Part shown: positions 1 through 64,000 of the stretch, one piece after another
Numbering within the stretch: the first letter of the stretch is position 1
How the letters are laid out: every line of letters starts with the position of its first letter
IMG/VR virus record: IMGVR_UViG_2643221929_000003
Span: 7,225-71,224 of that record
DNA from: a virus
Lineage: Duplodnaviria > Caudoviricetes
Strand: one strand, 5' to 3'
DNA length: 64,000 bases
Position numbers and translations under genes: made by a program
Notes under the pieces: model-generated
The model's input: only the letters and a program-made list of their open reading frames with translations
What the model was told of the DNA's origin: nothing
Database searches by the model: none

Positions 1-2
1 AC

Positions 3-737
3 TGGATCAACGCGCGCTTCGCCGAGATCCAGACCTCGTTCGACAACATCGCGGTCGACCAGTCGATTGTCCATTCGGACAGCATCGAGCTGAAGATCAT
101 CAACGAGAAGTCGCCGGGACTAGCGCTCAACGTCGAGCCGATCATCAACGTCCTCAACGCCCAGAACCAGGCGGCGCTGAAGACCATGTCGACGATCCTC
201 GGCCGCGGGACCTCCGGCGTGAACACTGGCTCCGTCGAGGCGCGTCTGGCCGCGCTCTACGCCGACCAGCTGAACGAGCCCCTGGCCGACCTCCTGTCCC
301 GGATGTTCTCCTTCATCCTGCAGCAGGGCGGCTACGCCGGCTTCGCCAAGGTCGAGTTCGACCCGGCCGAGCTGCGTCCCTGGACCGAGCTGGAGCCCCA
401 GCTCACCCTGCGCTCGCAGCGGCTGCGCCAGGACCTGTCAGACGGGCTGATCACCGACGTCGAGTACCACTTGTGGGTCTACAAGCGCCTGCCGCCGGAC
501 GGCGCGCCGGAGCTGTCCGGCACCGGCTTCCTCACCGAGGTGGCCGACGCCTCCGGCGCCGCGGGCTCGAACACGGGCGGCGGCGCGAAGCCCGAGAGCG
601 TGAGCCCGAAGACCGACAGCGTCGGCCGCGCCGCGAGCCCGGCGCGCACCCGCGCGACCGCCACGAACCGGCGCCAGACCCGCCGGCTGGTCAACACCCC
701 GCTGGTCGCTTCAGCCGGGGAGGTGATCACCAGATAA
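3..737 (+). CDS. Portal protein, C-terminal part (5' end outside window)
   Basis: Frame open from base 3 (WINARFAEIQTSFDNIAVDQ...) through ORF 186-737; lies upstream of protease/scaffold and capsid; call is positional. Confidence 0.65.
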   Translation, partial: WINARFAEIQTSFDNIAVDQSIVHSDSIELKIINEKSPGLALNVEPIINVLNAQNQAALKTMSTILGRGTSGVNTGSVEARLAALYADQLNEPLADLLSRMFSFILQQGGYAGFAKVEFDPAELRPWTELEPQLTLRSQRLRQDLSDGLITDVEYHLWVYKRLPPDGAPELSGTGFLTEVADASGAAGSNTGGGAKPESVSPKTDSVGRAASPARTRATATNRRQTRRLVNTPLVASAGEVITR

Positions 738-740
738 GTG

Positions 741-1592
741 TCACCGGCCCTGAATGCTACGATTGATAATTGATCCCTGCTGCTGAAGCAATGCCTGCTG
801 TTGCGCAGTATCAGATGGAACCAGACCACCTTTACTTGGGCCAAAGGTCAATATTAGATCGTGAGTTCGAGTTCGTCCCGTAGTTAAAAATGGCGCACTC
901 CCACCGCCAGAAACTCTAACGAGCTTCCAAGTCGGATTGATGCTGCCGTTCGTAACAACAATAAATTTTACTTCGTAACTAAACACATCAGGTTTTTGAC
1001 CCTCTTTTCCCCCAATAGAGGATGGAAGAACGCGGGCTGCAGTAATCTCATTTTTCAAATAGTCATAGATACCTAAATCTGACTGCAGCAACAACGAGCT
1101 GCCCCGAGTATCTATCGGGTCAAAATAATTGTGGCATCTTTCGACATTTCTGACATCCATAATACGACCAACAATGAAAAATGTATAAGCCGTGTTAATC
1201 CTTGTCGCCGATGACGATATATTGCCACCAAATCCCAGATTAAACATTTGCGATATATTCATACCGGCGTCAGTGCCATTAGGTAACGCATTATTGTATG
1301 TCACTGTTGAGTTAACGCCGGTATTCTCCTCAACTGTGAGAGTTGTAACCATTTGTACCGAGTAAGACGGCGGAATGATCGGCACATTGCCATAAGATAA
1401 ATCGCTATTGACGTTATACAGCGCGTCGACCAGCTCACAGAAGATCTTTTGCTTTATACGAGAAGACATATTGTTATTTATATCCCTCTCCTCCCAAGCT
1501 TCAGCAATCTGAGGGGGCGAAACGCCACAAGAATTTAGAAAAAAGCTGCACGGCGCGACCATAAGCGCAAATAAAACTTGGCTTATTTTCAT
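741..1592 (-). CDS. AT-rich moron: putative lipoprotein of unknown function
   Basis: 283 aa, hydrophobic N-terminus with lipobox-like FLNSC, beta-rich; low GC and antisense to the head genes. Confidence 0.75.
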   Translation of the reverse strand: MKISQVLFALMVAPCSFFLNSCGVSPPQIAEAWEERDINNNMSSRIKQKIFCELVDALYNVNSDLSYGNVPIIPPSYSVQMVTTLTVEENTGVNSTVTYNNALPNGTDAGMNISQMFNLGFGGNISSSATRINTAYTFFIVGRIMDVRNVERCHNYFDPIDTRGSSLLLQSDLGIYDYLKNEITAARVLPSSIGGKEGQKPDVFSYEVKFIVVTNGSINPTWKLVRVSGGGSAPFLTTGRTRTHDLILTFGPSKGGLVPSDTAQQQALLQQQGSIINRSIQGR

Positions 1593-1597
1593 TGATT

Positions 1598-2107
1598 TTA
1601 CTTCACATTAACACTGTAGCCGCCGCCGATTGGAGATGTTTTTGTTTCATCCACTATAGCGTCGACCTTCGAAGGCGACGCATTCGGAACTAGGTTTTTT
1701 ATTATTCTTTTCGCATCGCCGCTGGACAGCGCATCAGCTTCCAACCCACGGGGCGTAACCTTAAATAACTTCGCATCTTCTCCTAGATTTTCAGCAAAAG
1801 AAGGATCAATACCTGTATCTTCAGATTGGATCGAAAGGTTTAGCCCACTCATGCGGTGGGTAAGCGTAGCAAACCCTCCTTTGCCACCAGGAACTGGTAG
1901 TCCAGTATGTCTATCAATCACATCACCACTAACCGGCCGCTTGGGCTTTTGACGTTCAGCAGCATGCTTAGGCGTGACACCATGCCGATGCTTCAAAGCC
2001 TTGGTAGTATGCCGCTTGACTATAGTACGCTCTTTCGGCCTGGCTTCCGCTTGTCCGAGAAACAGGCAAGCGGCCAAAGCAATCAAGCTCGATCTACCTA
2101 AATTCAT
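1598..2107 (-). CDS. AT-rich moron: putative exported protein
   Basis: 169 aa, signal peptide-like N-terminus (LIALAACLFLGQAEA); 5 bp from the lipoprotein gene. Confidence 0.65.
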   Translation of the reverse strand: MNLGRSSLIALAACLFLGQAEARPKERTIVKRHTTKALKHRHGVTPKHAAERQKPKRPVSGDVIDRHTGLPVPGGKGGFATLTHRMSGLNLSIQSEDTGIDPSFAENLGEDAKLFKVTPRGLEADALSSGDAKRIIKNLVPNASPSKVDAIVDETKTSPIGGGYSVNVK

Positions 2108-2316
2108 GGCTCAGCGCCCTCAAATCGGCGGGCAGAAGATCACGGCCCAACTCGAAATCGCAAGCCGCCCACGAAAAAAGTAAATATGTGTGACATATTT
2201 ACACGTTAACGGATCCATCTATCGTGTTGACTGTGTTTGTTGCGCCCATCGGATGTGATTGCTGCGTACCCAGCATGTACCATGTCTCAAACGAGACACG
2301 CAGACCGTGAAGCTCA

Positions 2317-2335
2317 TCCCCTAAGATTTAGGGGA
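2317..2335. promoter_or_regulatory. Motif B palindrome TCCCCTAA-GAT-TTAGGGGA upstream of head module
   Basis: Perfect 8-bp arms; same motif at 8613 and 25674. Confidence 0.7.
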
Positions 2336-2409
2336 CAGCACGGCGCCGATTGTTGCAGCAATCTGCGATCATTCCTATCTGCTCGCAAGAAAAGAGCGGA
2401 CTTCTTGCA

Positions 2410-3573
2410 GTGAAGCAGCTACCCCTCAACGACGATCTGCGAGCGAAGCTGAAAGCAGCTGCACCCGACACCGATCCTGAGAAGGTGGCTGTGTTCGAGG
2501 CCGCCGCGCTCTCGACTGCTCCGGTTCGCAAGAAGCACCCCGTCTACCAGGGCGCGGTGCATACGGCGAACTTTCTCGCCCAGATGATGGGCGAGCTGCA
2601 GAAGGAGAGCCGGCCCCTGCAAATCATGCACGGGTCGTCGGAGGGGGACCAGCTGCCCATCGGGCGGGTGTTCCACGGCTCGATCTCCGAAGGGACGGGT
2701 GTCGACGGCGCGACCGAGCTGCTGACCCTGTTCTGGATCGACAACGAGCACGAGAGCCTGATCGCCAAGGTCAACTCGGGCACCATCGACCAGGTGAGCG
2801 TCGCGATCCTGGGGAAGTCGGCCAAGTCCAACAAGACCGGCTTCGACTTCATGGGCCCGGACGCCGATCTAGAGAACATCTGGCTCGGGGTCGACGACAA
2901 GGGGAACAAGATGGGCGTCGATGGCGCCCACGTCATCGTGGACGAGCTGGATGGCTGGTTCGAGATGAGCCTTGTCGGCCAGGGCGGCGCGCAGGGGGCC
3001 CGGATCAAGGGCCGCCAGCTGCAGCTCTCCGCTTCGGGTCAGGAGGTCCCCTCCATGACCCTCGAACTTTCCACCGGGCCTGCGCCCACACCGACCCCGA
3101 AGCCGCCGGCCCCGGCGCCCCAGAAGGACACGTTCGACATGGACGCCAAGGATTTCGCCGGCATCGTCGCCGAGAACGCCACGAAGCTCGCCAACGCCGA
3201 GAGCGCCAAGGCGGCGGCCGAGGCCGCCCGCGACGCGCTCAAGACCGAGCGTGACGCGCTGAAGACCGAGCTGGACGCCCTGAAGGGTTCCGACGCCCAG
3301 AAGCAGGTCGCCGACCTGACGACCGAGCGTGACGCCCTCAAGACCCAGCTCGACAACGCCAAGGCGCTCCCGGGCAAGCTCCTGTCGCCGCTGTTCGCAA
3401 TGATCGGCCAGCCGACCGCGACGCTCGACGAGGACGAGGCCAAGGCGGTCACCCAGGTGACCGGTGCCCTCGACAGCCTCAAGGCGCTCGGCGCCCGGCT
3501 CTCGGGTGGCCTGTCGCTCGGCAGCGCCGCGCCCCGCACGGGCGGCAACGCCGCCTTCAAGCGCCGCGCCTAA
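2410..3573 (+). CDS. Prohead protease/scaffold fusion
   Basis: N-terminal domain with H...D/E...EMSLV protease-like pattern, Pro-rich linker, coiled-coil C-terminus; probable GTG start at 2410 (ORF track 2350). Confidence 0.7.
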   Translation: MKQLPLNDDLRAKLKAAAPDTDPEKVAVFEAAALSTAPVRKKHPVYQGAVHTANFLAQMMGELQKESRPLQIMHGSSEGDQLPIGRVFHGSISEGTGVDGATELLTLFWIDNEHESLIAKVNSGTIDQVSVAILGKSAKSNKTGFDFMGPDADLENIWLGVDDKGNKMGVDGAHVIVDELDGWFEMSLVGQGGAQGARIKGRQLQLSASGQEVPSMTLELSTGPAPTPTPKPPAPAPQKDTFDMDAKDFAGIVAENATKLANAESAKAAAEAARDALKTERDALKTELDALKGSDAQKQVADLTTERDALKTQLDNAKALPGKLLSPLFAMIGQPTATLDEDEAKAVTQVTGALDSLKALGARLSGGLSLGSAAPRTGGNAAFKRRA

Positions 3574-3612
3574 TCGCCGGCTCCACCCGACACCGCAACA
3601 GGAGACCCGGCG

Positions 3613-4041
3613 ATGAGCACGCCCTTCCACACCAAGGTCCACGTCCACTCGATCAAGAACGAGATGTCCAACCGGACCATGGCGTTCGCCAACCCGGGCG
3701 GGCTCACGAAGGCCCAGCTGGAGGGTCGCCTGGTCGAGCCGGATCCGGCCGTGCCGTGCGGCATGAAGCTGGTCGAGGCCGGCACCGCCATCGGCCCGCG
3801 CGTCGCGCGCATCGACGTGTTCGAGAACCGCGGCCCCGGCGCGGGCGGCGTGATCACGGCCCAGTTCCAGTTCACGGACCTGGTCCCGATCCTCGACGGT
3901 GATCCCCTCGCGCAGGGCGACACGGCGGTCGGCGGCGGCGACGGCTTCGTGAAGAAGGGCGGCGCGGACGACGTCGGCGCCTTCGTCGCCGAGGTCCTGA
4001 CGGTCAAGGGCGTGAAGTACGCCTCGGTCGTGAAGCTCTAA
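3613..4041 (+). CDS. Head decoration/cement protein (putative)
   Basis: 142 aa between scaffold and major capsid; GGAGA RBS. Confidence 0.6.
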   Translation: MSTPFHTKVHVHSIKNEMSNRTMAFANPGGLTKAQLEGRLVEPDPAVPCGMKLVEAGTAIGPRVARIDVFENRGPGAGGVITAQFQFTDLVPILDGDPLAQGDTAVGGGDGFVKKGGADDVGAFVAEVLTVKGVKYASVVKL

Positions 4042-4080
4042 GCTTCCCGGCCGGTCACCAGAACTACGCCTTTTGCCAGC

Positions 4081-4149
4081 GGTACGGATCGTACCGCGGG
4101 CCGGGGCGGCAGAACTACCAGGCTCATCTTCAACGGTACGTCTCGTACC
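4081..4149. promoter_or_regulatory. Tandem pair of motif A operators upstream of major capsid gene
   Basis: GGTACG-GAT-CGTACC (4081-4095) and GGTACG-TCT-CGTACC (4135-4149). Confidence 0.75.
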
Positions 4150-4177
4150 ACCAACAGACCCCCGAGGAGTACGGGAC

Positions 4178-5386
4178 ATGGATCTCAAGCCGCTCACCCA
4201 GCTCACCGCCAACCGGAAGGCGCCCGAGGGGCTGCTCGCCGCGCTGGCCGTGCGGGACAACAAGCGCGCGTCGGCCGACGCCGGCCTGCAGCTCGTCAAC
4301 GAGGCCCGCTCCTACGGCCTGGAGATGCGCGACTTCCTGCGCCTCGCCGTCGACCCGATGGCCGCCGAGAAGCCCGAGCTGTACGAGGGCCTGAACGGCT
4401 ACGAGGCCGCGCTGAAGTTCCTCAACCTGCCGGTCGGCAACGACTACGACAGCGGTGTGGTCCTCGACCTCGCCTCCGACACCTTCGAGTACAGCCCCGG
4501 CACCCGTGCGCTGTTCCCCGAGGTGGTCGACGACGTCGTGCGCTTCGCCTCACGCCAGGTCGACTACGAGAACCTGGAGAGCCTGATCGCCTCCACGCGG
4601 ACGATCAACGGCGTCGAGATGATCTCGACCGTCGTGAACGACGAGAACCCCGAGGACTACAAGGTCTTCGGCCCGGTCTCCGAGTTCGGCCGGTTCCGCA
4701 TCGGCAGCATCAAGACCAGCGAGACGCGGGTCAAGATGTGGAAGATCGGTGGCGGCTACCGCACCTCCTACGAGTTCCAGCGCCGCTCGCGCCTGGATCT
4801 GCTCACCCCGTATGCCAACCGCATGCAGCGTGAGCTGAACCTCTCGAAGGTCGGGCTCGCCACGGACCTGCTGATCAACGGCGACACGGTCAACGTGCCG
4901 GCCAACGTCGTGCCGCAGTCGTCCTTCGACAACCTGCACGGCGCGGGCGTCGCGGAGAAGGGGCGGATCGCCTACAAGAACCTCCTCCAGTGGTTCGTGG
5001 CGCGGGCCAAGGCCGGTGTGCCCATCGACACCGTCGTCGGCAACTGGGACGCCTACCTCGACTGGCTGTTCCTGTTCGCGCTGCCCACCGCGAACGCCAC
5101 GACCCGCACCGACGCCGAGAACCTCGCGGCGACCGGCTTCCGCATCGGCGGCGTGCCGATCCTGAACGGCCAGATCAACTTCGTGCTCTCGACCACGATG
5201 CCGGCCGGCCAGCTCCTCGGCTTCCGCAAGGGCGAGACCCTGGAGCAGCTGATCGAGGCGGGGTCGCTGATCTCGGAGAGCGAGCGCGCTGTCCAGACGC
5301 AGTCGATCACGTACGTGAAGTCCGAGGTCTCGGGCTTCCGGCTGGTCTTCGGCGACACCCGCGAGATCTACGACTACACCAAGTAG
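4178..5386 (+). CDS. Major capsid protein
   Basis: ~402 aa from ATG 4178 with GAGGAG RBS; strongly biased codons; position and size typical of an HK97-fold capsid protein. Confidence 0.8.
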   Translation: MDLKPLTQLTANRKAPEGLLAALAVRDNKRASADAGLQLVNEARSYGLEMRDFLRLAVDPMAAEKPELYEGLNGYEAALKFLNLPVGNDYDSGVVLDLASDTFEYSPGTRALFPEVVDDVVRFASRQVDYENLESLIASTRTINGVEMISTVVNDENPEDYKVFGPVSEFGRFRIGSIKTSETRVKMWKIGGGYRTSYEFQRRSRLDLLTPYANRMQRELNLSKVGLATDLLINGDTVNVPANVVPQSSFDNLHGAGVAEKGRIAYKNLLQWFVARAKAGVPIDTVVGNWDAYLDWLFLFALPTANATTRTDAENLAATGFRIGGVPILNGQINFVLSTTMPAGQLLGFRKGETLEQLIEAGSLISESERAVQTQSITYVKSEVSGFRLVFGDTREIYDYTK

Positions 5387-5401
5387 TCGGCCGATCCCGC
5401 C

Positions 5402-5425
5402 GGCCCCCGGGAAAACCCGGGGGCC
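5402..5425 (+). terminator. GC-rich hairpin after capsid gene (terminator or mRNA stabiliser)
   Basis: GGCCCCCGGG-AAAA-CCCGGGGGCC, no U-tract. Confidence 0.5.
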
Positions 5426-5449
5426 ACCTGACGCCGGAGCCCGAACACC

Positions 5450-5797
5450 ATGAAGATCCTGGTCTCTACGACCGGCGCGTTCCAGCTCGTGCATTCCGAG
5501 CAGCACGAACACATCCGCGCGACCGGCGATACCGTCATCGAGAAGTCCCAGTGGGCGCAGGAGAAGGTCTCGATTGGCCAGCTCCTCGTTTCGGCGCAGC
5601 TCAACGACGAGGCCTCCGATGCTGAGTGGCTCAAGACGCTCGAAGAGAGCGACGGCGACCGCGACCTGGCCCTGGCCAGCTTCCTCGACCGCTTCCCGGT
5701 CGACGAGGAGAGCGCCCGCCGGCCCGAGCCCGCACCGAAGCCGCAGACCACCGCCCAGGTCACGCACAACCGCCGGGGCGCCCCGCACAAGAAGTAG
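5450..5797 (+). CDS. Hypothetical virion-associated protein
   Basis: 115 aa ORF with phage codon bias after capsid. Confidence 0.65.
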   Translation: MKILVSTTGAFQLVHSEQHEHIRATGDTVIEKSQWAQEKVSIGQLLVSAQLNDEASDAEWLKTLEESDGDRDLALASFLDRFPVDEESARRPEPAPKPQTTAQVTHNRRGAPHKK

Positions 5798-5806
5798 GGT
5801 TGAGCT

Positions 5807-6562
5807 GTGGACATCGTATCTTCAACCCCCGTGACGCTCTGGGTCGACTTCGAGGCGCCACAGGGACTGGTGATCCCCGATGTCGGCTCTGTGTCCTACA
5901 GCCTGTATGACGGCCAGGGTGTCCCACTCGTCGTAGACCAGGCTCTGACCCCGGAGGCTGACGCCACCGGGGTCTCCATCCAGGTCCTCGCGATCAACAA
6001 CGTGATCGCCCCGGACCGCTACTTCGAGCGCCGCACCGCGCTGGTGAGCTGGGTCGCCGATGGGCGCGGCTACACTGCGCGCGCCGGCTACCGGATCATC
6101 GACCTCCCCAACTACGGCGTGATGCCGGTCGACGTGCGGACCTACCTCGCCCTCAACGAGGACGAACTGCGGGACGACGAGGTCGACCTGTTCACCGCCT
6201 ACCTCACCCTGGCCAGCGCGGTCGGGAAGGACCGGCTGGACGCGGCGCTGAGCGCCGGCACGCTGGTGGAGGTGCGCGCGAGCCGCGCCGTCATGCTGAC
6301 GGCGGCCACCGCCCTGTTCCCGTCGCTCCGCTACCGGATCGCCCAGGCGAAGACGGACGGGACGCTGAAGTTCGAGCGGCTGAAGGACGCCGCCGCCTTC
6401 GACGGCCTGGTCGCCGCGACCGCGGACGAGCTGCGCCAGATCACGCAGGATCTGACCGGCGACACGTCGGCGGCCGACGCCCTGCCGACCCTGCTGGCGC
6501 TCACCACCATCACCACCGATCCCGTGACCGGGGCCGCGCCCGCGACCAGCACCGGAGGCTAA
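5807..6562 (+). CDS. Head-tail adaptor (putative)
   Basis: 251 aa; position in neck module. Confidence 0.55.
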   Translation: MDIVSSTPVTLWVDFEAPQGLVIPDVGSVSYSLYDGQGVPLVVDQALTPEADATGVSIQVLAINNVIAPDRYFERRTALVSWVADGRGYTARAGYRIIDLPNYGVMPVDVRTYLALNEDELRDDEVDLFTAYLTLASAVGKDRLDAALSAGTLVEVRASRAVMLTAATALFPSLRYRIAQAKTDGTLKFERLKDAAAFDGLVAATADELRQITQDLTGDTSAADALPTLLALTTITTDPVTGAAPATSTGG

Positions 6563-6565
6563 GCC

Positions 6566-7126
6566 ATGCCGATGCTCCTGTCGCGGATCCAGGCCCAGAA
6601 CGAGGTCTGGCTCCGCAAGCTGCCGCCGTCCGCCACCCGGTTCCGCGGCGTCATCTTCCCGGTCAACCCGACCGCGCTGCCGACCAGCGTGTTCGTGCTG
6701 CCGCGCCTGGGGCTCCGCACCCGGCCGCGCGAGCCGGTCCAGGCGAAGGATCTGTTCCGTGACCCGGCCGGCCGCGTCATGCTGGCCGGGAACTGGGAGC
6801 TGCCGCTCGCGCTGGACGATGTGGTCTCGCGCTGCTTCGTGCTGTTCCAGATGACCGGCAAGGTCAGCTGGCAGCGGCGCAGCACGGCCGTGAAGCACCC
6901 GGTCACCGGCCTGCCGATGTCGGAGGGCCCGTACCTGGAGCAGGGCCCGATCTGGGTCAGCATCGAGAGCTACACCCACGGGAACGAGGACCCCGGCGCC
7001 CGGATCGCCACCGACCGGCTCCGCTGCATCACGGCCGCGCCGCTGCAGCTCGGCGACCAGGTCAACGGCAAGACCGTGAAGCGGATCAACCCGACGCTCG
7101 GGGTCACCATCGCCGAGATCGAGTGA
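6566..7126 (+). CDS. Head closure protein (putative)
   Basis: 186 aa; position in neck module. Confidence 0.5.
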   Translation: MPMLLSRIQAQNEVWLRKLPPSATRFRGVIFPVNPTALPTSVFVLPRLGLRTRPREPVQAKDLFRDPAGRVMLAGNWELPLALDDVVSRCFVLFQMTGKVSWQRRSTAVKHPVTGLPMSEGPYLEQGPIWVSIESYTHGNEDPGARIATDRLRCITAAPLQLGDQVNGKTVKRINPTLGVTIAEIE

Positions 7127-7962
7127 TGGCGGCCGACCTGCAGCTCCTGTTCCGGGTCGGCGGCTCGAAGACAGGCGACCCCGGCTTCGTGGCCGCGCGC
7201 GCCGTCGAGCTGCTGCGCGAGCGCGCCGAGGCGAAGGGGATCGAGCGCCTGATGGAGGCCGTGATCGCCGACGAGAAGGCCATCGTCGGGGCGATCACCG
7301 CCGACGCGGAGAAGTTCGCCGGCCAGGCGGCGCGGGTGTTCACGCGCCTGAAGTCGCCGTCCTCGGGCTCCGTCACCATCTCGCTCGACGACATCAGCCG
7401 GAACGCCGGGGTGCTGTCGTCCGACAGCATGTCGAAGCGGCTGCAGGGCAAGACCACCACCGAGTGGCTAGCCCTCACGAAGCAGACTGTGGCGAACAAG
7501 CGCCGGCGCAAGGCCGGCGCGCCCACCACCTTCTTCGTGGAGACGGGCGCGCTGAAGGCCCTGCTGACCCAGTACCTCGGCCCGGCCATGGCCGCCCTGG
7601 TCGATCCCCGGATCGTCGTGCGGAAGGGACCGCGGCGCGTGTCGGTGACGCTGAGCCTGATGGCGCAGGCGTCCGGCCGGGAGAAGGCCGGCGTGACCGG
7701 CGCGAGCTTCCCGGGCGCGGCCGGCGGCGGCATCGCGCGGGAGGAGAGCCTGTTCGTCCGCTACCTGAAGAAGGCCGGCGCGCCGGACCGCGATCCGAAG
7801 CACCCGCTGGCCTACAAGCTGGAGAACCCCCGCGGCTCGCACCGGCCCTTCCTGCAGAACACCCTGGTCTACTGGATCAGCCGCCGGCTGCCGCTCGTTC
7901 TCGACAAGTCGCTGCGCTCGGCCGTGGCCAAGTCCAAGAAGAAGGGGAAGACCCGTGTATAA
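7126..7962 (+). CDS. Neck/tail completion protein (putative)
   Basis: Basic ~278 aa protein with HRPFL motif near the C-terminus as in HK97 gp10-like proteins; positional. Confidence 0.5.
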   Translation: MAADLQLLFRVGGSKTGDPGFVAARAVELLRERAEAKGIERLMEAVIADEKAIVGAITADAEKFAGQAARVFTRLKSPSSGSVTISLDDISRNAGVLSSDSMSKRLQGKTTTEWLALTKQTVANKRRRKAGAPTTFFVETGALKALLTQYLGPAMAALVDPRIVVRKGPRRVSVTLSLMAQASGREKAGVTGASFPGAAGGGIAREESLFVRYLKKAGAPDRDPKHPLAYKLENPRGSHRPFLQNTLVYWISRRLPLVLDKSLRSAVAKSKKKGKTRV

Positions 7963-8392
7963 GATCGCTCGCAACTCGACTGTCCGCATGATCGTGGATG
8001 CGATCCGCGACATGCCCGGCGAGCCCCAGTATTACGAGTTCGACGCGCACGCCGAGGCGACCGAGCTGCCGAACGCGGACCTGATCGGCCTGGTGGCCTT
8101 CTCCTGCACGGAGAACGACCAGTTCCACGACCTGTCGTTCGGCGTCGTGGTGATGACGGTCCAGGACCCGGGCCTGACCCGCTCGACCGACTACGTGGAC
8201 GCCTTCTACCGCCGGCTCCAGGCGCGCTCGAAGTGGCCGATGTTCAACGACGATGGCTCCCCCACCGGGTTCGAGGCCGTGGCCTTCGACGGCGTGGCGG
8301 CCTCGCCGATGGGCCGGGTCGACATGCGCCCGACCGTCGAGCTGGTGGTCACGGCGCGGGTGACGCAGGCTGGTCAGTGGTCTCCTCAGTGA
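7955..8392 (+). CDS. Tail terminator (putative)
   Basis: 145 aa, last neck gene before the major tail protein. Confidence 0.5.
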   Translation: MYKIARNSTVRMIVDAIRDMPGEPQYYEFDAHAEATELPNADLIGLVAFSCTENDQFHDLSFGVVVMTVQDPGLTRSTDYVDAFYRRLQARSKWPMFNDDGSPTGFEAVAFDGVAASPMGRVDMRPTVELVVTARVTQAGQWSPQ

Positions 8393-8597
8393 ACTCGACG
8401 CCCGCCTTGTAGAGGAGGTGCATCGTCTCCCGCACGTTCTCGCTCGCGCAGCCAAGCGCGGTCTCGATCAGGTAGACGACCTCCTTCGTCACCGAGCGGT
8501 GGTTCTGCTCGGCGCGGTGCTTCAGGATCTCGTGCAGGTCGGGCTTCACCATCACGGTTATCGGCTTCTCGCCCGAGGTCTTGTATTCGCGCGGCAT
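8349..8597 (-). CDS. Arc/Mnt-like ribbon-helix-helix DNA-binding protein
   Basis: MPREYKTSGEKPITVMVKPDLHEILKHRAEQNHRSVTKEVVYLIE matches the Arc pattern (RSxxxE); divergent from the tail gene. Confidence 0.8.
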   Translation of the reverse strand: MPREYKTSGEKPITVMVKPDLHEILKHRAEQNHRSVTKEVVYLIETALGCASENVRETMHLLYKAGVEFTEETTDQPASPAP

Positions 8598-8612
8598 AAC
8601 ATCTTCCCCAGC

Positions 8613-8631
8613 TCCCCTAATTTTTAGGGGA
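8613..8631. promoter_or_regulatory. Motif B palindrome TCCCCTAA-TTT-TTAGGGGA between Arc-like gene and major tail gene
   Basis: Perfect arms, 15 bp upstream of the Arc-like ATG. Confidence 0.75.
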
Positions 8632-8704
8632 AGTCTTTGGACAAATGGGGATCCATCATCATATTGCAAGCGACAGATTGCAGACCACTGTTGGAGACCT
8701 TGCC

Positions 8705-9484
8705 ATGAACCCGGGAACCGCCAAGAGTGGTCGCTTCCACTTCTCGACCGCCACCCTCTGCATCGCGCCGATGACGGAGCAGGCCGAGATCAACCCGCTG
8801 CTCCACTCCGTGGGCCTGGTGAAGAACTGCAAGGTCGACGTGACGACCTCGAAGGTCGACCTTACGCAGGGCATCCAGAACGACATCGTGGCGTCCGTCG
8901 TGAACGGCATGCCGATGACGGGCTCGGCCGAGGTGTACGAGTACACCGCGAAGAACTTCGCCTACGGCCTGTCGCAGGACCCGACCGGCCTGGTCGACAT
9001 GGCCAAGCCCGTGGGCGTCTCCGGCCCGGTCGCGGCGGCAGCCACCGAGGTCACGTCGGCGAGCGCCATCGTGGGCGCGAAGGCCGGCTCCTGGATCTAC
9101 ATCCAGGAGAACCAGGACGACCAGATCCACATCGCCAAGCTCTCGGCGGTGGCGGCCACGACCCTGTCGTTCGACGGCTACCCGGTCCCCGAGGGCATGT
9201 CGTTCTCGGCCAACGCCCGCGTCGGCCTGCTGAACAAGATCGACAGCGATCCCGGCAAGGCGAACAACAACTTCGCGGTCCGCGTGATCGGCATCGCGCT
9301 CGACGGCAACACCCCGGTGACCCTGCACTTCCCGAAGTGCCGCATCACCAAGGGCTTCTCGATGGGCTTCAGCTCGGACAACTTCTCGAACATGCCGTTC
9401 GAGTGGACGCCCCTGGTGCCGACGCCCAACGACGAAGGCTACATGGCCGACTTCAACCAGAAGCTCTCGATCTTCACCCGATAA
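8705..9484 (+). CDS. Major tail (tube) protein
   Basis: ATG 8705 with GGAGA RBS; followed by terminator, chaperones and tape measure. Confidence 0.75.
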   Translation: MNPGTAKSGRFHFSTATLCIAPMTEQAEINPLLHSVGLVKNCKVDVTTSKVDLTQGIQNDIVASVVNGMPMTGSAEVYEYTAKNFAYGLSQDPTGLVDMAKPVGVSGPVAAAATEVTSASAIVGAKAGSWIYIQENQDDQIHIAKLSAVAATTLSFDGYPVPEGMSFSANARVGLLNKIDSDPGKANNNFAVRVIGIALDGNTPVTLHFPKCRITKGFSMGFSSDNFSNMPFEWTPLVPTPNDEGYMADFNQKLSIFTR

Positions 9485-9504
9485 TCCGGGTCGGCGACAA
9501 GATC

Positions 9505-9534
9505 AGGCCCCGGGCAACCGGGGCCTTTTCTTTT
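9505..9534 (+). terminator. Rho-independent terminator
   Basis: AGGCCCCGG-GCAA-CCGGGGCCT followed by TTTCTTTT. Confidence 0.85.
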
Positions 9535-9579
9535 GGACATCTGGAACCCACATCTCCCCCAGCGAAACGAGGGGTCGAG

Positions 9580-10002
9580 ATGCCGTCCGAGGATAAGAAG
9601 CCAGAAGCCCGCATCACGCTCGATGTTGCTGGTACGCAACGTACTATCTTCATGAGCTTCGGGCTGCTGAACGAGATCGCGGCCCTTGTGCAGAGCCCCG
9701 AGAACGTCCCCGAGCTGAGCTTCAACTCGACCGTGTCGACGGCCGCCCTGCACCTGATGCTGGCTCCCCGCGACAAGCGCGGCAACATCCTGCCCGAGAA
9801 TGAGGACGAGCCGGCCGTGCCGCTCGATCTCGACCTCGACACCGCGGAGAAGCTGCTCGACTGGGCTGGCGAGCACGTCCTGGATTTTTTCGTCCGCCGC
9901 CTCGCGAAGTCCGCGACACTCTTCGCGACGAGGGCGGACAAGCTAGCGGCAGCCGGATCATCTCTGACTTCTTCGGCGAGCTTACCTGGGAAGACAGCCT
10001 GA
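9580..10002 (+). CDS. Tail assembly chaperone (gpG-like)
   Basis: ATG 9580 (MPSEDKKPEARITL...), between tail tube and tape measure; contains slippery T-TTT-TTC at 9885-9891. Confidence 0.75.
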   Translation: MPSEDKKPEARITLDVAGTQRTIFMSFGLLNEIAALVQSPENVPELSFNSTVSTAALHLMLAPRDKRGNILPENEDEPAVPLDLDLDTAEKLLDWAGEHVLDFFVRRLAKSATLFATRADKLAAAGSSLTSSASLPGKTA

Positions 10003-10238
10003 TCCTGGTCTTCCGGTGCGCGCCCAGCGATCTCCCTAAGCTCTACTGGAAGCGCACCCTCGACGATCTCAGGCGGATGACTGGTCTCTTCATCCGCTAC
10101 GAGATGGTCAAAGCCATGTCGGTCACGGAGAGCTTGCTCTTCGTCACCGGGAAACTGTTCGGGAAGGCCGAGCCGGAGGCTGAGGACCTGAACGGGCTCA
10201 ACGAGATGATGGCGTTTGCCCGAGCGGTCAATGGCTGA
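9888..10238 (+). CDS. -1 frameshift extension of tail assembly chaperone (gpGT-like)
   Basis: -1 frame is open from the slippery site to TGA 10236-10238 (RPPPREVRD...FARAVNG), overlapping the tape measure ATG. Confidence 0.7.
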   Translation, partial: FRPPPREVRDTLRDEGGQASGSRIISDFFGELTWEDSLILVFRCAPSDLPKLYWKRTLDDLRRMTGLFIRYEMVKAMSVTESLLFVTGKLFGKAEPEAEDLNGLNEMMAFARAVNG

Positions 10239-13200
10239 TGATCTGAACGTTGACCTCGGGATTGGCACGAACGACCTGGAGGCCAGCCTCCGGCGCACGT
10301 TCGACGCGCTCCAGGGTGGTCTCAGGACCGCCCAGGAGATGCAGACCTGGTTCGAGCGCACGGCCAAGTCGGCGCGCGAGCTGCCGGGCGTCATCGCCGA
10401 CCTCAACACCAAATTGGCCGCCGCCAAGGGCACGGCCGGCGAGATCGGCCTGGAGAAGCAGCTCAACGCCGCGGTGCAGCAGCAGGCCTCGCTGAACCGC
10501 GAGCTGCAGCGCGAGGTCCAGATCCAGCGCGAGCTGTCGCTCGCCCGCGGCGCCGGCCAGCGCGCGGCCGAGGGCGGCACCGTTGCGGACGGCCGGCAGA
10601 TTGCCCAGGTCCGGCTGACCGAGCGCGCCGTCGCCGACGCCATCACGGGCATCAACACCACTGCGGACCAGATCGCCGCCCGGCTGAGCATCGCCACCGG
10701 CAAGGCCATGGAGCGCCTGATCGCCGGCACCGCGCAGCAGGTCGAGCAGTCTGTGCAGCTCGCGGCGAACCGCGCCATGAGCACGAACGCCCAGCTGTCC
10801 GTGCCCGGCTACCTCGATGCCTCCGTCGTGAACGCGCGCGTGGCCGCGGAGACGGCTGTCCGGCGCGCCGGCACGGGCGCGACGCTCGACGAGCGCGACG
10901 CCGGCCGGCGCATGTACGCGGACGCGGCCGAGGAGAACCGGCAGCGGACGCTGGCCGCCAACCGGATCCGCCGGGATGCCGAGCGCGAGAACGCCGAGCG
11001 TGACCGGATCGCCAGCCAGGCCCAGTCGAAGCTGATGGCCGAGGCGGCCTACGAGGACGCCGAGCGCAGCCGGCGCATGTCCCGGCTCCAGACCGAGGCC
11101 GCCTGGGACAACCGGAACTTCGACCAGAAGCGGAAGGCAGCCGACGCCGAGTACCGGGCGTCGGAGGCGAAGATGCGCGCCGATGCGGTCTACGAGGACC
11201 GGCAGCGGACGCTCGCCGCCAACCGGACCCGCCGCGACGCCGAGCGGGAGAACCAGGGCATCGACGCCGCCTACCGGCGCCAGCAGGCCCAGATGTATTC
11301 CGACGCGCGGGCCGAGTACCGCGCCTCCCCGCAGGGCCAGCAGGAGGCTGCCCGCAAGAGCTTCGAGGCGCGCAGCGCCGCCTTCGACCTCAACGGCGGT
11401 GCGGACCAGTTCACGTTCCAGTCGAAGCTCGCCCTGAACTACGCCACCTTCGGCCTGGCCGCCGCCGCGATCCGCGGCGCGGTCGTGGCGGTGGTCCAGT
11501 TCGACGAGGAGCTGAAGCAGTTCCAGGCCATCACCGGGGCCGCCGACGCCGAGATGGACGGCTTCCGCGGCAAGCTCCTGGAGGTGGCCGCCACGAGCAA
11601 GTTCTCCGTAGGCGAGCTGACCCAGGTGGCGGTGGCGCTCGGCCAGACCGGCCTGTCGGCCAATGAGGTGGCGAAGTCCCTGAAGCCGGTCGTCGATCTG
11701 GCAGCGGCCTCGGGCTCGACGCTGCAGCAGTCGGTCGAGGCGATCACCGGGGTGCTCGGCGCCTACAACCTGGAGGCCGGACGCTCGGCCGAGGTCGCCG
11801 ACGTCTTCGTGGCGGCGCTGAACAAGACCAAGCTGACGATGGACCAGCTGCAGCTGGGCATCCAGTACGCGGCCAACATCGCGCGCGACAGCGGCATCAG
11901 CTTCTCCGAGCTGACCGCGTCCATCGGCGCGGTGGCCCAGGCCGGCGTGAAGTCGGGCTCGACCATCGGCACCGGCATCCGGCAGCTCATCACCGAGTTC
12001 TCGGCGCCCACGGACAAGCTCCGCGGCGTGCTGAAGGAGCTGGGCATCAACCTGGCCGACGTGGATCTGCGCACGCAGGGCTTTGCCGGCGTGCTGGAGA
12101 ACCTGCGCGCCAAGGGCTTCGGCACGTCCGAGGCCCTGCGCGCCCTCGACCTGCGCGCCGCGTCGGCCTTCGCCGCCCTGTCCGGCCAGTCGGACAAGAT
12201 CACCCAGCTGCAGCAGGAGTTCCTGCTCACCTCCGCGGCGACCGACGCCGCCGCCAAGGCCAACGAGAGCCTGACGGCCACCATGCAGCGGGCCACCAAC
12301 GCCATCTTCGGCGCGGTGGACACCGGCTTCCGGCCGCTCGTCGCGATCCTGCAGCTGGCCGCCGGTGGCGTGGCGACGTTCGCCTCGAACATCTCCGGGC
12401 TCGGTCCCGTGCTGCCGGTGATCACCGCTGGTGTCGCCTCGCTGGCCGCCGCCGCGATTGCCCTGAAGGCCATCAACCTGGCCGGCGGTCTGCTCGGCGG
12501 GGGCGCCCTGACCGGGCTCCTCACGGGGCCGGTCGGTGTCGGCGCCGTTGGCATCGCCGCGGTGTCCGGGCTCGTCTACTACCTATCCACGGTGCAGGAC
12601 GCGGCGGGCAAGGCCAGCCAGAAGCTCGACGAGCTGCAGAAGATCCAGAACGAGCTGACCGGCCGGCAGCAGACCCTGACCCAGCAGACCGGCAGCCTGG
12701 ACAGCACCATCACCACGCTGATCGACCGTCGCGACAAGCTGAACGGCGACGGCCTGCTGCGCCAGACGGCGGTGATCGAGGCGCAGAAGGCGTTCGCCGA
12801 TCTCGGCCTCGTGGTCGACAGCAGCAGCACCTCGGTCGACGAGCTGATCCAGGCGCTGCAGAAGCTGCGCGGTGAGCTGAACCAGGAGATGCCGGCCCTG
12901 CTCGCGCAGCAGCTCGCCGCCATCACCGAGAAGATGGACCAGCTCACGAAGCTGGAGGCCGCGCGCGAGGAGAAGAACCGGACCCGCCGGGTCGTGATCC
13001 CGGGCGGCGAGTTCTCCGGCCTCGGCGACGCCGGCTCGGTCGACCTCGACCCGCTGGCGCAGATGCGCGACCTCGGGCCCGAGTTCGTCCAGGCCGCCGA
13101 CATCCTGTCCGGCAAGACCCGGCTGCGGCCCGGCAACGTCCGGTCCCAGACCGCGCCCATCGCCTCGGCGATGTCGACCATGTTGCTCAACCTGCAGCGG

Positions 13201-16200
13201 TCGCGCACCGACGTGTCGCTCGACGGCAGCCTTTCGGACAGCGACCGGCGGACCATGCTCGGCCAGCTCGAAGAGACCATCGGGCGCGTCGAGACGGCGA
13301 TCAAGGAGTTCGGCGAGAAGGTCGGCTCGGTCCAGAGCCAGCAGGCCATCGTGATCGAGGCCGAGCGCGTAAACCGCGGGCTCCAGGCGGCGACCATCCA
13401 GGCGTCGCCCGACTTCGGCGCGATCCGCAGCGCGCGCGACGACATCTACGGCCAGCAGGATCGCGCTGTGGCCGAGGCCGGCCGGAATGCGCAGGGCTTC
13501 CCCGCCTTCGAGGCGATGCAGCGTGCTGCCCGCTCCACCGACGACGTCGTGAAGGCCAAGCTGGCCGAGATCGAGGAGGCGAAGCGGCGCGCCCTGGCGG
13601 ACGGCATGGACCCGAAGGCGGTCGATGACGCCTTCCGCGACGTGATCGACAGCTTCAACACCCTGCTGAAGGGCTCGACAAAGGAGATCCGCGAGAAGTT
13701 CCAGGCGGTGTCCGGCGACGCCAAGGCCGACCTGAACGCCCAGATCCGCAACGCCCAGTCCCAGATGGAGCTGCTGCAGCGGCAGGCCTCGACCACGCAG
13801 GACCCGGCCCGGGTGCCGGAGCTGCAGGGCCTGGCCACCCACTACCAGGAGGTGATCAACACCGCGCGCGAGCGGCTGTTCAAGATCGAGCAGGGCGTCA
13901 ACGCCGACCAGATCATCGCCAACTCGCCCGAGCTGAAGGACAAGCAGCGGGAGCTGACCGAGAAGGGCCAGGCCGACCTGAACAAGTTGGTCGTCACCTA
14001 CGCGGAGATCCACCGCCGGGTGCAGACCCAGATGCTGACCTTCCAGGCCGACCGGGCGACCGGGCGACCGAGCGGCGCGACCTGCTGCAGGAGCAGATCA
14101 AGGGCCTGGAGAAGGTCCGCGATGACGTGCGCTCGACGCCCGAGCAGATGCGCGCGGCCGTGCAGGAGATCAACCGGCTCCTCGGCGAGGTGGCCAAGAT
14201 CGGCCAGAGCATCAACCGGATCAACGCCGACAAGGTGGACCTGAAGCTGCCGTCCACGCTCGGCCCCACGGTGGCGTTCAGCGCCGGCTCGGCGCAGCAG
14301 ACCATCGTCGACCAGCTGCGCGCGGCCGGCGCGAGCGAGGACCGGATCCGGTACGCGCTCGGCGCCGGTCAGATCGAGAGCGGCTACTCGCCCGACGTCA
14401 TCTCCGGGGCCCGGCGCTCGTCGGCGGGCGCGGCCGGCATCTTCCAGTTTATGCCGTCCACTTGGCAGAAGATGTACGGCACCCGGGACGTGGACACGGG
14501 CCTGTCGGCCCAGATCAAGGCCTTCCAGGAGTTCACCGACCGCAACGCCGGCACCTTCCGCTCGAACATGGGCCGGGAGGCGACGCCGGAGGAGCTGTAC
14601 CTGATGCACCAGCAGGGCGCGGCGGGCTCGCTGGCGCTGCTGCGCGCCGGCTCGGGCTCGGCGCTCGATGCGCTGACCGGCGTCTACGGTGGCGACGCCT
14701 CGAAGGCGCGCGCGGCGATCACCGGCAACGGTGGCCGGGCCGACATGACGGCCGACGAGCTGGTGGCGCTGATCGAGCGGAAGTTCCGGGCGGCCTCGGC
14801 CGCGATCGGCAACCCGTTCGGCACCACGGGCGACGCCGAGGTCAAGCGCATGCGCCAGGCCACGGACGACAAGACGGCGGCCGAGGAGGAGCGGAAGAAG
14901 GCCGAGAACGAGCAGAAGGCCCAGGCCAACGAGCGCGCCCGCCAGCTGGCCGAGCTGAAGCGGACCGACAAGGCCCTGTCCGAGACCTACGACACCCAGC
15001 TGGAGGCGGTGAAGCGCGCCCAGGACCCGGCGGCGGCGATGAGCGCCAGCCGGGACGCCTACGGCACGCTGAAGCAGCTCCTCGACATCGCGAAGCAGGA
15101 GGACGGCAACAAGCCGGGCCTGGACGATGACGCGCGCGCCGCCCAGTCCGATGCGACCCGCAAGCGCTTCGCCGGCCTGTTCCAGCAGCAGGGCCTGGCC
15201 ACCGCGGAGACCATCGGCAAGGACAGCCTCAAGGCCTACGAGGACCGGCTGACCCAGCTGCGCGCGGAGCAGAAGGAGCTGGAGCGTCCCGAGAACGAGG
15301 GCCGCGCCGGCAACACCGACCGGCTCAACGTGCTCCGCGAGGAGATCAACCAGCTGGAGAAGCAGAAGGAGCTGCAGGGCACCTACGAGAGCAACCAGGC
15401 CAAGATCGTCGCGCTGGAGGAGACCCTCAAGCAGATGAAGGACGCCGGGCTCGACGTCGACCGTGACGGTGTCGAGGTCCAGCGCCGCATCCTGGAGCTG
15501 CGCGAGCGGAACAAGGTCCTGGAGCCGACCGTGAACCTGTCGCGGCAGCAGGCCGGCACGCAGCGCACCTACGGCGAGGCGGCCTCCGGCGCCATGGACA
15601 GCTTCCTGAAGAGCCGGGGCGTGCTCGACTTCAAGGGCCAGGTCGTCGACCCGGTGGTGCAGGCGCAGAAGACCCTGACCGAGAGCCTGAACGTGGTGGG
15701 CGGCGCCTTCGACAACTTCTTCACCAACCTGTTCAACGGGTCGATGAAGGCCGGCGAGGCCCTGAAGCAGTTCGCGACCTCGATCCTGTCGGGGCTGATG
15801 AGCCAGATCTCGAAGAGCCTGACGAACTCGATCTTCCAGTCGCTGTTCACGGGCGGCGGCGCGGCCGCCGGCGGCGGCATCCTGTCGGGGATCGGCTCGC
15901 TGTTCGGCATGTACTCGGGCGGCCCGATCCGCATGGCCGGCGGCGGCGCGGTGCCGGGCGCGGACGCGGCGCTGACCATGCGCGACAGCAAGATGATCCT
16001 GGCGCAGCCGGGCGAGTACCTGCTGCGCCGGTCGGCGGTGGACGCCATCGGCCAGGAGCAGCTCGACCAGGTGAACGCGCTGGGCGGCGCCATGGTGAAC
16101 CGCGCGCCGAAGGTCGACGCCGCTCAGCGGTTCGGCGGCGCCTCGGCGGCGGCGAACGTCTACGTCGTCGACCGCGAGCAGGTCCCGCCGCCCAGCCAGA

Positions 16201-16286
16201 ACGACGTGGTCCACATGATCGGCGACAACATCCAGCGGGGCGGGGCGATCCGGCAGCTGATCAAGAGCGTGGCGGCGCGAGGCTGA
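10231..16286 (+). pseudogene. Tape measure protein with lytic transglycosylase domain, frameshifted by an 8-bp duplication at 14049-14064
   Basis: ORFs 10216-14244 and 14127-16286 fuse into ~2015 aa if one CGACCGGG copy is removed; TP901-type TMP core; IESG...AAGIFQFMPSTW SLT motif. Confidence 0.85.
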
Positions 16287-16287
16287 G

Positions 16288-16722
16288 ATGGCACTGAAGA
16301 CCTTCGACTTCCCGTACTCGACGCCCCAGGACGAGTACCCCGCCGGCGCCACGGTCAAGTTCGGGCGCGGGTATCGCTTCGCCTCGGCGCCCACCGGCCC
16401 GGACGAGGTGATCCTGCACCTGAATTTCCCGGCCATGTTCGCCTTCCAGGCGGTGTTCGGCGCGGCGCCGGATCCGACCGTCGAGCCAAAGCTCAACATC
16501 CACGCCCTGGAGGACTTCTACAAGTTCCACAGGATGTACCTGCCGTTCTACGTCATGCACCCAAGGCAGGGCCAGATCATCTGCCGCTTCAACAAGCCCC
16601 TGGTCATGCCCAAGCCGATCAAGACCAGCCCGGGTGAGATCGGCGGGCGCGTCGTGAACGGCGTGAGCTGGCGCGTCTTCCAGATGGAAGCCTTCGACAT
16701 CGAGATGCTGATCCAGCCATGA
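16288..16722 (+). CDS. Minor tail protein (lambda gpM-like distal tail)
   Basis: 144 aa directly after TMP; VKFGRGY motif. Confidence 0.6.
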   Translation: MALKTFDFPYSTPQDEYPAGATVKFGRGYRFASAPTGPDEVILHLNFPAMFAFQAVFGAAPDPTVEPKLNIHALEDFYKFHRMYLPFYVMHPRQGQIICRFNKPLVMPKPIKTSPGEIGGRVVNGVSWRVFQMEAFDIEMLIQP

Positions 16723-17228
16723 CCGTTCCCAGCTCCCACGTCGACGAGGGTCTGAAGCTCACAGCTGACGGCGAGGTGATCCTCTACGAGATCAATCTGA
16801 TGAACGTGCCGGACGGCGCGAGCGCGGTGCTGCGCTTCCGGGACGGCCCGATGGGCTCCTCGACCCAGTGGGACGGGAAGACCTGGGACCACCTGGCCGT
16901 GCAGTTCTCCGGCTACTCCCGGTCCTCCGAGGAGGAGAAGAGCCGGCCGACGCTGCGCCTGATGAACCCGGTCGGGATCTTCAACGAGGCCGCCTTCGAG
17001 GGCCGCTTCGACGGCGCGCTGCTACAGCGCTACACGGTCCTGCGCGACCACCTGGAGCGGGGCGTGGTGATCTCGAACAACGAGATGTACTTCATCGGCC
17101 GGGTAAAGGACCTGATCTCGGGCCAGAGCATCTCGTTCGAGCTGCGCTCGCTGTCGGACGGCCCGGATCAGTTGATCCCCGCGCGCATGTTCCTCCCGAG
17201 TGAGGGCTTCCCGTTCGTGACGCTGTGA
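16719..17228 (+). CDS. Minor tail protein (lambda gpL-like)
   Basis: ILYEI...RPTLRL...ISFELRS...IPAR pattern of the gpL N-terminal part. Confidence 0.7.
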   Translation: MTVPSSHVDEGLKLTADGEVILYEINLMNVPDGASAVLRFRDGPMGSSTQWDGKTWDHLAVQFSGYSRSSEEEKSRPTLRLMNPVGIFNEAAFEGRFDGALLQRYTVLRDHLERGVVISNNEMYFIGRVKDLISGQSISFELRSLSDGPDQLIPARMFLPSEGFPFVTL

Positions 17229-17240
17229 AGCGTCTATTAT

Positions 17241-18077
17241 TCAACGAGGGGCAAACTCACGCTTGATGGTTGCAATTACATCCCCAAAGATCTCTTTGAT
17301 ATTTCCCTTTTGAAATCGCAATTGCTGCAATCCCGCTATGTTACTAAACTCGTTCGTGCCATCTTCCAACAAGACTATCGCACGCTTGAAACCTAATTTT
17401 CCCTGAAAAAGACCAGTCTCATGTACAACATTTTCACGAGCATGTTCTTTTCCTTCACGATCAATGTCTTCACCCGTATGAACCAAAAGAGCCATTGAAG
17501 CTCTACTTGACATCTCTTTCAATATATCTTGAATATTATAACCAGCACGAGCGCCGGTCTCATAAGCCTCGACTTTAAAATGATGCTTGTCTTGCAAATG
17601 GTCCTTTAAATCGCGCCACAAGCCGCTTCGGCCGTGACCAATAAAAATGGTCACGTCTTTCAGAGCTTCTCCAACCGCGATTTTACTTTCGGCATATCTT
17701 TTATCCAAAACATAAAACAATTCGTCCAAATCTCTCTCATCGGAAAATCCGCCAATTGAACACTGAAGTGTGTTCTTTTGATATCGTAACGAAAAAGATG
17801 TTTTGCTACTTTCGCTATAGACGTGAATAGTAAAGTACTTTGACTTAACCGCCCGCTGGGTATGGGCTGGACGGGGATTAGTTACTGAGAAATCATCCCC
17901 GCCCTCAGTAAAATTCACATTAAAATATCGAACCTCGTCAGATCTTGACTTCAGCTTCTCGCCATATGCCTTCATTACATCTCGTATAGCCTCATAACTA
18001 AATCTAACATCATCATAATATTTATCTTTACCAAACACGGTATTCAACTGAACGGGCTCGTCTGCCTCCGGCATCAT
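17241..18077 (-). CDS. AT-rich moron: TIR-like (CAP12/PF10137-type) domain protein with unknown N-terminal domain
   Basis: C-terminus IFIGHGRS...ARENVVHETGLFQGKLG...EFSNIAG; low GC, antisense, inserted between gpL- and gpK-like genes. Confidence 0.85.
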   Translation of the reverse strand: MMPEADEPVQLNTVFGKDKYYDDVRFSYEAIRDVMKAYGEKLKSRSDEVRYFNVNFTEGGDDFSVTNPRPAHTQRAVKSKYFTIHVYSESSKTSFSLRYQKNTLQCSIGGFSDERDLDELFYVLDKRYAESKIAVGEALKDVTIFIGHGRSGLWRDLKDHLQDKHHFKVEAYETGARAGYNIQDILKEMSSRASMALLVHTGEDIDREGKEHARENVVHETGLFQGKLGFKRAIVLLEDGTNEFSNIAGLQQLRFQKGNIKEIFGDVIATIKREFAPR

Positions 18078-18174
18078 TTAGATCTCACATTTATGGCTCA
18101 GTTTGTGCCTCGCATCGTATGTGGGCTGGGCCTCAATGTCGACAGAGCAACGCTGTGATCCCCACTAGCAGATC

Positions 18175-18189
18175 GGTACGAAACGTACC
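18175..18189. promoter_or_regulatory. Motif A operator GGTACG-AAA-CGTACC
   Basis: Perfect palindrome 11 bp before ATG 18201. Confidence 0.75.
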
Positions 18190-18200
18190 ATCTACTCGCC

Positions 18201-18710
18201 ATGAAGACGGCGGGCCTCCTGGGGCGGGAGTTCAAGCACGGCGAGGCGGACTGCTTCTCGCTGATGCGCGAGTTCTACGCGACGAACTTCGGCATCCAGG
18301 TGCCCGACGTCGCTCGACCAGACAACTGGTGGGAGCCGGACGCCGAGGGCAAGCACCTCAACCTCTACCTCGATCTCTACCACGAGGTGGGCTTCGACCT
18401 GTTCCACGGGCACCCACGCAGCCGGCTGCCGGGCGACGTCATCCTGATGGCGATCCGCGCGCCGGTCGCCAACCACGGCGCGATCCTGCTGCCGGGCGAG
18501 AAGATCCTGCACCACCTGGCCGGCCAGGTGTCGTGCATCGAGAGCTACAACCGGCCGCTGTTCCGCGACACCACCGTCGCCGTGCTCCGGCATCCGCAGG
18601 TCGACGGCTCGAAGCTCCTCACCGAGACCGAGATCGACGCCTGGGACCTGGTCCCGCAGCGGATCCGCGACCAGCTCGAAGACGCGCGCCAGGGCCGCCT
18701 CGATGTCTGA
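18201..18710 (+). CDS. NlpC/P60 peptidase tail assembly protein (gpK C-terminal-like)
   Basis: DCFSL catalytic Cys motif, GDVILM, NHGAI and ILHH motifs. Confidence 0.85.
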   Translation: MKTAGLLGREFKHGEADCFSLMREFYATNFGIQVPDVARPDNWWEPDAEGKHLNLYLDLYHEVGFDLFHGHPRSRLPGDVILMAIRAPVANHGAILLPGEKILHHLAGQVSCIESYNRPLFRDTTVAVLRHPQVDGSKLLTETEIDAWDLVPQRIRDQLEDARQGRLDV

Positions 18711-19158
18711 GGCGACCATATCCGATCTGGCTGGCCGGTACGAGGATGACCTCCTGGCCCCCGAGCGCTGCGGCTTCGTCCTGAAGACCGGCGAGGTGGT
18801 CGAGGTCAAGAACCTGTGCCACGACCCGGCCAACGGCTTCGACATCTCCGGCGATGACCTCCTGAAGTACGAAGATCTCGCCGCCGCCTCATGGCACACA
18901 CATACCGGGACAGACTGCAACCTTACCCGGGATGATCTTATCAGTTTCTTGAACTACCCACACCTTCAACACTATATCATCGGCTCGGACGGCGTTGCCT
19001 GCTACGCCGTAGAGCGGGGGCAGGTCATCCGTGCAGCGACGCATCCATCTCCACGGAAGCCTGAAGAGCATCCATCCCGAGCCCATCGTGGTCCATGCGG
19101 CGACGGTCGCCGAGGCGATCAAGGCCGTGACCCGGCAGCTGCCGGGGTTCCGCGGTAA
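18703..19158 (+). CDS. JAB/Mov34 domain tail assembly protein (gpK N-terminal-like)
   Basis: ERCGFV...WHTH...TRDD JAB metalloprotease pattern. Confidence 0.75.
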   Translation: MSEATISDLAGRYEDDLLAPERCGFVLKTGEVVEVKNLCHDPANGFDISGDDLLKYEDLAAASWHTHTGTDCNLTRDDLISFLNYPHLQHYIIGSDGVACYAVERGQVIRAATHPSPRKPEEHPSRAHRGPCGDGRRGDQGRDPAAAGVPR

Positions 19159-19585
19159 CGCCGTGTCTGGCCCGCTCCGGGTGAAGGTCGCCGGTCACGA
19201 GACCATCGAGGACCTGATCGCCCCGTCCAAGGTGCAGGACCTGCACATCTTCCCGCAGCTGAACGGCGGCAAGAATGGTGGCTTCTTCCAGGTGCTGATC
19301 GGCGCCGTGCTGGTGGCCGCCTCGTTCATCCCGGGCATCGGCCAGGTGTTCGCGCCGATCTTGCTGAAGCTCGGCATCCTCATGGTGCTCGGGGGCATCC
19401 TGCAGATGTTCAACACGCCCAAGCGGGACAACAAGGACCAGGTGGAGAAGAAGAGCCACTACCTGGGCACGCCACACAACACCGTCGACATCGGCACCCG
19501 CATCCCGATCCTCTGCGGCGAGGACAAGATCGGCGGCCAGTACCTGTCGTTCCAGATCGACGCTGTCGACACCGGGGGGATCTGA
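19031..19585 (+). CDS. Tail assembly protein (lambda gpI-like)
   Basis: Ubiquitin-like N-terminus ending GG, hydrophobic segment, NT...GTRIPILCGE. Confidence 0.8.
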   Translation: MQRRIHLHGSLKSIHPEPIVVHAATVAEAIKAVTRQLPGFRGNAVSGPLRVKVAGHETIEDLIAPSKVQDLHIFPQLNGGKNGGFFQVLIGAVLVAASFIPGIGQVFAPILLKLGILMVLGGILQMFNTPKRDNKDQVEKKSHYLGTPHNTVDIGTRIPILCGEDKIGGQYLSFQIDAVDTGGI

Positions 19586-22500
19586 TGAACGCGCCCCTGA
19601 AGGGTCGGAAGAGCCTGACCGGTTCGCAGCCGCGCTCGGCCACCCGCTACGACGACAACCTGTTCGGCGCCGACACCGTCGAGCTGATCCTCGCCCTGTC
19701 CGAGGGCCCGATCCAGGGCCTGAAGGACGGCGCGTCGAGCTTCTACGTCGGCGACGTGCCGCTGCTCGACAAGGGCACCGGCACCCCGAACATCTCCAAC
19801 TTCGAGCTGCGGATGCTGAAGGGGACCAACCCCGCCGACAGCATCCGGCCGAACCTCGGCGGCTTCGCCTCGTCGAAGAACGTCGGGCTGCCCATGCGCG
19901 CCCAGAACCAGATGGTGGTGGCGCAGGGCGACAAGACCCAGATCGACTACATCGACATCCGGTTCGTGGTGAACCGCCTGCTGGTCGTGAGCACGACCGG
20001 CGGCGAGTTCGCCAACGGCATGACGATGAAGATCGAGGTGAAGCCGCGCTCGTCGAGCGTCTGGCAGATCCCGTTCGACAACGAGCCTCCCCCGCCGCCC
20101 GACACCTCCGGCGGCTCGAACTACCGCCCGGACAGCGTCCGGGCCGGCTCGCTGGTCAACGCCGCCCTGCACGAGACCTACCTCGCGCCCGAGACCGATC
20201 CGCCGCTCCAGGCCAAGGAGCAGGGGGCGATGTGGTTCATCACCACCGAGGAGCACTGGGCGCCGCGCGCGTGGGACGGCAAGGCCTGGCAGGTCCCCAC
20301 CGGCCTCACCAGCTCGATCATCTCCGGCTTCTGGGTCTGGCAGTGGACCGACCACGTCGGCGACACCCGGCGCGCCTGGTTCTCGCCCTCGGGCGCCGCG
20401 CCGCCGGCCGGCAGCGTGACGGTGTTCGACTGGCTGCTCACTCCCGAGAGCGGCGAGATCGTCTACAGCTACAACGACACCAGCTGGGTCGGCACGCAGA
20501 CCTTCCCGGACACGCCCATCGCGGCGCCCGGCAACGTGGTCATCTCCGGCCTGACGCGCTCGAACTACCCGAAGGAGTACCGGATCCCGGTCGCCCGGAT
20601 CAACGAGCCCTACGACGTGCGCGTCACCCGGCTCGATCCGCCGACCACGAAGGACAACTTCAAGGACATCACGTTCGAGAGCATCCAGGAGGTCGTGGCC
20701 CAGGTCTACAGCTTCCCGGACCTGGCGCTCGCGCACCTGACGATCCGCGCCACCGACACCTTCACCAGCCTGCCGGAGTTCACCGGCATCTACCGGGGCG
20801 TCATCATCCCGGTGCCGTCGAACCACGTCTTCAACGAGACCACCCAGCTGTCCGAGTTTCCGGGGCTGTGGGACGGCACGTTCAAGATGGCCTACACCAA
20901 CAACCCGGCCTGGCATGCGTACAACCTGATCAAGAACGCTCGGTACGGCAAGAACGCCTACTATCCCGAGGTCCCTGACCAGTGGGATTACTACGAGTTC
21001 GGCAAGCACTGTTCCGCGCACGGCTTCCGGTTCAACGAATACATTCAGGAAGCTCGGTCTCTGAACGAGCTGATCAACTACGTCGTGGGCATCGCCGGCG
21101 GTCGGTACGTCGACCGGGGCGACGGCTTCTCGACGGTGATCTGGGACGCCGACGACCAGCCGGCGGTGGCGATCTTCGCGCCCGAGAACACCATCGAGGG
21201 GAGCTTCAACTACAGCCTCACCGACATCACCGAGCGCAAGAACGACTTCAAGGTGTCGTTCAAGAACCCGGGTCTGGAGTACCGCGAGGACCGGGTGCGG
21301 GTGTGGGACCAGAACGCCATCGACGTCCACGGGCGCAACCCCGAGGAGTTCGTGGCGGTCGGCTGCCGGGATGCCGCCGAGGCGGTGAAGCGCGGCCGGC
21401 TGCGGCTGGCCACATCGCTGACCGAGAAGATCATCGTCAACTTCAAGACGAACCGGCTCGGCCGCTACCTGCTGCCGTTCCAGGTGATCCTGGTCGCCGA
21501 CGACCAGTCCACCAACGTCATCTCCGGGCGCGTGCGCAACATGGAGCCGCTGCCGGCCGGCACCCTGCGGCTGCCGCTGCGCGACCAGATCTACCTGGAG
21601 GCCGGCATCAGCTACAGCGTCCAGTTCACCGTGTCGGACGCGGCCGGCGGCCTGCGCGTGGTGACCTACCCGCTGCAGGTCGATCAGCCGGGCGCGCAGA
21701 GCGAGCTGGTGCTCGCCCAGGCGCTCGCCGACACGCTGCCGGAATACGCCGTGTTCTCCATCGGCGCGCCGAAGGCGTTCCGCATCACGTCGATCAGCCA
21801 GGCCGACGATGAGCCCGACCAGCTGGACATCACCGCCATCGAGGTGAACCGGCTGAAGTGGGCCTTCGTGGACGGCGACGTCGAGCTGCGCGACCTGACC
21901 GGCCTGCAGACCGGCCCGCTCTCGAAGTTCGTCTACCCGGTCACCAACGCCCGGATCGGGCCCGACCTCGCGGCGGACGGCACCTTCAGCCTGATCGCGA
22001 ACTGGGACGCCTCCGAGACGAAGCTGATCCGCGGCTACCGGGTCCGGCAGTCCGTGAACGGCCAGCCGGCCGAGATCGTGGCCGAGCCCGGCGACACCAC
22101 CTTCCGGCTTCTGTCGCCGGCCCCGGCCGTCTACGCCCTGATGGTGACCGCGGTGAGCCTGGACGGCTCCACCGAGAGCGCCCCGGTGACGCTGAGCTAC
22201 ACGGTGGCCGACAGCACCACCGTGCGCTCCGTGGTGCCGCCCACCGACCTCGTGCTCCTTGACGAGCCCGAGGCGCCGATCTTCCGCGCCGTGAACCCGC
22301 GCTTCTCCTGGGGCGCCTCGGCCGACCCGCTGGTGAAGGACTACCTGGTCGAGGTGGTGAGCCCGGCCGGCGTCGTCGTCCACAGCGAGGCCGTGCAGGG
22401 CCAGCTCGTCTTCCCCTACACGCTGGCCCAGAACCTGGCCGAGAACGGCCAGGCGCTGCGCGCCTTCACCGTGCGCGTGCGGGCCCGGGACACCACCGGC

Positions 22501-24864
22501 CAGCTCTCGACCCCGGTCGAGCTGTCGGTGAGCCACCCGGCGCCGCCCGCGATCACCCCGGTGCTCGACAGCGTGTCGGAGACGATCTTCATCTCCTACG
22601 ACGCGCCGCCCGGCGACTTCGCGGGCGTGCTGGTGTGGATGGAGCCGGCCTCCGGCTACGACCCGGCCGTGGTGCCGCCGGCCTACGACGGGCCGAACAC
22701 CAACATCGCGCTGCCGGCGGTCCCCGAGACCACCTACTTCGTCCGCATCGCCGGCTACGACGCCTACGGGAAGACCGGGCTGAACGTGAGCGGGGAGGTG
22801 TCCCGCAAGGCCACCGTCACCCTGTTCGACGCCGCGCCGCCGCCGGTGCCGGCCAAGCCCACCCTGACCTCCGACGCAGAGACGGCGGCGGACGGCACGG
22901 TGACGGCTGTGCTGCGCGCGACCTGGGACGGCCCGGCCGGCCGCTACACCGTAGCGGTGGCGCAGGGCGGTGGTGGCTTCCTGGAGTTCCCGGTCAGCGA
23001 CGCCAGCTTCGAGCTGCACGGGCTCCGGCCGGCCATCCCGGTCCAGGTGAAGGTCCGGGCCGTGGCCGCGTCCGGCTTCGGCCAGTCGGACTGGTCGCCG
23101 GTCGCCTCGATCACCACGGCATCGAGCAAGGCCAAGCCCGACAACCCGACCGGCGTGGTCGCGACCGGCACCTACCAGGGCGTCACGCTCTCGTGGACGG
23201 CGCCGGCCGCCAAGGACCTCGCCTGGATCGAGGTGTGGTCCATCGACCGCGCCTCCGTCGCCCAGTCGCCGCCCTCGGGCTCGGCGATGCGCAAGGTGTC
23301 GGCCGGGTCCACCTTCTCCTACGACGGCACGGTGCCGGTGCAGACGCAGCGGACCTTCTGGCTGCGCTCGGTCTCCACCTCGGGCGTCACCGCGGACGGC
23401 TACTCGGCGCCGGCCACCGCCACGAACCCGGCGATCTCCGGCGACGAGCTGGCGGACGGCTCGGTCACGAACGCCAAGATCGTGGCCGGCACCATCACGG
23501 GTGATCGGATCCAGGCCGGGAGCATCGAGGGCGACCGGATCAAGGCGGGCTCCATCGAGGGCGACCGGATCAAGGCCGGTGCGGTCACGGCCGACAAGAT
23601 CACGGTGGGCTCGTCCACCATGGCGTCGTGGCTGAACGGCACCGACCAGTCCAAGATCGAGGGCGGCGCCATCGCCGCCAACTCGATCCAGGCCAACAGC
23701 CTGAAGATCGGTGCGCGCGGCGTGCAGCTCGTGGGCGTCTACTTCTACGCTGAGCGGGACGCCAACGGCGCGCTCACCAACAAGCTCGGCTGGACAGCCG
23801 GCCAGATCCTGATCACGGCCGACGATGGCACGCCCAAGGCGTACGATGTCCCGGCGGCCCTCGTCGGGATCGACGGCGGCTTCTGGTACGTGTGGTGGGA
23901 CAAGCGCCAGCCGACCAGCGGTCTGCATGCCGGCAAGGACAACTGGCCCGACATCTCGAACGACGCCGAGACCATCCTGATCGCGACCATCTCGGGCGTG
24001 ACCGGGCTGTCGGTGCTAGTGGGCGGCACGATCATCGACGGCACCCGGATCCAGACCGGGTCGATCCAGGCTGACCAGATCGCGGCCAATGCGATCCAGG
24101 CGAAGCACCTTGGCGCCGAGAGCGTGACCGCGAACGCGATCAAGGCCGGGGCGATCACCGCCGAGAAGGTCGGGGCCGGCACGCTGACGGCCGACTTCAT
24201 CTTCGTGGGCGGCATCAACTTCCAGATCAACTCGGCCAACCAGCTGATCCGCCTCTACGGCAACGACGGCATCGAGCATCTCTCGATGGGCTACGTCGGC
24301 GTGTTCGACGGGACCGACGCTTACGGCCTCACCCTGCGCGACGGCCGCGGGCAGAACGTCCTGAAGGTCACCGACAAGGAGGCGGTGATCGAGGGCGCGT
24401 TCATCCGCGACGCCACGATCACTAACGCCAAGATCGGCGACCTCGCGGTCGACACGATCAAGATCGCCGGCAAGGCCGTTTCTCAGACCGTGTCGGCTAC
24501 CTCGACTGGTCCGACAGCACAGCTCGCCATCGACAGCCGCTCGGAGACCAGCTCCTTCCAGATCCTCGCGTTCCGGCGAGGCGACGGCGGCCAGCCACAT
24601 CCGGCGCTGGCCACGAACGGCAACCTGTACGTCGACTACTCTGACGACGGTGGCAACAACTGGGCCAATCTAAACGGCATCGTCAACATCTTCTCGTATC
24701 TCTATCAGCCAAACGTCAGTGCAAGCTCACTATTCATGATGCCGACAACGCTGGTGTTCAGCTGGACGCCTGGCGTCATCAGGTCGTTTATCCTACGAGT
24801 GCGCGACACGAACGGCGAGAACGTTGGTGGCGTCTACCTGTCCGTGACGGAGCTGGCGAAATGA
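19585..24864 (+). CDS. Tail tip/host-specificity protein (lambda gpJ-like) with FN3 domains
   Basis: 1759 aa; LSEGPIQGL, WDGTFKMAYTNNPAW motifs; FN3-like repeats; GSIEGDRIKA repeats. Confidence 0.9.
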   Translation: MNAPLKGRKSLTGSQPRSATRYDDNLFGADTVELILALSEGPIQGLKDGASSFYVGDVPLLDKGTGTPNISNFELRMLKGTNPADSIRPNLGGFASSKNVGLPMRAQNQMVVAQGDKTQIDYIDIRFVVNRLLVVSTTGGEFANGMTMKIEVKPRSSSVWQIPFDNEPPPPPDTSGGSNYRPDSVRAGSLVNAALHETYLAPETDPPLQAKEQGAMWFITTEEHWAPRAWDGKAWQVPTGLTSSIISGFWVWQWTDHVGDTRRAWFSPSGAAPPAGSVTVFDWLLTPESGEIVYSYNDTSWVGTQTFPDTPIAAPGNVVISGLTRSNYPKEYRIPVARINEPYDVRVTRLDPPTTKDNFKDITFESIQEVVAQVYSFPDLALAHLTIRATDTFTSLPEFTGIYRGVIIPVPSNHVFNETTQLSEFPGLWDGTFKMAYTNNPAWHAYNLIKNARYGKNAYYPEVPDQWDYYEFGKHCSAHGFRFNEYIQEARSLNELINYVVGIAGGRYVDRGDGFSTVIWDADDQPAVAIFAPENTIEGSFNYSLTDITERKNDFKVSFKNPGLEYREDRVRVWDQNAIDVHGRNPEEFVAVGCRDAAEAVKRGRLRLATSLTEKIIVNFKTNRLGRYLLPFQVILVADDQSTNVISGRVRNMEPLPAGTLRLPLRDQIYLEAGISYSVQFTVSDAAGGLRVVTYPLQVDQPGAQSELVLAQALADTLPEYAVFSIGAPKAFRITSISQADDEPDQLDITAIEVNRLKWAFVDGDVELRDLTGLQTGPLSKFVYPVTNARIGPDLAADGTFSLIANWDASETKLIRGYRVRQSVNGQPAEIVAEPGDTTFRLLSPAPAVYALMVTAVSLDGSTESAPVTLSYTVADSTTVRSVVPPTDLVLLDEPEAPIFRAVNPRFSWGASADPLVKDYLVEVVSPAGVVVHSEAVQGQLVFPYTLAQNLAENGQALRAFTVRVRARDTTGQLSTPVELSVSHPAPPAITPVLDSVSETIFISYDAPPGDFAGVLVWMEPASGYDPAVVPPAYDGPNTNIALPAVPETTYFVRIAGYDAYGKTGLNVSGEVSRKATVTLFDAAPPPVPAKPTLTSDAETAADGTVTAVLRATWDGPAGRYTVAVAQGGGGFLEFPVSDASFELHGLRPAIPVQVKVRAVAASGFGQSDWSPVASITTASSKAKPDNPTGVVATGTYQGVTLSWTAPAAKDLAWIEVWSIDRASVAQSPPSGSAMRKVSAGSTFSYDGTVPVQTQRTFWLRSVSTSGVTADGYSAPATATNPAISGDELADGSVTNAKIVAGTITGDRIQAGSIEGDRIKAGSIEGDRIKAGAVTADKITVGSSTMASWLNGTDQSKIEGGAIAANSIQANSLKIGARGVQLVGVYFYAERDANGALTNKLGWTAGQILITADDGTPKAYDVPAALVGIDGGFWYVWWDKRQPTSGLHAGKDNWPDISNDAETILIATISGVTGLSVLVGGTIIDGTRIQTGSIQADQIAANAIQAKHLGAESVTANAIKAGAITAEKVGAGTLTADFIFVGGINFQINSANQLIRLYGNDGIEHLSMGYVGVFDGTDAYGLTLRDGRGQNVLKVTDKEAVIEGAFIRDATITNAKIGDLAVDTIKIAGKAVSQTVSATSTGPTAQLAIDSRSETSSFQILAFRRGDGGQPHPALATNGNLYVDYSDDGGNNWANLNGIVNIFSYLYQPNVSASSLFMMPTTLVFSWTPGVIRSFILRVRDTNGENVGGVYLSVTELAK

Positions 24865-25307
24865 GCGGCGAGCGCGACTACAAGACCCTCGCCGAGGCGG
24901 CCGTCTACGACGAGACAGGGCGGATCACGGGGGTGGTGAACCAGGCCATCGGCTTCACCCAGGACTGGCAGGACCGCGGTGAGCGGATCCTGATCGGTGA
25001 TGCCGGCTGGGACCAACAGGAGTTCCGCACCACGCGCTACGTCAAGCTCACTGGCAAGACACCGAAGCTGGTGGACCGCCCGGTGCTGGCCGGCGTGCCG
25101 GAGCAGGCCACGGCGTCGGTGGGGACCGAGGTCTCGATCCCGCGCGTGCCGGCCTGCACCGTCCGGTTCGACGGCCCGGTGAGCGGCACGCACGAGCACC
25201 CGGGCGGCAGCCTCAAGATCGGCTTCACCCTGACCGGCACCTACCGGATCTCGTTCGAGGCCTTCCCGAACCTGCCCTGCAGCTTCGACCTGACGGTGAC
25301 GCCATGA
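24861..25307 (+). CDS. Tail-associated hypothetical protein
   Basis: 148 aa, ATGA overlap with the tail tip gene. Confidence 0.65.
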   Translation: MSGERDYKTLAEAAVYDETGRITGVVNQAIGFTQDWQDRGERILIGDAGWDQQEFRTTRYVKLTGKTPKLVDRPVLAGVPEQATASVGTEVSIPRVPACTVRFDGPVSGTHEHPGGSLKIGFTLTGTYRISFEAFPNLPCSFDLTVTP

Positions 25308-25669
25308 TCTTCGGACCCGATCTCACCGCGCTGCGCGAGGCCGCCAAGAACCTGGCGAGGAGCCACTTCGTCGACCGGGCCGAGGCAGACGGCACGCCGG
25401 CCACCCTGCGTGCCATGTACGTGATGAAGGCGGCCGAGGCCGCCTCGGTGCAGGCCGGCGGCAGCTCGGCGCTGATCGAGGGCGAGGCGGCGCTGCGCGG
25501 CGTCACGCCGGCCGAGCTGGCGACGACCATATTGGATATGGCCAAGCAGTCCGCCGACCTGGAGCTGGCCCGGATGAAGGTCAACGTCGACATCGAGGCG
25601 GCGGCCAGCGCCGCCGACGTGATTAACATCTTGAACAAGTTGGGACTTGATCTGAAGATGTTCGCGTGA
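25304..25669 (+). CDS. Tail fibre assembly-like hypothetical protein
   Basis: 121 aa, ATGA overlap; helical YxxKxxEA pattern. Confidence 0.6.
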   Translation: MIFGPDLTALREAAKNLARSHFVDRAEADGTPATLRAMYVMKAAEAASVQAGGSSALIEGEAALRGVTPAELATTILDMAKQSADLELARMKVNVDIEAAASAADVINILNKLGLDLKMFA

Positions 25670-25673
25670 ACCT

Positions 25674-25692
25674 TCCCCTAGGACTTAGGGGA
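25674..25692. promoter_or_regulatory. Motif B palindrome TCCCCTAG-GAC-TTAGGGGA upstream of lysis module
   Basis: One mismatch from the 2317/8613 copies; arms extend to CCTTCCCCTA/TAGGGGAAGG. Confidence 0.7.
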
Positions 25693-25752
25693 AGGCATCA
25701 AATCTACTAGCAGACGCACCTATATGCGGGCATGCCCCGCAACCAAGCAATC

Positions 25753-25911
25753 ATGGCCTACGGAACCCGCGCTGATCGAGCGCGTGCTGCCGTCATGGCC
25801 AAGCTGGCGAAGAAGTCGACCAGCGAGTGGCTGCTGAAGCTGATCCGGGCCGAATACGCCGCCGTCTATGGCGAAGCTGACCCGGAGAAGATCCATGCCG
25901 GCCTCAAGTAG
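25753..25911 (+). CDS. Small 52-aa hypothetical protein (not in ORF track)
   Basis: MAYGTRADRARAAVMAKLAKKSTSEWLLKLIRAEYAAVYGEADPEKIHAGLK, typical codon bias, overlaps endolysin start. Confidence 0.55.
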   Translation: MAYGTRADRARAAVMAKLAKKSTSEWLLKLIRAEYAAVYGEADPEKIHAGLK

Positions 25912-26659
25912 CGCGGTGCGCCTGGAGCGCTGCCTCCCCTACATCTTCGAGGGTGAGGGCGGCTACACCAACAACGCGAAGGACCCCGGCAACTGGACCG
26001 GGGGCAAGGTCGGCAAGGGTGTCCTGAAGGGCACCAAGTACGGCATCGCCGCCGCATCGTTCCCGACGCTCGACATCGCCAACCTGACCAAGGACCAGGC
26101 CGCGGAGATCTACCGCGCGAAATACTGGACCACGGCCGGCTGCGACCAGCTGCCGGACGGCGTCGACCTGCCGATCTTCGACAGCTCGGTGAACTCCGGC
26201 CCGAGCCGCGGGAAGAAGTTCGCAGCAGCGACCGCCGCCATCGCGGACGCGGTCACCCGGATCAAGGCGATCTCCGGCCAGCGCCGCTCCTTCTACCAGG
26301 GCCTCTCGACCTTCAAGACCTTCGGCAAGGGCTGGCTGGCCCGCGTCGCGAAGATCGAGGCGGGCGCGATCAAGATGGCGCTGGCGGCTGCCGGCGCGAG
26401 CCCGGTGGCGGTGAACACCGCCCTGAAGGGCGAGGCCGCCACGTCCCAGACCAAGGTCAAGACCGGGACCACCGTCGCCACCACCACGGCGGCCGGCGGC
26501 GGCACGGGCACCATCGCGGCGGCGCAGCAGGGTGTCGACTGGCTGCAGGTCGGCATCGCGGTCGCCGTGGTCGGCATCGCGCTGTTCGTCGCCTTCCACT
26601 TCATCCGAGCACACCAGGAGCGCGCCAACGCCTTCCTGGCCGAAGCAGCAAAGGTCTGA
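25895..26659 (+). CDS. Endolysin, glycoside hydrolase family 108, with C-terminal transmembrane segment
   Basis: EGGY...DPG...TKYGI GH108 motif, FGKGWLARV PG-binding motif, hydrophobic C-terminal helix; likely ATG 25895. Confidence 0.85.
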   Translation: MPASSSAVRLERCLPYIFEGEGGYTNNAKDPGNWTGGKVGKGVLKGTKYGIAAASFPTLDIANLTKDQAAEIYRAKYWTTAGCDQLPDGVDLPIFDSSVNSGPSRGKKFAAATAAIADAVTRIKAISGQRRSFYQGLSTFKTFGKGWLARVAKIEAGAIKMALAAAGASPVAVNTALKGEAATSQTKVKTGTTVATTTAAGGGTGTIAAAQQGVDWLQVGIAVAVVGIALFVAFHFIRAHQERANAFLAEAAKV

Positions 26660-26662
26660 GCC

Positions 26663-27280
26663 ATGAACTTCGATGGGCTGAAGAACGTGGAGTGGGGCCC
26701 AGTCGCCGGCCAGCTCATGAAGATCGGCGCGCCGATCCTCGGCACGGTGATCGGTGGCGTCCCGGGCGCCATCGCCGGCAACCTGATCGGCTCGCTGGCC
26801 TCGGCCATCGGTGCCCCCGACACCACGCCGGAGGCGATCTCGACCACGCTGCAAGATCCGGCGGCTCAGGCCGCCGCGGTGCAGTTCGAGGCGGACAACA
26901 AGGCGAAGCTGGAGGCGATGGTCGAGCAGACCAAGCAGGTCCAGATCGAGCAGGCGAACCTGTCGCTGCGCGCCGAGATCACGGCCGGTGACCGGTTCCA
27001 GCGCTGGGCGCGGCCCTTCAATATGTACTGCGTCGGGGCGGTCACGCTCAGCTACGGCTTCGTCTGCGTCGCGGCGGCGATCAACACCATCGTCACCAAG
27101 GATCCGACCGCGCTCACGCACGTCGTGAACCTCGGTGCGTCGATCACCACCGTGCTGATCCCGGCGGGCGCCGTGGCGGGCGTCACCGCCTGGCAGCAGA
27201 CCAAGGAGAAGCTGGCCGGCGTCATCCAGCGCCCGGCTCCGGCAGCCCTCGTGCCCGGGAAGCCGGTCAAGAAGGGCTGA
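26663..27280 (+). CDS. Holin-like membrane protein (3TM/GTA-holin-like)
   Basis: APILGTVIGG N-terminus, WARP motif, two C-terminal TM helices; follows endolysin. Confidence 0.65.
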   Translation: MNFDGLKNVEWGPVAGQLMKIGAPILGTVIGGVPGAIAGNLIGSLASAIGAPDTTPEAISTTLQDPAAQAAAVQFEADNKAKLEAMVEQTKQVQIEQANLSLRAEITAGDRFQRWARPFNMYCVGAVTLSYGFVCVAAAINTIVTKDPTALTHVVNLGASITTVLIPAGAVAGVTAWQQTKEKLAGVIQRPAPAALVPGKPVKKG

Positions 27281-27284
27281 TCCC

Positions 27285-27701
27285 GTGGCCAAGGGCTCGC
27301 GCTTCCAGCGCGGCAGCATGCCCGATGTCCCTCACGAGAAGCGTGACCCGGACATCGAGCTGCTGTCGCACGGTCATTTCGGCCCGCGGATCGACCAGTC
27401 TCCGCGGATCGAGTTCGATCAGGTCCATCCCCTGCTGCAAGAGATCCTGATCAGGATCGACGATGAGGAAGCCAAGAACCTCAAGCAAGGGATCAACATC
27501 TTGGTGCGGTTTGAGCCGGAAGACTTCACCCGGCTCAAGACCGTCCTGAAGCTGATCAATATTCTCTTTGGCATCGGGAGGGTCATCAAATGGTCAGTGG
27601 CATCGTTTTTGGCCGGCCTGGCGGCGGTCGTGCTGGCCGGCGAGCATCTCCAGAAGATCTGGGGCTGGATCTTGAGCGCCCTGAAGCTCGTCAAACCATG
27701 A
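27285..27701 (+). CDS. Membrane protein in lysis region
   Basis: 138 aa with C-terminal TM segment. Confidence 0.6.
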   Translation: MAKGSRFQRGSMPDVPHEKRDPDIELLSHGHFGPRIDQSPRIEFDQVHPLLQEILIRIDDEEAKNLKQGINILVRFEPEDFTRLKTVLKLINILFGIGRVIKWSVASFLAGLAAVVLAGEHLQKIWGWILSALKLVKP

Positions 27702-28234
27702 GGCACACGGTGAACAAGATCGCCTTCTGGACCTTCATCGCGATGGTCGGCGGCTGCGGCGGCTGGATGGGAACCAAGATCTCGAAGAAGAGCTACCCGC
27801 TCTCGATGATCGAGCGCGTCAACCTCACGCCCGAGGTCAAGCCCGGCGACCCGATCCTGCTGGCCCAGCACGTCGACCGCCGCGAGCAGTGCGATGTGGT
27901 GGTGAAGCGCACCATCAAGACGTCGACCGGCCAGCGGATCCCGGTGAAGCAGGCGTTCGAGGAGGACTTCGGGCCGCTCGGGGGCGACAAGTACATCTTG
28001 CCGGTCCCGACCGACCCGGCGGCCTCGCTCGGCGACGCCCAGATGTACTCGAAGGCCTACAGCTGGTGCTCGTGGCTCGACTACGTCGTGCCGTCCGAGG
28101 CCGAGAGCTGGACCCTGAACTTCAAGTTCGCCGAGAACACGGTCACCTTGCCGGCGCCGGGCAGCTTCGACGGCATCGGGGTCAAGGCCTCGCAGAGCAA
28201 GTCGGGGCACGGGCCGAGCACTTCGCCGCCCTGA
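27698..28234 (+). CDS. Membrane-anchored hypothetical protein
   Basis: ATG 27698 (ATGA overlap), N-terminal TM helix. Confidence 0.6.
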   Translation: MRHTVNKIAFWTFIAMVGGCGGWMGTKISKKSYPLSMIERVNLTPEVKPGDPILLAQHVDRREQCDVVVKRTIKTSTGQRIPVKQAFEEDFGPLGGDKYILPVPTDPAASLGDAQMYSKAYSWCSWLDYVVPSEAESWTLNFKFAENTVTLPAPGSFDGIGVKASQSKSGHGPSTSPP

Positions 28235-28306
28235 TCTTCTGAAGATGTTCGTGCCTGGCATTACAAGATGTCGGGCACCATATCCTGATCGAACTTCGAG
28301 AAGATC

Positions 28307-28636
28307 ATGACCGGCGCTGTCGACTATCTCATCCTGAACGTCGTGCATCGCACGAACGAGGACTGGAGCCTCGTTCTGCCGCTCGACATGGATGACCTGG
28401 TCGGGGCGACGGCGATCTGCACGCTGCTGAGCACCAGCGGCGGGCGGATCGAGCTGCCGGTGACGGTGGACGCCGCCCAGAAGCAGCTGGTGACGGCGGC
28501 AGAGAGCGAGGTGTTCGAGGTCATGTCGCCCGGCAACTACTCGGGCGACGTGCTGGTGACGCTGACGGGCGGCCGGGACCTGGTCACGCACATCATCAAC
28601 CTGGAGCTGAAGCGGGGGGTCTCCCAGCGTGGTTGA
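28307..28636 (+). CDS. Hypothetical (BppU N-terminal/Ig-like) virion protein
   Basis: 109 aa beta-rich, PGNYSGDVLVT pattern. Confidence 0.5.
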   Translation: MTGAVDYLILNVVHRTNEDWSLVLPLDMDDLVGATAICTLLSTSGGRIELPVTVDAAQKQLVTAAESEVFEVMSPGNYSGDVLVTLTGGRDLVTHIINLELKRGVSQRG

Positions 28637-28865
28637 GATCGTCTCCACCAGCATCCAGCGGCGGGTGACGACGAGGCGCGTGACGCGCTCCACGGCCGGT
28701 CAGACACCGCCGGCCGCCGAGGTCGTCGAGTACGTCGTCGCCAAGGTCGGCGTGCCCGGCCGGGAAGGGCCGCCCGGACCGCCGGGCCAGGCCGGCCCGC
28801 CCGGTGAGGGCACCGAGACCGATCCCGGCGACCTCACCCTGCTCTTCGACAACAAGCTCATCTGA
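28629..28865 (+). CDS. Short collagen-like protein
   Basis: GVPGREGPPGPPGQAGPPG Gly-X-Y run. Confidence 0.6.
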   Translation: MVEIVSTSIQRRVTTRRVTRSTAGQTPPAAEVVEYVVAKVGVPGREGPPGPPGQAGPPGEGTETDPGDLTLLFDNKLI

Positions 28866-28875
28866 GAGGACTATC

Positions 28876-29553
28876 ATGGCCAGCCTGGCGACCCGCCTCA
28901 CCGACCTCACCACCCGCATCGCCACCGAGTTCAAGTCGCTGCGCACGCTGGTCAACGGCAACGCGAGCACGAACGCCGCCCTGAAGACGACCGCCAAGGG
29001 CAACCTGGTGGCGGCGATCAACGAGCTGTTCGACAAGGCGGCCGGCGCCGGCAGCGGCGACATGCTGAAGTCGACCTACGACACGAACGGCGACGGCACC
29101 GTCGACCGGGCGGCGTCGGCCGCCTCGGCGGACGCGGTCGCGTGGGGCAACGTCTCGAACAAGCCCGCCAGCTTCCCGCCGAGCGCGCACGACGCCTCGC
29201 TGATCACCTCCGGCACCATCGACCCGGCCCGCCTGCCGGTGATCGCCTCCCAGATCCAGGTGGCGTCCTCGGGCGATCTGACCGCGCTGACGGCCGCGCA
29301 GCAGAGCACCATCGGCCAGGGCACTGTGGTCACCACAACGGACGGCTTCCGGTGGGTCTACTCGGGCTCGGGCTCGAAGACCGCCGCGGGCAGCTACATC
29401 CAGCTGGCCGACATCACCCCGGAGTGGGCGGCCATCGCGAACCGGCCCACCAGCATCTCCGGCTACGGCATCACCGACGCCTACACCAAGTCGGAGATCG
29501 GCAACCCGGACACCGACCTGGTGACCATCTTCGAGACGGGGCTCGCGGCGTAA
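28876..29553 (+). CDS. Fibre-like virion protein (head or tail fibre)
   Basis: ATG 28876 with AGAGGA RBS; LxTTAKxNLVAAINE, GDMLKSTYDTNGDG, WxxxxNKP and GYGITDAY fibre motifs. Confidence 0.7.
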   Translation: MASLATRLTDLTTRIATEFKSLRTLVNGNASTNAALKTTAKGNLVAAINELFDKAAGAGSGDMLKSTYDTNGDGTVDRAASAASADAVAWGNVSNKPASFPPSAHDASLITSGTIDPARLPVIASQIQVASSGDLTALTAAQQSTIGQGTVVTTTDGFRWVYSGSGSKTAAGSYIQLADITPEWAAIANRPTSISGYGITDAYTKSEIGNPDTDLVTIFETGLAA

Positions 29554-29554
29554 G

Positions 29555-30154
29555 ATGTCCTCGCTGGCCGAGCGACTGATCCTGTTCTCCCAGCGGATGC
29601 AGGCTCAGTACAATAACAAGATCGCACCCCGCCTCCTCCCCCCGGGAGGGGCGGGCGGCATGATGCTGATCCGGGCCAGCGATGCGGCCAACTCCTTCGG
29701 CTGGGCGATCCCTGCGATCCTTCCGCAGACGCACTTCTGCGACGTGTCGGGCCAGGGCGTGAAGCCCTACGTGACGGACGGCAACACGGCCTGGCCGCGC
29801 GTCCCGATGAACCAGAAGACGGCGGATGCGGAGAACCTCTTCGACGGGCCCAGCAACTGGTACGTGGTCCCGGAGACGGGGCTCTACCTGATCAACGCCT
29901 CCTTCCGCCCGCCGGACGGAAGCGGCAAGCAGTACGAGTTCGGGTTCGGCGTCCACACCGCGCAGGGCGACGGCCCCCACTTCCTCTGGACCTTCCGGCC
30001 GAACGCCTCGCGCTACACCGCCAGCTACGCGCGGATCGCGAAATGCACGGCCGGCGATAAGCTGCGGATGTTCATCTACACGGACTACCAGGTGTGGGAG
30101 CAGACCGTGTCGACTGCGGCGATGCAGATCGGCATGATCTCGAACAAGGTCTGA
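29555..30154 (+). CDS. Fibre protein with C1q/TNF-like C-terminal domain
   Basis: YVVPETGLYLINAS...AGDKL C1q-like pattern. Confidence 0.6.
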   Translation: MSSLAERLILFSQRMQAQYNNKIAPRLLPPGGAGGMMLIRASDAANSFGWAIPAILPQTHFCDVSGQGVKPYVTDGNTAWPRVPMNQKTADAENLFDGPSNWYVVPETGLYLINASFRPPDGSGKQYEFGFGVHTAQGDGPHFLWTFRPNASRYTASYARIAKCTAGDKLRMFIYTDYQVWEQTVSTAAMQIGMISNKV

Positions 30155-30279
30155 TGTTCGGGACCCTCACAGAACCCACCGTCTGGGTCGTGGTGATCGT
30201 CGCCTGCTCGGTAGTCGCCTGGGTCGCCGACCGGCAGGCGCGATTGGACGAAACGGACCGTGACGGCTAGAACGCCGGC

Positions 30280-30498
30280 ATGAGTGAGAGTGCCAAGATC
30301 ATCCCGTTCCGAGGCGCCAAGCCGATGCCGAAGCCGCCTGCCGGCGCTGACCAGCATCCGCTGCCATGGCGCCACGAGGGTGGCTTCGTCTTCGACGCCA
30401 ACAACCGCCTCGTAGGCAGCACGGTGCAGCAAGCGACGGCAGAGTGGCTCACCAAGGCCGTCAACTCGCAGCTGGAGCCGGACCACCTCGACAGCTGA
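30280..30498 (+). CDS. Hypothetical protein
   Basis: 72 aa with KIIPF phage motif; preceded by a degenerate motif A (30245-30259). Confidence 0.5.
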   Translation: MSESAKIIPFRGAKPMPKPPAGADQHPLPWRHEGGFVFDANNRLVGSTVQQATAEWLTKAVNSQLEPDHLDS

Positions 30499-30535
30499 AA
30501 CGCGAGAGGCCGGCGGTCACCCGCCGGCCCCTGTC

Positions 30536-30775
30536 TCACTCCTCGATGATCACACCAAGGGCTGTGAGCTGACGGTCCAGTTCGGACAGTCGATCCTCGA
30601 AGTAGGGGACCAGCCCGGCTGCCGCCGCCTCCGCGATGGCCTGCTCCTGGGCCATGCCGTGGAAGTGGACGTTGAAGTAGCGGGTGTCCGGGTTCCGTAC
30701 GGCGCTCAGCTTCGACACGACGTCGCTGCGCTCCTTGGTGAGCTGGTTCACCGCGTACAGGTTTTCGAGCTTCAT
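30536..30775 (-). CDS. Hypothetical protein (paralog of next gene)
   Basis: MKLENLYAVNQLTKER...LTALGV; ATGA overlap. Confidence 0.65.
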   Translation of the reverse strand: MKLENLYAVNQLTKERSDVVSKLSAVRNPDTRYFNVHFHGMAQEQAIAEAAAAGLVPYFEDRLSELDRQLTALGVIIEE

Positions 30776-31065
30776 CGCCGCCGGTCCTCCACCATCACAC
30801 CGCGGTCCGGCTTGGCCGGATGAACCGGCCCGTCGTCCGCGTCGACCCCGAGGTCTTCCAGCGCCTTGGTGTTTACCACGAGCTGGTCGTTGTAGAGCTG
30901 GCTGATGGCGCGCAGGCATGCCTGCCGGACCGCGCCCTGCGCCTCGCTCCCCTGGATCTGCACCTTGATGTCCTCGTCCCCGAGCGCGGCGGCGATGCTG
31001 GTGCGCAGCCGCTCGCGCTCCTTCATCAGCTGGTCGACCCGGTAGCGCTGAGAGAGCTTCATCAC
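30772..31065 (-). CDS. Hypothetical protein (paralog of previous gene)
   Basis: MKLSQRYRVDQLMKER...LEDLGV. Confidence 0.65.
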   Translation of the reverse strand: MMKLSQRYRVDQLMKERERLRTSIAAALGDEDIKVQIQGSEAQGAVRQACLRAISQLYNDQLVVNTKALEDLGVDADDGPVHPAKPDRGVMVEDRRR

Positions 31066-31508
31066 GCGGCCCTCCCCACGCCGGTCGAGCCGAAGCCGCC
31101 GGTGCCTCGCGCCGTCTCGTCGAGGCTGTCGACCTCCTCGAACACGGCCCGCGCCACCGGCACGATCACGCCCTGCGCGACCCGGTCGCCCGGGTTGACC
31201 ACGAAGGCGCGCTCGGTCGCGTGCAGGATCACGCCGATGCCACCCCGGTAGTCGGCGTCGATGACGCCCGGCCCGTTGTGGACCGTCACGCCGCTCTTGG
31301 CCGACAGCCCGGACCGCGGGCAGACCAGCAGGGCGAGCCCCACCGGCAGCGCGATGGCGATCCCGGTGGGGATCAGCGCCCGGCCACCGGCCTCGATGCG
31401 GACCGGCGCCGGGATGTCGGCATGGAGATCCATGCCGGCCGCCTGGTCGGACCCGTAGGTCGGGATGATCGCGGTCTCGGTGAGCCGCTTCAGCTTGATC
31501 GACGTCAC
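31062..31508 (-). CDS. dut: dUTPase
   Basis: AAGMDL, PRSGLS, GVIDADYRG, RVAQ, RGTGGFGSTG motifs. Confidence 0.95.
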   Translation of the reverse strand: MTSIKLKRLTETAIIPTYGSDQAAGMDLHADIPAPVRIEAGGRALIPTGIAIALPVGLALLVCPRSGLSAKSGVTVHNGPGVIDADYRGGIGVILHATERAFVVNPGDRVAQGVIVPVARAVFEEVDSLDETARGTGGFGSTGVGRAA

Positions 31509-32074
31509 GACTTCTTCTCCGGCGGCTGGTTGAAGGTGAGATCGCGGACGGGGAGCTGCTGCCCCGGCGGCTGGTCGGGGTAGCGGAAGCGGTCGTCCTG
31601 GCCCCGGCTCTTGTCGAAGAACTCGATCAGGATCATCACATTGAAGGCGATGTGAGCCAGGTGAGGTAGAGCGCTCTCCGGGTCACAGTCTTCGCCCTCC
31701 CGGAACGCATCGACGTGGCGCTGGAGACTGTCGATGGCCGACGTCCAGCTGCCGCCCTTGCGCCAGTTGTTGGCGTTGTACTTGATCGCCCCGTATTCGA
31801 GCACCGCCGCCGTGTACCGGCCGAGGCTCGCCGGGATGAGCGTCATGCGGTGCTTGCCGGAGTTGAAGCGGTCCATGCCATCGACGGTACGGTCCGTACC
31901 GTCAACTGCGGGCACAGCAATGCCCTCCATGATCTTCTCGGCGTGCTCCTGGGTGATGGGTCCAGCCGGCGCGGTCAGCTCCTGGATGCGCTCCAGCGCG
32001 GGATCCGGGCCGCAGCTCGGCGCGTCGTCCGGTCCTGGCAGCTTGCGGATCATGAACTCTGGTTCGTCGGCCAT
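31505..32074 (-). CDS. DUF5664-like dATP/dGTP diphosphohydrolase domain protein
   Basis: K..MTLIP...VLEYGAIKY..NNWRKG...SLQRH...GED.DPES.LPHLAHIAFN pattern; start 32074. Confidence 0.8.
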   Translation of the reverse strand: MADEPEFMIRKLPGPDDAPSCGPDPALERIQELTAPAGPITQEHAEKIMEGIAVPAVDGTDRTVDGMDRFNSGKHRMTLIPASLGRYTAAVLEYGAIKYNANNWRKGGSWTSAIDSLQRHVDAFREGEDCDPESALPHLAHIAFNVMILIEFFDKSRGQDDRFRYPDQPPGQQLPVRDLTFNQPPEKKS

Positions 32075-32652
32075 CAGATGAGGTCCTCTTTGAAGAGCTG
32101 GTAGAAGCGCCGCGTCCACGACACCGCGGCGATCTCCGGGGTCACGGGCACGATGTGGATGCCGAGCTTGTTCTCCTCGGCGATCTCCCGGTCGGCGGGG
32201 TCCATGTGCTCGAACATGAACAGGCGCTCGTCGAACGAGATGGCTGTGTCGGCGTCCTTGATCGCCTCGAACGCCCACATGGGGATGCCGTACACGACGC
32301 TGATCCGGGCGATCATGCAGGCGTCGGCCGCCTCGATGCCGGGGCACATCCGCTTGATCGGCCGCGGGATCTCCCCGGTCCACATCTCCGGCACGTCGTG
32401 CATGAGCGCGGCGCGCTTCCGGTGCAGGCAGTCACCGACAAGGTGGGACAGGAGGAGCGAGTGCTGGGCGACGTTGACGGCGCGCTCGCCGGCACCACCG
32501 TAGCGGTTCAGGCGGGACAGGGCGCGGCCGATCAGTGGCGGCGGCAGGTCGTCGGCCTCGAAGTGGTAGGCGTCGATGCGCCGACCGGAGCCGAAGTAGA
32601 CCTGGGGGCCCGGGAACGGGCACGCGGGGGCGGGTGTGGCGACCTGGATCAC
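32074..32652 (-). CDS. HD-domain phosphohydrolase (YfbR/deoxynucleotidase-like)
   Basis: ALSRLNRYGG, VAQHS, ALMHDVPEMWTGEIPRPIK motifs. Confidence 0.85.
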   Translation of the reverse strand: MIQVATPAPACPFPGPQVYFGSGRRIDAYHFEADDLPPPLIGRALSRLNRYGGAGERAVNVAQHSLLLSHLVGDCLHRKRAALMHDVPEMWTGEIPRPIKRMCPGIEAADACMIARISVVYGIPMWAFEAIKDADTAISFDERLFMFEHMDPADREIAEENKLGIHIVPVTPEIAAVSWTRRFYQLFKEDLI

Positions 32653-32972
32653 GACCGCGCCTCCGTGAAATACGGCCGGGGGCCGGCAGGCACCCGACGC
32701 GGACGGCTGTAGAGCTGGGTCCAGCCGTCCTTCGTGGTGCAGGTCACCATCTCGTGGGTGCCGGCCTCGTAGCGGGCACGGGCCTGCTGGATCCGAGCGC
32801 GCACCGCTGGTGGCCAGGGATCGCCGACCGGCTTCACCGCGACCAGGAAGTCTTCCCAGCCGGGCCGGGCCGGCGCCGGCCGGCCTGTCGGCCGGCGGAC
32901 GCCGTCGTCCACTGGTGGGGCGTCGGCTGCGCGGATGCGCAGGCCCATCGCCCGAAGTTGACGGTTTACCAC
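32649..32972 (-). CDS. Hypothetical protein
   Basis: 107 aa, tightly packed in operon. Confidence 0.55.
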   Translation of the reverse strand: MVNRQLRAMGLRIRAADAPPVDDGVRRPTGRPAPARPGWEDFLVAVKPVGDPWPPAVRARIQQARARYEAGTHEMVTCTTKDGWTQLYSRPRRVPAGPRPYFTEARS

Positions 32973-32973
32973 C

Positions 32974-34908
32974 TCAGTTCTCCAGCGTGATGACCCGCGA
33001 GCAGGCGGGGCGCTTGTGGGTGATGACCAGGATCTGGCTGAGCTTGCCCTCCAGGGCGCACAGGGCGTCGTGGAGGTGGCCGGCCCGGTCGTTGTCCATG
33101 GACGCGTCCATCTCGTCCCCCATGAAGACGGGGAAGACGCCGTTGGTCAGGATGCGGCCAAGGCCCAGGCGGACAGCCAGGTTCGCGCACACCTTGCCGG
33201 AGCCCGACAGGGTGTTGAGCGGCTGCCCGTCCACCTGGATCTCGAAGTCCTCGTCGACCGCGATCCGGCCGCGCGCACCGCCGGTCATCTGGTTGAGCAG
33301 ATGCGAGGCGACGCGCGAGAGCGCGGGCACGAGGTACGTCTTGGTGTCGGCACGCAGGTCGTTCATGGCCTGCTTGCCGTTGCGCCAGCTCTCCAGCTCG
33401 CGCCGGAGATCGGTGAGCCGGTCGCGGCCCTGCGCCCAGTCGGCGAAGGAGCGCTGGTAGGTCGCCAGCTGGGCGTCGTAGACCTGCACGGCTGCCAGCA
33501 GGGTCTCAGCCTGCGCCAGCCGGTCCGCGGAGGCGACGGCGCGCGCGGCGGCCAGCGTGTCCCGCACCGAGGCCGCCTCGGCCTCCCAGGCCGCATGGCG
33601 GGCCGCACAGCCGTCCCGGGCGGCGCACACCGCCTGGTAGGCCCGCAGCTCGCCGGCCAGGGCCTGGATCTCCATCCGGCTCTTGCCGTCCACGCCCAAC
33701 TCGCGGAGCGCCTTCTGCACGTCATCGACGTGGACGGCGCCCTTGGCCTCGCGCGGGTCGTGGACTAGCTCGGCCGCCGGCTGGACGCCCTCCAGCTCCT
33801 CCCATTGGGCCAGAACCTCCGAGGTCCAGCGCTTCAGGGCAGCCAGCTCGGTGTCGAGGTCGAAGCCCGGATCCGGGCGGTCGAGGCCGCCCAGCTCGGC
33901 CGCCACCCGGGCGATCTCCGCATCGGCCGTGGTGAACGGCTTCCCGCAGGGGCACAGGATCTCCGGCGTCTGCTTGAGGCGCTTCAGATCGCGGATCAGA
34001 CCCTGCGCCTGCTGCTCGGCCGCCGCTTGCTCGCGGGTGAGCGCCGGCCGGGGGAAGTAGCGCTCGACGAACCGCTGCCGGCGTTCCCACCGCTCCATCG
34101 CCACTGCGGCCAGCTCGGCGTCGGCCAGGTTAAAGTCGTAGGTGCGCAGACCGAGGATCTGGTCGGCCTTCTCCAGGGTCGCCAGCGGGATGTCGGTGGG
34201 CGCCGGGCCCACCACCGGCACCACCGGCTCGTTGGCCAGGAACGCCTCGGCCCGGACCACCGCGTCGGCGGCGTCCCGGAGCTGGCGCACCAGCTCGTGC
34301 AGCTCGCCGGCCGGCCAGTAGCCCTCCGGCTGCACCGGCTTCACCGGCTCCGCGCCCAGGCCCGCCTCCAGGCCGGCGATCTCGCGCGACAGGCCCAGCG
34401 CCTGCTCGCCGCACCAGCTGGCGATGGCCTCGATCTGGTCGGCGCCGATCAGCTTGTCGACCATGGCCTTGCGCTCGGTCGGCAGCATCTTCGACAGGCG
34501 CTCGGCGTCGCCCTGGTTCGCGACGTTCGCTACCCGGAACACGTCCAGGCCGTAGCCCAGGATCTTCAGCAGCAGGGCGTTGACCGGCTTGGTGCCGACC
34601 GCGAGCGGCCCGGTCTCGGTGCCGAGCGAGGCGTTCTTCGCCGTGCGCTCGATGTAGTAGCGCTCGCCCCGGATCAGGACGGTGCCGGAGGCCTTCAGGT
34701 GCTTGTAGTCGGCCGCCGCGCCACGGAGCGCCTTGTTCCCGAAGAGCAGGAACTCGATCATCTCTAGGCACAGCGACTTGCCGACCTCGTTCGGGCCGAC
34801 GATGCCGGTCATGCCGGCCTTGAAGTCGATGGTGCGGTCGAAGTGCCGGCCGAGGGGGAAGTGGTCGGTCGGCGGGAACCTAACCGTAAACGCGATTTGC
34901 TCGATCAT
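32974..34908 (-). CDS. SbcC/Rad50-like SMC ATPase
   Basis: Walker A GPNEVGKS, CPCG zinc hook, LSGSGK signature, FMGDE Walker B, ITH. Confidence 0.9.
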   Translation of the reverse strand: MIEQIAFTVRFPPTDHFPLGRHFDRTIDFKAGMTGIVGPNEVGKSLCLEMIEFLLFGNKALRGAAADYKHLKASGTVLIRGERYYIERTAKNASLGTETGPLAVGTKPVNALLLKILGYGLDVFRVANVANQGDAERLSKMLPTERKAMVDKLIGADQIEAIASWCGEQALGLSREIAGLEAGLGAEPVKPVQPEGYWPAGELHELVRQLRDAADAVVRAEAFLANEPVVPVVGPAPTDIPLATLEKADQILGLRTYDFNLADAELAAVAMERWERRQRFVERYFPRPALTREQAAAEQQAQGLIRDLKRLKQTPEILCPCGKPFTTADAEIARVAAELGGLDRPDPGFDLDTELAALKRWTSEVLAQWEELEGVQPAAELVHDPREAKGAVHVDDVQKALRELGVDGKSRMEIQALAGELRAYQAVCAARDGCAARHAAWEAEAASVRDTLAAARAVASADRLAQAETLLAAVQVYDAQLATYQRSFADWAQGRDRLTDLRRELESWRNGKQAMNDLRADTKTYLVPALSRVASHLLNQMTGGARGRIAVDEDFEIQVDGQPLNTLSGSGKVCANLAVRLGLGRILTNGVFPVFMGDEMDASMDNDRAGHLHDALCALEGKLSQILVITHKRPACSRVITLEN

Positions 34909-35101
34909 AGTGCGCCTGCAGAATAGGGGCCTTGCCAAGCGAGCGGAACGTGTCCTTCAGACGGTTCAACGCCTTGGTCGCGGCCAGATCATTGTGGATC
35001 ACGTCGAGCGCAGCCTCGAACTCTGCGTCTCCACGAGCGGCGTGCTTGCAGAGGAAGGCCAGCATGGCCAGCTCGTCTTGAGTGAACTGGACGTCCTTCA
35101 T
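34880..35101 (-). CDS. Hypothetical protein
   Basis: MKDVQFTQDELAML..., fills the gap between the SbcD- and SbcC-like genes. Confidence 0.45.
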   Translation of the reverse strand: MKDVQFTQDELAMLAFLCKHAARGDAEFEAALDVIHNDLAATKALNRLKDTFRSLGKAPILQAHYDRANRVYG

Positions 35102-35129
35102 CAGGAGGCCCAGTCCGACCTGGTAGAAG

Positions 35130-36104
35130 TTACCCGTCACGACCGAACACCTCGGAAAGGCGCTCGTCGATCTGAGCGCGGACCTCTGGGATGATGTCGT
35201 GGGCATCGAGCGCCTCGCGCGCGGCTGCGCTGGTGTCGAAGCCCTCCATCGAGATGTCGGCGGGGGCCTCGTCGTCCTCGCCCTTCACCCGCTCGATGTT
35301 CCAGGACAGGCAGGCCGGCGGCTCGCCGTCGAACTGCTCACCGGGCGCGAGCTGCAGCCGGACGACGGTGTTCGACAGGTCGCCGGCAGCCTCCAGCTCG
35401 GCCAGCGTCAGGGTGGCATATCGGATATGGCCCTGGCCGCCGTCCTCGCCCTGCGCGTAGGGCTGCATCGAGCCCACGACGTCCACCAGGACGCCGTCCC
35501 GGGTGAAGGTGGTGGGGAGGTGGACGTGGCCGGTGTAGGCCCGGGTGATCCCGGCGGCAGCGAGCGCCTTCGTCGGGATCAGGTTGTGGCCGGACGTCCG
35601 GGGATCGACGTCCCAGTGGCCGTAGGCGACGGTGCAGCCCTGCTCGCGCATGAGCCAGGCCGCCTTCTCCACCATGGCCTCGGCCGGCTCGACCGGATCC
35701 CAGGGGAACAGAGTGAAGTGCGGACCGACGAGGACGTCGGTGACCGGCTTCACGTTCGGCAGCACCAGCATCAGCCGGCAGAAGATGTCCCAGGCGGTGA
35801 CCTCGCCGAGGTCCCGGCTGTCGTCGTGATTGCCCTGGAGGATGTAGTAGGTGGTGCCCGGGTTCAGCTGCGCCGCCGTGGTGTAGGCGGTGGCGGCGAA
35901 GGCCAGGTCCTCGTAGGAGACCTGCGGCTTGTCGAACAGGTCGCCCATGGTGATGTGCGCCTTGAGCCCGTCGACCGACAGGTGCCGGTTCAGGTCGAGG
36001 CGGACCAGGTTCTCGCGCTCGCCCCGGCGGTCGAGCGGCACGCCCTTGAGGAAACGGCGACCCAGGTGCGGGTCGCCGAGGCGGTAGATCTCATCGTCAC
36101 GCAT
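35130..36104 (-). CDS. SbcD/Mre11-like metallophosphoesterase nuclease
   Basis: GDPHLG, GDLFD, GNHD, GHVH motifs. Confidence 0.9.
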   Translation of the reverse strand: MRDDEIYRLGDPHLGRRFLKGVPLDRRGERENLVRLDLNRHLSVDGLKAHITMGDLFDKPQVSYEDLAFAATAYTTAAQLNPGTTYYILQGNHDDSRDLGEVTAWDIFCRLMLVLPNVKPVTDVLVGPHFTLFPWDPVEPAEAMVEKAAWLMREQGCTVAYGHWDVDPRTSGHNLIPTKALAAAGITRAYTGHVHLPTTFTRDGVLVDVVGSMQPYAQGEDGGQGHIRYATLTLAELEAAGDLSNTVVRLQLAPGEQFDGEPPACLSWNIERVKGEDDEAPADISMEGFDTSAAAREALDAHDIIPEVRAQIDERLSEVFGRDG

Positions 36105-36762
36105 TGAAGATGGCCCGGATCTGGTAGAGGCAGTCGTGCAGCGCGTTGTGCGCGTCCCCGACCGGCTCGATGGTTTTCCAGAACTCGCGACGGTTCTCGT
36201 GTCCCCGGCCCAGCAGATAACTGTTCAGGTCGATGGCCTCGCGATAGTGAAACGGCTGCATCAGGCCGTACTGTCGGAAGTACGAGCCGATGAAGTTGAA
36301 GTCGAACGTGGTTGGCTTGCCCCAAAATGCTCTGGGACACAGGCTCGAACCTTCGGCGACCCAGTCCCAGAACGCCTTGATGACGATCTGCGGCGGCTCG
36401 GCGCGCGAGAGGATGCCGCGCAGCACGTCCGGCTGGTTCATCCACCAGTCGCGGGTGTCCTCGGCCCAATAGCGGCCGGGCGGGACCTGCAGGGCCCGGT
36501 CGAAGAACTTCGGGTCGATCTCCTTCGTGTGCCGGTTGAAGCGCACGGCAGCGATCTGGATCAGCGCGTTCTCCTCCGGGTTGGTCCCGGTGGTCTCCAC
36601 GTCGATCATGTAGTCGAACATCGGCGCGCCGGGCTGCGGCTGGAAGGCCGTGCGGTGCTCACGCTCGATGGCCACCTCGTTCGGCCCGATCTGGACCAGC
36701 TCTTCCTTCACCACAGTGGGCGGCTTCCCGCGGGGGTCTGCTCCGTCGTACATTGGAAGCAC
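36097..36762 (-). CDS. DEDDh 3'-5' exonuclease
   Basis: MIDVETTG, FDFNF, HNALHDC motifs. Confidence 0.85.
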   Translation of the reverse strand: MLPMYDGADPRGKPPTVVKEELVQIGPNEVAIEREHRTAFQPQPGAPMFDYMIDVETTGTNPEENALIQIAAVRFNRHTKEIDPKFFDRALQVPPGRYWAEDTRDWWMNQPDVLRGILSRAEPPQIVIKAFWDWVAEGSSLCPRAFWGKPTTFDFNFIGSYFRQYGLMQPFHYREAIDLNSYLLGRGHENRREFWKTIEPVGDAHNALHDCLYQIRAIFNA

Positions 36763-37166
36763 CTCATCTCGTCCCAGCTCAGCGACTTGCGGCCGGTGTC
36801 ATTCTGGTGAGCCCGGATCCGAGACATGGCGAGTAGATACCAGTCGTCGGTCTCCAGGCGGTGGACCAGCACCAAGTATCCGCCGCCGGCCGCAACGATG
36901 CGGGCGCCGTGAGCATTCTGCCCCTTCTTGAGGAGCTTGAACTCGAACAGGGTTGGGTGCTGGGTCGACTTGACTTCGCAGAAGAAGGTCTGACCCTTCA
37001 CCGCGCAGATGTAGTCCGATGGGGTAGCGTCCATGCCGGCGCCGACCCGGCCGGTCAGGCCCCGCACCGCGGCGGCGTCCTTGATCCGGTAGAAGTAGCC
37101 CGCCTTGCCCAGCGCCGCGATGGACGCCTCGAAGCGGGCCTCGGTTGGTTTGCCGGTGTTCTTCAT
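36708..37166 (-). CDS. PD-(D/E)xK endonuclease, RecU-like Holliday junction resolvase
   Basis: GKPTE...PSDY...CEVKST motif. Confidence 0.75.
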   Translation of the reverse strand: MKNTGKPTEARFEASIAALGKAGYFYRIKDAAAVRGLTGRVGAGMDATPSDYICAVKGQTFFCEVKSTQHPTLFEFKLLKKGQNAHGARIVAAGGGYLVLVHRLETDDWYLLAMSRIRAHQNDTGRKSLSWDEMRCFQCTTEQTPAGSRPLW

Positions 37167-37169
37167 GAC

Positions 37170-37184
37170 GGTACGTTTCGTACC
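37170..37184. promoter_or_regulatory. Motif A operator GGTACG-TTT-CGTACC
   Basis: 3 bp upstream of the resolvase ATG. Confidence 0.75.
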
Positions 37185-37379
37185 GAACTACTAGCACGCA
37201 CGCAAGCGCAGATTGGTGCCCGGTCAGACCTTTCACATCACCTGTGAGATGCGGTCGGTATCCTTAAGTGGCCTTCAGCATAATTCTAACGTTGATAGTC
37301 CAACGTTCCCAACTATGGAGTTGATTTACTGCCGATAGGCAATCTGACTAAGCGCGATGGTAATAAGGATCTATAAAGC

Positions 37380-37835
37380 ATGATTTGGGCTTCACTCATA
37401 TCCGTCGCGACCTTGATAATATCTACAAACAAGGCATTCACCGACGCGATCTTAATTCGCTCAAAATCTGAGCCGGAAAAAGCAAATGAACTGACCAAAT
37501 TTTCGGTCAATATATTTCTGCTTGCTTCAGTTATTGCATTCAACGCTGGTGTATTTGCAGTTTGGTGGCATTTCGGTGGATCACTGTTACGGCTAAATCT
37601 CGCTACCGTTGCTTACATCGCCGCTCTGCTCGCTTTCGTCGCACCGATAATATGGTGGGGCATTAAACCTCAGATGCTTCCTTTTGGAGACTGGTTATCA
37701 ATTAAAGCTCTCGGCCGAGTATGTGGCGCTGATCGAGCAGTGATATTGGGGCGCACAGCGCTGTGCTTTGCGCAGATCGCTAGCACCATCTATGTTATTA
37801 CCGAGTATGTGGTTGCAAACCGCATACTCGGTTGA
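37380..37835 (+). CDS. AT-rich moron: multi-pass membrane protein
   Basis: 151 aa, about 4 hydrophobic segments, antisense to replication arm, lower GC. Confidence 0.6.
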   Translation: MIWASLISVATLIISTNKAFTDAILIRSKSEPEKANELTKFSVNIFLLASVIAFNAGVFAVWWHFGGSLLRLNLATVAYIAALLAFVAPIIWWGIKPQMLPFGDWLSIKALGRVCGADRAVILGRTALCFAQIASTIYVITEYVVANRILG

Positions 37836-37865
37836 TGTCCCAGTGTCGGCTTGAAGATTTCGACA

Positions 37866-38759
37866 CTACTTGGCCAGAGCGCGCTCACCCGCGAGGGTCT
37901 TCCGGTACTGGATCCAGCCGGTCAGGTTGCCGTGGAGCTTCGGGTGCTCCCACACCGGCTCACCGTCAGCGTCACGGCCGATGATCCGGTCCGGCGTCGC
38001 CTGGTGCTCGGCCGGCGAGGCGTGCATCGGCCGGGCGGCGACGAGCGCATCGTGGCGCGCCTCCTCCTCCTCGGGCGTCAGCTTCGCCTCGTGGAACGGC
38101 GTGTAGCTGACCTGCGCGCAGCGGGTCACCGACTGCTTCACCCGGCGGTGCTGCGGGCCGTGGAAGGTGGGCCGCTCCCCGGGCTTGGTGACGTAGGGGA
38201 GGTGCCACTGGCCCGGGTCCAGTATCTGCGCCGGGCCGAAGTCCTCGACGGCCTCCTTCATCGCCACCGCCAGGTCCCGGATGTGGGGCTCGGCCGCCTT
38301 GTCGTCCCGGAGCGCGTTCCAGTTCGACAGGTCGACGGTGGTGAGCACCACGTCGATGTGCAGGAACGGGGCGAGGAGCCGGTTGGCGGTCTGCTTGTGG
38401 TAGCCGGCCTCTGCGAAGGCCTCGGCCACCTGGGCGGCGGCGTCCCGCGCATCGAGCCACGCCCGCTCGCGGCACTGCCACCGGCCGTTGGAGAGGACCT
38501 GGGCGTCATGCTCGGCGCCGGCCTGCATGCCCTTCTGGTTGGCGCCCCAGTAGCGGGGCACGAACGGATTGGTCCGCACCTCCTCCAGCATACGCGCGGT
38601 CGGCACGGCCCGGCTGGACCGGGCGTTCCGGGAGAACACCCGGTGGGTCATCAGCTCCGCGTGGATCTGCAGCGGGTAGCGGAGCTGGAAGGTGGTGAGC
38701 GGCGGTGCGTCCTCGCCGACCGAGCGGCGCAGCACCTTGGCTTCGATCTTACACGTCAT
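37866..38759 (-). CDS. thyX: Flavin-dependent thymidylate synthase
   Basis: ELMTHRVFSRNARSSR ThyX motif; HASPAEHQA. Confidence 0.9.
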   Translation of the reverse strand: MTCKIEAKVLRRSVGEDAPPLTTFQLRYPLQIHAELMTHRVFSRNARSSRAVPTARMLEEVRTNPFVPRYWGANQKGMQAGAEHDAQVLSNGRWQCRERAWLDARDAAAQVAEAFAEAGYHKQTANRLLAPFLHIDVVLTTVDLSNWNALRDDKAAEPHIRDLAVAMKEAVEDFGPAQILDPGQWHLPYVTKPGERPTFHGPQHRRVKQSVTRCAQVSYTPFHEAKLTPEEEEARHDALVAARPMHASPAEHQATPDRIIGRDADGEPVWEHPKLHGNLTGWIQYRKTLAGERALAK

Positions 38760-39022
38760 TCGCGGAACCCTGCCATGATCTCGGAGACCCGCCCACCGTT
38801 GACGCCGAAGCGGCGCCCGATGGCGGCGTAGCTCTCTTTGGGATTGTCCGTCGCGTACCGATGGATCTCGATACGCAGCTCCGGGGTCACCTTCTTCGAG
38901 GTGACGGGCGCCCGGCGGACCGGGGGCCGGCGGCGCAGCTCGTCTGCGAGCTGCTCCAGTTCTGCGTCGCCGCTCTCGGCCGCCTTCTCGCGAAGGCGGC
39001 GCATGATCTCCGGGATCGTCAT
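38756..39022 (-). CDS. Small HTH DNA-binding protein
   Basis: SYAAIGRRFGVNGGRVSEI HTH; start 39022. Confidence 0.7.
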   Translation of the reverse strand: MTIPEIMRRLREKAAESGDAELEQLADELRRRPPVRRAPVTSKKVTPELRIEIHRYATDNPKESYAAIGRRFGVNGGRVSEIMAGFRE

Positions 39023-39026
39023 GCGG

Positions 39027-41081
39027 TCACCGGACCGGGCAGGCGCCGGTCGAGCAGTCCTCGACCTCCAACAGCTCGGCGGACTTGTCCGCGTCGATGT
39101 CGATGGGCGAGAGCCTGGCGACGTACGCTTCGTACCGTTCGCGGGAGACACACTCCTGCGGGAGGTACTTGAAGCCCAGCTCCTCGGCGGTCGCCAGCGG
39201 GTTGTTGCGCTTCAGGAAGCTCACCCCGACGTACTCGTCCCAGTGCTCCATGAACCAGTCGACCATGGCCGGGATCTCGGCCTCGTCGAAGCTGACGGTG
39301 ATCGAGCAGTTGTGCTGCACGTAGTGGTTCATGAGCAGCCGGTAGCGCTCCAGCTGGCTCACGGCCGGCTCCTGGTTCACCTCCAGGTGCTGACCGTCCT
39401 CGGTCACCACCTCGGTGAACTTCGCCGATGCCGGGTACTCGACCGGCCAGCACACCAGCATGCCGGTGGGGTCGTTCGGGTTCTGCTTCAGGTCGTAGCC
39501 GGCGGCCCGGAAGTTCTCCAGCATCGGGTCGTTGCCGGGGAAGTTGACCCAGTTGAAGATCCACCGGGACAGGGACAGGTGCGCGCCTTCGTGGACCTCG
39601 TCGCCCTCCAGCCCGAGGGCTTTGGACGACGTGCCGGCTGGCTGCACCTGGGTGACGCGCCGCGCGCGCGGCGTGCCGAAGTCGTCGGCCATGCTGTCGG
39701 CGCCGGAGATCGCCGCGTCGCGGACGGCCTCCAGCATCTCGGGGCTCTCGATGCCCTCCCAGGCGACGGCGCCGGTCGGCGACACGCCGCACAGGCGCAG
39801 CAGCTTCTGCATGTCGTTCCACTGCAGCTGCAGGACGCCGTCGCGCATCGAGACGCAGGTCTGGCGGTAGTTCGCCCGGCCGGCGAGGTACTGCGCCCGC
39901 ATCAGGCCCTTCAGGTCACCGTTGAAGCGGTGCCAGACGGTCTGCATCAGGTTGCAGAAGCCCTTGTTGGACAGGAGGATCTCGGCGCAGGGGTTGAGCC
40001 CCTCCATCTCCGGGGCGCGCCGACGGGCGTGCTCGACGTTCACGAAGCCGGGCTCGCCGGTCGGCAGGATCCGGCGCAGCAGCTGCTCGATCACCTCGGC
40101 CGTGGGCTTCTTCATGAAACCGATGGAGTTGTTCGACTGCTCGCGCTGGCCCTGGCCGCGCTCCCAGCGATCCGTCTTGAAGTCGACGTACCAGCCCAGC
40201 TCGGCCAGCAGCTCCTCCCAGGTGGTCGCCTCGGTCTCGATGAGGCAGATCTGCGCCGAGCGGCGCGACGACAGCACGGTGCCGAGCCAGTTGATCACGT
40301 CGATCAGCTCGCCCTTGGTCAGCGTCCGGTGCGCGGCGGCCTGCATGATCGCCGCGATGGCGGCCATGGCCTTGGCCAGCGGCTCCCAGCCTGAAGAGAT
40401 CCAGCCGTAGCCGCGCAGGCGCTTCCCGCCGGGGCGCAGCTCGCTGAAGTCGAGCACCAGCTCGGAGACGCGCGGCTTCTCGCCGAACAGCATGCCGATG
40501 GCCTTGGCCCAGCCCTTGGCGCTGTCGCCGAAGACGATGCGCCAGGTGCCGGCCGCCATGTCGATGTGCTCGGAGCTGTGCTCCTGGCCGCCGCGGTCGG
40601 TGCGCGTGCTCGGCACCACCGTCACGGTCTTGATCGAGCTGGGGAAGCCCGAGAGCAGGCCGGTCACCGGCTTGAAGCCGACGCCGCAGCCGTTCAGCAG
40701 GAGCCAGAAGATGTCGACCAGGTCGGCCGGGGTGTAGGCGACCGAGAACGAGCAGTTGAAGGCGCCCGCGGCGCGCTCGCGTACGAGGGCGGTGCCGCCC
40801 ATCCACTTCACGCGGCCCGACGCCGAGACGCGCTTGGCCTCCATCAGGGCGCGCAGCTCGGACAGCTCGTCCAGCTCGGCCTCGTTGAGGGCGCGCTGCA
40901 GCTGGGTCTCCCACAGCCAGCGCTGGTGCCCGACAACGCGGTCCATGGCCTGGTCCACGGTCTCGAACAGGACACCGTCCTCGTCCAGCGGACGCAGGTA
41001 GGTACGGCGATGCACGAACTGAGCGCGCACCGATGGGAGCTGATTAGTCAACATGATGCTCTGGGGGTTGGATAGGGTCAC
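39027..41081 (-). CDS. nrdJ: Class II (B12-dependent, monomeric RTPR-type) ribonucleotide reductase
   Basis: RRTYLRP, FNCS, GCGVGF, NPCAEIL, CNL, QPAGT, HNCSITV, C-terminal CSTGACPVR; no small-subunit gene. Confidence 0.9.
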   Translation of the reverse strand: MTLSNPQSIMLTNQLPSVRAQFVHRRTYLRPLDEDGVLFETVDQAMDRVVGHQRWLWETQLQRALNEAELDELSELRALMEAKRVSASGRVKWMGGTALVRERAAGAFNCSFSVAYTPADLVDIFWLLLNGCGVGFKPVTGLLSGFPSSIKTVTVVPSTRTDRGGQEHSSEHIDMAAGTWRIVFGDSAKGWAKAIGMLFGEKPRVSELVLDFSELRPGGKRLRGYGWISSGWEPLAKAMAAIAAIMQAAAHRTLTKGELIDVINWLGTVLSSRRSAQICLIETEATTWEELLAELGWYVDFKTDRWERGQGQREQSNNSIGFMKKPTAEVIEQLLRRILPTGEPGFVNVEHARRRAPEMEGLNPCAEILLSNKGFCNLMQTVWHRFNGDLKGLMRAQYLAGRANYRQTCVSMRDGVLQLQWNDMQKLLRLCGVSPTGAVAWEGIESPEMLEAVRDAAISGADSMADDFGTPRARRVTQVQPAGTSSKALGLEGDEVHEGAHLSLSRWIFNWVNFPGNDPMLENFRAAGYDLKQNPNDPTGMLVCWPVEYPASAKFTEVVTEDGQHLEVNQEPAVSQLERYRLLMNHYVQHNCSITVSFDEAEIPAMVDWFMEHWDEYVGVSFLKRNNPLATAEELGFKYLPQECVSRERYEAYVARLSPIDIDADKSAELLEVEDCSTGACPVR

Positions 41082-41098
41082 AAGATATGGTGGCGCAC

Positions 41099-41113
41099 GG
41101 TCCGAAACGTACC
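41099..41113. promoter_or_regulatory. Motif A operator GGTCCG-AAA-CGTACC in extended palindrome
   Basis: Between ligase and RNR; arms extend GGCGCAC...GTGCGCC. Confidence 0.7.
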
Positions 41114-41129
41114 GTGCGCCGGGGGCAAA

Positions 41130-42230
41130 TCAGGCCGCGTCCGCCACCTGATCCGGCCGGTCGAAGTCGATGGCCACGGGGAAGCGCGGCATGCCGTCCA
41201 GGGTCGGCGTGAAGTACCGGATCGTCACCACCTTCGGCTTCGGCCGGGCCAGCAGCTCCTTGGCCTGCTCGGCCGTCCCGCGGATGCCGCCGCCGCACTC
41301 GCGACCGTCCGGCAGGCGGAAGCGGACCTTCTTGGCGAGCCCGGCCCAGTTGCCGTTGCCCTCCTCGATGGCGATCAGCGGGAACTCGGCAGTCTCGAAC
41401 TCCTTCCGCTTCAGCAGGTTCTTCGAGCGCTTGCGCTCGTACTCGGCATCGAGGCGGATGATCTGGCCCTCGTAGCCGGCGGCCAGGTAGGAGCCGTAGG
41501 CGGTGTCGAGCTGCTCGATGCCGCTCACCTCGACGGTCGGCACCAGCACGATCTCCGGCGCGCCGAGGTTGTCGACGAACAGTTCCAGCGCGCGATAGCG
41601 GTCACCGAAGTTCTTCCCGGGACGGTACAGATCGTACACATGGAACTGGGCAACAGAAGCCGCCTCGGCGATGTCTGCGTCCGTGGGCTTCGACTTCCGC
41701 AGGACCGACATCAGCTTGTTGAAGTTGTCCCGCAGCTCGTGATTGTAGAGTTCGCCGTCGATCTCCAGGTCCGGCGTGTTGATGAAGGCCGGCGCCAGGC
41801 TGGCGAAGATGTGCGGGCACGACAGGATCGGCTTGCCGGTCCGGCTCCACATGCCGTGGCGGTTCACCTTGCAGCGCATGCCGTCGAGCTTCGGCTGCGA
41901 GAACACCGCGCCCGAGAACACGGGGAAGCCCTCGAACTTGTGCGCCAGCATGACCTTGCCGCCGCAGTCGCGGGGCTCGTCCACGCCCTCGATGGTCAGC
42001 GCGTAGTCCTTATCGAGCTTCTTGCCCATCTCGGCCTCGGCCTCGAACAGCGCCTGCGCGGCGGCCGTGTCGCGGCTCTTCGGCACGCAGGTCGTCCAGC
42101 CGGACGTCACCAGCTGGCCATCGAGCAGGCCACTCTGCGAGCGCCAGCAGCCGCTCACCTGGTCGACCTGGTACTGCCAGACGCGGATGCCGCCGCTGGC
42201 GTCACGCTTGTAGATCTTGGGTCCGTGCAT
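41130..42230 (-). CDS. ATP-dependent DNA ligase
   Basis: QPKLDGMRC, IDGELY, FHVYD, YEGQIIR, LLKRK, PRFP motifs; start 42230. Confidence 0.9.
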   Translation of the reverse strand: MHGPKIYKRDASGGIRVWQYQVDQVSGCWRSQSGLLDGQLVTSGWTTCVPKSRDTAAAQALFEAEAEMGKKLDKDYALTIEGVDEPRDCGGKVMLAHKFEGFPVFSGAVFSQPKLDGMRCKVNRHGMWSRTGKPILSCPHIFASLAPAFINTPDLEIDGELYNHELRDNFNKLMSVLRKSKPTDADIAEAASVAQFHVYDLYRPGKNFGDRYRALELFVDNLGAPEIVLVPTVEVSGIEQLDTAYGSYLAAGYEGQIIRLDAEYERKRSKNLLKRKEFETAEFPLIAIEEGNGNWAGLAKKVRFRLPDGRECGGGIRGTAEQAKELLARPKPKVVTIRYFTPTLDGMPRFPVAIDFDRPDQVADAA

Positions 42231-42441
42231 CGTGCTGCTCCCTGATGGATCGGATCTGCGCGGCGAGGTCAGCCTCGACGAGGGCCGCGAAGATGGTGGC
42301 GGTCGCGGTGATCTGGGCGGCGGCGAGGGCCGCCCGATCACCGGACGATGGGTAGAGCCGGTCCGGCATCGCCTTCATCGTGGCCTCGCGGGCGAGGATG
42401 ACGGCGTCGTCGAACAGGCGTTGCGTATGCGGCCAGGTCAT
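42202..42441 (-). CDS. Hypothetical protein
   Basis: MTWPHTQRLF..., ATGA overlap with the polymerase stop. Confidence 0.55.
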   Translation of the reverse strand: MTWPHTQRLFDDAVILAREATMKAMPDRLYPSSGDRAALAAAQITATATIFAALVEADLAAQIRSIREQHDARTQDLQA

Positions 42442-45377
42442 GCGGCCTCCCGCATACGGATGCGGGCCTCCTTGAGGTATGCGACCACGTCCAGGATCCC
42501 CTGGTCGTTCAGGCGCTTGCCGGCGCGCTCCTCGCCGACGACCGCGGCGTCCGGCTCGAACAGCTCGATCTGGCCGCCGAAGGCCTTCTTGCCGTTCCAG
42601 GGCTCGAAGGTGACGCCGATGGCCGGCGAGCTGTCGAGCTTGCACCGTTTGAAGATGTCGCCGTGGTCGACCATGATCCGGTGCGCGTCGCGGACGAACG
42701 GCACCACCAGGTCCTGGTGGACCGACCAGACCAGCTCATCGTGGATGGGGACGAGGAACCGGAACTCGCGGTCGGTCCAGCCGAGCGAGCGGAAGTGCTG
42801 GATCGTGCGGACGATGGAGCGCTTCGCCAGCGTGGCGCACGTCCCCTGAATGAGGGCGTTCACCGTCTGGTTGCCGGCCCGCTTCTGGATCTTCCGCATG
42901 ATCCAGCGCATCACGGCGTTGAAGTTCTCGCTGCCGAGCGTCTGCAGCAGGAACTTGTCGCACCAGTCCTGGGCCCAGAGGTTGGTCGCCTCGTAGCGCC
43001 AGTAGCGATGCCCGTCCGGCAGCGTGACGAACCCGGCCATGTTCACGTCCGAGATCTGCTGGACGCGCCAGGCCTCGGCCACCGGGAACTGGGCCCGGTA
43101 GGCCTCGGTCGCGTCGGCCGTCTTCTGCTGCGACCACCCCGCGCGCTCGCCGATGGTGGCGAGCCAGCCGGAGTAGAAGTAGTTGAAGTTGGCCTCCTTC
43201 CCGAAGACGGTCCGCCAGTAGCCGTAGGCCTTCTCGGCCACGAGCAGCTCGCCCTTCAGGTTGGTCATCAGGCGCGGCAGCCGGTCGGCTTCGCCCTTGT
43301 GCGCCTCCAGCCACTCCGGCCAGCTCGACATGCCCTTGAGCGTCTTGAACAGTCCGAGGTTCATGCCGGGGCAGTCGAGCGTCAGGAGCGCGGTCGCGGT
43401 GCCGGCGTGCAGATCCTGGTGCGGGATCTGGCCGAAGGCCTTGAAGAACTCCGGGTCGCCGGAGAACTCGCCGATCTCCACCAGCTCCACGCCCGACCAG
43501 TCGAGCGACACGATGAGGTGGTCGTCGTGGTCACCGAGGTAGAAGCCGCGGACGTAGGCGGCCTCGCCGCGCTTGCCGAGCTGCATCGGGTTCGGGTTCG
43601 AGCCCGCCATCCGGCGTGTCGCGAGCAGCGACGTGACGGACGGGTACATGCGCCCGGTCTCGGGGTCGGTGAGCATGCCGTAGGGGGTGAGGAACAGCTT
43701 CATGCGCTGCTCGACGCCCGACAGCCGGTTCAGGCAGTCGATCACCTGGAGCGCGTGGCGGTTGTGGTAGACTGCGAACGGCTCCAGGTCCTCGCGCGCC
43801 GGCTTCTCGGCCGCCTCGATGCGGGCCCACCGAGCGTCGTTCTCGTCGAACACCACCTTGGCCGCCAGCGCGTCCTCACCGCCGGCCTGCATGCGGATCG
43901 CCAGCTCGGACTGGATGCCGTTGAAGGCGTCGATCAGCTCGGCCTTCGAGAGGTGCTTGCCGTCCTTCAGCCGGTCGACGATGCGCCCGCGGGCCTCGCC
44001 GTCCGAGGCCACCTTGCCCTTCGAGATCACGACGTGGCAGCCTAGCAGGTCGTAGAGGACCGTGCGGACCGGCATGTAGTGGGCGAGGTTCACGCCCGTG
44101 AGCGTCTTCTCGTTGACGCCGTTCTCGGCCGCCCAGCCGTTCGTCACCGGCCCGCGGACCTGCAGCAGCTGCTGGTAGTCGTCGTCGCTGTCCGGCGCGT
44201 CGAGCCAGGCCTGCACGCGCTCGCGGTACTTGGGCCAGCCCATGACCCCGTCCTTATTGGGGCCGTACCACTTCTCGTACCGCAGCAGCTTCTCGTTCGG
44301 CCCCTCGGGCCAGGTGAAGTGCTGCGCGGCGGCCTTCATCTCCCGGAGGATCTGCGCCGCGACCGCGCGCTCGGTCTCGGTGCGCTGCCGGATCGCCGGC
44401 GCGTTCACCCGCATGCCGCCGATGGCGATGCTGGCGAACACCGCCGGCATCACGTTCTCCTGGGTGAAGAACGTGTTGACCAGCTGGGTCCCGCCGTTGC
44501 GGATCATGTAGGTGAGGAGGTGCCGGAACAGGCGCACCGCCCAGTAGGCGTCGTCGGCACCGTAGGCCGCGACCTGCTCACCGGTCACCAGGCCCATGTG
44601 GGCCTCGCCGTCCAGGGTCTCCTCGAACGTCCGCATCTGGACGCCGAAGTGGCTCTTCACCGCCTGCTTCAGGCCGTAGCCGTAGGCGATGGAGCTGACG
44701 AAGCCGTTCCAGGAGAACGCGGCCTTCGAGGACTTGCCGATGATCTTGAACACCAGCTCGGAGAGGGCCGGCGACATCTCGCCGGTCTCCTTGTTCCAGC
44801 CGGTGGTCGAGGCGCGGATGAGCTGGTCGACGAGGGTGCCGATGGCGCCCTGGCCGGCGGCCCGCCAGGCGTCCATGCTGTAGGTGTCCGGGCCGTAGGC
44901 CGAGACCGCCTGCGTCATGGTGCAGATGATCGAGCCGGGCCGGAAATCGAAGTCGAGCACGGCCTTGCAGACCGTCTGCTCGAACGCCGAGTTGTGGGCG
45001 ATGAAGTAGCTGCCCTCGGGCAGGCAGCCCAGGAGGTCGCCCAGGACGTCAATCGGCAGCCGGTTCTCGACGTCGGCGTGGCCGAAGTTGATGTAGTAGG
45101 CCCGGTCGGGCTGCTCTTCCGAGTAGAACGAGGCACCACAGATGATGGTTCGGCGCCAGTCGAAGACGGTTCGACTGGTCTTAGACTTGAAGCCCTCGTC
45201 GTTATATTTGCAGTAACGGTTGATGCCGTCGTGGCGGTTGCTGTCCTCGGTCTCCAGATCGAAGCCGATGAACTCGGAGCGCTGGATCAGCTCGGCGATC
45301 TCGGCGATCACCTCCGGGTTGCGGGCATCGACCAGGACGGTTTGCGGCTCGACGGCCACGGGGGAGTGGGCGTTCAT
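42438..45377 (-). CDS. Family A DNA polymerase with 3'-5' exonuclease
   Basis: FDLET, AHNSAFE, YGADD exo motifs; NPNPMQ, DWSGVE (motif A), NALIQGT, IHDELV (motif C). Confidence 0.9.
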   Translation of the reverse strand: MNAHSPVAVEPQTVLVDARNPEVIAEIAELIQRSEFIGFDLETEDSNRHDGINRYCKYNDEGFKSKTSRTVFDWRRTIICGASFYSEEQPDRAYYINFGHADVENRLPIDVLGDLLGCLPEGSYFIAHNSAFEQTVCKAVLDFDFRPGSIICTMTQAVSAYGPDTYSMDAWRAAGQGAIGTLVDQLIRASTTGWNKETGEMSPALSELVFKIIGKSSKAAFSWNGFVSSIAYGYGLKQAVKSHFGVQMRTFEETLDGEAHMGLVTGEQVAAYGADDAYWAVRLFRHLLTYMIRNGGTQLVNTFFTQENVMPAVFASIAIGGMRVNAPAIRQRTETERAVAAQILREMKAAAQHFTWPEGPNEKLLRYEKWYGPNKDGVMGWPKYRERVQAWLDAPDSDDDYQQLLQVRGPVTNGWAAENGVNEKTLTGVNLAHYMPVRTVLYDLLGCHVVISKGKVASDGEARGRIVDRLKDGKHLSKAELIDAFNGIQSELAIRMQAGGEDALAAKVVFDENDARWARIEAAEKPAREDLEPFAVYHNRHALQVIDCLNRLSGVEQRMKLFLTPYGMLTDPETGRMYPSVTSLLATRRMAGSNPNPMQLGKRGEAAYVRGFYLGDHDDHLIVSLDWSGVELVEIGEFSGDPEFFKAFGQIPHQDLHAGTATALLTLDCPGMNLGLFKTLKGMSSWPEWLEAHKGEADRLPRLMTNLKGELLVAEKAYGYWRTVFGKEANFNYFYSGWLATIGERAGWSQQKTADATEAYRAQFPVAEAWRVQQISDVNMAGFVTLPDGHRYWRYEATNLWAQDWCDKFLLQTLGSENFNAVMRWIMRKIQKRAGNQTVNALIQGTCATLAKRSIVRTIQHFRSLGWTDREFRFLVPIHDELVWSVHQDLVVPFVRDAHRIMVDHGDIFKRCKLDSSPAIGVTFEPWNGKKAFGGQIELFEPDAAVVGEERAGKRLNDQGILDVVAYLKEARIRMREAA

Positions 45378-45387
45378 CGGGACCTCC

Positions 45388-46197
45388 TCAGTGCATGAAG
45401 CGGCGCAGGATCGCGTCGCCCGCAGCGGCGTCCTCGGTCCCGGAGGCGAGGTAGCGGTGCCAGTCGTCCGGCATCGGCAGGAAGCCGACGATCTGCCAGA
45501 AGGCGCGCAGCAGCTCGGCCTGCTCGGGCAGACACATCCGAGCGGCCATGGCCTCCTTCACGCCCGCGGCGACGAACAGGGTGTCGTCGGGCTGGCCGGC
45601 GACGAGCGCGTCCATGGCGAGCTGCAGGGCGGCGTAGTCGCAGGCCACGAAGGCCTTGGGGCCGAAGCCCTTCATCCCCGGGATCTTGTCCGAGGGGTCG
45701 CCGCACAGCGCCTTGTAGAGGCGGATGCGGGCCGGCGGGACCGTCACGTCCTTGGAGTGGTCGGCCGGATCGAGCACCACCTTGAGCGGCTTCACGTCGA
45801 CCAGGACGCGGTCCTGCTGCAGCGCCAGGAGATCGCGGTCGATGGTGTGGACCCGGACGTCCTGGGTGGTGCCGTAGGTGTGGCAGAGGTGGGCGATGAC
45901 GTCGTCCGCCTCGCGGCCCGGGACCGCCACCTGGATCGCCCGGGTGTGGCGCAGGGCATCCCGGGTCAGGTCGATCAGCGACCGCACGCCGTCCATCAGG
46001 GACGAGGGCCGGTCCTTGTAGCCCGGGAAGATCTCGCGCCGGGCCTTGATCGAGCCGGCGCCCTCGAAGACCCACACGGCCACGTCCGCGGCCGGGAGGG
46101 ATAGCATCTCGGTGAACACCGTCCGCGGCCCGCGGCCGAGGTGGTCGGTGTCGAAGCGGCGGCGCAGGACCGCCATGCCGTCGTAGATGTGGATCAT
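45388..46197 (-). CDS. 5'-3' exonuclease / flap endonuclease
   Basis: YDG, EADD, TIDRDL, GDPSDKIPGMKGFGPK motifs. Confidence 0.9.
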   Translation of the reverse strand: MIHIYDGMAVLRRRFDTDHLGRGPRTVFTEMLSLPAADVAVWVFEGAGSIKARREIFPGYKDRPSSLMDGVRSLIDLTRDALRHTRAIQVAVPGREADDVIAHLCHTYGTTQDVRVHTIDRDLLALQQDRVLVDVKPLKVVLDPADHSKDVTVPPARIRLYKALCGDPSDKIPGMKGFGPKAFVACDYAALQLAMDALVAGQPDDTLFVAAGVKEAMAARMCLPEQAELLRAFWQIVGFLPMPDDWHRYLASGTEDAAAGDAILRRFMH

Positions 46198-46595
46198 TGG
46201 CGGGCGTCCCAGCTGCGCGGCGGCTGCCGGAAGCGCGGGTCGCGGCGGCGGCGCGCGGCGCCCCGACGCTCGGCGATCTCAACGGCGGCCCACCACAGGA
46301 GCGCGCAGATCGCGCTGATGACGAAGGCGTAGAGGAAGAAGATGCCCAGCTTCGTGAGCACCCAGCCGGTCAGCGGCACGGGCCAGGCGAGCAGGTAGGC
46401 CCAGCTCCAGAGGCTCTCGACCTCGAAGCGCGGGCCGATCAGCCAGGCGTGGACCAGGGCTCCGACGCCCAGGTACTTCGCCACGCTGAACAGGTGCCGG
46501 GCGAGCGGCCGGCGGTTGATGGAGGCCTCGCTGCAGAGGCGCGAGAAGGTCTCGCGGTCGACGATGATGGTGGATGGCTTCTGGTTCTCGTTCAC
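46194..46595 (-). CDS. Membrane protein
   Basis: GTG 46595 with GAGGTG RBS; three hydrophobic segments; motif A at 46607-46621 just upstream. Confidence 0.6.
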   Translation of the reverse strand: MNENQKPSTIIVDRETFSRLCSEASINRRPLARHLFSVAKYLGVGALVHAWLIGPRFEVESLWSWAYLLAWPVPLTGWVLTKLGIFFLYAFVISAICALLWWAAVEIAERRGAARRRRDPRFRQPPRSWDARQ

Positions 46596-46624
46596 GGCGG
46601 CACCTCGGTACGAAACGGACGGAC

Positions 46625-46657
46625 AAAAAAGCCCGTGCCTCGGGCGAGACACGGGCT
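46625..46657 (-). terminator. Rho-independent terminator
   Basis: Minus strand AGCCCGTGTCTCG-CC-CGAGGCACGGGCT followed by TTTTT. Confidence 0.85.
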
Positions 46658-46690
46658 GTCAGTCAGGGCGGCGTCAGCCGCCGGTCGGGC

Positions 46691-47383
46691 TTAGGCAGCC
46701 TTCTTGCCGCCCTTGGCGCCGGCCTCGTCGATCACCTCGTAGCCGAACACGCCGTAGTCCTGGCCCGAGCCCTTCTTCGGCACGGCGATCAGCCGGACCT
46801 TGAACGGGGTGTCGGTGCCGACCTTCGGGAACTGCTCCTTCAAGAAGGCGCCGAACGCCTTGGCGTTCATGTACGAGAGCGAGAGGCCGACGACGGTGCC
46901 GGCGGCGAGCGGGCCACCCTCCTTGCGGGAGTAGTCGGAGAGCAGCCGGACCGGCAGCTCGATCAGATCGGACGGGTAGGAGTTGCCGTCCATCTTCTTC
47001 GCGTCCGCGATCACGGCGGACCAGTTCTGGCGCGACCGGGCCTCGGTCACACCGTCCCACGAGGTGAGGTACTGCACGCCCGAGGGGGTGTTCACGCGCA
47101 GGACGAAGCCGGCCTTGGCGTCCTTGAAGGCCATCTCGACCTCCACGGCGTCGTGGAGCTGCTTGTCCTTGCCGAACCGGATGCCGAGGTCGGAGACCGA
47201 GAGGTAGACCTCCACGTTCATGGAGGCGCTCTCCATGAACTGCATCAGGGAGCGCGGGGCGGCCGGAGCAGCGGCCGGGACGCTCGCGGCGGGCGCGGCG
47301 GCAGGAACACTGGCAGTCTGGGTGGGGGTCTCGGCGGCGGCGGTCTCGGCGGCGGCGAGAGCGCGGGCGATGGCGTCGGTCAT
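46691..47383 (-). CDS. Abundant replication-region protein, possibly ssDNA-binding
   Basis: 230 aa, Ala/Pro N-terminal tail, strong codon bias, own terminator, between helicase and exonuclease; function is positional inference. Confidence 0.5.
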   Translation of the reverse strand: MTDAIARALAAAETAAAETPTQTASVPAAAPAASVPAAAPAAPRSLMQFMESASMNVEVYLSVSDLGIRFGKDKQLHDAVEVEMAFKDAKAGFVLRVNTPSGVQYLTSWDGVTEARSRQNWSAVIADAKKMDGNSYPSDLIELPVRLLSDYSRKEGGPLAAGTVVGLSLSYMNAKAFGAFLKEQFPKVGTDTPFKVRLIAVPKKGSGQDYGVFGYEVIDEAGAKGGKKAA

Positions 47384-47426
47384 GTGAAATTCCTAACTTC
47401 GATTGCGTTGCGGACTGGAACTTGCC

Positions 47427-47530
47427 GGTACGTTTCGTACCGACAGACATCGAGATAGACGGGGATCTGCTAGTTGTCCAGCCCGTCTACCGCGATTGGT
47501 GAGGCCGCGGCATTCTGTCCGTTTCGGACC
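47427..47530. promoter_or_regulatory. Two motif A operators flanking an ACTAGCAGATC element
   Basis: GGTACG-TTT-CGTACC 47427-47441; TGTCCG-TTT-CGGACC 47516-47530; GATCTGCTAGT 47464-47474. Confidence 0.7.
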
Positions 47531-47533
47531 AAG

Positions 47534-48940
47534 CTACCAGGGCAAAGCGACACGACCGCGCTCGACCTGCGTGGCATCCTGCGACTTCCGCTTGGTCAGA
47601 CGCATGATGTGCTGGTCGATGCTGTCGAGATAGGTGTAGACCTTGATGCGAAGTGCAGACCGCCGGGCCTGACGCATCGCGCGCTTGTAGGCCTGGAAGA
47701 ACGCAGTGTCCTGGTAGTCCATCGAGACGAAGAACACGTCCTGGACTTCCTTTGCACCACAGAACTGCCAGTTGTACCCACAGTCCGCGACCTGCGGTGA
47801 GCCAATGATTGTATCCAGCTCGCCGGACCGGAAGCCACGGTCGATCTTGGCGGCCTGCGCCGGGGACACCTCGCCGTTGATGATGCCGGCGCGCCGGCCG
47901 AGCCGGACGGCGTGCTCGAACATCTGCTTCTGCTGCGGGACGAGCGCCGCGTAGGCCAGCATCGGCCGGCCGAGCCCGGTCATCTTTTCGCAGTCGTCGA
48001 TGAACTCCGAGAGCTTGCCGGGCGTCTCCCCGCGACAGATGTCCACCGTGCCGATCCCGCCCTCCATCAGGTTCGGGAAGACGTTCGGGTGCTCCATGAT
48101 CTGGCGCGCCCGAGTGAAGGCGACGCCGGGCTTGGTGCCGTCGATGAAGAAGTTCTCCAGCTCCAGGATCGCCTCGTCGCGGAAGCGGTCGTAGGCGGCG
48201 CGCTGGCGCTCATTCATCGGCGTGCGGGACACCTCGACCACGATCTCCTCGGGCCCGTGGACGTCCGTCCAGAGGCGCTTGATGGAGTGCTTCGAGAGGA
48301 TCGCCTCCAGTCGGTCGAGGTTGCAGTGGCCGGTGACCTTGCCGGTCCACGGATCCACGATGTCGTGCATCATGCTGAAGGCCTCGGGCGTCCCGTAGTA
48401 GCGGGGCTCGATGATCTGCAGCGCCGGGTAGACCGTGCTCGGCCGGCCATTGTAGGCCGTGCCGGTCATCGGCACGAACCACAGGTCCTCGCCGCGCCGC
48501 TGGCACCAGCGGTACAGCGCCTGGGTGCGCTTGCTCTCGTGGCCCCCGAAAGCCTTGTGCCACTCGTCGATGTCGATGGCCTTGTAGTCGAGCGAGATGT
48601 CCTCGGCGCACATCTCGAACCGCTTGTAGCCCATGAGCAGCAGCTTCGCGCCGCTGTTCAGGGCCTGGAAGCACTCCTCCGGCGAGCCGTCCACGATGGC
48701 GACGTCGCCGATCTGCCACTCGCCCCAGAGCATGGCCTCGTCGAAGTTCTTGTCGAGCAGCTTCATGGGCATCAGCCACACGCTCTTATGGCCGTGCTTG
48801 TCCCAGCGAGCCCGCTGCAGGACGCAGATGGTCGGCGTCTTGCCAGTGCCGGGCTCGCCGCCGTGGATGCACTTCCGCTCCTGGAAGAACAGGCGGCCCA
48901 GGTCCTGGATCTGGTCAGGTCGAAGTTCTCGATCTGGCAT
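47534..48940 (-). CDS. SF2 (SNF2-like) helicase
   Basis: LRPDQ, PGTGKT, DEWH, MTGT, QAYKRAMR motifs. Confidence 0.85.
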   Translation of the reverse strand: MPDRELRPDQIQDLGRLFFQERKCIHGGEPGTGKTPTICVLQRARWDKHGHKSVWLMPMKLLDKNFDEAMLWGEWQIGDVAIVDGSPEECFQALNSGAKLLLMGYKRFEMCAEDISLDYKAIDIDEWHKAFGGHESKRTQALYRWCQRRGEDLWFVPMTGTAYNGRPSTVYPALQIIEPRYYGTPEAFSMMHDIVDPWTGKVTGHCNLDRLEAILSKHSIKRLWTDVHGPEEIVVEVSRTPMNERQRAAYDRFRDEAILELENFFIDGTKPGVAFTRARQIMEHPNVFPNLMEGGIGTVDICRGETPGKLSEFIDDCEKMTGLGRPMLAYAALVPQQKQMFEHAVRLGRRAGIINGEVSPAQAAKIDRGFRSGELDTIIGSPQVADCGYNWQFCGAKEVQDVFFVSMDYQDTAFFQAYKRAMRQARRSALRIKVYTYLDSIDQHIMRLTKRKSQDATQVERGRVALPW

Positions 48941-48971
48941 GCTACAACCCTCGGTAGCTAGGGAGTGAATA

Positions 48972-49337
48972 ATGGACCTGCGTGTAATCAAGATTTTTAA
49001 TCACGGCAACAATGCAACCGAGCACGTTATGCTCAGAGCTGATGCGGACATTCCAGATCTATCTAAGTACGGTATCTGCGATAGTACCTATGTTCACGAC
49101 GACAAACCGTCCAACAAAGAACGGCACTTCTTTTGGTTTCCACCTAAAAAGATACTTTTGGGAGAATATGTCGTCCTAAACACAAGGCGTGGCACGTACG
49201 AGCGCTACGCTGACAAGGCCAACGACAGGATACTTCACCGCATATTTTGGGGACTGAACACCACCATATGGAACAAGGCGGGCGATAAAGCTGTTTTGTT
49301 TCATTTCTCTGCCGCGGTGGCTACAAATACTAGATGA
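48972..49337 (+). CDS. AT-rich moron: stand-alone lamin-tail-domain-like protein
   Basis: EHVML...DLSKY.I.D...FWFP...GEYVVLNT..G...FWG....IWNKAGDKAVL LTD pattern; antisense, lower GC. Confidence 0.65.
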   Translation: MDLRVIKIFNHGNNATEHVMLRADADIPDLSKYGICDSTYVHDDKPSNKERHFFWFPPKKILLGEYVVLNTRRGTYERYADKANDRILHRIFWGLNTTIWNKAGDKAVLFHFSAAVATNTR

Positions 49338-49367
49338 TGCTCTAGCTTGGAGACAGCTTGGTCCGGC

Positions 49368-49757
49368 TCAGCTCCCCGGCACCAGGTCGCCCTCGGTGCC
49401 GGGCAGCGGCCCGCGGCCGTGGCGGCGCAAGCGCTTCCCGCGGATCTTCTCGATCACCGCCGGATCCCACACCCGGGCCAGCTCAGCCTCGCCGCAGCTC
49501 AGCAGATCGAGGTCGACGTGCTGGGCGAGCACGGCCGCGGTGGTGAGCATGCCGCCGGCCTCCTGCGGAGGATCGCCGGCCGGTCGGCTGAAGACGTAGC
49601 GGAGGACCTGTTCCGCGTCGGCCTGGGTCATCCCGAGCGACTGCACCCACTCGGTCGCCTCCTCGAAGAAGCGGGCGATCCGCTCGGGCGTGTCGGTTGG
49701 GTCGCCCGCCGTGACGACGTCGAGCCATTCCTGGCATCGGGCCTGGAAGTTGTTCAT
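49368..49757 (-). CDS. MazG-like nucleotide pyrophosphohydrolase (putative)
   Basis: ERIARFFEEATE...YVFSRPAGDPPQEAGG all-alpha pattern. Confidence 0.55.
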   Translation of the reverse strand: MNNFQARCQEWLDVVTAGDPTDTPERIARFFEEATEWVQSLGMTQADAEQVLRYVFSRPAGDPPQEAGGMLTTAAVLAQHVDLDLLSCGEAELARVWDPAVIEKIRGKRLRRHGRGPLPGTEGDLVPGS

Positions 49758-50338
49758 GGCTGCCTCCTCATGAAGTGGTAGAGCTGGCGCCGGCCCTCGG
49801 CCGCCCAGTCGTGGTCCCAGTCGAGCCCGTCAGGGTTCAGGGTGATCGCGCCCGGCAGCCGGATCGGTCCGCAGAGGATCAGGTTGCGGGTGCGTGGGAG
49901 CTGCGCGAGCGTCTCCAGGTCGACGTAGTCGGACGGCTCGATGTCGATGAAGCACTGCGGCGCGGCGTTCGTGAGCGTCAGCAGCTGCGCGGCGCGCCGG
50001 GCGCGTGGGCGCTTCACGAAGCCGAACGGCTCGACGACGCGCTGGGCGCCGCCGATCATCGCCGACAGGCGCCACAGCCAGCGCACGTCGGCCGGGCGGA
50101 CGTGATAGAGCCCGCCGGTCTGGGCCGGGCTCATGGTCCGCACGAACGAGTGCGCCAGCGCGGGGCCCGCCTCGGGCTCCCCGAACTTGTGAGGGCAGGG
50201 GAGCCACCAGCGGTTCTCGACCTCGAACGGGCTATCGAGCCCGGCGAGGCGAGGCATGAGGCACCGGCCTCCGTCCTGCTCGTGCAGGAAGACGAAGTTG
50301 TCGTGTCGGTGCAGGCCGTAGCCCGGTGCCCGGATCAT
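49754..50338 (-). CDS. Hypothetical protein
   Basis: MIRAPGYGLHRH..., ATGA overlaps on both sides. Confidence 0.55.
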   Translation of the reverse strand: MIRAPGYGLHRHDNFVFLHEQDGGRCLMPRLAGLDSPFEVENRWWLPCPHKFGEPEAGPALAHSFVRTMSPAQTGGLYHVRPADVRWLWRLSAMIGGAQRVVEPFGFVKRPRARRAAQLLTLTNAAPQCFIDIEPSDYVDLETLAQLPRTRNLILCGPIRLPGAITLNPDGLDWDHDWAAEGRRQLYHFMRRQP

Positions 50339-50553
50339 CCGACTTCCTGCTGGTTCGAGGTGGACGGCTGCAGCCGGCGGGCGAGGAACAGCCCGAGGCA
50401 GCGGCGGGTGAGGGGATCGACCCGCATGCGCTCGCCGGTCGCCGGATCGGCCATGGTGCTGAGCCGGCCGGTCAGGTCGGCCGCGCGGTGGGCGAGCGGC
50501 AGCTTGTGGTGGATGCGCAGCAGGTTGAAGAACGGCTTGGTGTGCAAGATCAT
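50335..50553 (-). CDS. Hypothetical protein
   Basis: 72 aa, overlaps neighbours. Confidence 0.5.
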   Translation of the reverse strand: MILHTKPFFNLLRIHHKLPLAHRAADLTGRLSTMADPATGERMRVDPLTRRCLGLFLARRLQPSTSNQQEVG

Positions 50554-51011
50554 TCGGGGAGTGCTCCGAAACTCGGCGGTGTGAGAAGTTCTTCCACATT
50601 CATGTCCACGATATCGGCTATGGCGCTGACCTCTGAGACTGTGAAGTCATGGTATCCCTGCTCCATCGCGGCGAGAACGACGCGATTAGCGAACTTGTAG
50701 CGGTCGCTGAACTGACCGTGTGTGAGACTTTCGGCGAGGCGAGCAGCCAGAAGCTTGCGGCCGATGCGGATATGCACGGGCCCCAGCACCTCGCGCTGCT
50801 GGAACTTCTTGTGGTAGGTCGCGCGCTGCTGCGGCCGGCCCGCTCGGGCCTTGTCCCGCTGCAGGCGCTGCTCTGGGCTCAGCGCGGAGTTGGCCGTGCC
50901 GTAGTAGGTGCGGACGCTGGTCGGCTTCAGGTTCGGCAGCGCCTCCTGGACCTCCTTGAGGGACAGGCCCTCAAGAATGAGGGCCTGCACCTTGGCGATG
51001 CTGGGCGTCAT
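50550..51011 (-). CDS. XRE-like HTH transcription regulator
   Basis: IGRKLLAARLAESLTHGQFS...LAAMEQGYHDFTVSEVSAIADIVDMNVEELL XRE pattern plus an N-terminal HTH-like segment. Confidence 0.7.
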   Translation of the reverse strand: MTPSIAKVQALILEGLSLKEVQEALPNLKPTSVRTYYGTANSALSPEQRLQRDKARAGRPQQRATYHKKFQQREVLGPVHIRIGRKLLAARLAESLTHGQFSDRYKFANRVVLAAMEQGYHDFTVSEVSAIADIVDMNVEELLTPPSFGALPE

Positions 51012-51679
51012 GACTGGGCGAGCCTCCGGTCGATCATGCGCTTGCGCGTGCCGTGGGCCGGGAAGCCGACGATTACCCCTCGGGGTCGGGCGCGAGAGCA
51101 GAGGTTGCAGGTCGAGCAGGTCACCCGCTCGGCGTAGGTGGCCGGGCAGACCGCGATCTCGCGGCCGGCCGGTGTGCGGTGGCGGCCTCGACCGGCGTCG
51201 GACGGCAGGACCGTCACGACGCTCATGTCCGGTGCCTCGTCGAGCAGGCGGTCGGCCTCGGCCGCGCTGTCGGTGGAGCAGTTGACGTGGAAGCCCAACT
51301 TCCTGGCCTGACGGTACGTTTCGTACTGTCGGCCATGGGTAAAGACAATCGCCTCGCGACCGCCGTTGGCCCGAGCTAGCTTGAGCACGTCGTCGTGGGC
51401 CGGCGGCAGGTCGCCGGCCGTGCCGTAGCGCCAGCGGATCTTCTTCGGCAGGGCGCGGATCAGGTGGCAGAGCTGGTCGAGCGTGACCTGATTGACGGCG
51501 GTGCCGGCGGTCAGGTTGCGCCAGAAGATCGAGCCGGGCCCGTGCTCGGCGTAGCAGCCGGCGCCGCGGAGGCCGCAGGAGGCGGGGCAGGTCGCGGCGG
51601 AAGCCATCACGGCGGGCATCGGTCCGAGCTTGCGGTTCTGGGAGGCACGGCGGAAGTGGAAGAACATGGTGATCCTCAT
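51008..51679 (-). CDS. Cys-rich gp88/DUF7227-like protein
   Basis: NRKLG...TCPASC...CYA...RYGTAGD...FTH...CPA...CSTCNLC; motif A at 51688-51702 upstream and 51313-51327 inside. Confidence 0.65.
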   Translation of the reverse strand: MRITMFFHFRRASQNRKLGPMPAVMASAATCPASCGLRGAGCYAEHGPGSIFWRNLTAGTAVNQVTLDQLCHLIRALPKKIRWRYGTAGDLPPAHDDVLKLARANGGREAIVFTHGRQYETYRQARKLGFHVNCSTDSAAEADRLLDEAPDMSVVTVLPSDAGRGRHRTPAGREIAVCPATYAERVTCSTCNLCSRARPRGVIVGFPAHGTRKRMIDRRLAQS

Positions 51680-51720
51680 GGGCTGGCGGTACGTTTCGGA
51701 CCGCGGGTGGTGGACATGCG

Positions 51721-52020
51721 TCAGGCGGCGATATCGAGCGGCTGGCATGCCGCGAGGTGGACGTCCTCACGGCCGCGGGCCTTCAGCGTGACTGCGCCCT
51801 CGGTCATGATGGCGATGGTAGCCCCGCACGGCATGACGGGCTCACCGTTGCCGTTCAGGAGCTGCGACGGGCCGTGGAAGATGACCTCGTCGTAGTAGTA
51901 GGGCTGGCCATGCTTGCCGCGGGTGACCCGGACCGCGGGCTGGCGCTGGTCAGCGGGAAGCTTGCGATTTGCGGCAATAATGTGCCGGTTCATAACAATG
52001 TAGATCGGAGCATTTTTCAT
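51721..52020 (-). CDS. Hypothetical phage protein
   Basis: 99 aa, NRHIIAANRK...EVIFHGPS...PCGA. Confidence 0.6.
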   Translation of the reverse strand: MKNAPIYIVMNRHIIAANRKLPADQRQPAVRVTRGKHGQPYYYDEVIFHGPSQLLNGNGEPVMPCGATIAIMTEGAVTLKARGREDVHLAACQPLDIAA

Positions 52021-52072
52021 CTGTCGTCTCCCGCCAATTTCAGTCCTATAGGTCCTTTCACCTAAACTAGAG

Positions 52073-52507
52073 GTGATTGAACTGATGGATCACGTTGAGC
52101 TTATTAAGCAGCTTGTCATCTATTTCGATAAAATAGATAAGTTGTTAGCATTCCTGGCCTTTGTCCTTCTAGTAGCTGGCGCCGATTTCAAGCTTGAGCT
52201 GAAAAATATTTCGATCAATTTTGATCGTCGGCAAATCATCTATTTTAGGACTGCTGGCATATGTCTTCTCTTATTGTCCATGCTTCCCTCTTTGCTCGCA
52301 ATTTTATTTAAGCCAGTTGATCTAAAAGATTTAGTCGAGTTAAAGGCAATTATTGATAACACGCAAGGTATGACAGATAGAGGTCTTAACGGCAGCAGCG
52401 AGGGCGAGCATTGCTTTTACGCAACTAAAGAAATGCCGTATGCGCACGGGTCTAATCTCGCAGCCCAGACAAAAATCAACAGCATGATCAAAGCACTTCG
52501 CCCTTGA
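52073..52507 (+). CDS. AT-rich moron: two-TM membrane protein
   Basis: 144 aa, two hydrophobic segments, antisense, low GC. Confidence 0.6.
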   Translation: MIELMDHVELIKQLVIYFDKIDKLLAFLAFVLLVAGADFKLELKNISINFDRRQIIYFRTAGICLLLLSMLPSLLAILFKPVDLKDLVELKAIIDNTQGMTDRGLNGSSEGEHCFYATKEMPYAHGSNLAAQTKINSMIKALRP

Positions 52508-52510
52508 CGT

Positions 52511-52906
52511 TCAAATCTCTTTGAAGCGCGGCGGTACCATCTCGTCCGGGAAGCGGACGAAGGTGCCGTGCTCGTTGCGGTAGACGGTGACGGGCTGGCC
52601 ATCGTGGATGGCCCGGGTGTTGGCGCGGCCCATCTCCTCGGTCTTGTAGGAGACCTGGAACAGCGCCTTCTCGGCGATCACGTCGTAGGTGCGGCCGTTC
52701 TTGAAGTGCCGGACCTGGCGCTCGGCCTGGCCGGCGTTGATCGCCGCCGCGATGCGCTCGGCGAACGCCGTCATCTCCTCGGGCGTCCGCGCCTGCGTGG
52801 CGTTCATCAGCCCGAGCATGCCGACGACGGCGCCGGCCTCGTTGTGCAGCGTGATGCTGGAGCCCACGACGGAGCTGAAGGCGACCGCCTGTGCGGTGAT
52901 CCTCAT
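52511..52906 (-). CDS. Hypothetical protein with DUF1653-like C-terminus
   Basis: RHFKNGRTYDVI...VTVYRNEHG.FVRF..EM...RF pattern. Confidence 0.6.
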   Translation of the reverse strand: MRITAQAVAFSSVVGSSITLHNEAGAVVGMLGLMNATQARTPEEMTAFAERIAAAINAGQAERQVRHFKNGRTYDVIAEKALFQVSYKTEEMGRANTRAIHDGQPVTVYRNEHGTFVRFPDEMVPPRFKEI

Positions 52907-52980
52907 CAAACTTCTCCCAAGCTTGGCTGTTTCGGAGTGCTAGTACGAGCACCCCGCCCAGAGGCGGGGTGCGGTGCCGG

Positions 52981-54486
52981 TCAGTCGCGGACGATGCGCT
53001 TGACGTAGCGGTTCAGGACGCCCTGCAGGCCGTCGTGCTCGGTCTGGACGATCAGGCGGAACTCGGCGCCCTCGTCGACCTGGGCGACCTCGTAGATGCC
53101 GGCCGGCGGCCAGCCGCCGTCCACGGTCTCGATGCGGTCGCCGACCTTGGCTTCGAGTGCCGGGGCCTCGGGCTCGACCGGGAACTCGACCTGCTCGGCG
53201 ACGGTGCGCGGCCACAGCCGCTCACCGCGGACGGTCACGGCCACGATGGCGCGGTTGATCACCGCCACGCCGCCATCGACATCGCGCAGCTCGACCCGCC
53301 AGAACCAGCTGTCGGTGTCGATCTGGTTGTGGTCGTCATCCTCGGAGTAGCCGACCACGGTGTAGTCGCCGTCCTTGATGACGGGGTCGTTCTCGACCCG
53401 GATCTGCGCACCCTCGCAGACCAGAGCGGCGGCCGTGATCTCGTGGTCCTTCAGCACCCGGTTGATCCGATCCGGCTCGATCAGGTCGCCATCGAGGCCG
53501 CGGACTTGGTCCGCGTCGCCCACGACGCCGTAGAGGACGGCATCGAACTCGACGTACTCGACCACCGTGCCGGGCTGATGGATGACGGCGTCTTCGTCGT
53601 CCTCCTCGGGCAGCAGCTCGATCTGGTTCTCGTCCTCCTCCTCGACGGTGTCGTCGACACCCTCGTCCTGATCGACCTCGTCGAGGGTGGCGTCGTTCGG
53701 CGCCGGCATCTGCGAGCGGGGCGTGAGGACCGGGCGGCCGAGGATGGTGGCCGCGTACTCCTCGTCCAGCTCGTCGATCACCTCGTAGGCGCAGATCCGC
53801 ATCTTGGTGCCGTCGTAGGAGTAGGGCACGGAGACGACGTCGTGCGGCCACACGGCGATCAGCATCCCCCGGCGGCCATCGGCGCCGAGGCCGAAGTCCT
53901 TCACGTAGTCGGGCGTGCCGACATGCAGGCCGGTCGAGCAGCAGGCGTTCGGGTCGGAGTTGACCCGGTCGCGCGGCATGTGCGGCGTGTCGCCGATCAT
54001 GTTGCGGAACGAGTTGCCGGTGTGGATGTCCATGTAGTCGCCGCGCACGGCCTTGTAGGCGACGAACCGGCCGTCCTCCAGGAAGCCGAGCTGCGACTTC
54101 TCCAAGAACACCGGCAGGCGCTCGATGGCGGCCTGCGTCGGGTTCTGCACGAGCGACCCGAGCGCGTTCCAGAGCGGGGCGAAGGGCTCGCCGGCCTTCT
54201 GGAACTCCAGGATGCGCTCGACCCAGAGGCCGGTGAGCACCTGGCCCTTGAACACGATGTCCTGGCCGATGAACGTGATGGCGCCGAAGCTGTCGCGCAG
54301 CAGCGCCTTGCGGACGTCGACCAGCGCCATCAGGTGCTCGGCGTCGTGCTCGCCCGGGGCGAGCAGGAGCTGCTTGGCCTCGGCGTAGCGCTCGTGCTCG
54401 CGGGTCAGCGAGTACGGCTTGCCCTTCACGAAGAAGGTCAGCGACTGGTTCGAGATGGTGTAGGGAAGACGAACAGCGTTGGTCAT
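52981..54486 (-). CDS. rIIB: RIIB-like protein
   Basis: DGRFVAYKAV, MPRDRV..DP...CSTGLHV, DVVSVP..Y...KMRICAYEV motifs; acidic C-terminal extension. Confidence 0.8.
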   Translation of the reverse strand: MTNAVRLPYTISNQSLTFFVKGKPYSLTREHERYAEAKQLLLAPGEHDAEHLMALVDVRKALLRDSFGAITFIGQDIVFKGQVLTGLWVERILEFQKAGEPFAPLWNALGSLVQNPTQAAIERLPVFLEKSQLGFLEDGRFVAYKAVRGDYMDIHTGNSFRNMIGDTPHMPRDRVNSDPNACCSTGLHVGTPDYVKDFGLGADGRRGMLIAVWPHDVVSVPYSYDGTKMRICAYEVIDELDEEYAATILGRPVLTPRSQMPAPNDATLDEVDQDEGVDDTVEEEDENQIELLPEEDDEDAVIHQPGTVVEYVEFDAVLYGVVGDADQVRGLDGDLIEPDRINRVLKDHEITAAALVCEGAQIRVENDPVIKDGDYTVVGYSEDDDHNQIDTDSWFWRVELRDVDGGVAVINRAIVAVTVRGERLWPRTVAEQVEFPVEPEAPALEAKVGDRIETVDGGWPPAGIYEVAQVDEGAEFRLIVQTEHDGLQGVLNRYVKRIVRD

Positions 54487-54576
54487 GATCATATCCAATA
54501 TGGCTGGCCGTTGGTACGAAACGGACGATGTATTGCAGGCGCACTGACCCCGTAGGATCAGTGCGTTGGCGGACGA

Positions 54577-56688
54577 CTACTTGTTGATGAGACTAAAGTA
54601 GTGGTCGAACTTACGCTGCACGTCGCCGTCGCACTTGGTGTAGTGGTACTGGAACAGTGCGTTCAGCAGGGTGACGAACAGCGGATACTTGGCCGTGAAC
54701 TCCTTCCAGGCGGTCTTGACGCCCTGGGTCGGGTCCTTGGCGACCGACTTGAGGTCGGTGCCGGTCAGGGAGAGGAGCACGGCCGCGAGGCGGTCGTGAT
54801 CATTGTCGTCGCGCTCCAGCATGTCCCGCTCGCGGTTGAGCCGGCGCATCTCGTTGATCATCTCCTTCAGCTCCGGCGGGGCCAGGCCGAGGTCGATCTC
54901 CTTGTCGACCGTGCGGCGCAGGGCCTCCGGGAAGCTGGCGTAGGACCACGGGATGGTCGGTGCGACCTGGGTCGGGTCGATGGCGGCGTCGAGCAGCTCG
55001 ACCAGGTGGTCGCCGAGCGAGATCCAGTGGTCGAGCGGCTGCTCGTCCTCGTTGACGACGACACAGGTCATGTCGCCGCCGATCTGGTCGATCAGGCTGT
55101 TCTTCCGCATCGCGTGCAGGATGCCGCGCAGGTTGGTGCTGTAGCGGTCTGTGAACTCATGCACCTCGCCGTCGACGGTGAGGATGTGCGTGAGCTTCTT
55201 CCCTCGGCCCTTGATGCGGAGGTACAGCAGCTCGTCGTCGTGATCGACGAACTCCGACCAGGTCTCCAGGGTCTGCAGGTTGACGACCTTGCGACGCTTG
55301 ACGCTCTCCGGCCGCTTCTCCCTCGGACCGCGGGTGCTCTTCGGCAGCTTGATGTCGTCGAGCAGCACGTAGTCGGGGTTGCCCATCCGCGCCAGAGCGA
55401 AGGCCAGGTCGGCACGCTTGCAGCGGACCCAGAGCAGCTTCTCCTCGGTGAGGCCGGCCGCCTCCAGGCGCTCGACGGAGCGGCTGGTGTTGTGCTGGAT
55501 CACGACCTTGCGGTCCTGCAGCTCGCCCGGGTTGATCTCCCAGTCGGCCTTGAACGTGACCGGCACGCCGTTGCGGGTCCGGTCGCGCAGCTCCGGCCAC
55601 CGGACGGCCTTGACCGGGCCGCTGCCGGGGAACAGCTGGTCGAAGAAGCCGAACCCACGCCAGCCGATCTCGCGGACGACGTGCCACTGCCGACCCGGCA
55701 GGGTGTCGGCGATGTCCATGGCCTTCCAGCGGGCATCGAAGTAGGTCCGGCAGGCATCGACCTGGGCACGGGCGTTGCGCATCCAGTCGATCCGGTAGGC
55801 CTCGAACAGGGCCTCCAGCCCGGACTGGGTGCGGTCGTCGTACTGCAGGTTCTCACGCGAGGCAGACACCGAGATGGTGCCGATCTTCGCCTCGAACACG
55901 ATGCAGGTCTCGTGGTCGAGCATGTTGGTGTCGGGCATGTTGTAGGGGTCGATGGGGTACATGACCGGCCCGAGCATGACCTGCGGCCCCTCGAACGGCA
56001 CCGTGCCCTTGCGGTAGACGGTCCAGCCGTCGCCCTTGTTAAGCACCTTCGGCTCGCCGAAGTCGATGGCCGGCGAGATGACCGGACGCGGGTGGAACGA
56101 CCACAGCACGGCCTTGGCGTGCTCGTGGAAGCGGCCGATGTCGGCCTCGCGGACCGGGAAGGAGATCTCCAGGCCGGTGCCGCGATCCTCGGGCTCAAGC
56201 ACCCACTCGCCCAGGAACGAGATCTGGATCTTGCCGGCCTCGGACACGCCGATGGAGTAGACGCGCCGGAACCCGCGGAAGCGGGAGATGACGGTGAAGG
56301 CGCCGGCGCCGTCCGAGCGCATCAGGTAGGCGAGCGCGGCCTTCGAGCCGAAGCCCCAGCCGCCCACGGCGTCGTCGTCGCCGTCCTTGGTGCTTTCGCC
56401 GATCTTGGCGTACTTGTTCATCATGAACGAGTGCGGCAGGCCCGGCCCGAAGTCACGGATGGTGTACTGCGGGTTGAACCGCGTGGGCAGCTCGATCTCG
56501 AAGGGCTTTTTGGGCGGCGAAACCTCCCAAGCATTGGTCGCGTACTCGCGGACCGGGTAGACGATCTTGTCGGAAACCATGCCGGTGAGCAGAGCGTAGA
56601 CGATCTTCGCGTCACCGCCGACGCCGGTCTGCTTGACCTGCTGCGCGCCTTCGCCAACGGTCTCGTTGAGAGCATGAACCATACGCAT
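54577..56688 (-). CDS. rIIA: RIIA-like protein (GHKL/HATPase N-terminus)
   Basis: SDKI..PVREYATNA, IRDFGPGL, ESTK, GGWGFGSKA, SRENLQYD; adjacent to rIIB. Confidence 0.8.
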   Translation of the reverse strand: MRMVHALNETVGEGAQQVKQTGVGGDAKIVYALLTGMVSDKIVYPVREYATNAWEVSPPKKPFEIELPTRFNPQYTIRDFGPGLPHSFMMNKYAKIGESTKDGDDDAVGGWGFGSKAALAYLMRSDGAGAFTVISRFRGFRRVYSIGVSEAGKIQISFLGEWVLEPEDRGTGLEISFPVREADIGRFHEHAKAVLWSFHPRPVISPAIDFGEPKVLNKGDGWTVYRKGTVPFEGPQVMLGPVMYPIDPYNMPDTNMLDHETCIVFEAKIGTISVSASRENLQYDDRTQSGLEALFEAYRIDWMRNARAQVDACRTYFDARWKAMDIADTLPGRQWHVVREIGWRGFGFFDQLFPGSGPVKAVRWPELRDRTRNGVPVTFKADWEINPGELQDRKVVIQHNTSRSVERLEAAGLTEEKLLWVRCKRADLAFALARMGNPDYVLLDDIKLPKSTRGPREKRPESVKRRKVVNLQTLETWSEFVDHDDELLYLRIKGRGKKLTHILTVDGEVHEFTDRYSTNLRGILHAMRKNSLIDQIGGDMTCVVVNEDEQPLDHWISLGDHLVELLDAAIDPTQVAPTIPWSYASFPEALRRTVDKEIDLGLAPPELKEMINEMRRLNRERDMLERDDNDHDRLAAVLLSLTGTDLKSVAKDPTQGVKTAWKEFTAKYPLFVTLLNALFQYHYTKCDGDVQRKFDHYFSLINK

Positions 56689-56712
56689 TGGAGTTCTCCT
56701 GAGAGGCTGAAC

Positions 56713-56727
56713 GGTACGTTTCGTACC
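56713..56727. promoter_or_regulatory. Motif A operator GGTACG-TTT-CGTACC upstream of rIIA
   Basis: Perfect palindrome in the intergenic region; another copy at 54513-54527 upstream of rIIB. Confidence 0.75.
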
Positions 56728-56784
56728 GTGTGGGGTCAACAAAAATCAGTCTAATGTCGTCGATTTATTGGGGCACGTACGCCC

Positions 56785-57024
56785 CTATACTTGGCAAAGC
56801 TCCGCACGCCGGGCTTTCAGCTCCCGGATTGCTTGCTGGCGGTGGAAGTAGGCGAGCCGAAGATTGCGAGGCGCGTCCGGTGTGTTGGCGCTCTGCTCCT
56901 TCAGCTCTTCCAGATTGCGCTTGAGCCGGGTCAGGTAGGCGTCGCACTCGTCCAGCGTGCCGACATCGGCGGCCGTCTTCGTGCGAGCCTGGTCGATCCA
57001 GCTCGGTGCGTTCGACTTACCCAA
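56785..57024 (-). CDS. Hypothetical protein
   Basis: Coiled-coil-like small ORF; start uncertain. Confidence 0.45.
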   Translation of the reverse strand: MGKSNAPSWIDQARTKTAADVGTLDECDAYLTRLKRNLEELKEQSANTPDAPRNLRLAYFHRQQAIRELKARRAELCQV

Positions 57025-57670
57025 GACCCTCCCCCTCGCGGTAGGTGATCGAGAAGACCGCACGCACGCCCTGCAGGCTGGCGCGGGCCTCCTCCTCGGT
57101 GTCGAAGATGTACCAGTTCAGGCCGCGCTCCGCAGCAAACTCCTTGCCGCCGACGACCTGCTTGCCGGCCTCGTTGAGCTTGCGGTCGTAGACCCGCACC
57201 CACTTCGTGATCGGCGGGTTCACCTCGAACACGTCGCCCGGGTGATCGCCCTGGCTGGCCGGGTGGAGGCCAGCCTTGGTGCGCAGGCCGGCCGCGGTGC
57301 CGCCATCCGGCAGGGTGATGCGGACGCCGACCGGGAACTCGCCCGGATCGTTGAAGGAGACGATCTCCACCGGCAGGCCCTCGCGGGTCCGATACTCGCG
57401 GCCCGGCCTTAGGGTCCGGGCGACGAATGTGGTGTCCTCGGGCCGGCGGGCGATCAGGTTCTCGCCCTTAGCGCCGTCGAGCGCCGTGTCGACGGTCGTG
57501 ACCTTGCCGGTCTGCCGGTCCTCGACCGAGAAGATGGTCGCGGTCGAGCCCTGGCTCTGGATCTCGCTCGCAAAGGCGGCGGCCTCCTCGGGCGACGAGG
57601 CGGCCGTCTCGATGGCCCAGTCGACGCGGAAGAGCTTCAGGCCGGCCGCGAGTGGGGTGTGCATGTTCAT
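57017..57670 (-). CDS. Hypothetical protein
   Basis: 217 aa with AGAGGA RBS; YRTREG phage motif. Confidence 0.65.
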   Translation of the reverse strand: MNMHTPLAAGLKLFRVDWAIETAASSPEEAAAFASEIQSQGSTATIFSVEDRQTGKVTTVDTALDGAKGENLIARRPEDTTFVARTLRPGREYRTREGLPVEIVSFNDPGEFPVGVRITLPDGGTAAGLRTKAGLHPASQGDHPGDVFEVNPPITKWVRVYDRKLNEAGKQVVGGKEFAAERGLNWYIFDTEEEARASLQGVRAVFSITYREGEGLG

Positions 57671-57681
57671 GGCGTGTCCTC

Positions 57682-57924
57682 TCAGTCGGTGCCGTCGCGG
57701 ACGGCGATGAGCGCCGCGATCACGGCGTCGAGGTTGCGGAAGGGGATGGAGAGGCGGGCGGCGCCGGAGCGCCGGCCACGCGAGACGAGGCCGACGAGGT
57801 GCGTCTCGCCGCCGAAGACCTCGACGGCGATGCCGTGGGCCTGCATCGTCCCGTTGCGGCCGAAGTGGCCGGTGCGGGTCTGCTCGTCGAAGTGAATGGC
57901 TTGGTGATGCGGCCGAGCCGCCAT
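57682..57924 (-). CDS. Hypothetical protein
   Basis: 80 aa with GAGGAGG RBS; motif A (57952-57966) and motif C (57971-57985) upstream. Confidence 0.65.
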   Translation of the reverse strand: MAARPHHQAIHFDEQTRTGHFGRNGTMQAHGIAVEVFGGETHLVGLVSRGRRSGAARLSIPFRNLDAVIAALIAVRDGTD

Positions 57925-58007
57925 GTCGTCCTCCTCAAGGGCTGAGGCGACGGTCCGTTTCGGACCGTCGCCATATTGGATATGCCTGCTATCTCAGGGA
58001 CTTACGG

Positions 58008-58214
58008 CTAGACGCCGTAGTAGGTGGCCAGCAGGTCGAGGCCGTAGGCGTTGAGGGCGAAGAACACGGCGATCAGGCCGAGCGCGCCCCAGACCCTGGT
58101 GCCAGGCTCACCGTCCGTCCCGAAGGCCAGACCGGCGATGCCGAGCAGCAGGAACAGGTTGGCCATCAGCCACGCGGCGCAGCGGAGGACCAGGATCGTG
58201 GTGGTGAGGCTCAC
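58008..58214 (-). CDS. Small two-TM membrane protein
   Basis: 68 aa, hydrophobic. Confidence 0.55.
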   Translation of the reverse strand: MSLTTTILVLRCAAWLMANLFLLLGIAGLAFGTDGEPGTRVWGALGLIAVFFALNAYGLDLLATYYGV

Positions 58215-58666
58215 GCGGCCTCGACCTTCTTCTTGCGCGGCGCGCGCTTCGGCTTCGGCGCGGCCTCGATGCGGGCGGCGGCGGCTTCGATCTGCGCACG
58301 GGTCGGGTAGTTGGCGAACCGGGCGATCACGCTCGGGTGCTGGTGGAGGTGCGCGCCCTGCCGGCGGCGGCGCTCGGCGGGGCGGGAGCCGGCGATGTCG
58401 CAGCCGGCGTGGCCGGTGGAGGAGTAGCGGCGCCGGGTCACGCGGATCTTGTGATCGACGTCGGCCTGGGTCGGGACGCGGTGCATGCGCTTACGCAGCT
58501 CGCCGGCCTCGTAGAACGAATAGAGCAGGGTGCCGGCGACCGAGTAGGTGCATGGGCCGCTGCTCTCGCCCTTCTTCCGGCGGGGCTTCTGGGACACGGG
58601 CATGGGTGCTCTCCGAGCTTTCGCGCGCTTCATGCGCAGGGCGGTGATGGGGTTGAGAGCGGTCAT
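58211..58666 (-). CDS. Basic hypothetical protein
   Basis: ATGA overlap; Arg/Lys-rich. Confidence 0.55.
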   Translation of the reverse strand: MTALNPITALRMKRAKARRAPMPVSQKPRRKKGESSGPCTYSVAGTLLYSFYEAGELRKRMHRVPTQADVDHKIRVTRRRYSSTGHAGCDIAGSRPAERRRRQGAHLHQHPSVIARFANYPTRAQIEAAAARIEAAPKPKRAPRKKKVEAA

Positions 58667-58962
58667 GCCGGGCAGTTCTCGATGCACCGGCGGGCGACCG
58701 CGGCCGACACCTCGCGCCCGGTCAGCCCGAGCGCGGGGATCCCGCTGTAGACGGCGTCGATCAGGCCGACGCCGACCTGGTCCGGGTACAGCTCCGCGAA
58801 GGCGTCGCTGGCCCGTTCCATCATGACCAGCTCCAGCTCCTCGAAGCCGTGCTTGGTCGGACGCTCCTCGCCGATCTCGGCCATGAGCGTCGTGAAGAAG
58901 GAGTGGTTGCCCTCGGCGAGCCCGGCCTGGGCCGCCGTCAGGATCTCGTGGTGGCTGCGCAT
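58663..58962 (-). CDS. Hypothetical protein
   Basis: MRSHHEIL...; motif A (58963-58977) abuts the ATG. Confidence 0.55.
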   Translation of the reverse strand: MRSHHEILTAAQAGLAEGNHSFFTTLMAEIGEERPTKHGFEELELVMMERASDAFAELYPDQVGVGLIDAVYSGIPALGLTGREVSAAVARRCIENCPA

Positions 58963-58978
58963 GGTACGAAACGGACCA

Positions 58979-59176
58979 TCAGTTGCGGACAAGCGTCAGC
59001 GTCGGGCGCTCCTTCCGCGGGGGAGGGGGCGCTGACCGCGACGGTTGCGGGGGCTGCAGATACCGGGCGATCTTCGCCTCCCGCTTCTCCAGCAGGACGA
59101 CGAGGCCCAGAACGAAGAGCGCCACGGCCATCGGGCCGAAGAGCATGGTGAGGAACGTCGCGGTCAGCTGGCTCAT
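58979..59176 (-). CDS. Small membrane protein
   Basis: MSQLTATFLTMLFGPMAVALFVLGLVVLL... Confidence 0.5.
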   Translation of the reverse strand: MSQLTATFLTMLFGPMAVALFVLGLVVLLEKREAKIARYLQPPQPSRSAPPPPRKERPTLTLVRN

Positions 59177-59361
59177 CAGAGCTGCCGGGCGAACGCGCGG
59201 AAGGCGAGGAACGAGCGGTCCTGCGGGTCGGAGTGCGGATCGCGCTCGCGCGGATCCACGCTGGTTGGCGGAGCCCGGCGCGTGCCGGCGTCTCTCGGGC
59301 GGAACGGCCGGCTGACACCGTTGCGGATGACGGTGCCGTCGTCGGTAATGATCTGGCGCAT
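59176..59361 (-). CDS. Hypothetical protein, first gene of leftward early operon
   Basis: MRQIITDDG..., AGGA RBS. Confidence 0.45.
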   Translation of the reverse strand: MRQIITDDGTVIRNGVSRPFRPRDAGTRRAPPTSVDPRERDPHSDPQDRSFLAFRAFARQL

Positions 59362-59380
59362 AACGATTTTCCTGGGTGTC

Positions 59381-59522
59381 GGTACGAACCGTACCGTAGG
59401 TTGCGGGCACACTGCCCGCCCCGGGGCAAGCTGTTCTTGCCACGGATCCCGATGGTACGTAAAGGACCGTCAGGCAAAAATCTGCTAGCAGATCGTTGAC
59501 CGTACACAGTCCGTTTCGTACC
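59381..59522. promoter_or_regulatory. Divergent control region with three motif A operators and palindrome ATCTGCTAGCAGAT
   Basis: Sites 59381-59395, 59454-59468, 59508-59522; palindrome 59480-59493. Confidence 0.75.
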
Positions 59523-59530
59523 GTGATCGT

Positions 59531-59740
59531 ATGTCAGACGCCGCTCCGAACCCACGCAACGTCATCCGCCTGCCAGACGTGGCGGCCGAGCTGGGCATCC
59601 ACCCGAACACGCTTCGGAAGATGTGCCATGCCGGGGAGGGGCCCCGGCTACTGCGCGTGTCGCCCCGCTGCTACGGCGTGCGCCGCGGGGACCTGGAACA
59701 GTGGCTAGAGAGCCGCGATGTGGCGGGCCCAAAGGTCTAG
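59531..59740 (+). CDS. AlpA/MerR-like excisionase (recombination directionality factor)
   Basis: IRLPDVAAELGIHPNTLRKM...GEGP...RRGDLEQWLESR. Confidence 0.8.
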   Translation: MSDAAPNPRNVIRLPDVAAELGIHPNTLRKMCHAGEGPRLLRVSPRCYGVRRGDLEQWLESRDVAGPKV

Positions 59741-60856
59741 GGCCTCGCGCTTCTCGGTGGCGTACGCGGCGCGGTTGTAGATCCCGGCGACGCCGGCCTT
59801 CGAGCCTGAGACGTGGTTCAGGATCGCCTCGACGACGTGCGGCGGGACCTTGAGCACGTCCGCCATCATGGTCGCCGCGGTGCGGCGCAGATCGTGCAGT
59901 CGCCAGTCGCTGATCCCCGAGCGCTTGTCGAGCGCGGCCTTCGCCTTGCTGAAGCCGGAGAACGGCCCGGAGCCGGTGCCGAACATCAGGTCCCGGTCCT
60001 CGATCACCGGCCGCCGCGCGATGACGGCGAGCGCCTCGGCCGAGAGCGGCACGTCGTGCGGGTTGCCGTTCTTGGTGCGCTCACCCGGCATGCTCCACAG
60101 CGCGCCGGCCTGATCGACCTCGCTCCAGAGCATGGCCGCGACCTCCTCGCGCCGCTGCCCGGTCAGGATCAGCAGGCGCACGATGTCGGCGAAGTCGTTG
60201 GCCCCGTTGCTATGGGTGGCCTTCCAGATCGCGGCCAGCTCGGCCGGCTTCAGGACGCGGTCCCGCTTCTTCTCCGAAGCGGGCTTCTCGGTGCCGGTCA
60301 CGATGTTGTGATCGGCGGCGTCGGTGGCCACCAGCCATCCATAGAAGCGCGACAAGGCGGCCTGCGCCCGGTTGGCGGTCGTAGCGCCGTTGTCGCGCTT
60401 GATCTCCTGCAGCACCCGGTGGACCTCGGACCGGGTCAGTTCGCGGACCGGCACCTTGTGCAGCGGCTCGAACAGCTGCGTCAGGTAGCGCTTCATGTTC
60501 TTGAACCAGGCCTCGCTGACCTGGCTCTCGCGCTCGGCCAGGTAAGGCTCGACGAGGGAGCCGAGCGTCGGCGCCTGGCGCGCCTTCTTGATCTGGGCGC
60601 GCGGATCCTCACCGGACCGGACCCGGATGATGCGGTCGCTGGCGAGCTTCCGCGCCTCGGAGGCGGACAGCATGGGGAACTTGCCCAGCGTCTCGCGCCG
60701 GCTCTCGCCGGCCTGCGTCCGGTACTGGACGAAGAACTGCTTCACCTTCGCGCTGACGCGGACACCGTAGCCCTTCACCTCGTCGTCGTAGACCATCAGC
60801 CGGTCCTTGCCCGGCGGCAGTTCGAGGGCGGCGACGGAGGTGTTGGTGAGGCGCAT
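59705..60856 (-). CDS. int: Tyrosine recombinase/integrase with arm-binding domain
   Basis: Arm domain (YDDEVKGYGVRV...TLGKFP), LILTGQRREE, TKNG, HDLRRT, LNH, Y motifs. Confidence 0.95.
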   Translation of the reverse strand: MRLTNTSVAALELPPGKDRLMVYDDEVKGYGVRVSAKVKQFFVQYRTQAGESRRETLGKFPMLSASEARKLASDRIIRVRSGEDPRAQIKKARQAPTLGSLVEPYLAERESQVSEAWFKNMKRYLTQLFEPLHKVPVRELTRSEVHRVLQEIKRDNGATTANRAQAALSRFYGWLVATDAADHNIVTGTEKPASEKKRDRVLKPAELAAIWKATHSNGANDFADIVRLLILTGQRREEVAAMLWSEVDQAGALWSMPGERTKNGNPHDVPLSAEALAVIARRPVIEDRDLMFGTGSGPFSGFSKAKAALDKRSGISDWRLHDLRRTAATMMADVLKVPPHVVEAILNHVSGSKAGVAGIYNRAAYATEKREALDLWARHIAAL

Positions 60857-61017
60857 CCGGTACTCTCTGGGTACTCCGTCGGTCCGATCCGAACCGGCCG
60901 TTTCCGCGACGAAGTCACCGGGTACTATGCCCGAACGCCACTTTTCAAGAGCGAAACAGGCCGGGTGCCAAAAACTGGGTACTCAGGAGTGCGTCCGAAA
61001 GGTACGGTCCCATGAGC

Positions 61018-61062
61018 CTCTTAATCAGCGGGTCCTAGGTTCGAACCCTAGTGCGCCCACCA
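61018..61062 (+). repeat. Right att site: 3' half of tRNA-Lys(CTT)
   Basis: CTCTTAA anticodon loop, T-arm GGTTCGAAC, ends CCCACCA; no 5' half/D-arm upstream. Confidence 0.85.
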
Positions 61063-61440
61063 AGACTTAGCCTACTTTCTGCGAACCGGACCTCAATCCC
61101 GGTGAGCGAAGGGTAAGAAGGCGAAGCGACGAACAATCTTCATTGCAGCGTTGAACCGCTCTCCGTTCACCGAACTGCGACGGGCGAGCCAAGTCCGCGG
61201 AAGCCTCGCTTCATGGCCGAGGGCTACGATTCGGTTCGCCAAGCCATCGCAGCGCTTCGAGATTGAGTTCTGACGGTCGGCTTCGAAAATACGCGTCGAT
61301 GGAGGGGACTGGCTCACGATTGTCACCGTCGCACGATTGCGCCTCGCCCACATTCCCCTCCGTCCGCGCAAGCCGCCGAAAAAGCCCCGCGCGGCGGTGC
61401 CGGTGGGGCTGAGGGTCGGCGCTGGATGTCGCGATCGACG

Positions 61441-63154
61441 CTACGCTGCCAACAGCGCAATCCAAGCCCCTGCCGCATCCATCCGCTTGGCGCACATCAA
61501 GAGGCCATCGGCCGAGCGACGCACTTCGACACGATGATGCACGTGCGGAGCGAGGCGTACATGCACACCGAGGTCGAAGCCGCATCGCCCGTCGCCGTAG
61601 CCGGCCGCAGCAAGGTCCGACCGGAACTCGGCCGCCACCGCGAACGCGACGACGGCACCGTCCACCAACACGTCCAGGCACAGCGGGGTGTTCGGATGCG
61701 CCTCGTCGCGCGCCCAGCCCCCGACGTGCAGCAGGCCATCGCCCGTCACGCCGCATCGGTCCAGCCACGCTCGCACCGGGCCCGGCTCTGCCGCACCGTC
61801 CAACGAGACAGCGCGGAGGGCTAAGCGGCCGCGCAGCGCGGCCAAGTCGGGGCCGAGTTCGGCGCGCGGAGCGTAGGGCATGCGCCCAATGCCGACGTCG
61901 AGGGCCCGCACGCCATCGAAGCCTCCGCGCACGCCGGGCGCCGCCAGGAAGCTCTCCGCCGGAGCATTCTCCGCGAGCAGCAGGTCGTGCGTGTCCAACT
62001 CGACGTGCCAGTAGGTGAGATCCGCCACCGCCTCGCCACGCGTGATGCTCGAGCCGTTGACCAGATGTCCCGCGGCCGCGAGCAGCCCGTCCAGCCACAG
62101 GCAGTGATCTGGAGAAACAAACAGGTCGCGGGCGGGCACGCCCTCGCCCAGCGCGTCGGCCCGGATGCGGACGGGGCGCTCGGCCGGGGGAACCATCGAT
62201 CCCCGGTACGCGCGGGTGCCGATCCAACGGATCGGGCGCGGCGTACCGGCAGCCGTGATGGCGAGATCGCCCACCGCGAGCTGCTCCACCGGCACGTCCG
62301 AGATGACTCGATCGCGCAGGACACGGATCCGCGTCCCGGTCACGTAGCAGGGTGCAGGGTTGGCCGGCTGAGAGGGGTTCGTGGGGTTCGGGGCTGTAGC
62401 GGCGCGCACGATCGTGCCGCCCTGGCCGTCCGACACCGCCGCGAAGCTGGTCGTGCGGGGGGCCGACAGCACGAAGTTCTCGCTCACCGGCCCGCCACCG
62501 GAGCGGGTGCCGGTGATGGTGATCGAGCTGTTCGCACTGTTGTAGCTGACGCTGGAGTTGGTCAGGCCGGCGAGCGCGATCTCGTTGCCCGAACCGAAAT
62601 TGGAGATGGTGTTGGCGAAGGTGCCACCATTGGTCGGCTGAGCCGCCACATTGAGCCCGAGGCGCGCTGTCGCCGTGCCCGACATCGTGCCGAAGGTGAT
62701 CGTCCCCGTGCCGGCCGAGGTCGGACCGCCGAGCTGAAGGGTGCTCGACACCGCGCCGCCGTTCGAACCGATCGCGGTGCCGCCGGAGTAGGTGCTGACC
62801 CCTGTCAGCGTCTGCGTGCCACCGGTGACCGCCACGCCGCCGGTACCGGAGATCGCGCCGCTGTAGCTGGTCGAACTGTTGGTGATGGTCAGGGCCTGCG
62901 CACCGAGCGTCGTCCCGCCGGTGCCCGAGAGCGTGGTGATCGAGGCACCGGCCGTCGTCCCCGAGATGTCGAACGTGCCGGCGTTGGCTACGGGTCCGAG
63001 ATTGTTGGGAGCGTTGCCGAGGACGCGCAATGTCGTGGCGCCGCCGGCGATCCCGAGGCCGCCGTTCAGCGTTCCCATGCTGGGGGTCAGGCTGTTGGTG
63101 CCGCCCGTGACGTTGATAGCGACGGCCCGGACGGTTGAGCTGCCGCCGGTGAAG
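61441..63154 (-). pseudogene. Host Hint-domain protein with autotransporter-like passenger repeats, 5' part cut off by IS256
   Basis: TLTGVSTYSGGT repeat, CYVTGTRI...VPVEQLAVGD...SPDH...YWHVEL..HDLLLAENAPAESF; reading frame runs into the IS end at 63155. Confidence 0.8.
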
Positions 63155-63253
63155 GGGACTGTCAGGAATTTCGTGTGGGGGCGGCCATAGTGGACCCGAA
63201 GGAGGTTCCCGATGGCACGACGCAAAGCACCCCGCATCCCTGACGCGATCCTC
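63155..63253 (+). repeat. 99-bp direct duplication of IS256 left end (IR plus first 14 codons of transposase)
   Basis: 63155-63252 identical to 63254-63351. Confidence 0.9.
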
Positions 63254-64000
63254 GGGACTGTCAGGAATTTCGTGTGGGGGCGGCCATAGTGGACCCGAAG
63301 GAGGTTCCCGATGGCACGACGCAAAGCACCCCGCATCCCTGACGCGATCCTGGACCAGCTCCTGGCCGGGGCCGATCCGAAGACGGCCTTCGAGGCCGAC
63401 GGTCTGTTGGACGAGCTGAAGAAGGCCCTGGCCGAGCGGGCGCTCAACGCAGAGATGGACCATCATCTGGCGGGCGAGGACGCCGGCAACACGCGCAACG
63501 GCTACGGTCGCAAGACGGTCACGACCGAGACGGGCCGGATCGAACTGGCGATCCCGCGCGATCGGCAGGCGACGTTCGACCCGCAGCTGATCGCCCGCTA
63601 CCAGCGCCGCTTCCCGGGCTTCGACGACAAGATCGTGTCGATGTATGCGCGTGGCATGAGCACCCGAGAGATCGCCGCGCACCTGCGCGAGCTCTACGGG
63701 ATCGAGGTCTCACCCGACCTGATCAGCGCGGTGACCGACGCGGTCCTGGAGGAGGTCGCCGCCTGGCAAGCCCGGCCGCTGGAGCCGGTCTACCCGATCG
63801 TGTTCTTTGACGCCCTGCGGATCAAGGTGCGTGACGAGGGCGTGGTCCGCAACAAGGCCGTCCACATCGCGCTGGGCGTGCGCGCCGACGGCTCCAAGGA
63901 GATCCTCGGCCTCTGGCTGGAGCAGAACGAGGGCGCCAAGTTCTGGTTGCGGGTCATGAACGAGCTCAGGAACCGCGGCGTCGAGGACGTGCTGCTTGCC
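63254..64000 (+). mobile_element. IS256-family insertion sequence (runs off window)
   Basis: Left end GGGACTGTCAGGAATTTCGTGT followed by transposase. Confidence 0.9.
63311..64000 (+). CDS. IS256-family transposase (partial)
   Basis: MARRKAPRIPDAILDQLL...ERALNAEMDHHL...RNGY...PRDR...SMYARGMSTREI...VFFDA. Confidence 0.95.
   Translation, partial: MARRKAPRIPDAILDQLLAGADPKTAFEADGLLDELKKALAERALNAEMDHHLAGEDAGNTRNGYGRKTVTTETGRIELAIPRDRQATFDPQLIARYQRRFPGFDDKIVSMYARGMSTREIAAHLRELYGIEVSPDLISAVTDAVLEEVAAWQARPLEPVYPIVFFDALRIKVRDEGVVRNKAVHIALGVRADGSKEILGLWLEQNEGAKFWLRVMNELRNRGVEDVLLA

Follow-up and report, generated by a model that had tools for sequence, protein, structure and literature searches.

A 15-17 bp palindrome recurs some two dozen times, just 5' of genes, in a temperate phage of Methylobacterium-type bacteria

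The Cluster O mycobacteriophages carry a 17-bp repeat, TGTTCGG-N3-CCGAACA, which is still unexplained there. This repeat is very similar to the palindrome described here and is its closest known analogue. Indels between the Cluster O repeats have been reported (PMC4351075). The DNA analysed here (the window) is a stretch of 64,000 nucleotides from a 71-kb virus record, and derives from a temperate phage of Methylobacterium-type bacteria in which a single palindrome of 15-17 bp (motif A) is present in about two dozen copies, located just 5' of genes. Its fuller, dyad-symmetric form can be written from the sequence as Y-GGT(A/C)CG-(A/T-rich N3)-CG(T/G)ACC-R.

Exact matches to GGT(A/C)CG-N3-CG(T/G)ACC number 12 in the window, against 0.02 expected (100 shuffles, largest count 1), and matches with up to one mismatch number 22, against 1.38 expected (largest 4); the palindrome array reported in an earlier note on this DNA is therefore real. 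The 7.2-kb part of the record to the left of the window holds three further exact copies. The exact and one-mismatch matches, 22 together, constitute the site set (Table 1), and 13 of them have the spacer AAA or TTT, which had rightly been named as the commonest. Of the 23 sites originally listed, 21 belong to this set. The exceptions are the site at 30245 (TGGACGAAACGGACC), which has two mismatches, and that at 60992, rejected as a copy because it has three mismatches and its two half sites stand in direct order. A "weaker" copy mentioned at 41624 also has two mismatches, and site 38845 (TGTCCGTCGCGTACC) was absent from the list. A second palindrome, CATATTGGATATG, adjoins the site at 57952.

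With refined start codons, the gap between a site and the start 3' of it is 0-45 bp for 16 of the 22 sites; three others are intergenic (4081, 47516 and 59454) and three are intragenic (38845, 39122 and 51313). Using automatic gene calls over the whole 71-kb record, 15 of 23 core matches lie 0-60 bp 5' of a start, versus 6.8% expected (binomial P = 8e-13). The siting at gene starts or in short gaps claimed in the earlier note thus holds, as do its gene labels (capsid, NlpC, resolvase, RNR, rIIA, rIIB, xis and int) and the presence of sites 5' of early, late, xis and int genes. Two of its four intragenic sites (39122 and 51313) are indeed inside genes, whereas 9631 and 31886 abut start codons. 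Its statement that sites are absent from the host flank past att is correct, but this flank comprises only ~3 kb. Sites 37170 and 58963 abut start codons; for the resolvase, the distance is 0-3 bp in all relatives, leaving no space for a ribosome-binding site.

Table 1. Motif A sites in the window, and the genes of the candidate binding proteins
Feature	Position	Strand	Context
Motif A, exact (GGTACGGATCGTACC)	4081..4095	.	intergenic, 82 bp 5' of capsid ATG 4178
Motif A, exact	4135..4149	.	capsid ATG 28 bp away; position kept in G003, G006, G002 contig 20 and G004
Rival candidate binder, Arc/Mnt-like ribbon-helix-helix (RHH) protein	8349..8597	-	antisense in late operon
Motif A, 1 mismatch	9631..9645	.	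tape-measure chaperone ATG 9652 6 bp away; not intragenic
Motif A, exact	18175..18189	.	NlpC/P60 ATG 18201 11 bp away; divergent TIR-domain gene start 97 bp away
Degenerate motif A, 2 mismatches	30245..30259	.	gene 30280-30498 begins 20 bp on
Motif A, exact	31886..31900	.	dATP/dGTP pyrophosphohydrolase ATG 31876 (minus) 9 bp away; not intragenic
Motif A, exact	37170..37184	.	resolvase ATG 37166 (minus) 3 bp away
Motif A, 1 mismatch	38845..38859	.	within small gene 38756-39022; ThyX start 85 bp on
Motif A, 1 mismatch	39122..39136	.	within RNR gene 3' end; start at 39022 99 bp on
Motif A, exact	41099..41113	.	RNR start 41081 17 bp away; palindrome extended by flanks
Motif A, 1 mismatch	46607..46621	.	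immediately follows terminator-like hairpin (46657-46630); GTG 46595 11 bp on
Motif A, exact	47427..47441	.	ATG 47383 43 bp away; 10-12 nt 3' of conserved promoter-like TGGACA-16-CTATCT
Motif A, 1 mismatch	47516..47530	.	intergenic, helicase stop 3 bp before
Best candidate binder, 153 aa	50550..51011	-	two predicted HTH domains; presumed co-transcription with DUF7227 behind site 51688
DUF7227 gene	51008..51679	-	first gene of candidate-binder operon
Motif A, 1 mismatch	51313..51327	.	inside DUF7227 gene, ~300 bp 5' of XRE-like gene
Motif A, exact	51688..51702	.	ATG 51679 of DUF7227/XRE-like operon 8 bp away
Motif A, 1 mismatch	54513..54527	.	rIIB start 14-26 bp on; hairpin precedes site
Motif A, exact	56713..56727	.	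rIIA ATG 24 bp away; spanned by TTGACC-17-TACCGT
Motif A, exact, both halves GTCCG type	57952..57966	.	ATG 57924 27 bp away
Motif A, exact	58963..58977	.	abuts ATG 58962 of gene 58663-58962
Motif A, exact	59381..59395	.	ATG 59363 of first leftward small gene 17 bp away; three-site control region
Motif A, 1 mismatch	59454..59468	.	middle of three sites, divergent control region
Motif A, 1 mismatch	59508..59522	.	xis ATG 59531 8 bp away
Motif A, 1 mismatch	60881..60895	.	int ATG 60856 24 bp away

Examination of two whole host genomes, each carrying related prophage DNA, assigns the array to the phage rather than to a host repeat: 22 of the 26 exact copies in Methylobacterium jeotgali (4.5 Mb) are on three prophage contigs, and 16 of 18 in Methylorubrum suomiense (5.5 Mb) are on the single prophage contig. 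The 13-bp core occurs 23 times in G000, 26 in G004, 24 in G006, 14 in G003, 28 in G002 contig 20 and 24 across three G001 contigs. In five related phages the sites occupy matching places 5' of orthologous genes. When nine orthologous upstream regions were aligned, the core was the main conserved block besides the ribosome-binding site and start codon, and the distance to the start is kept among orthologues (rIIA 23-24 bp, capsid 26-30 bp, NlpC 11-12 bp). G004 has the variant TGTACG-N3-CGTACA, with outer bases T..A in 16 of its 26 sites versus G..C elsewhere. The intragenic site at 51313 is kept in G003, G006 and G004, in the last with its own outer bases, the right one by a synonymous Arg CGN to AGG switch and the other by a Gln/Arg to Leu change. 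These comparisons demonstrate, at the level of sequence, that the sites are phage-specific, conserved in place and co-evolving as a set.

Over 139 sites, the combinations at positions 4 and 12 are AT 98, AG 17, CT 16 and CG 8. The 33 mixed sites, which fold poorly or not at all, compare with 40 expected under independent half-site variation. Such independent variation of the halves demonstrates the behaviour of a DNA site for a symmetric dimer rather than of an RNA hairpin, as judged from the variation pattern, and fits the dimeric protein proposed in the earlier note. Among half sites whose partner half is perfect, 29 show the variant GTCCG and none its mirror GGACG; each half site would be read by one asymmetric head. 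The spacer, oriented to the downstream gene, is AAA in 28 cases versus TTT in 18, without strong orientation.

Promoter-like pairs were read by eye, and scans for E. coli-type promoters gave no match near the sites. Relative to these elements the position of motif A is variable, in operator fashion: 3' of TGGACA-16-CTATCT at 47427, and over TTGACC-17-TACCGT at rIIA and xis. The latter arrangement (TTGACC-17-TACCGT-6-ATG) suggests a leaderless xis transcript, with site 59508 over the spacer and -10. A -35-like TTGyCC 9 bp upstream accompanies only about half of the gene-proximal sites in G000. Between the leftward small gene and xis, three sites (59381, 59454 and 59508) form a divergent control region (59363-59531); site centres are 54 bp apart both here and in the capsid pair. 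Since this region looks like a switch region, the original proposal of many dispersed sites "rather than a single lambda-type switch" was too strongly worded.

In our estimation, with a probability of about 0.5, motif A is an operator overlapping the -10/start regions of many phage promoters and exerting genome-wide negative control; that a protein binds the sites, which protein this is and in which direction it regulates are what we infer from these data. A phage-encoded homodimer would read the sites, which would coincide with the -10/start region, or follow it directly, in most transcription units (early replication genes, rIIA/B, capsid, tail, xis and int among them); a number of these units are apparently leaderless or have very short leaders. 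Given this location and these short or absent leaders, occupancy would block initiation, and copies after terminators or within genes may block elongation. The empty promoter scans and the partial occurrence of the TTGyCC element count against this reading.

The most probable binder, and our best candidate, is the protein encoded at 50550-51011, with two predicted helix-turn-helix (HTH) domains, one resembling GerE/sigma-70 region 4 at the N terminus and one of the XRE (Cro/C1) type at the C terminus. Its homologue in phage Seuss is annotated as a Cro/C1 regulator (31% identity, E = 4e-12), and it has a profile match to an ICEBs1 Xre-family regulator (E = 0.006); in Atlas models, residues 77-150 align to HTH_31 clusters. 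The protein itself falls below every Pfam threshold. Among the 43 members of its family, 13 match HTH_3/HTH_31 and 3 match GerE, and together with the Seuss homology this bears out its earlier designation as an XRE protein. The recognition helix, (S/A)NR..L..MEQGYHDF, is (near-)invariant in five motif-bearing phages, whose proteins are 41-49% identical overall, and is different in Seuss, G379 and G717, all of which are without motif A. Only two columns, R49I and R59L, separate the G004 protein from the other four, and the helices of the four G..C phages differ at one position (V/K/T/M). As its gene lies downstream of two sites, the protein would regulate itself; a repressor that maintains lysogeny is not usually encoded within an early operon that is itself repressed, which speaks against negative control. 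Besides the Pfam result and the variable helix position, two comparisons argue against this protein as the binder: in the metagenome relative L228, the helix of an XRE-like protein begins alike (FSNRVRLSHMEQGFYDF), yet the 20 kb of L228 contain neither motif A nor another abundant palindrome, and the G717 prophage, which encodes a homologue of the XRE-like protein and one of the Arc-like protein, lacks a dispersed palindrome.

Two other suggestions for the binder were not borne out. The small protein encoded at 38756-39022 has no HTH match, and as tblastn did not find it in two motif-bearing relatives, G002 contig 20 and G004, it is rejected as a general binder. Left of the window (7.2 kb), six genes were called, with no DNA-binding domain by Pfam.

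Alternatively, the palindrome may be part of a phage-specific promoter, at which a bound phage factor recruits or redirects the host RNA polymerase and activates the units. The sigma-70 region 4-like domain of the XRE-like protein could recruit polymerase, and its family includes Sigma70_r4 and GerE matches; sites occur shortly 5' of nearly every gene start, and the scans detected no canonical promoters. An orientation-specific TG(Y)CC is found 10-14 bp 5' of the sites (T in 35 and G in 41 of 61, versus 9 and 16 in the reverse-orientation control), and, of the two half sites, that nearer the gene is the better conserved (CT 14 versus AG 5), as would also fit a promoter element. Furthermore, a homologue is present in Seuss, whose record shows terminal repeats and lacks an annotated integrase; the factor would thus not serve lysogeny solely. 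Nevertheless, we consider positive control unlikely: the distance to promoter-like hexamers and start codons varies (0-45 bp), site 47427 lies 3' of a -35/-10 pair that is conserved, a position from which activators do not work, the operon of the factor would need the factor itself, and perfect dyad symmetry with an unoriented spacer is unusual in a promoter element.

The prophage repressor that binds motif A could instead be the RHH protein (8349-8597), acting as a dimer of dimers with one dimer per GTAC-centred half. Apart from the XRE-like protein, it alone among clear DNA-binding proteins occurs in all five motif-bearing phages; it was not found in Seuss by tblastn and, lying antisense in the late operon, would have its own promoter in the manner of a lysogeny gene. 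Four columns set its G004 version apart from the remaining four, two of these columns immediately preceding the beta strand, and every half site holds the 4-bp palindrome GTAC. We find this assignment quite improbable, however. A different palindrome (TCCCCTAAAAATTAGGGGA) lies 17 bp 5' of the gene's ATG, with three exact copies 5' of late operons; its sequence varies from phage to phage while its places are unchanged, and it looks like this protein's own operator. Moreover, the nearest motif A copy is more than ~900 bp from the gene, the beta-strand residues vary among motif A phages (ITVMV, ISVLV, LTVMV, VTVLV), the asymmetric half variants would be unexpected for a symmetric dimer on GTAC, and the motif-less G717 prophage has a homologue.

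Binding by a host transcription factor, which would wire the phage to a host signal, is very improbable. The phage binder is a candidate only, and the XRE-like protein of the outer-base-variant phage is source-labelled Methylobacterium aquaticum, another host species. Nevertheless, copies off the prophage contigs number only 4 and 2 in the two host genomes, which does not exceed the reversed-pattern control (4 and 5), and all have G/C-rich spacers; a host regulon with zero members would be odd. Sites are also absent at the corresponding promoters of the closely related fragment G005.

A role in RNA, in which the transcribed palindrome would fold within the 5' leader into a hairpin of 6-9 bp and control translation, processing or stability, has a still smaller probability. 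Three of six tested copies fold well (z-scores -3.3 to -3.7), as perfect copies do, sites adjoin ribosome-binding sites and start codons, and the Seuss palindrome contains a ribosome-binding site. The other three copies fold no better than shuffles, however, and the sole variable pair shows no covariation (33 mismatching versus 8 compensated). The sites have no strand or orientation preference, some are in divergent promoter regions or before leaderless-looking starts, and an Rfam search matched none.

Least probable, to the point of being barely credible, is a chiefly non-regulatory role as short homology patches for recombination (module or moron exchange): HSP ends, marking homology breakpoints between this phage and its relatives, fall within 60 bp of a site in 5/32, 6/40, 4/42 and 10/44 cases versus about 1.2-1.7 expected, variable cassettes begin right at 18175, 37170 and 51688, and indels are reported between the Cluster O repeats, but the control used random rather than intergenic positions, sites and breakpoints both being intergenic, the association is probably a side effect, and dyad symmetry, A/T spacer, fixed start-codon distances and concerted outer-base change are left unexplained.

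Judged from its distribution, motif A appears confined to a single clade of Seuss-like temperate siphophages whose hosts are Methylobacterium and Methylorubrum. If it is the operator proposed above, the outcome in these phages would be negative control of nearly the whole genome by one factor.

The palindrome GGT(A/C)CG-N3-CG(T/G)ACC, referred to here as motif A, is far more frequent in the window than expected by chance: 12 exact copies occur against 0.02 expected, and 22 copies with at most one mismatch against 1.38 expected. The array described in an earlier note on this DNA is thus real. Three further exact copies are located left of the window, bringing the whole 71-kb record to 25 copies at one mismatch or fewer. 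The site list of that note was largely recovered (21 sites); those at 30245 and 41624 carry two mismatches, the one at 60992 is not a copy, and a site at 38845 had been overlooked. With refined start codons, 16 of the 22 window sites end 0-45 bp ahead of a start codon and three others are intergenic, which makes 19 non-coding sites; the other three lie within genes. Two sites previously assigned to coding sequence instead precede genes, 9631 by 6 bp (tape-measure chaperone) and 31886 by 9 bp (dATP/dGTP pyrophosphohydrolase). The spacer is AAA or TTT in 13/22 window sites, and the flanks stretch the symmetry to 17 bp; the base just outside the motif is G in only 1/61 and 3/61 cases, C or T being favoured.

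Motif A is a property of the phage and not of its host. In the whole genome of Methylobacterium jeotgali (4.5 Mb), 22 of the 26 exact copies are found on three prophage contigs, and in that of Methylorubrum suomiense (5.5 Mb), 16 of 18 are found on a single 84-kb phage contig. The few host copies outside the prophages (4 and 2, respectively) have G/C-rich spacers and are no commoner than those of a reversed-pattern control (4 and 5). The 13-bp core of the motif occurs 23 times in this record, 24 times in the M. jeotgali contigs, 28 times in contig 20 of M. suomiense, and 14, 26 and 24 times in the IMG/VR relatives G003, G004 and G006, respectively; G005, a 40-kb fragment, contains a single copy. 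The commonest exact form was also scanned for in 2.9 million viral contigs. Among the 46 stretches examined, several cores occur together only in fragments of the same phage group, and the other contigs have single chance copies, apart from two (L071 and L079) that show additional weak cores and have no proteins in common with the phage studied here. A scan of genome contigs likewise revealed single chance copies among the matches listed. Two samples of 401 genomes each, one from the order and one from the family, yielded two related elements, G379 and G717, both lacking motif A.

The window covers bases 7225-71224 of a virus record of 71,224 bp. Gene calls based on GC3, together with family scans, reveal a siphophage arranged like Caulobacter phage Seuss, and its main features are collected in the table below. 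No tRNA genes were found in the window. Beyond the integrase gene are two genes, for a Hint-domain protein and a Mutator transposase, that are probably host flank, since neither has a counterpart in any relative. By DNA polymerase (68-85% identity), the relatives comprise the four IMG/VR contigs G003-G006 and the phages of M. jeotgali (G001) and M. suomiense (G002), and one homologous protein is attributed by its source to Methylobacterium aquaticum. The nearest isolated phages (Seuss, Achromobacter JWF and others) show a DNA polymerase identity of only ~40%.

Genes and gene groups of the phage discussed in the text
Feature	Position	Strand	Remarks
Large terminase, portal, major head protein, tape-measure chaperone, NlpC/P60, tail and lysis genes		+	
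dUTPase region, SbcCD-like, RecU-like resolvase, ThyX, class II RNR, ligase, DNA polymerase, 5'-3' exonuclease, helicase, DUF7227, rIIB and rIIA genes	past 30.7 kb	-	
Primase gene	left of window	-	Prim-Pol domain
Low-GC or low-GC3 gene	741-2107	-	no family match
Arc-like gene	8349-8597	-	
TIR-domain gene	17241-18077	-	CAP12/Pycsar-type; Pfam E = 2e-21; PADLOC TIR effector and PycTIR
Small gene	25732-25911		RHH-like by eye, no family match
dATP/dGTP pyrophosphohydrolase gene	31505-31876	-	dGTP_diPhyd_N, phrog_801
Low-GC or low-GC3 gene	37380-37835	+	no family match
Small protein gene	38756-39022		
Low-GC or low-GC3 gene	48972-49337	+	no family match
XRE-like gene	50550-51011	-	
Low-GC or low-GC3 gene	52073-52507	+	no family match
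Small membrane protein gene	~58990-59180	-	conserved
Small gene, 61 aa	59181-59363	-	conserved; ATG 59363
xis-like HTH_17 gene	59531-59740	+	phage end
Tyrosine integrase gene	59705-60856	-	phage end

The TIR-domain gene is a low-GC insert among the tail genes and likely represents a defence moron; in G003 this locus is occupied by other DNA, and homology ends exactly at motif A site 18175. The four further low-GC or low-GC3 genes, situated between phage modules and missing from most relatives, are probable morons as well, and two low-GC cassettes are swapped for other DNA in the contig of another strain. Pyrophosphohydrolases of the kind encoded at 31505-31876 are known from phages whose purines are modified. 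The leftward operon opens with the two small conserved genes; mechanically listed long ORFs in this stretch do not correspond to the genes. The G379 element is a 25-kb island (contig 6, ~835-860 kb, L099-L100) with a GC content of 53%, against 63% for its chromosome. Genes identified on it are int, DUF7227, rIIA/B, exonuclease and helicase, along with an XRE-like homologue; a tblastn search using the proteins of our phage found no structural genes in it, and the island may represent a satellite-like element or else a remnant.

The positions of motif A are conserved among the related prophages, which the earlier note had proposed as a check. The motif precedes the same genes in different phages and its distance to the start codon is kept: 23-24 bp for rIIA, 26-30 bp for the capsid gene, 11-12 bp for NlpC and 0-3 bp for the resolvase. 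In nine alignments of upstream regions, the core is the chief conserved island besides the ribosome-binding site and start codon. The motif has also changed in concert: in G004, the outer bases are T and A in 16/26 sites, compared to G and C in the other phages. The intragenic site in the DUF7227 gene, which encodes x-Tyr-Glu/Asp-Thr-Tyr-Arg, follows this change. In G004, Arg is specified by AGG in place of CGN and TTG serves as the first codon, such that the exact G004 form of the site is recreated, which argues that this site is under selection as DNA, tracking a genome-specific reader. As a separate observation, the ends of homology blocks are no more than 60 bp away from motif A in 5/32, 6/40, 4/42 and 10/44 cases when the whole record is compared with G003, G006, G002 contig 20 and G004, respectively, against ~1.2-1.7 expected from random, rather than intergenic, site positions.

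Examination of the promoter elements near motif A, which were read by eye, bears on the sign of control. At 47427, a conserved TGGACA-16-CTATCT pair is located 10-12 nt upstream of the site, which would place the latter over the first transcribed bases. The xis gene shows the arrangement TTGACC-17-TACCGT-6-ATG, with motif A over the spacer and -10, and the same TTGACC-17-TACCGT pair also fits rIIA in our phage and in G003. The motif abuts the ATG in two places, the resolvase gene and 58963, and leaves no space there for a ribosome-binding site. A TTG(Y)CC-like element occurs 9 bp upstream of about half of the gene-proximal sites of the record, and this signal is orientation-specific (G in 41/61 versus 16/61 in the control). 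The sites at 46607 and before rIIB are directly behind terminator-like hairpins, and three sites are packed between the first leftward gene and xis. A scan of positions 44000-61500 for E. coli-type promoters gave one match against 1.4 expected. In their varied positions over core promoters and start regions, the sites resemble repressor operators more than activator sites, and we put the probability that motif A is an operator exerting negative control at roughly one half. It could alternatively be an activator site or promoter element, a reading that gains slight support from the gene-proximal half being the better conserved one (14 versus 5); given the variation in placement, however, we consider this unlikely. 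The observation of the earlier note was confirmed, and its interpretation, silencing of early and late genes by one dimeric protein, is partly supported.

Other hypotheses of what the motif may be fare worse. As an RNA hairpin or intrinsic terminator, it should show compensated pairs, but no covariation is seen at the sole common variable pair, positions 4 (A/C) and 12 (T/G). The 139 sites divide into AT 98, AG 17, CT 16 and CG 8, with 33 non-pairing combinations (40 expected if independent) versus 8 compensated ones, and these counts, together with the absence of a T run after the sites, point to a DNA site and not an RNA element. Folding of the mixed sites is weak or absent, Rfam gave no match for motif A, and the only terminator-like match adjoining a site (46657-30) is a separate hairpin. 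A restriction-modification or methylation target was dropped because the placement is intergenic and start-proximal.

If motif A is an operator, the form of its halves is informative about the protein that reads it. Where one half is perfect, the other is GTCCG in 29 cases and the internal mirror GGACG in none, which indicates that each half is read by an asymmetric head, like an HTH monomer, and not as a symmetric GTAC-centred unit. The spacer, oriented to the gene, is AAA in 28 cases and TTT in 18, with no clear orientation.

Among the candidate binders, the XRE-like protein comes first, and we propose it tentatively. Its gene shares an operon with DUF7227 that follows site 51688, and lies ~300 bp past the intragenic site. 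A homologue of the protein in Seuss, gp077, carries a Cro/C1 regulator annotation. The family includes 267 clusters at E <= 0.001 and 39 at E <= 1e-10, and we read it as containing two HTH domains, since all 224 columns of an alignment of 43 sequences span both. Domain matches among these 43 members are to HTH_3/HTH_31 (13), GerE (3) and Sigma70_r4_2 (2); the protein of our phage itself has no Pfam match even at E = 1. In a PDB profile search it matches the ICEBs1 Xre regulator (E = 0.006), with weak LuxR-type matches for the N-terminal part, and in Atlas models residues 77-150 align to HTH_31 clusters (TM ~0.4 by query). The residues NR..L..MEQGYHDF show little or no variation across five motif-bearing phages, in which the whole protein is only 41-49% identical, and this stretch differs in Seuss, G379 and G717, all without motif A. 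Besides the missing Pfam match, two relatives count against this candidate: in L228, a metagenome relative, the helix starts as in the motif-bearing phages, yet 20 kb contain no motif A, and G717 has no dispersed palindrome whatever. Searches for distant homologues (P0012, alignment A1 and a metagenome scan) returned the known relatives and L228, and the P0018 search of viral contigs returned nothing.

The rival candidate is the Arc-like protein, which fits the Arc/MetJ ribbon-helix-helix family with its N-terminal beta strand and two helices: it scores 20.5 bits with Pfam Arc (cut-off 20.4, E = 4e-4), matches phrog_3178 (Arc-like, E = 5e-4), and has Mnt as its only, weak PDB profile match (E = 0.85). 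Another palindrome, CCCCTA-N5-TAGGGG, is located 17 bp before its ATG and is probably its operator on the late operons. Exact copies are found before the head gene at 2350 (2318-2334), between the Arc-like and major tail genes (8614-8630) and before the lysis cassette (25675-25691); with at most two mismatches there are 6 copies versus 1.2 expected. The relatives carry variants of their own at the corresponding positions, e.g., TTCCTAA..TTAGGAA or TCCCTGA..TCAGGGA. Three other proteins were rejected: the small protein encoded at 38756-39022, which the earlier note had suggested as a small HTH, is missing from two motif-bearing phages; the xis-like protein, as a general binder, was not found in G004 and G002 contig 20, both motif-bearing; and the small protein encoded at 25732-25911, RHH-like by eye, is also present in G005 and Seuss, both without motif A.

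Other short repeats were observed in the same genomes. A second palindrome, CCATATC-N-GATATGG or, loosely, CATAT-N3-ATATG, is found in the window at 25527, 35417, 54490 and 57972. Its loose copies number 4 in this record and 7-14 in the relatives, clustered among small early genes (G004, 50.6-59.4 kb; G002 contig 20, 1.7-10.1 kb), and often adjoin motif A or overlap a start codon; none occur in G005 or Seuss. The word ACTAGCA(G) appears at 18164, 25706, 37190, 47467 and 59482, shortly before motif A or a CCTATATC box; the copy at 25706 forms part of ACTAGCA-N6-CCTATATC-N5-ATG, which resembles a leaderless promoter for the small gene 25732-25911. Seuss (L035/L036) has its own 6-N3-6 palindrome, TTTACCTNAGGTAAA, whose 7 exact copies include 5 unique ones (717, 1515, 68938, 76122 and 82486) and lie over the ribosome-binding sites of early genes, rIIA included. 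Its geometry and its position at rIIA are like those of motif A, whereas its sequence is different.

Several known systems invite comparison. The conserved inverted repeats of the Streptomyces phage phiC31 are ~17-bp palindromes, present in many copies near early promoters of a temperate phage and bound by its repressor; that actinophage repressor is large, unrelated and made in several isoforms. The controller (C) proteins of restriction-modification systems are small, autoregulated XRE-type HTH dimers that bind short inverted half sites ~3 bp apart, with one or two operators per system, no genome-wide array and no second HTH domain; C.AhdI is a weak profile match of the XRE-like protein (E = 1.2). 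In Cluster A mycobacteriophages (L5 gp71, Bxb1, TipsytheTRex), more than 20 copies of a short site occur at promoters and in short intergenic gaps, initiation as well as elongation is silenced by a single phage repressor, and sites and repressor co-evolve into immunity groups; these stoperators are 13 bp long, asymmetric, read by a two-domain monomer and active in one orientation relative to transcription (PMC9283540). Motif A, with its 25 copies, resembles them in number, in placement at promoters and short intergenic gaps and in belonging to a temperate phage. Unlike them, it is a palindrome whose halves have the same variant spectrum and shows no orientation rule (AAA and TTT both being common), apart from a mild bias in the half carrying the C variant. 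The candidate binder and the Cluster A repressor both have two DNA-binding domains, of other kinds.

The closest likeness is to the Cluster O mycobacteriophages (Corndog group). In these phages, a 17-bp dyad repeat, 5'-TGTTCGGNNNCCGAACA (TGTTCGG-N3-CCGAACA), occurs in 34 copies in Corndog, about one third of them deep within genes; the authors suggest dimeric regulators and judged a transcriptional role unlikely (PMC4351075). Both repeats have inverted arms of 6-7 bp and a 3-bp spacer, mostly AAA/TTT, tens of copies per genome, many of them in short intergenic gaps or gene 5' ends, and no clear orientation; host genomes lack copies, relatives share positions, and indels fall between repeats. 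They differ in sequence, host phylum and phage lineage, in the predominantly non-coding, start-proximal placement of motif A, and in its concerted outer-base change in one relative. Motif A thus shares the arms, A/T-rich spacer, tens of copies, host absence and shared positions of the Cluster O-type dyad. We therefore class it as a dispersed dyad-symmetric regulatory repeat of temperate phage, a member of no homology family, because its build is that of the Cluster O repeat and the defining features of the Cluster A sites are lacking. No description of it was found in the literature on Methylobacterium prophage palindromes or on phage Seuss.

A more far-reaching possibility, which we regard as improbable, would have one two-HTH protein silence the whole 70-85 kb genome at ~25 palindromes. 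This protein would be small and carry two DNA-reading domains, one like sigma-70 region 4 and one of XRE type; the palindromes themselves would double as -10 or start of leaderless or short-leader promoters; and the G-to-T switch of the outer bases, together with R49I and R59L in the basic linker of the protein, would have given rise to a new immunity group. If true, Cluster O-type dyad repeats would represent the same whole-genome operator array, of independent origin, in phages of two bacterial phyla.

To our knowledge, whole-genome control by one dispersed phage motif is well worked out for Cluster A mycobacteriophages only, and we know of no function assigned to the Cluster O repeat since its description in 2015. 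Motif A provides a second independent case beside that repeat, in phages of Alphaproteobacteria, and the system is tractable: candidate binders are few, G004 offers a natural specificity variant, and G005, L228 and G717 are close relatives free of the array. The role of such arrays, the co-evolution of operator and regulator into immunity groups and the control of leaderless phage promoters may be approached here, and motif A is a simple sequence signature by which such prophages can be found and delimited in Methylobacterium genomes.
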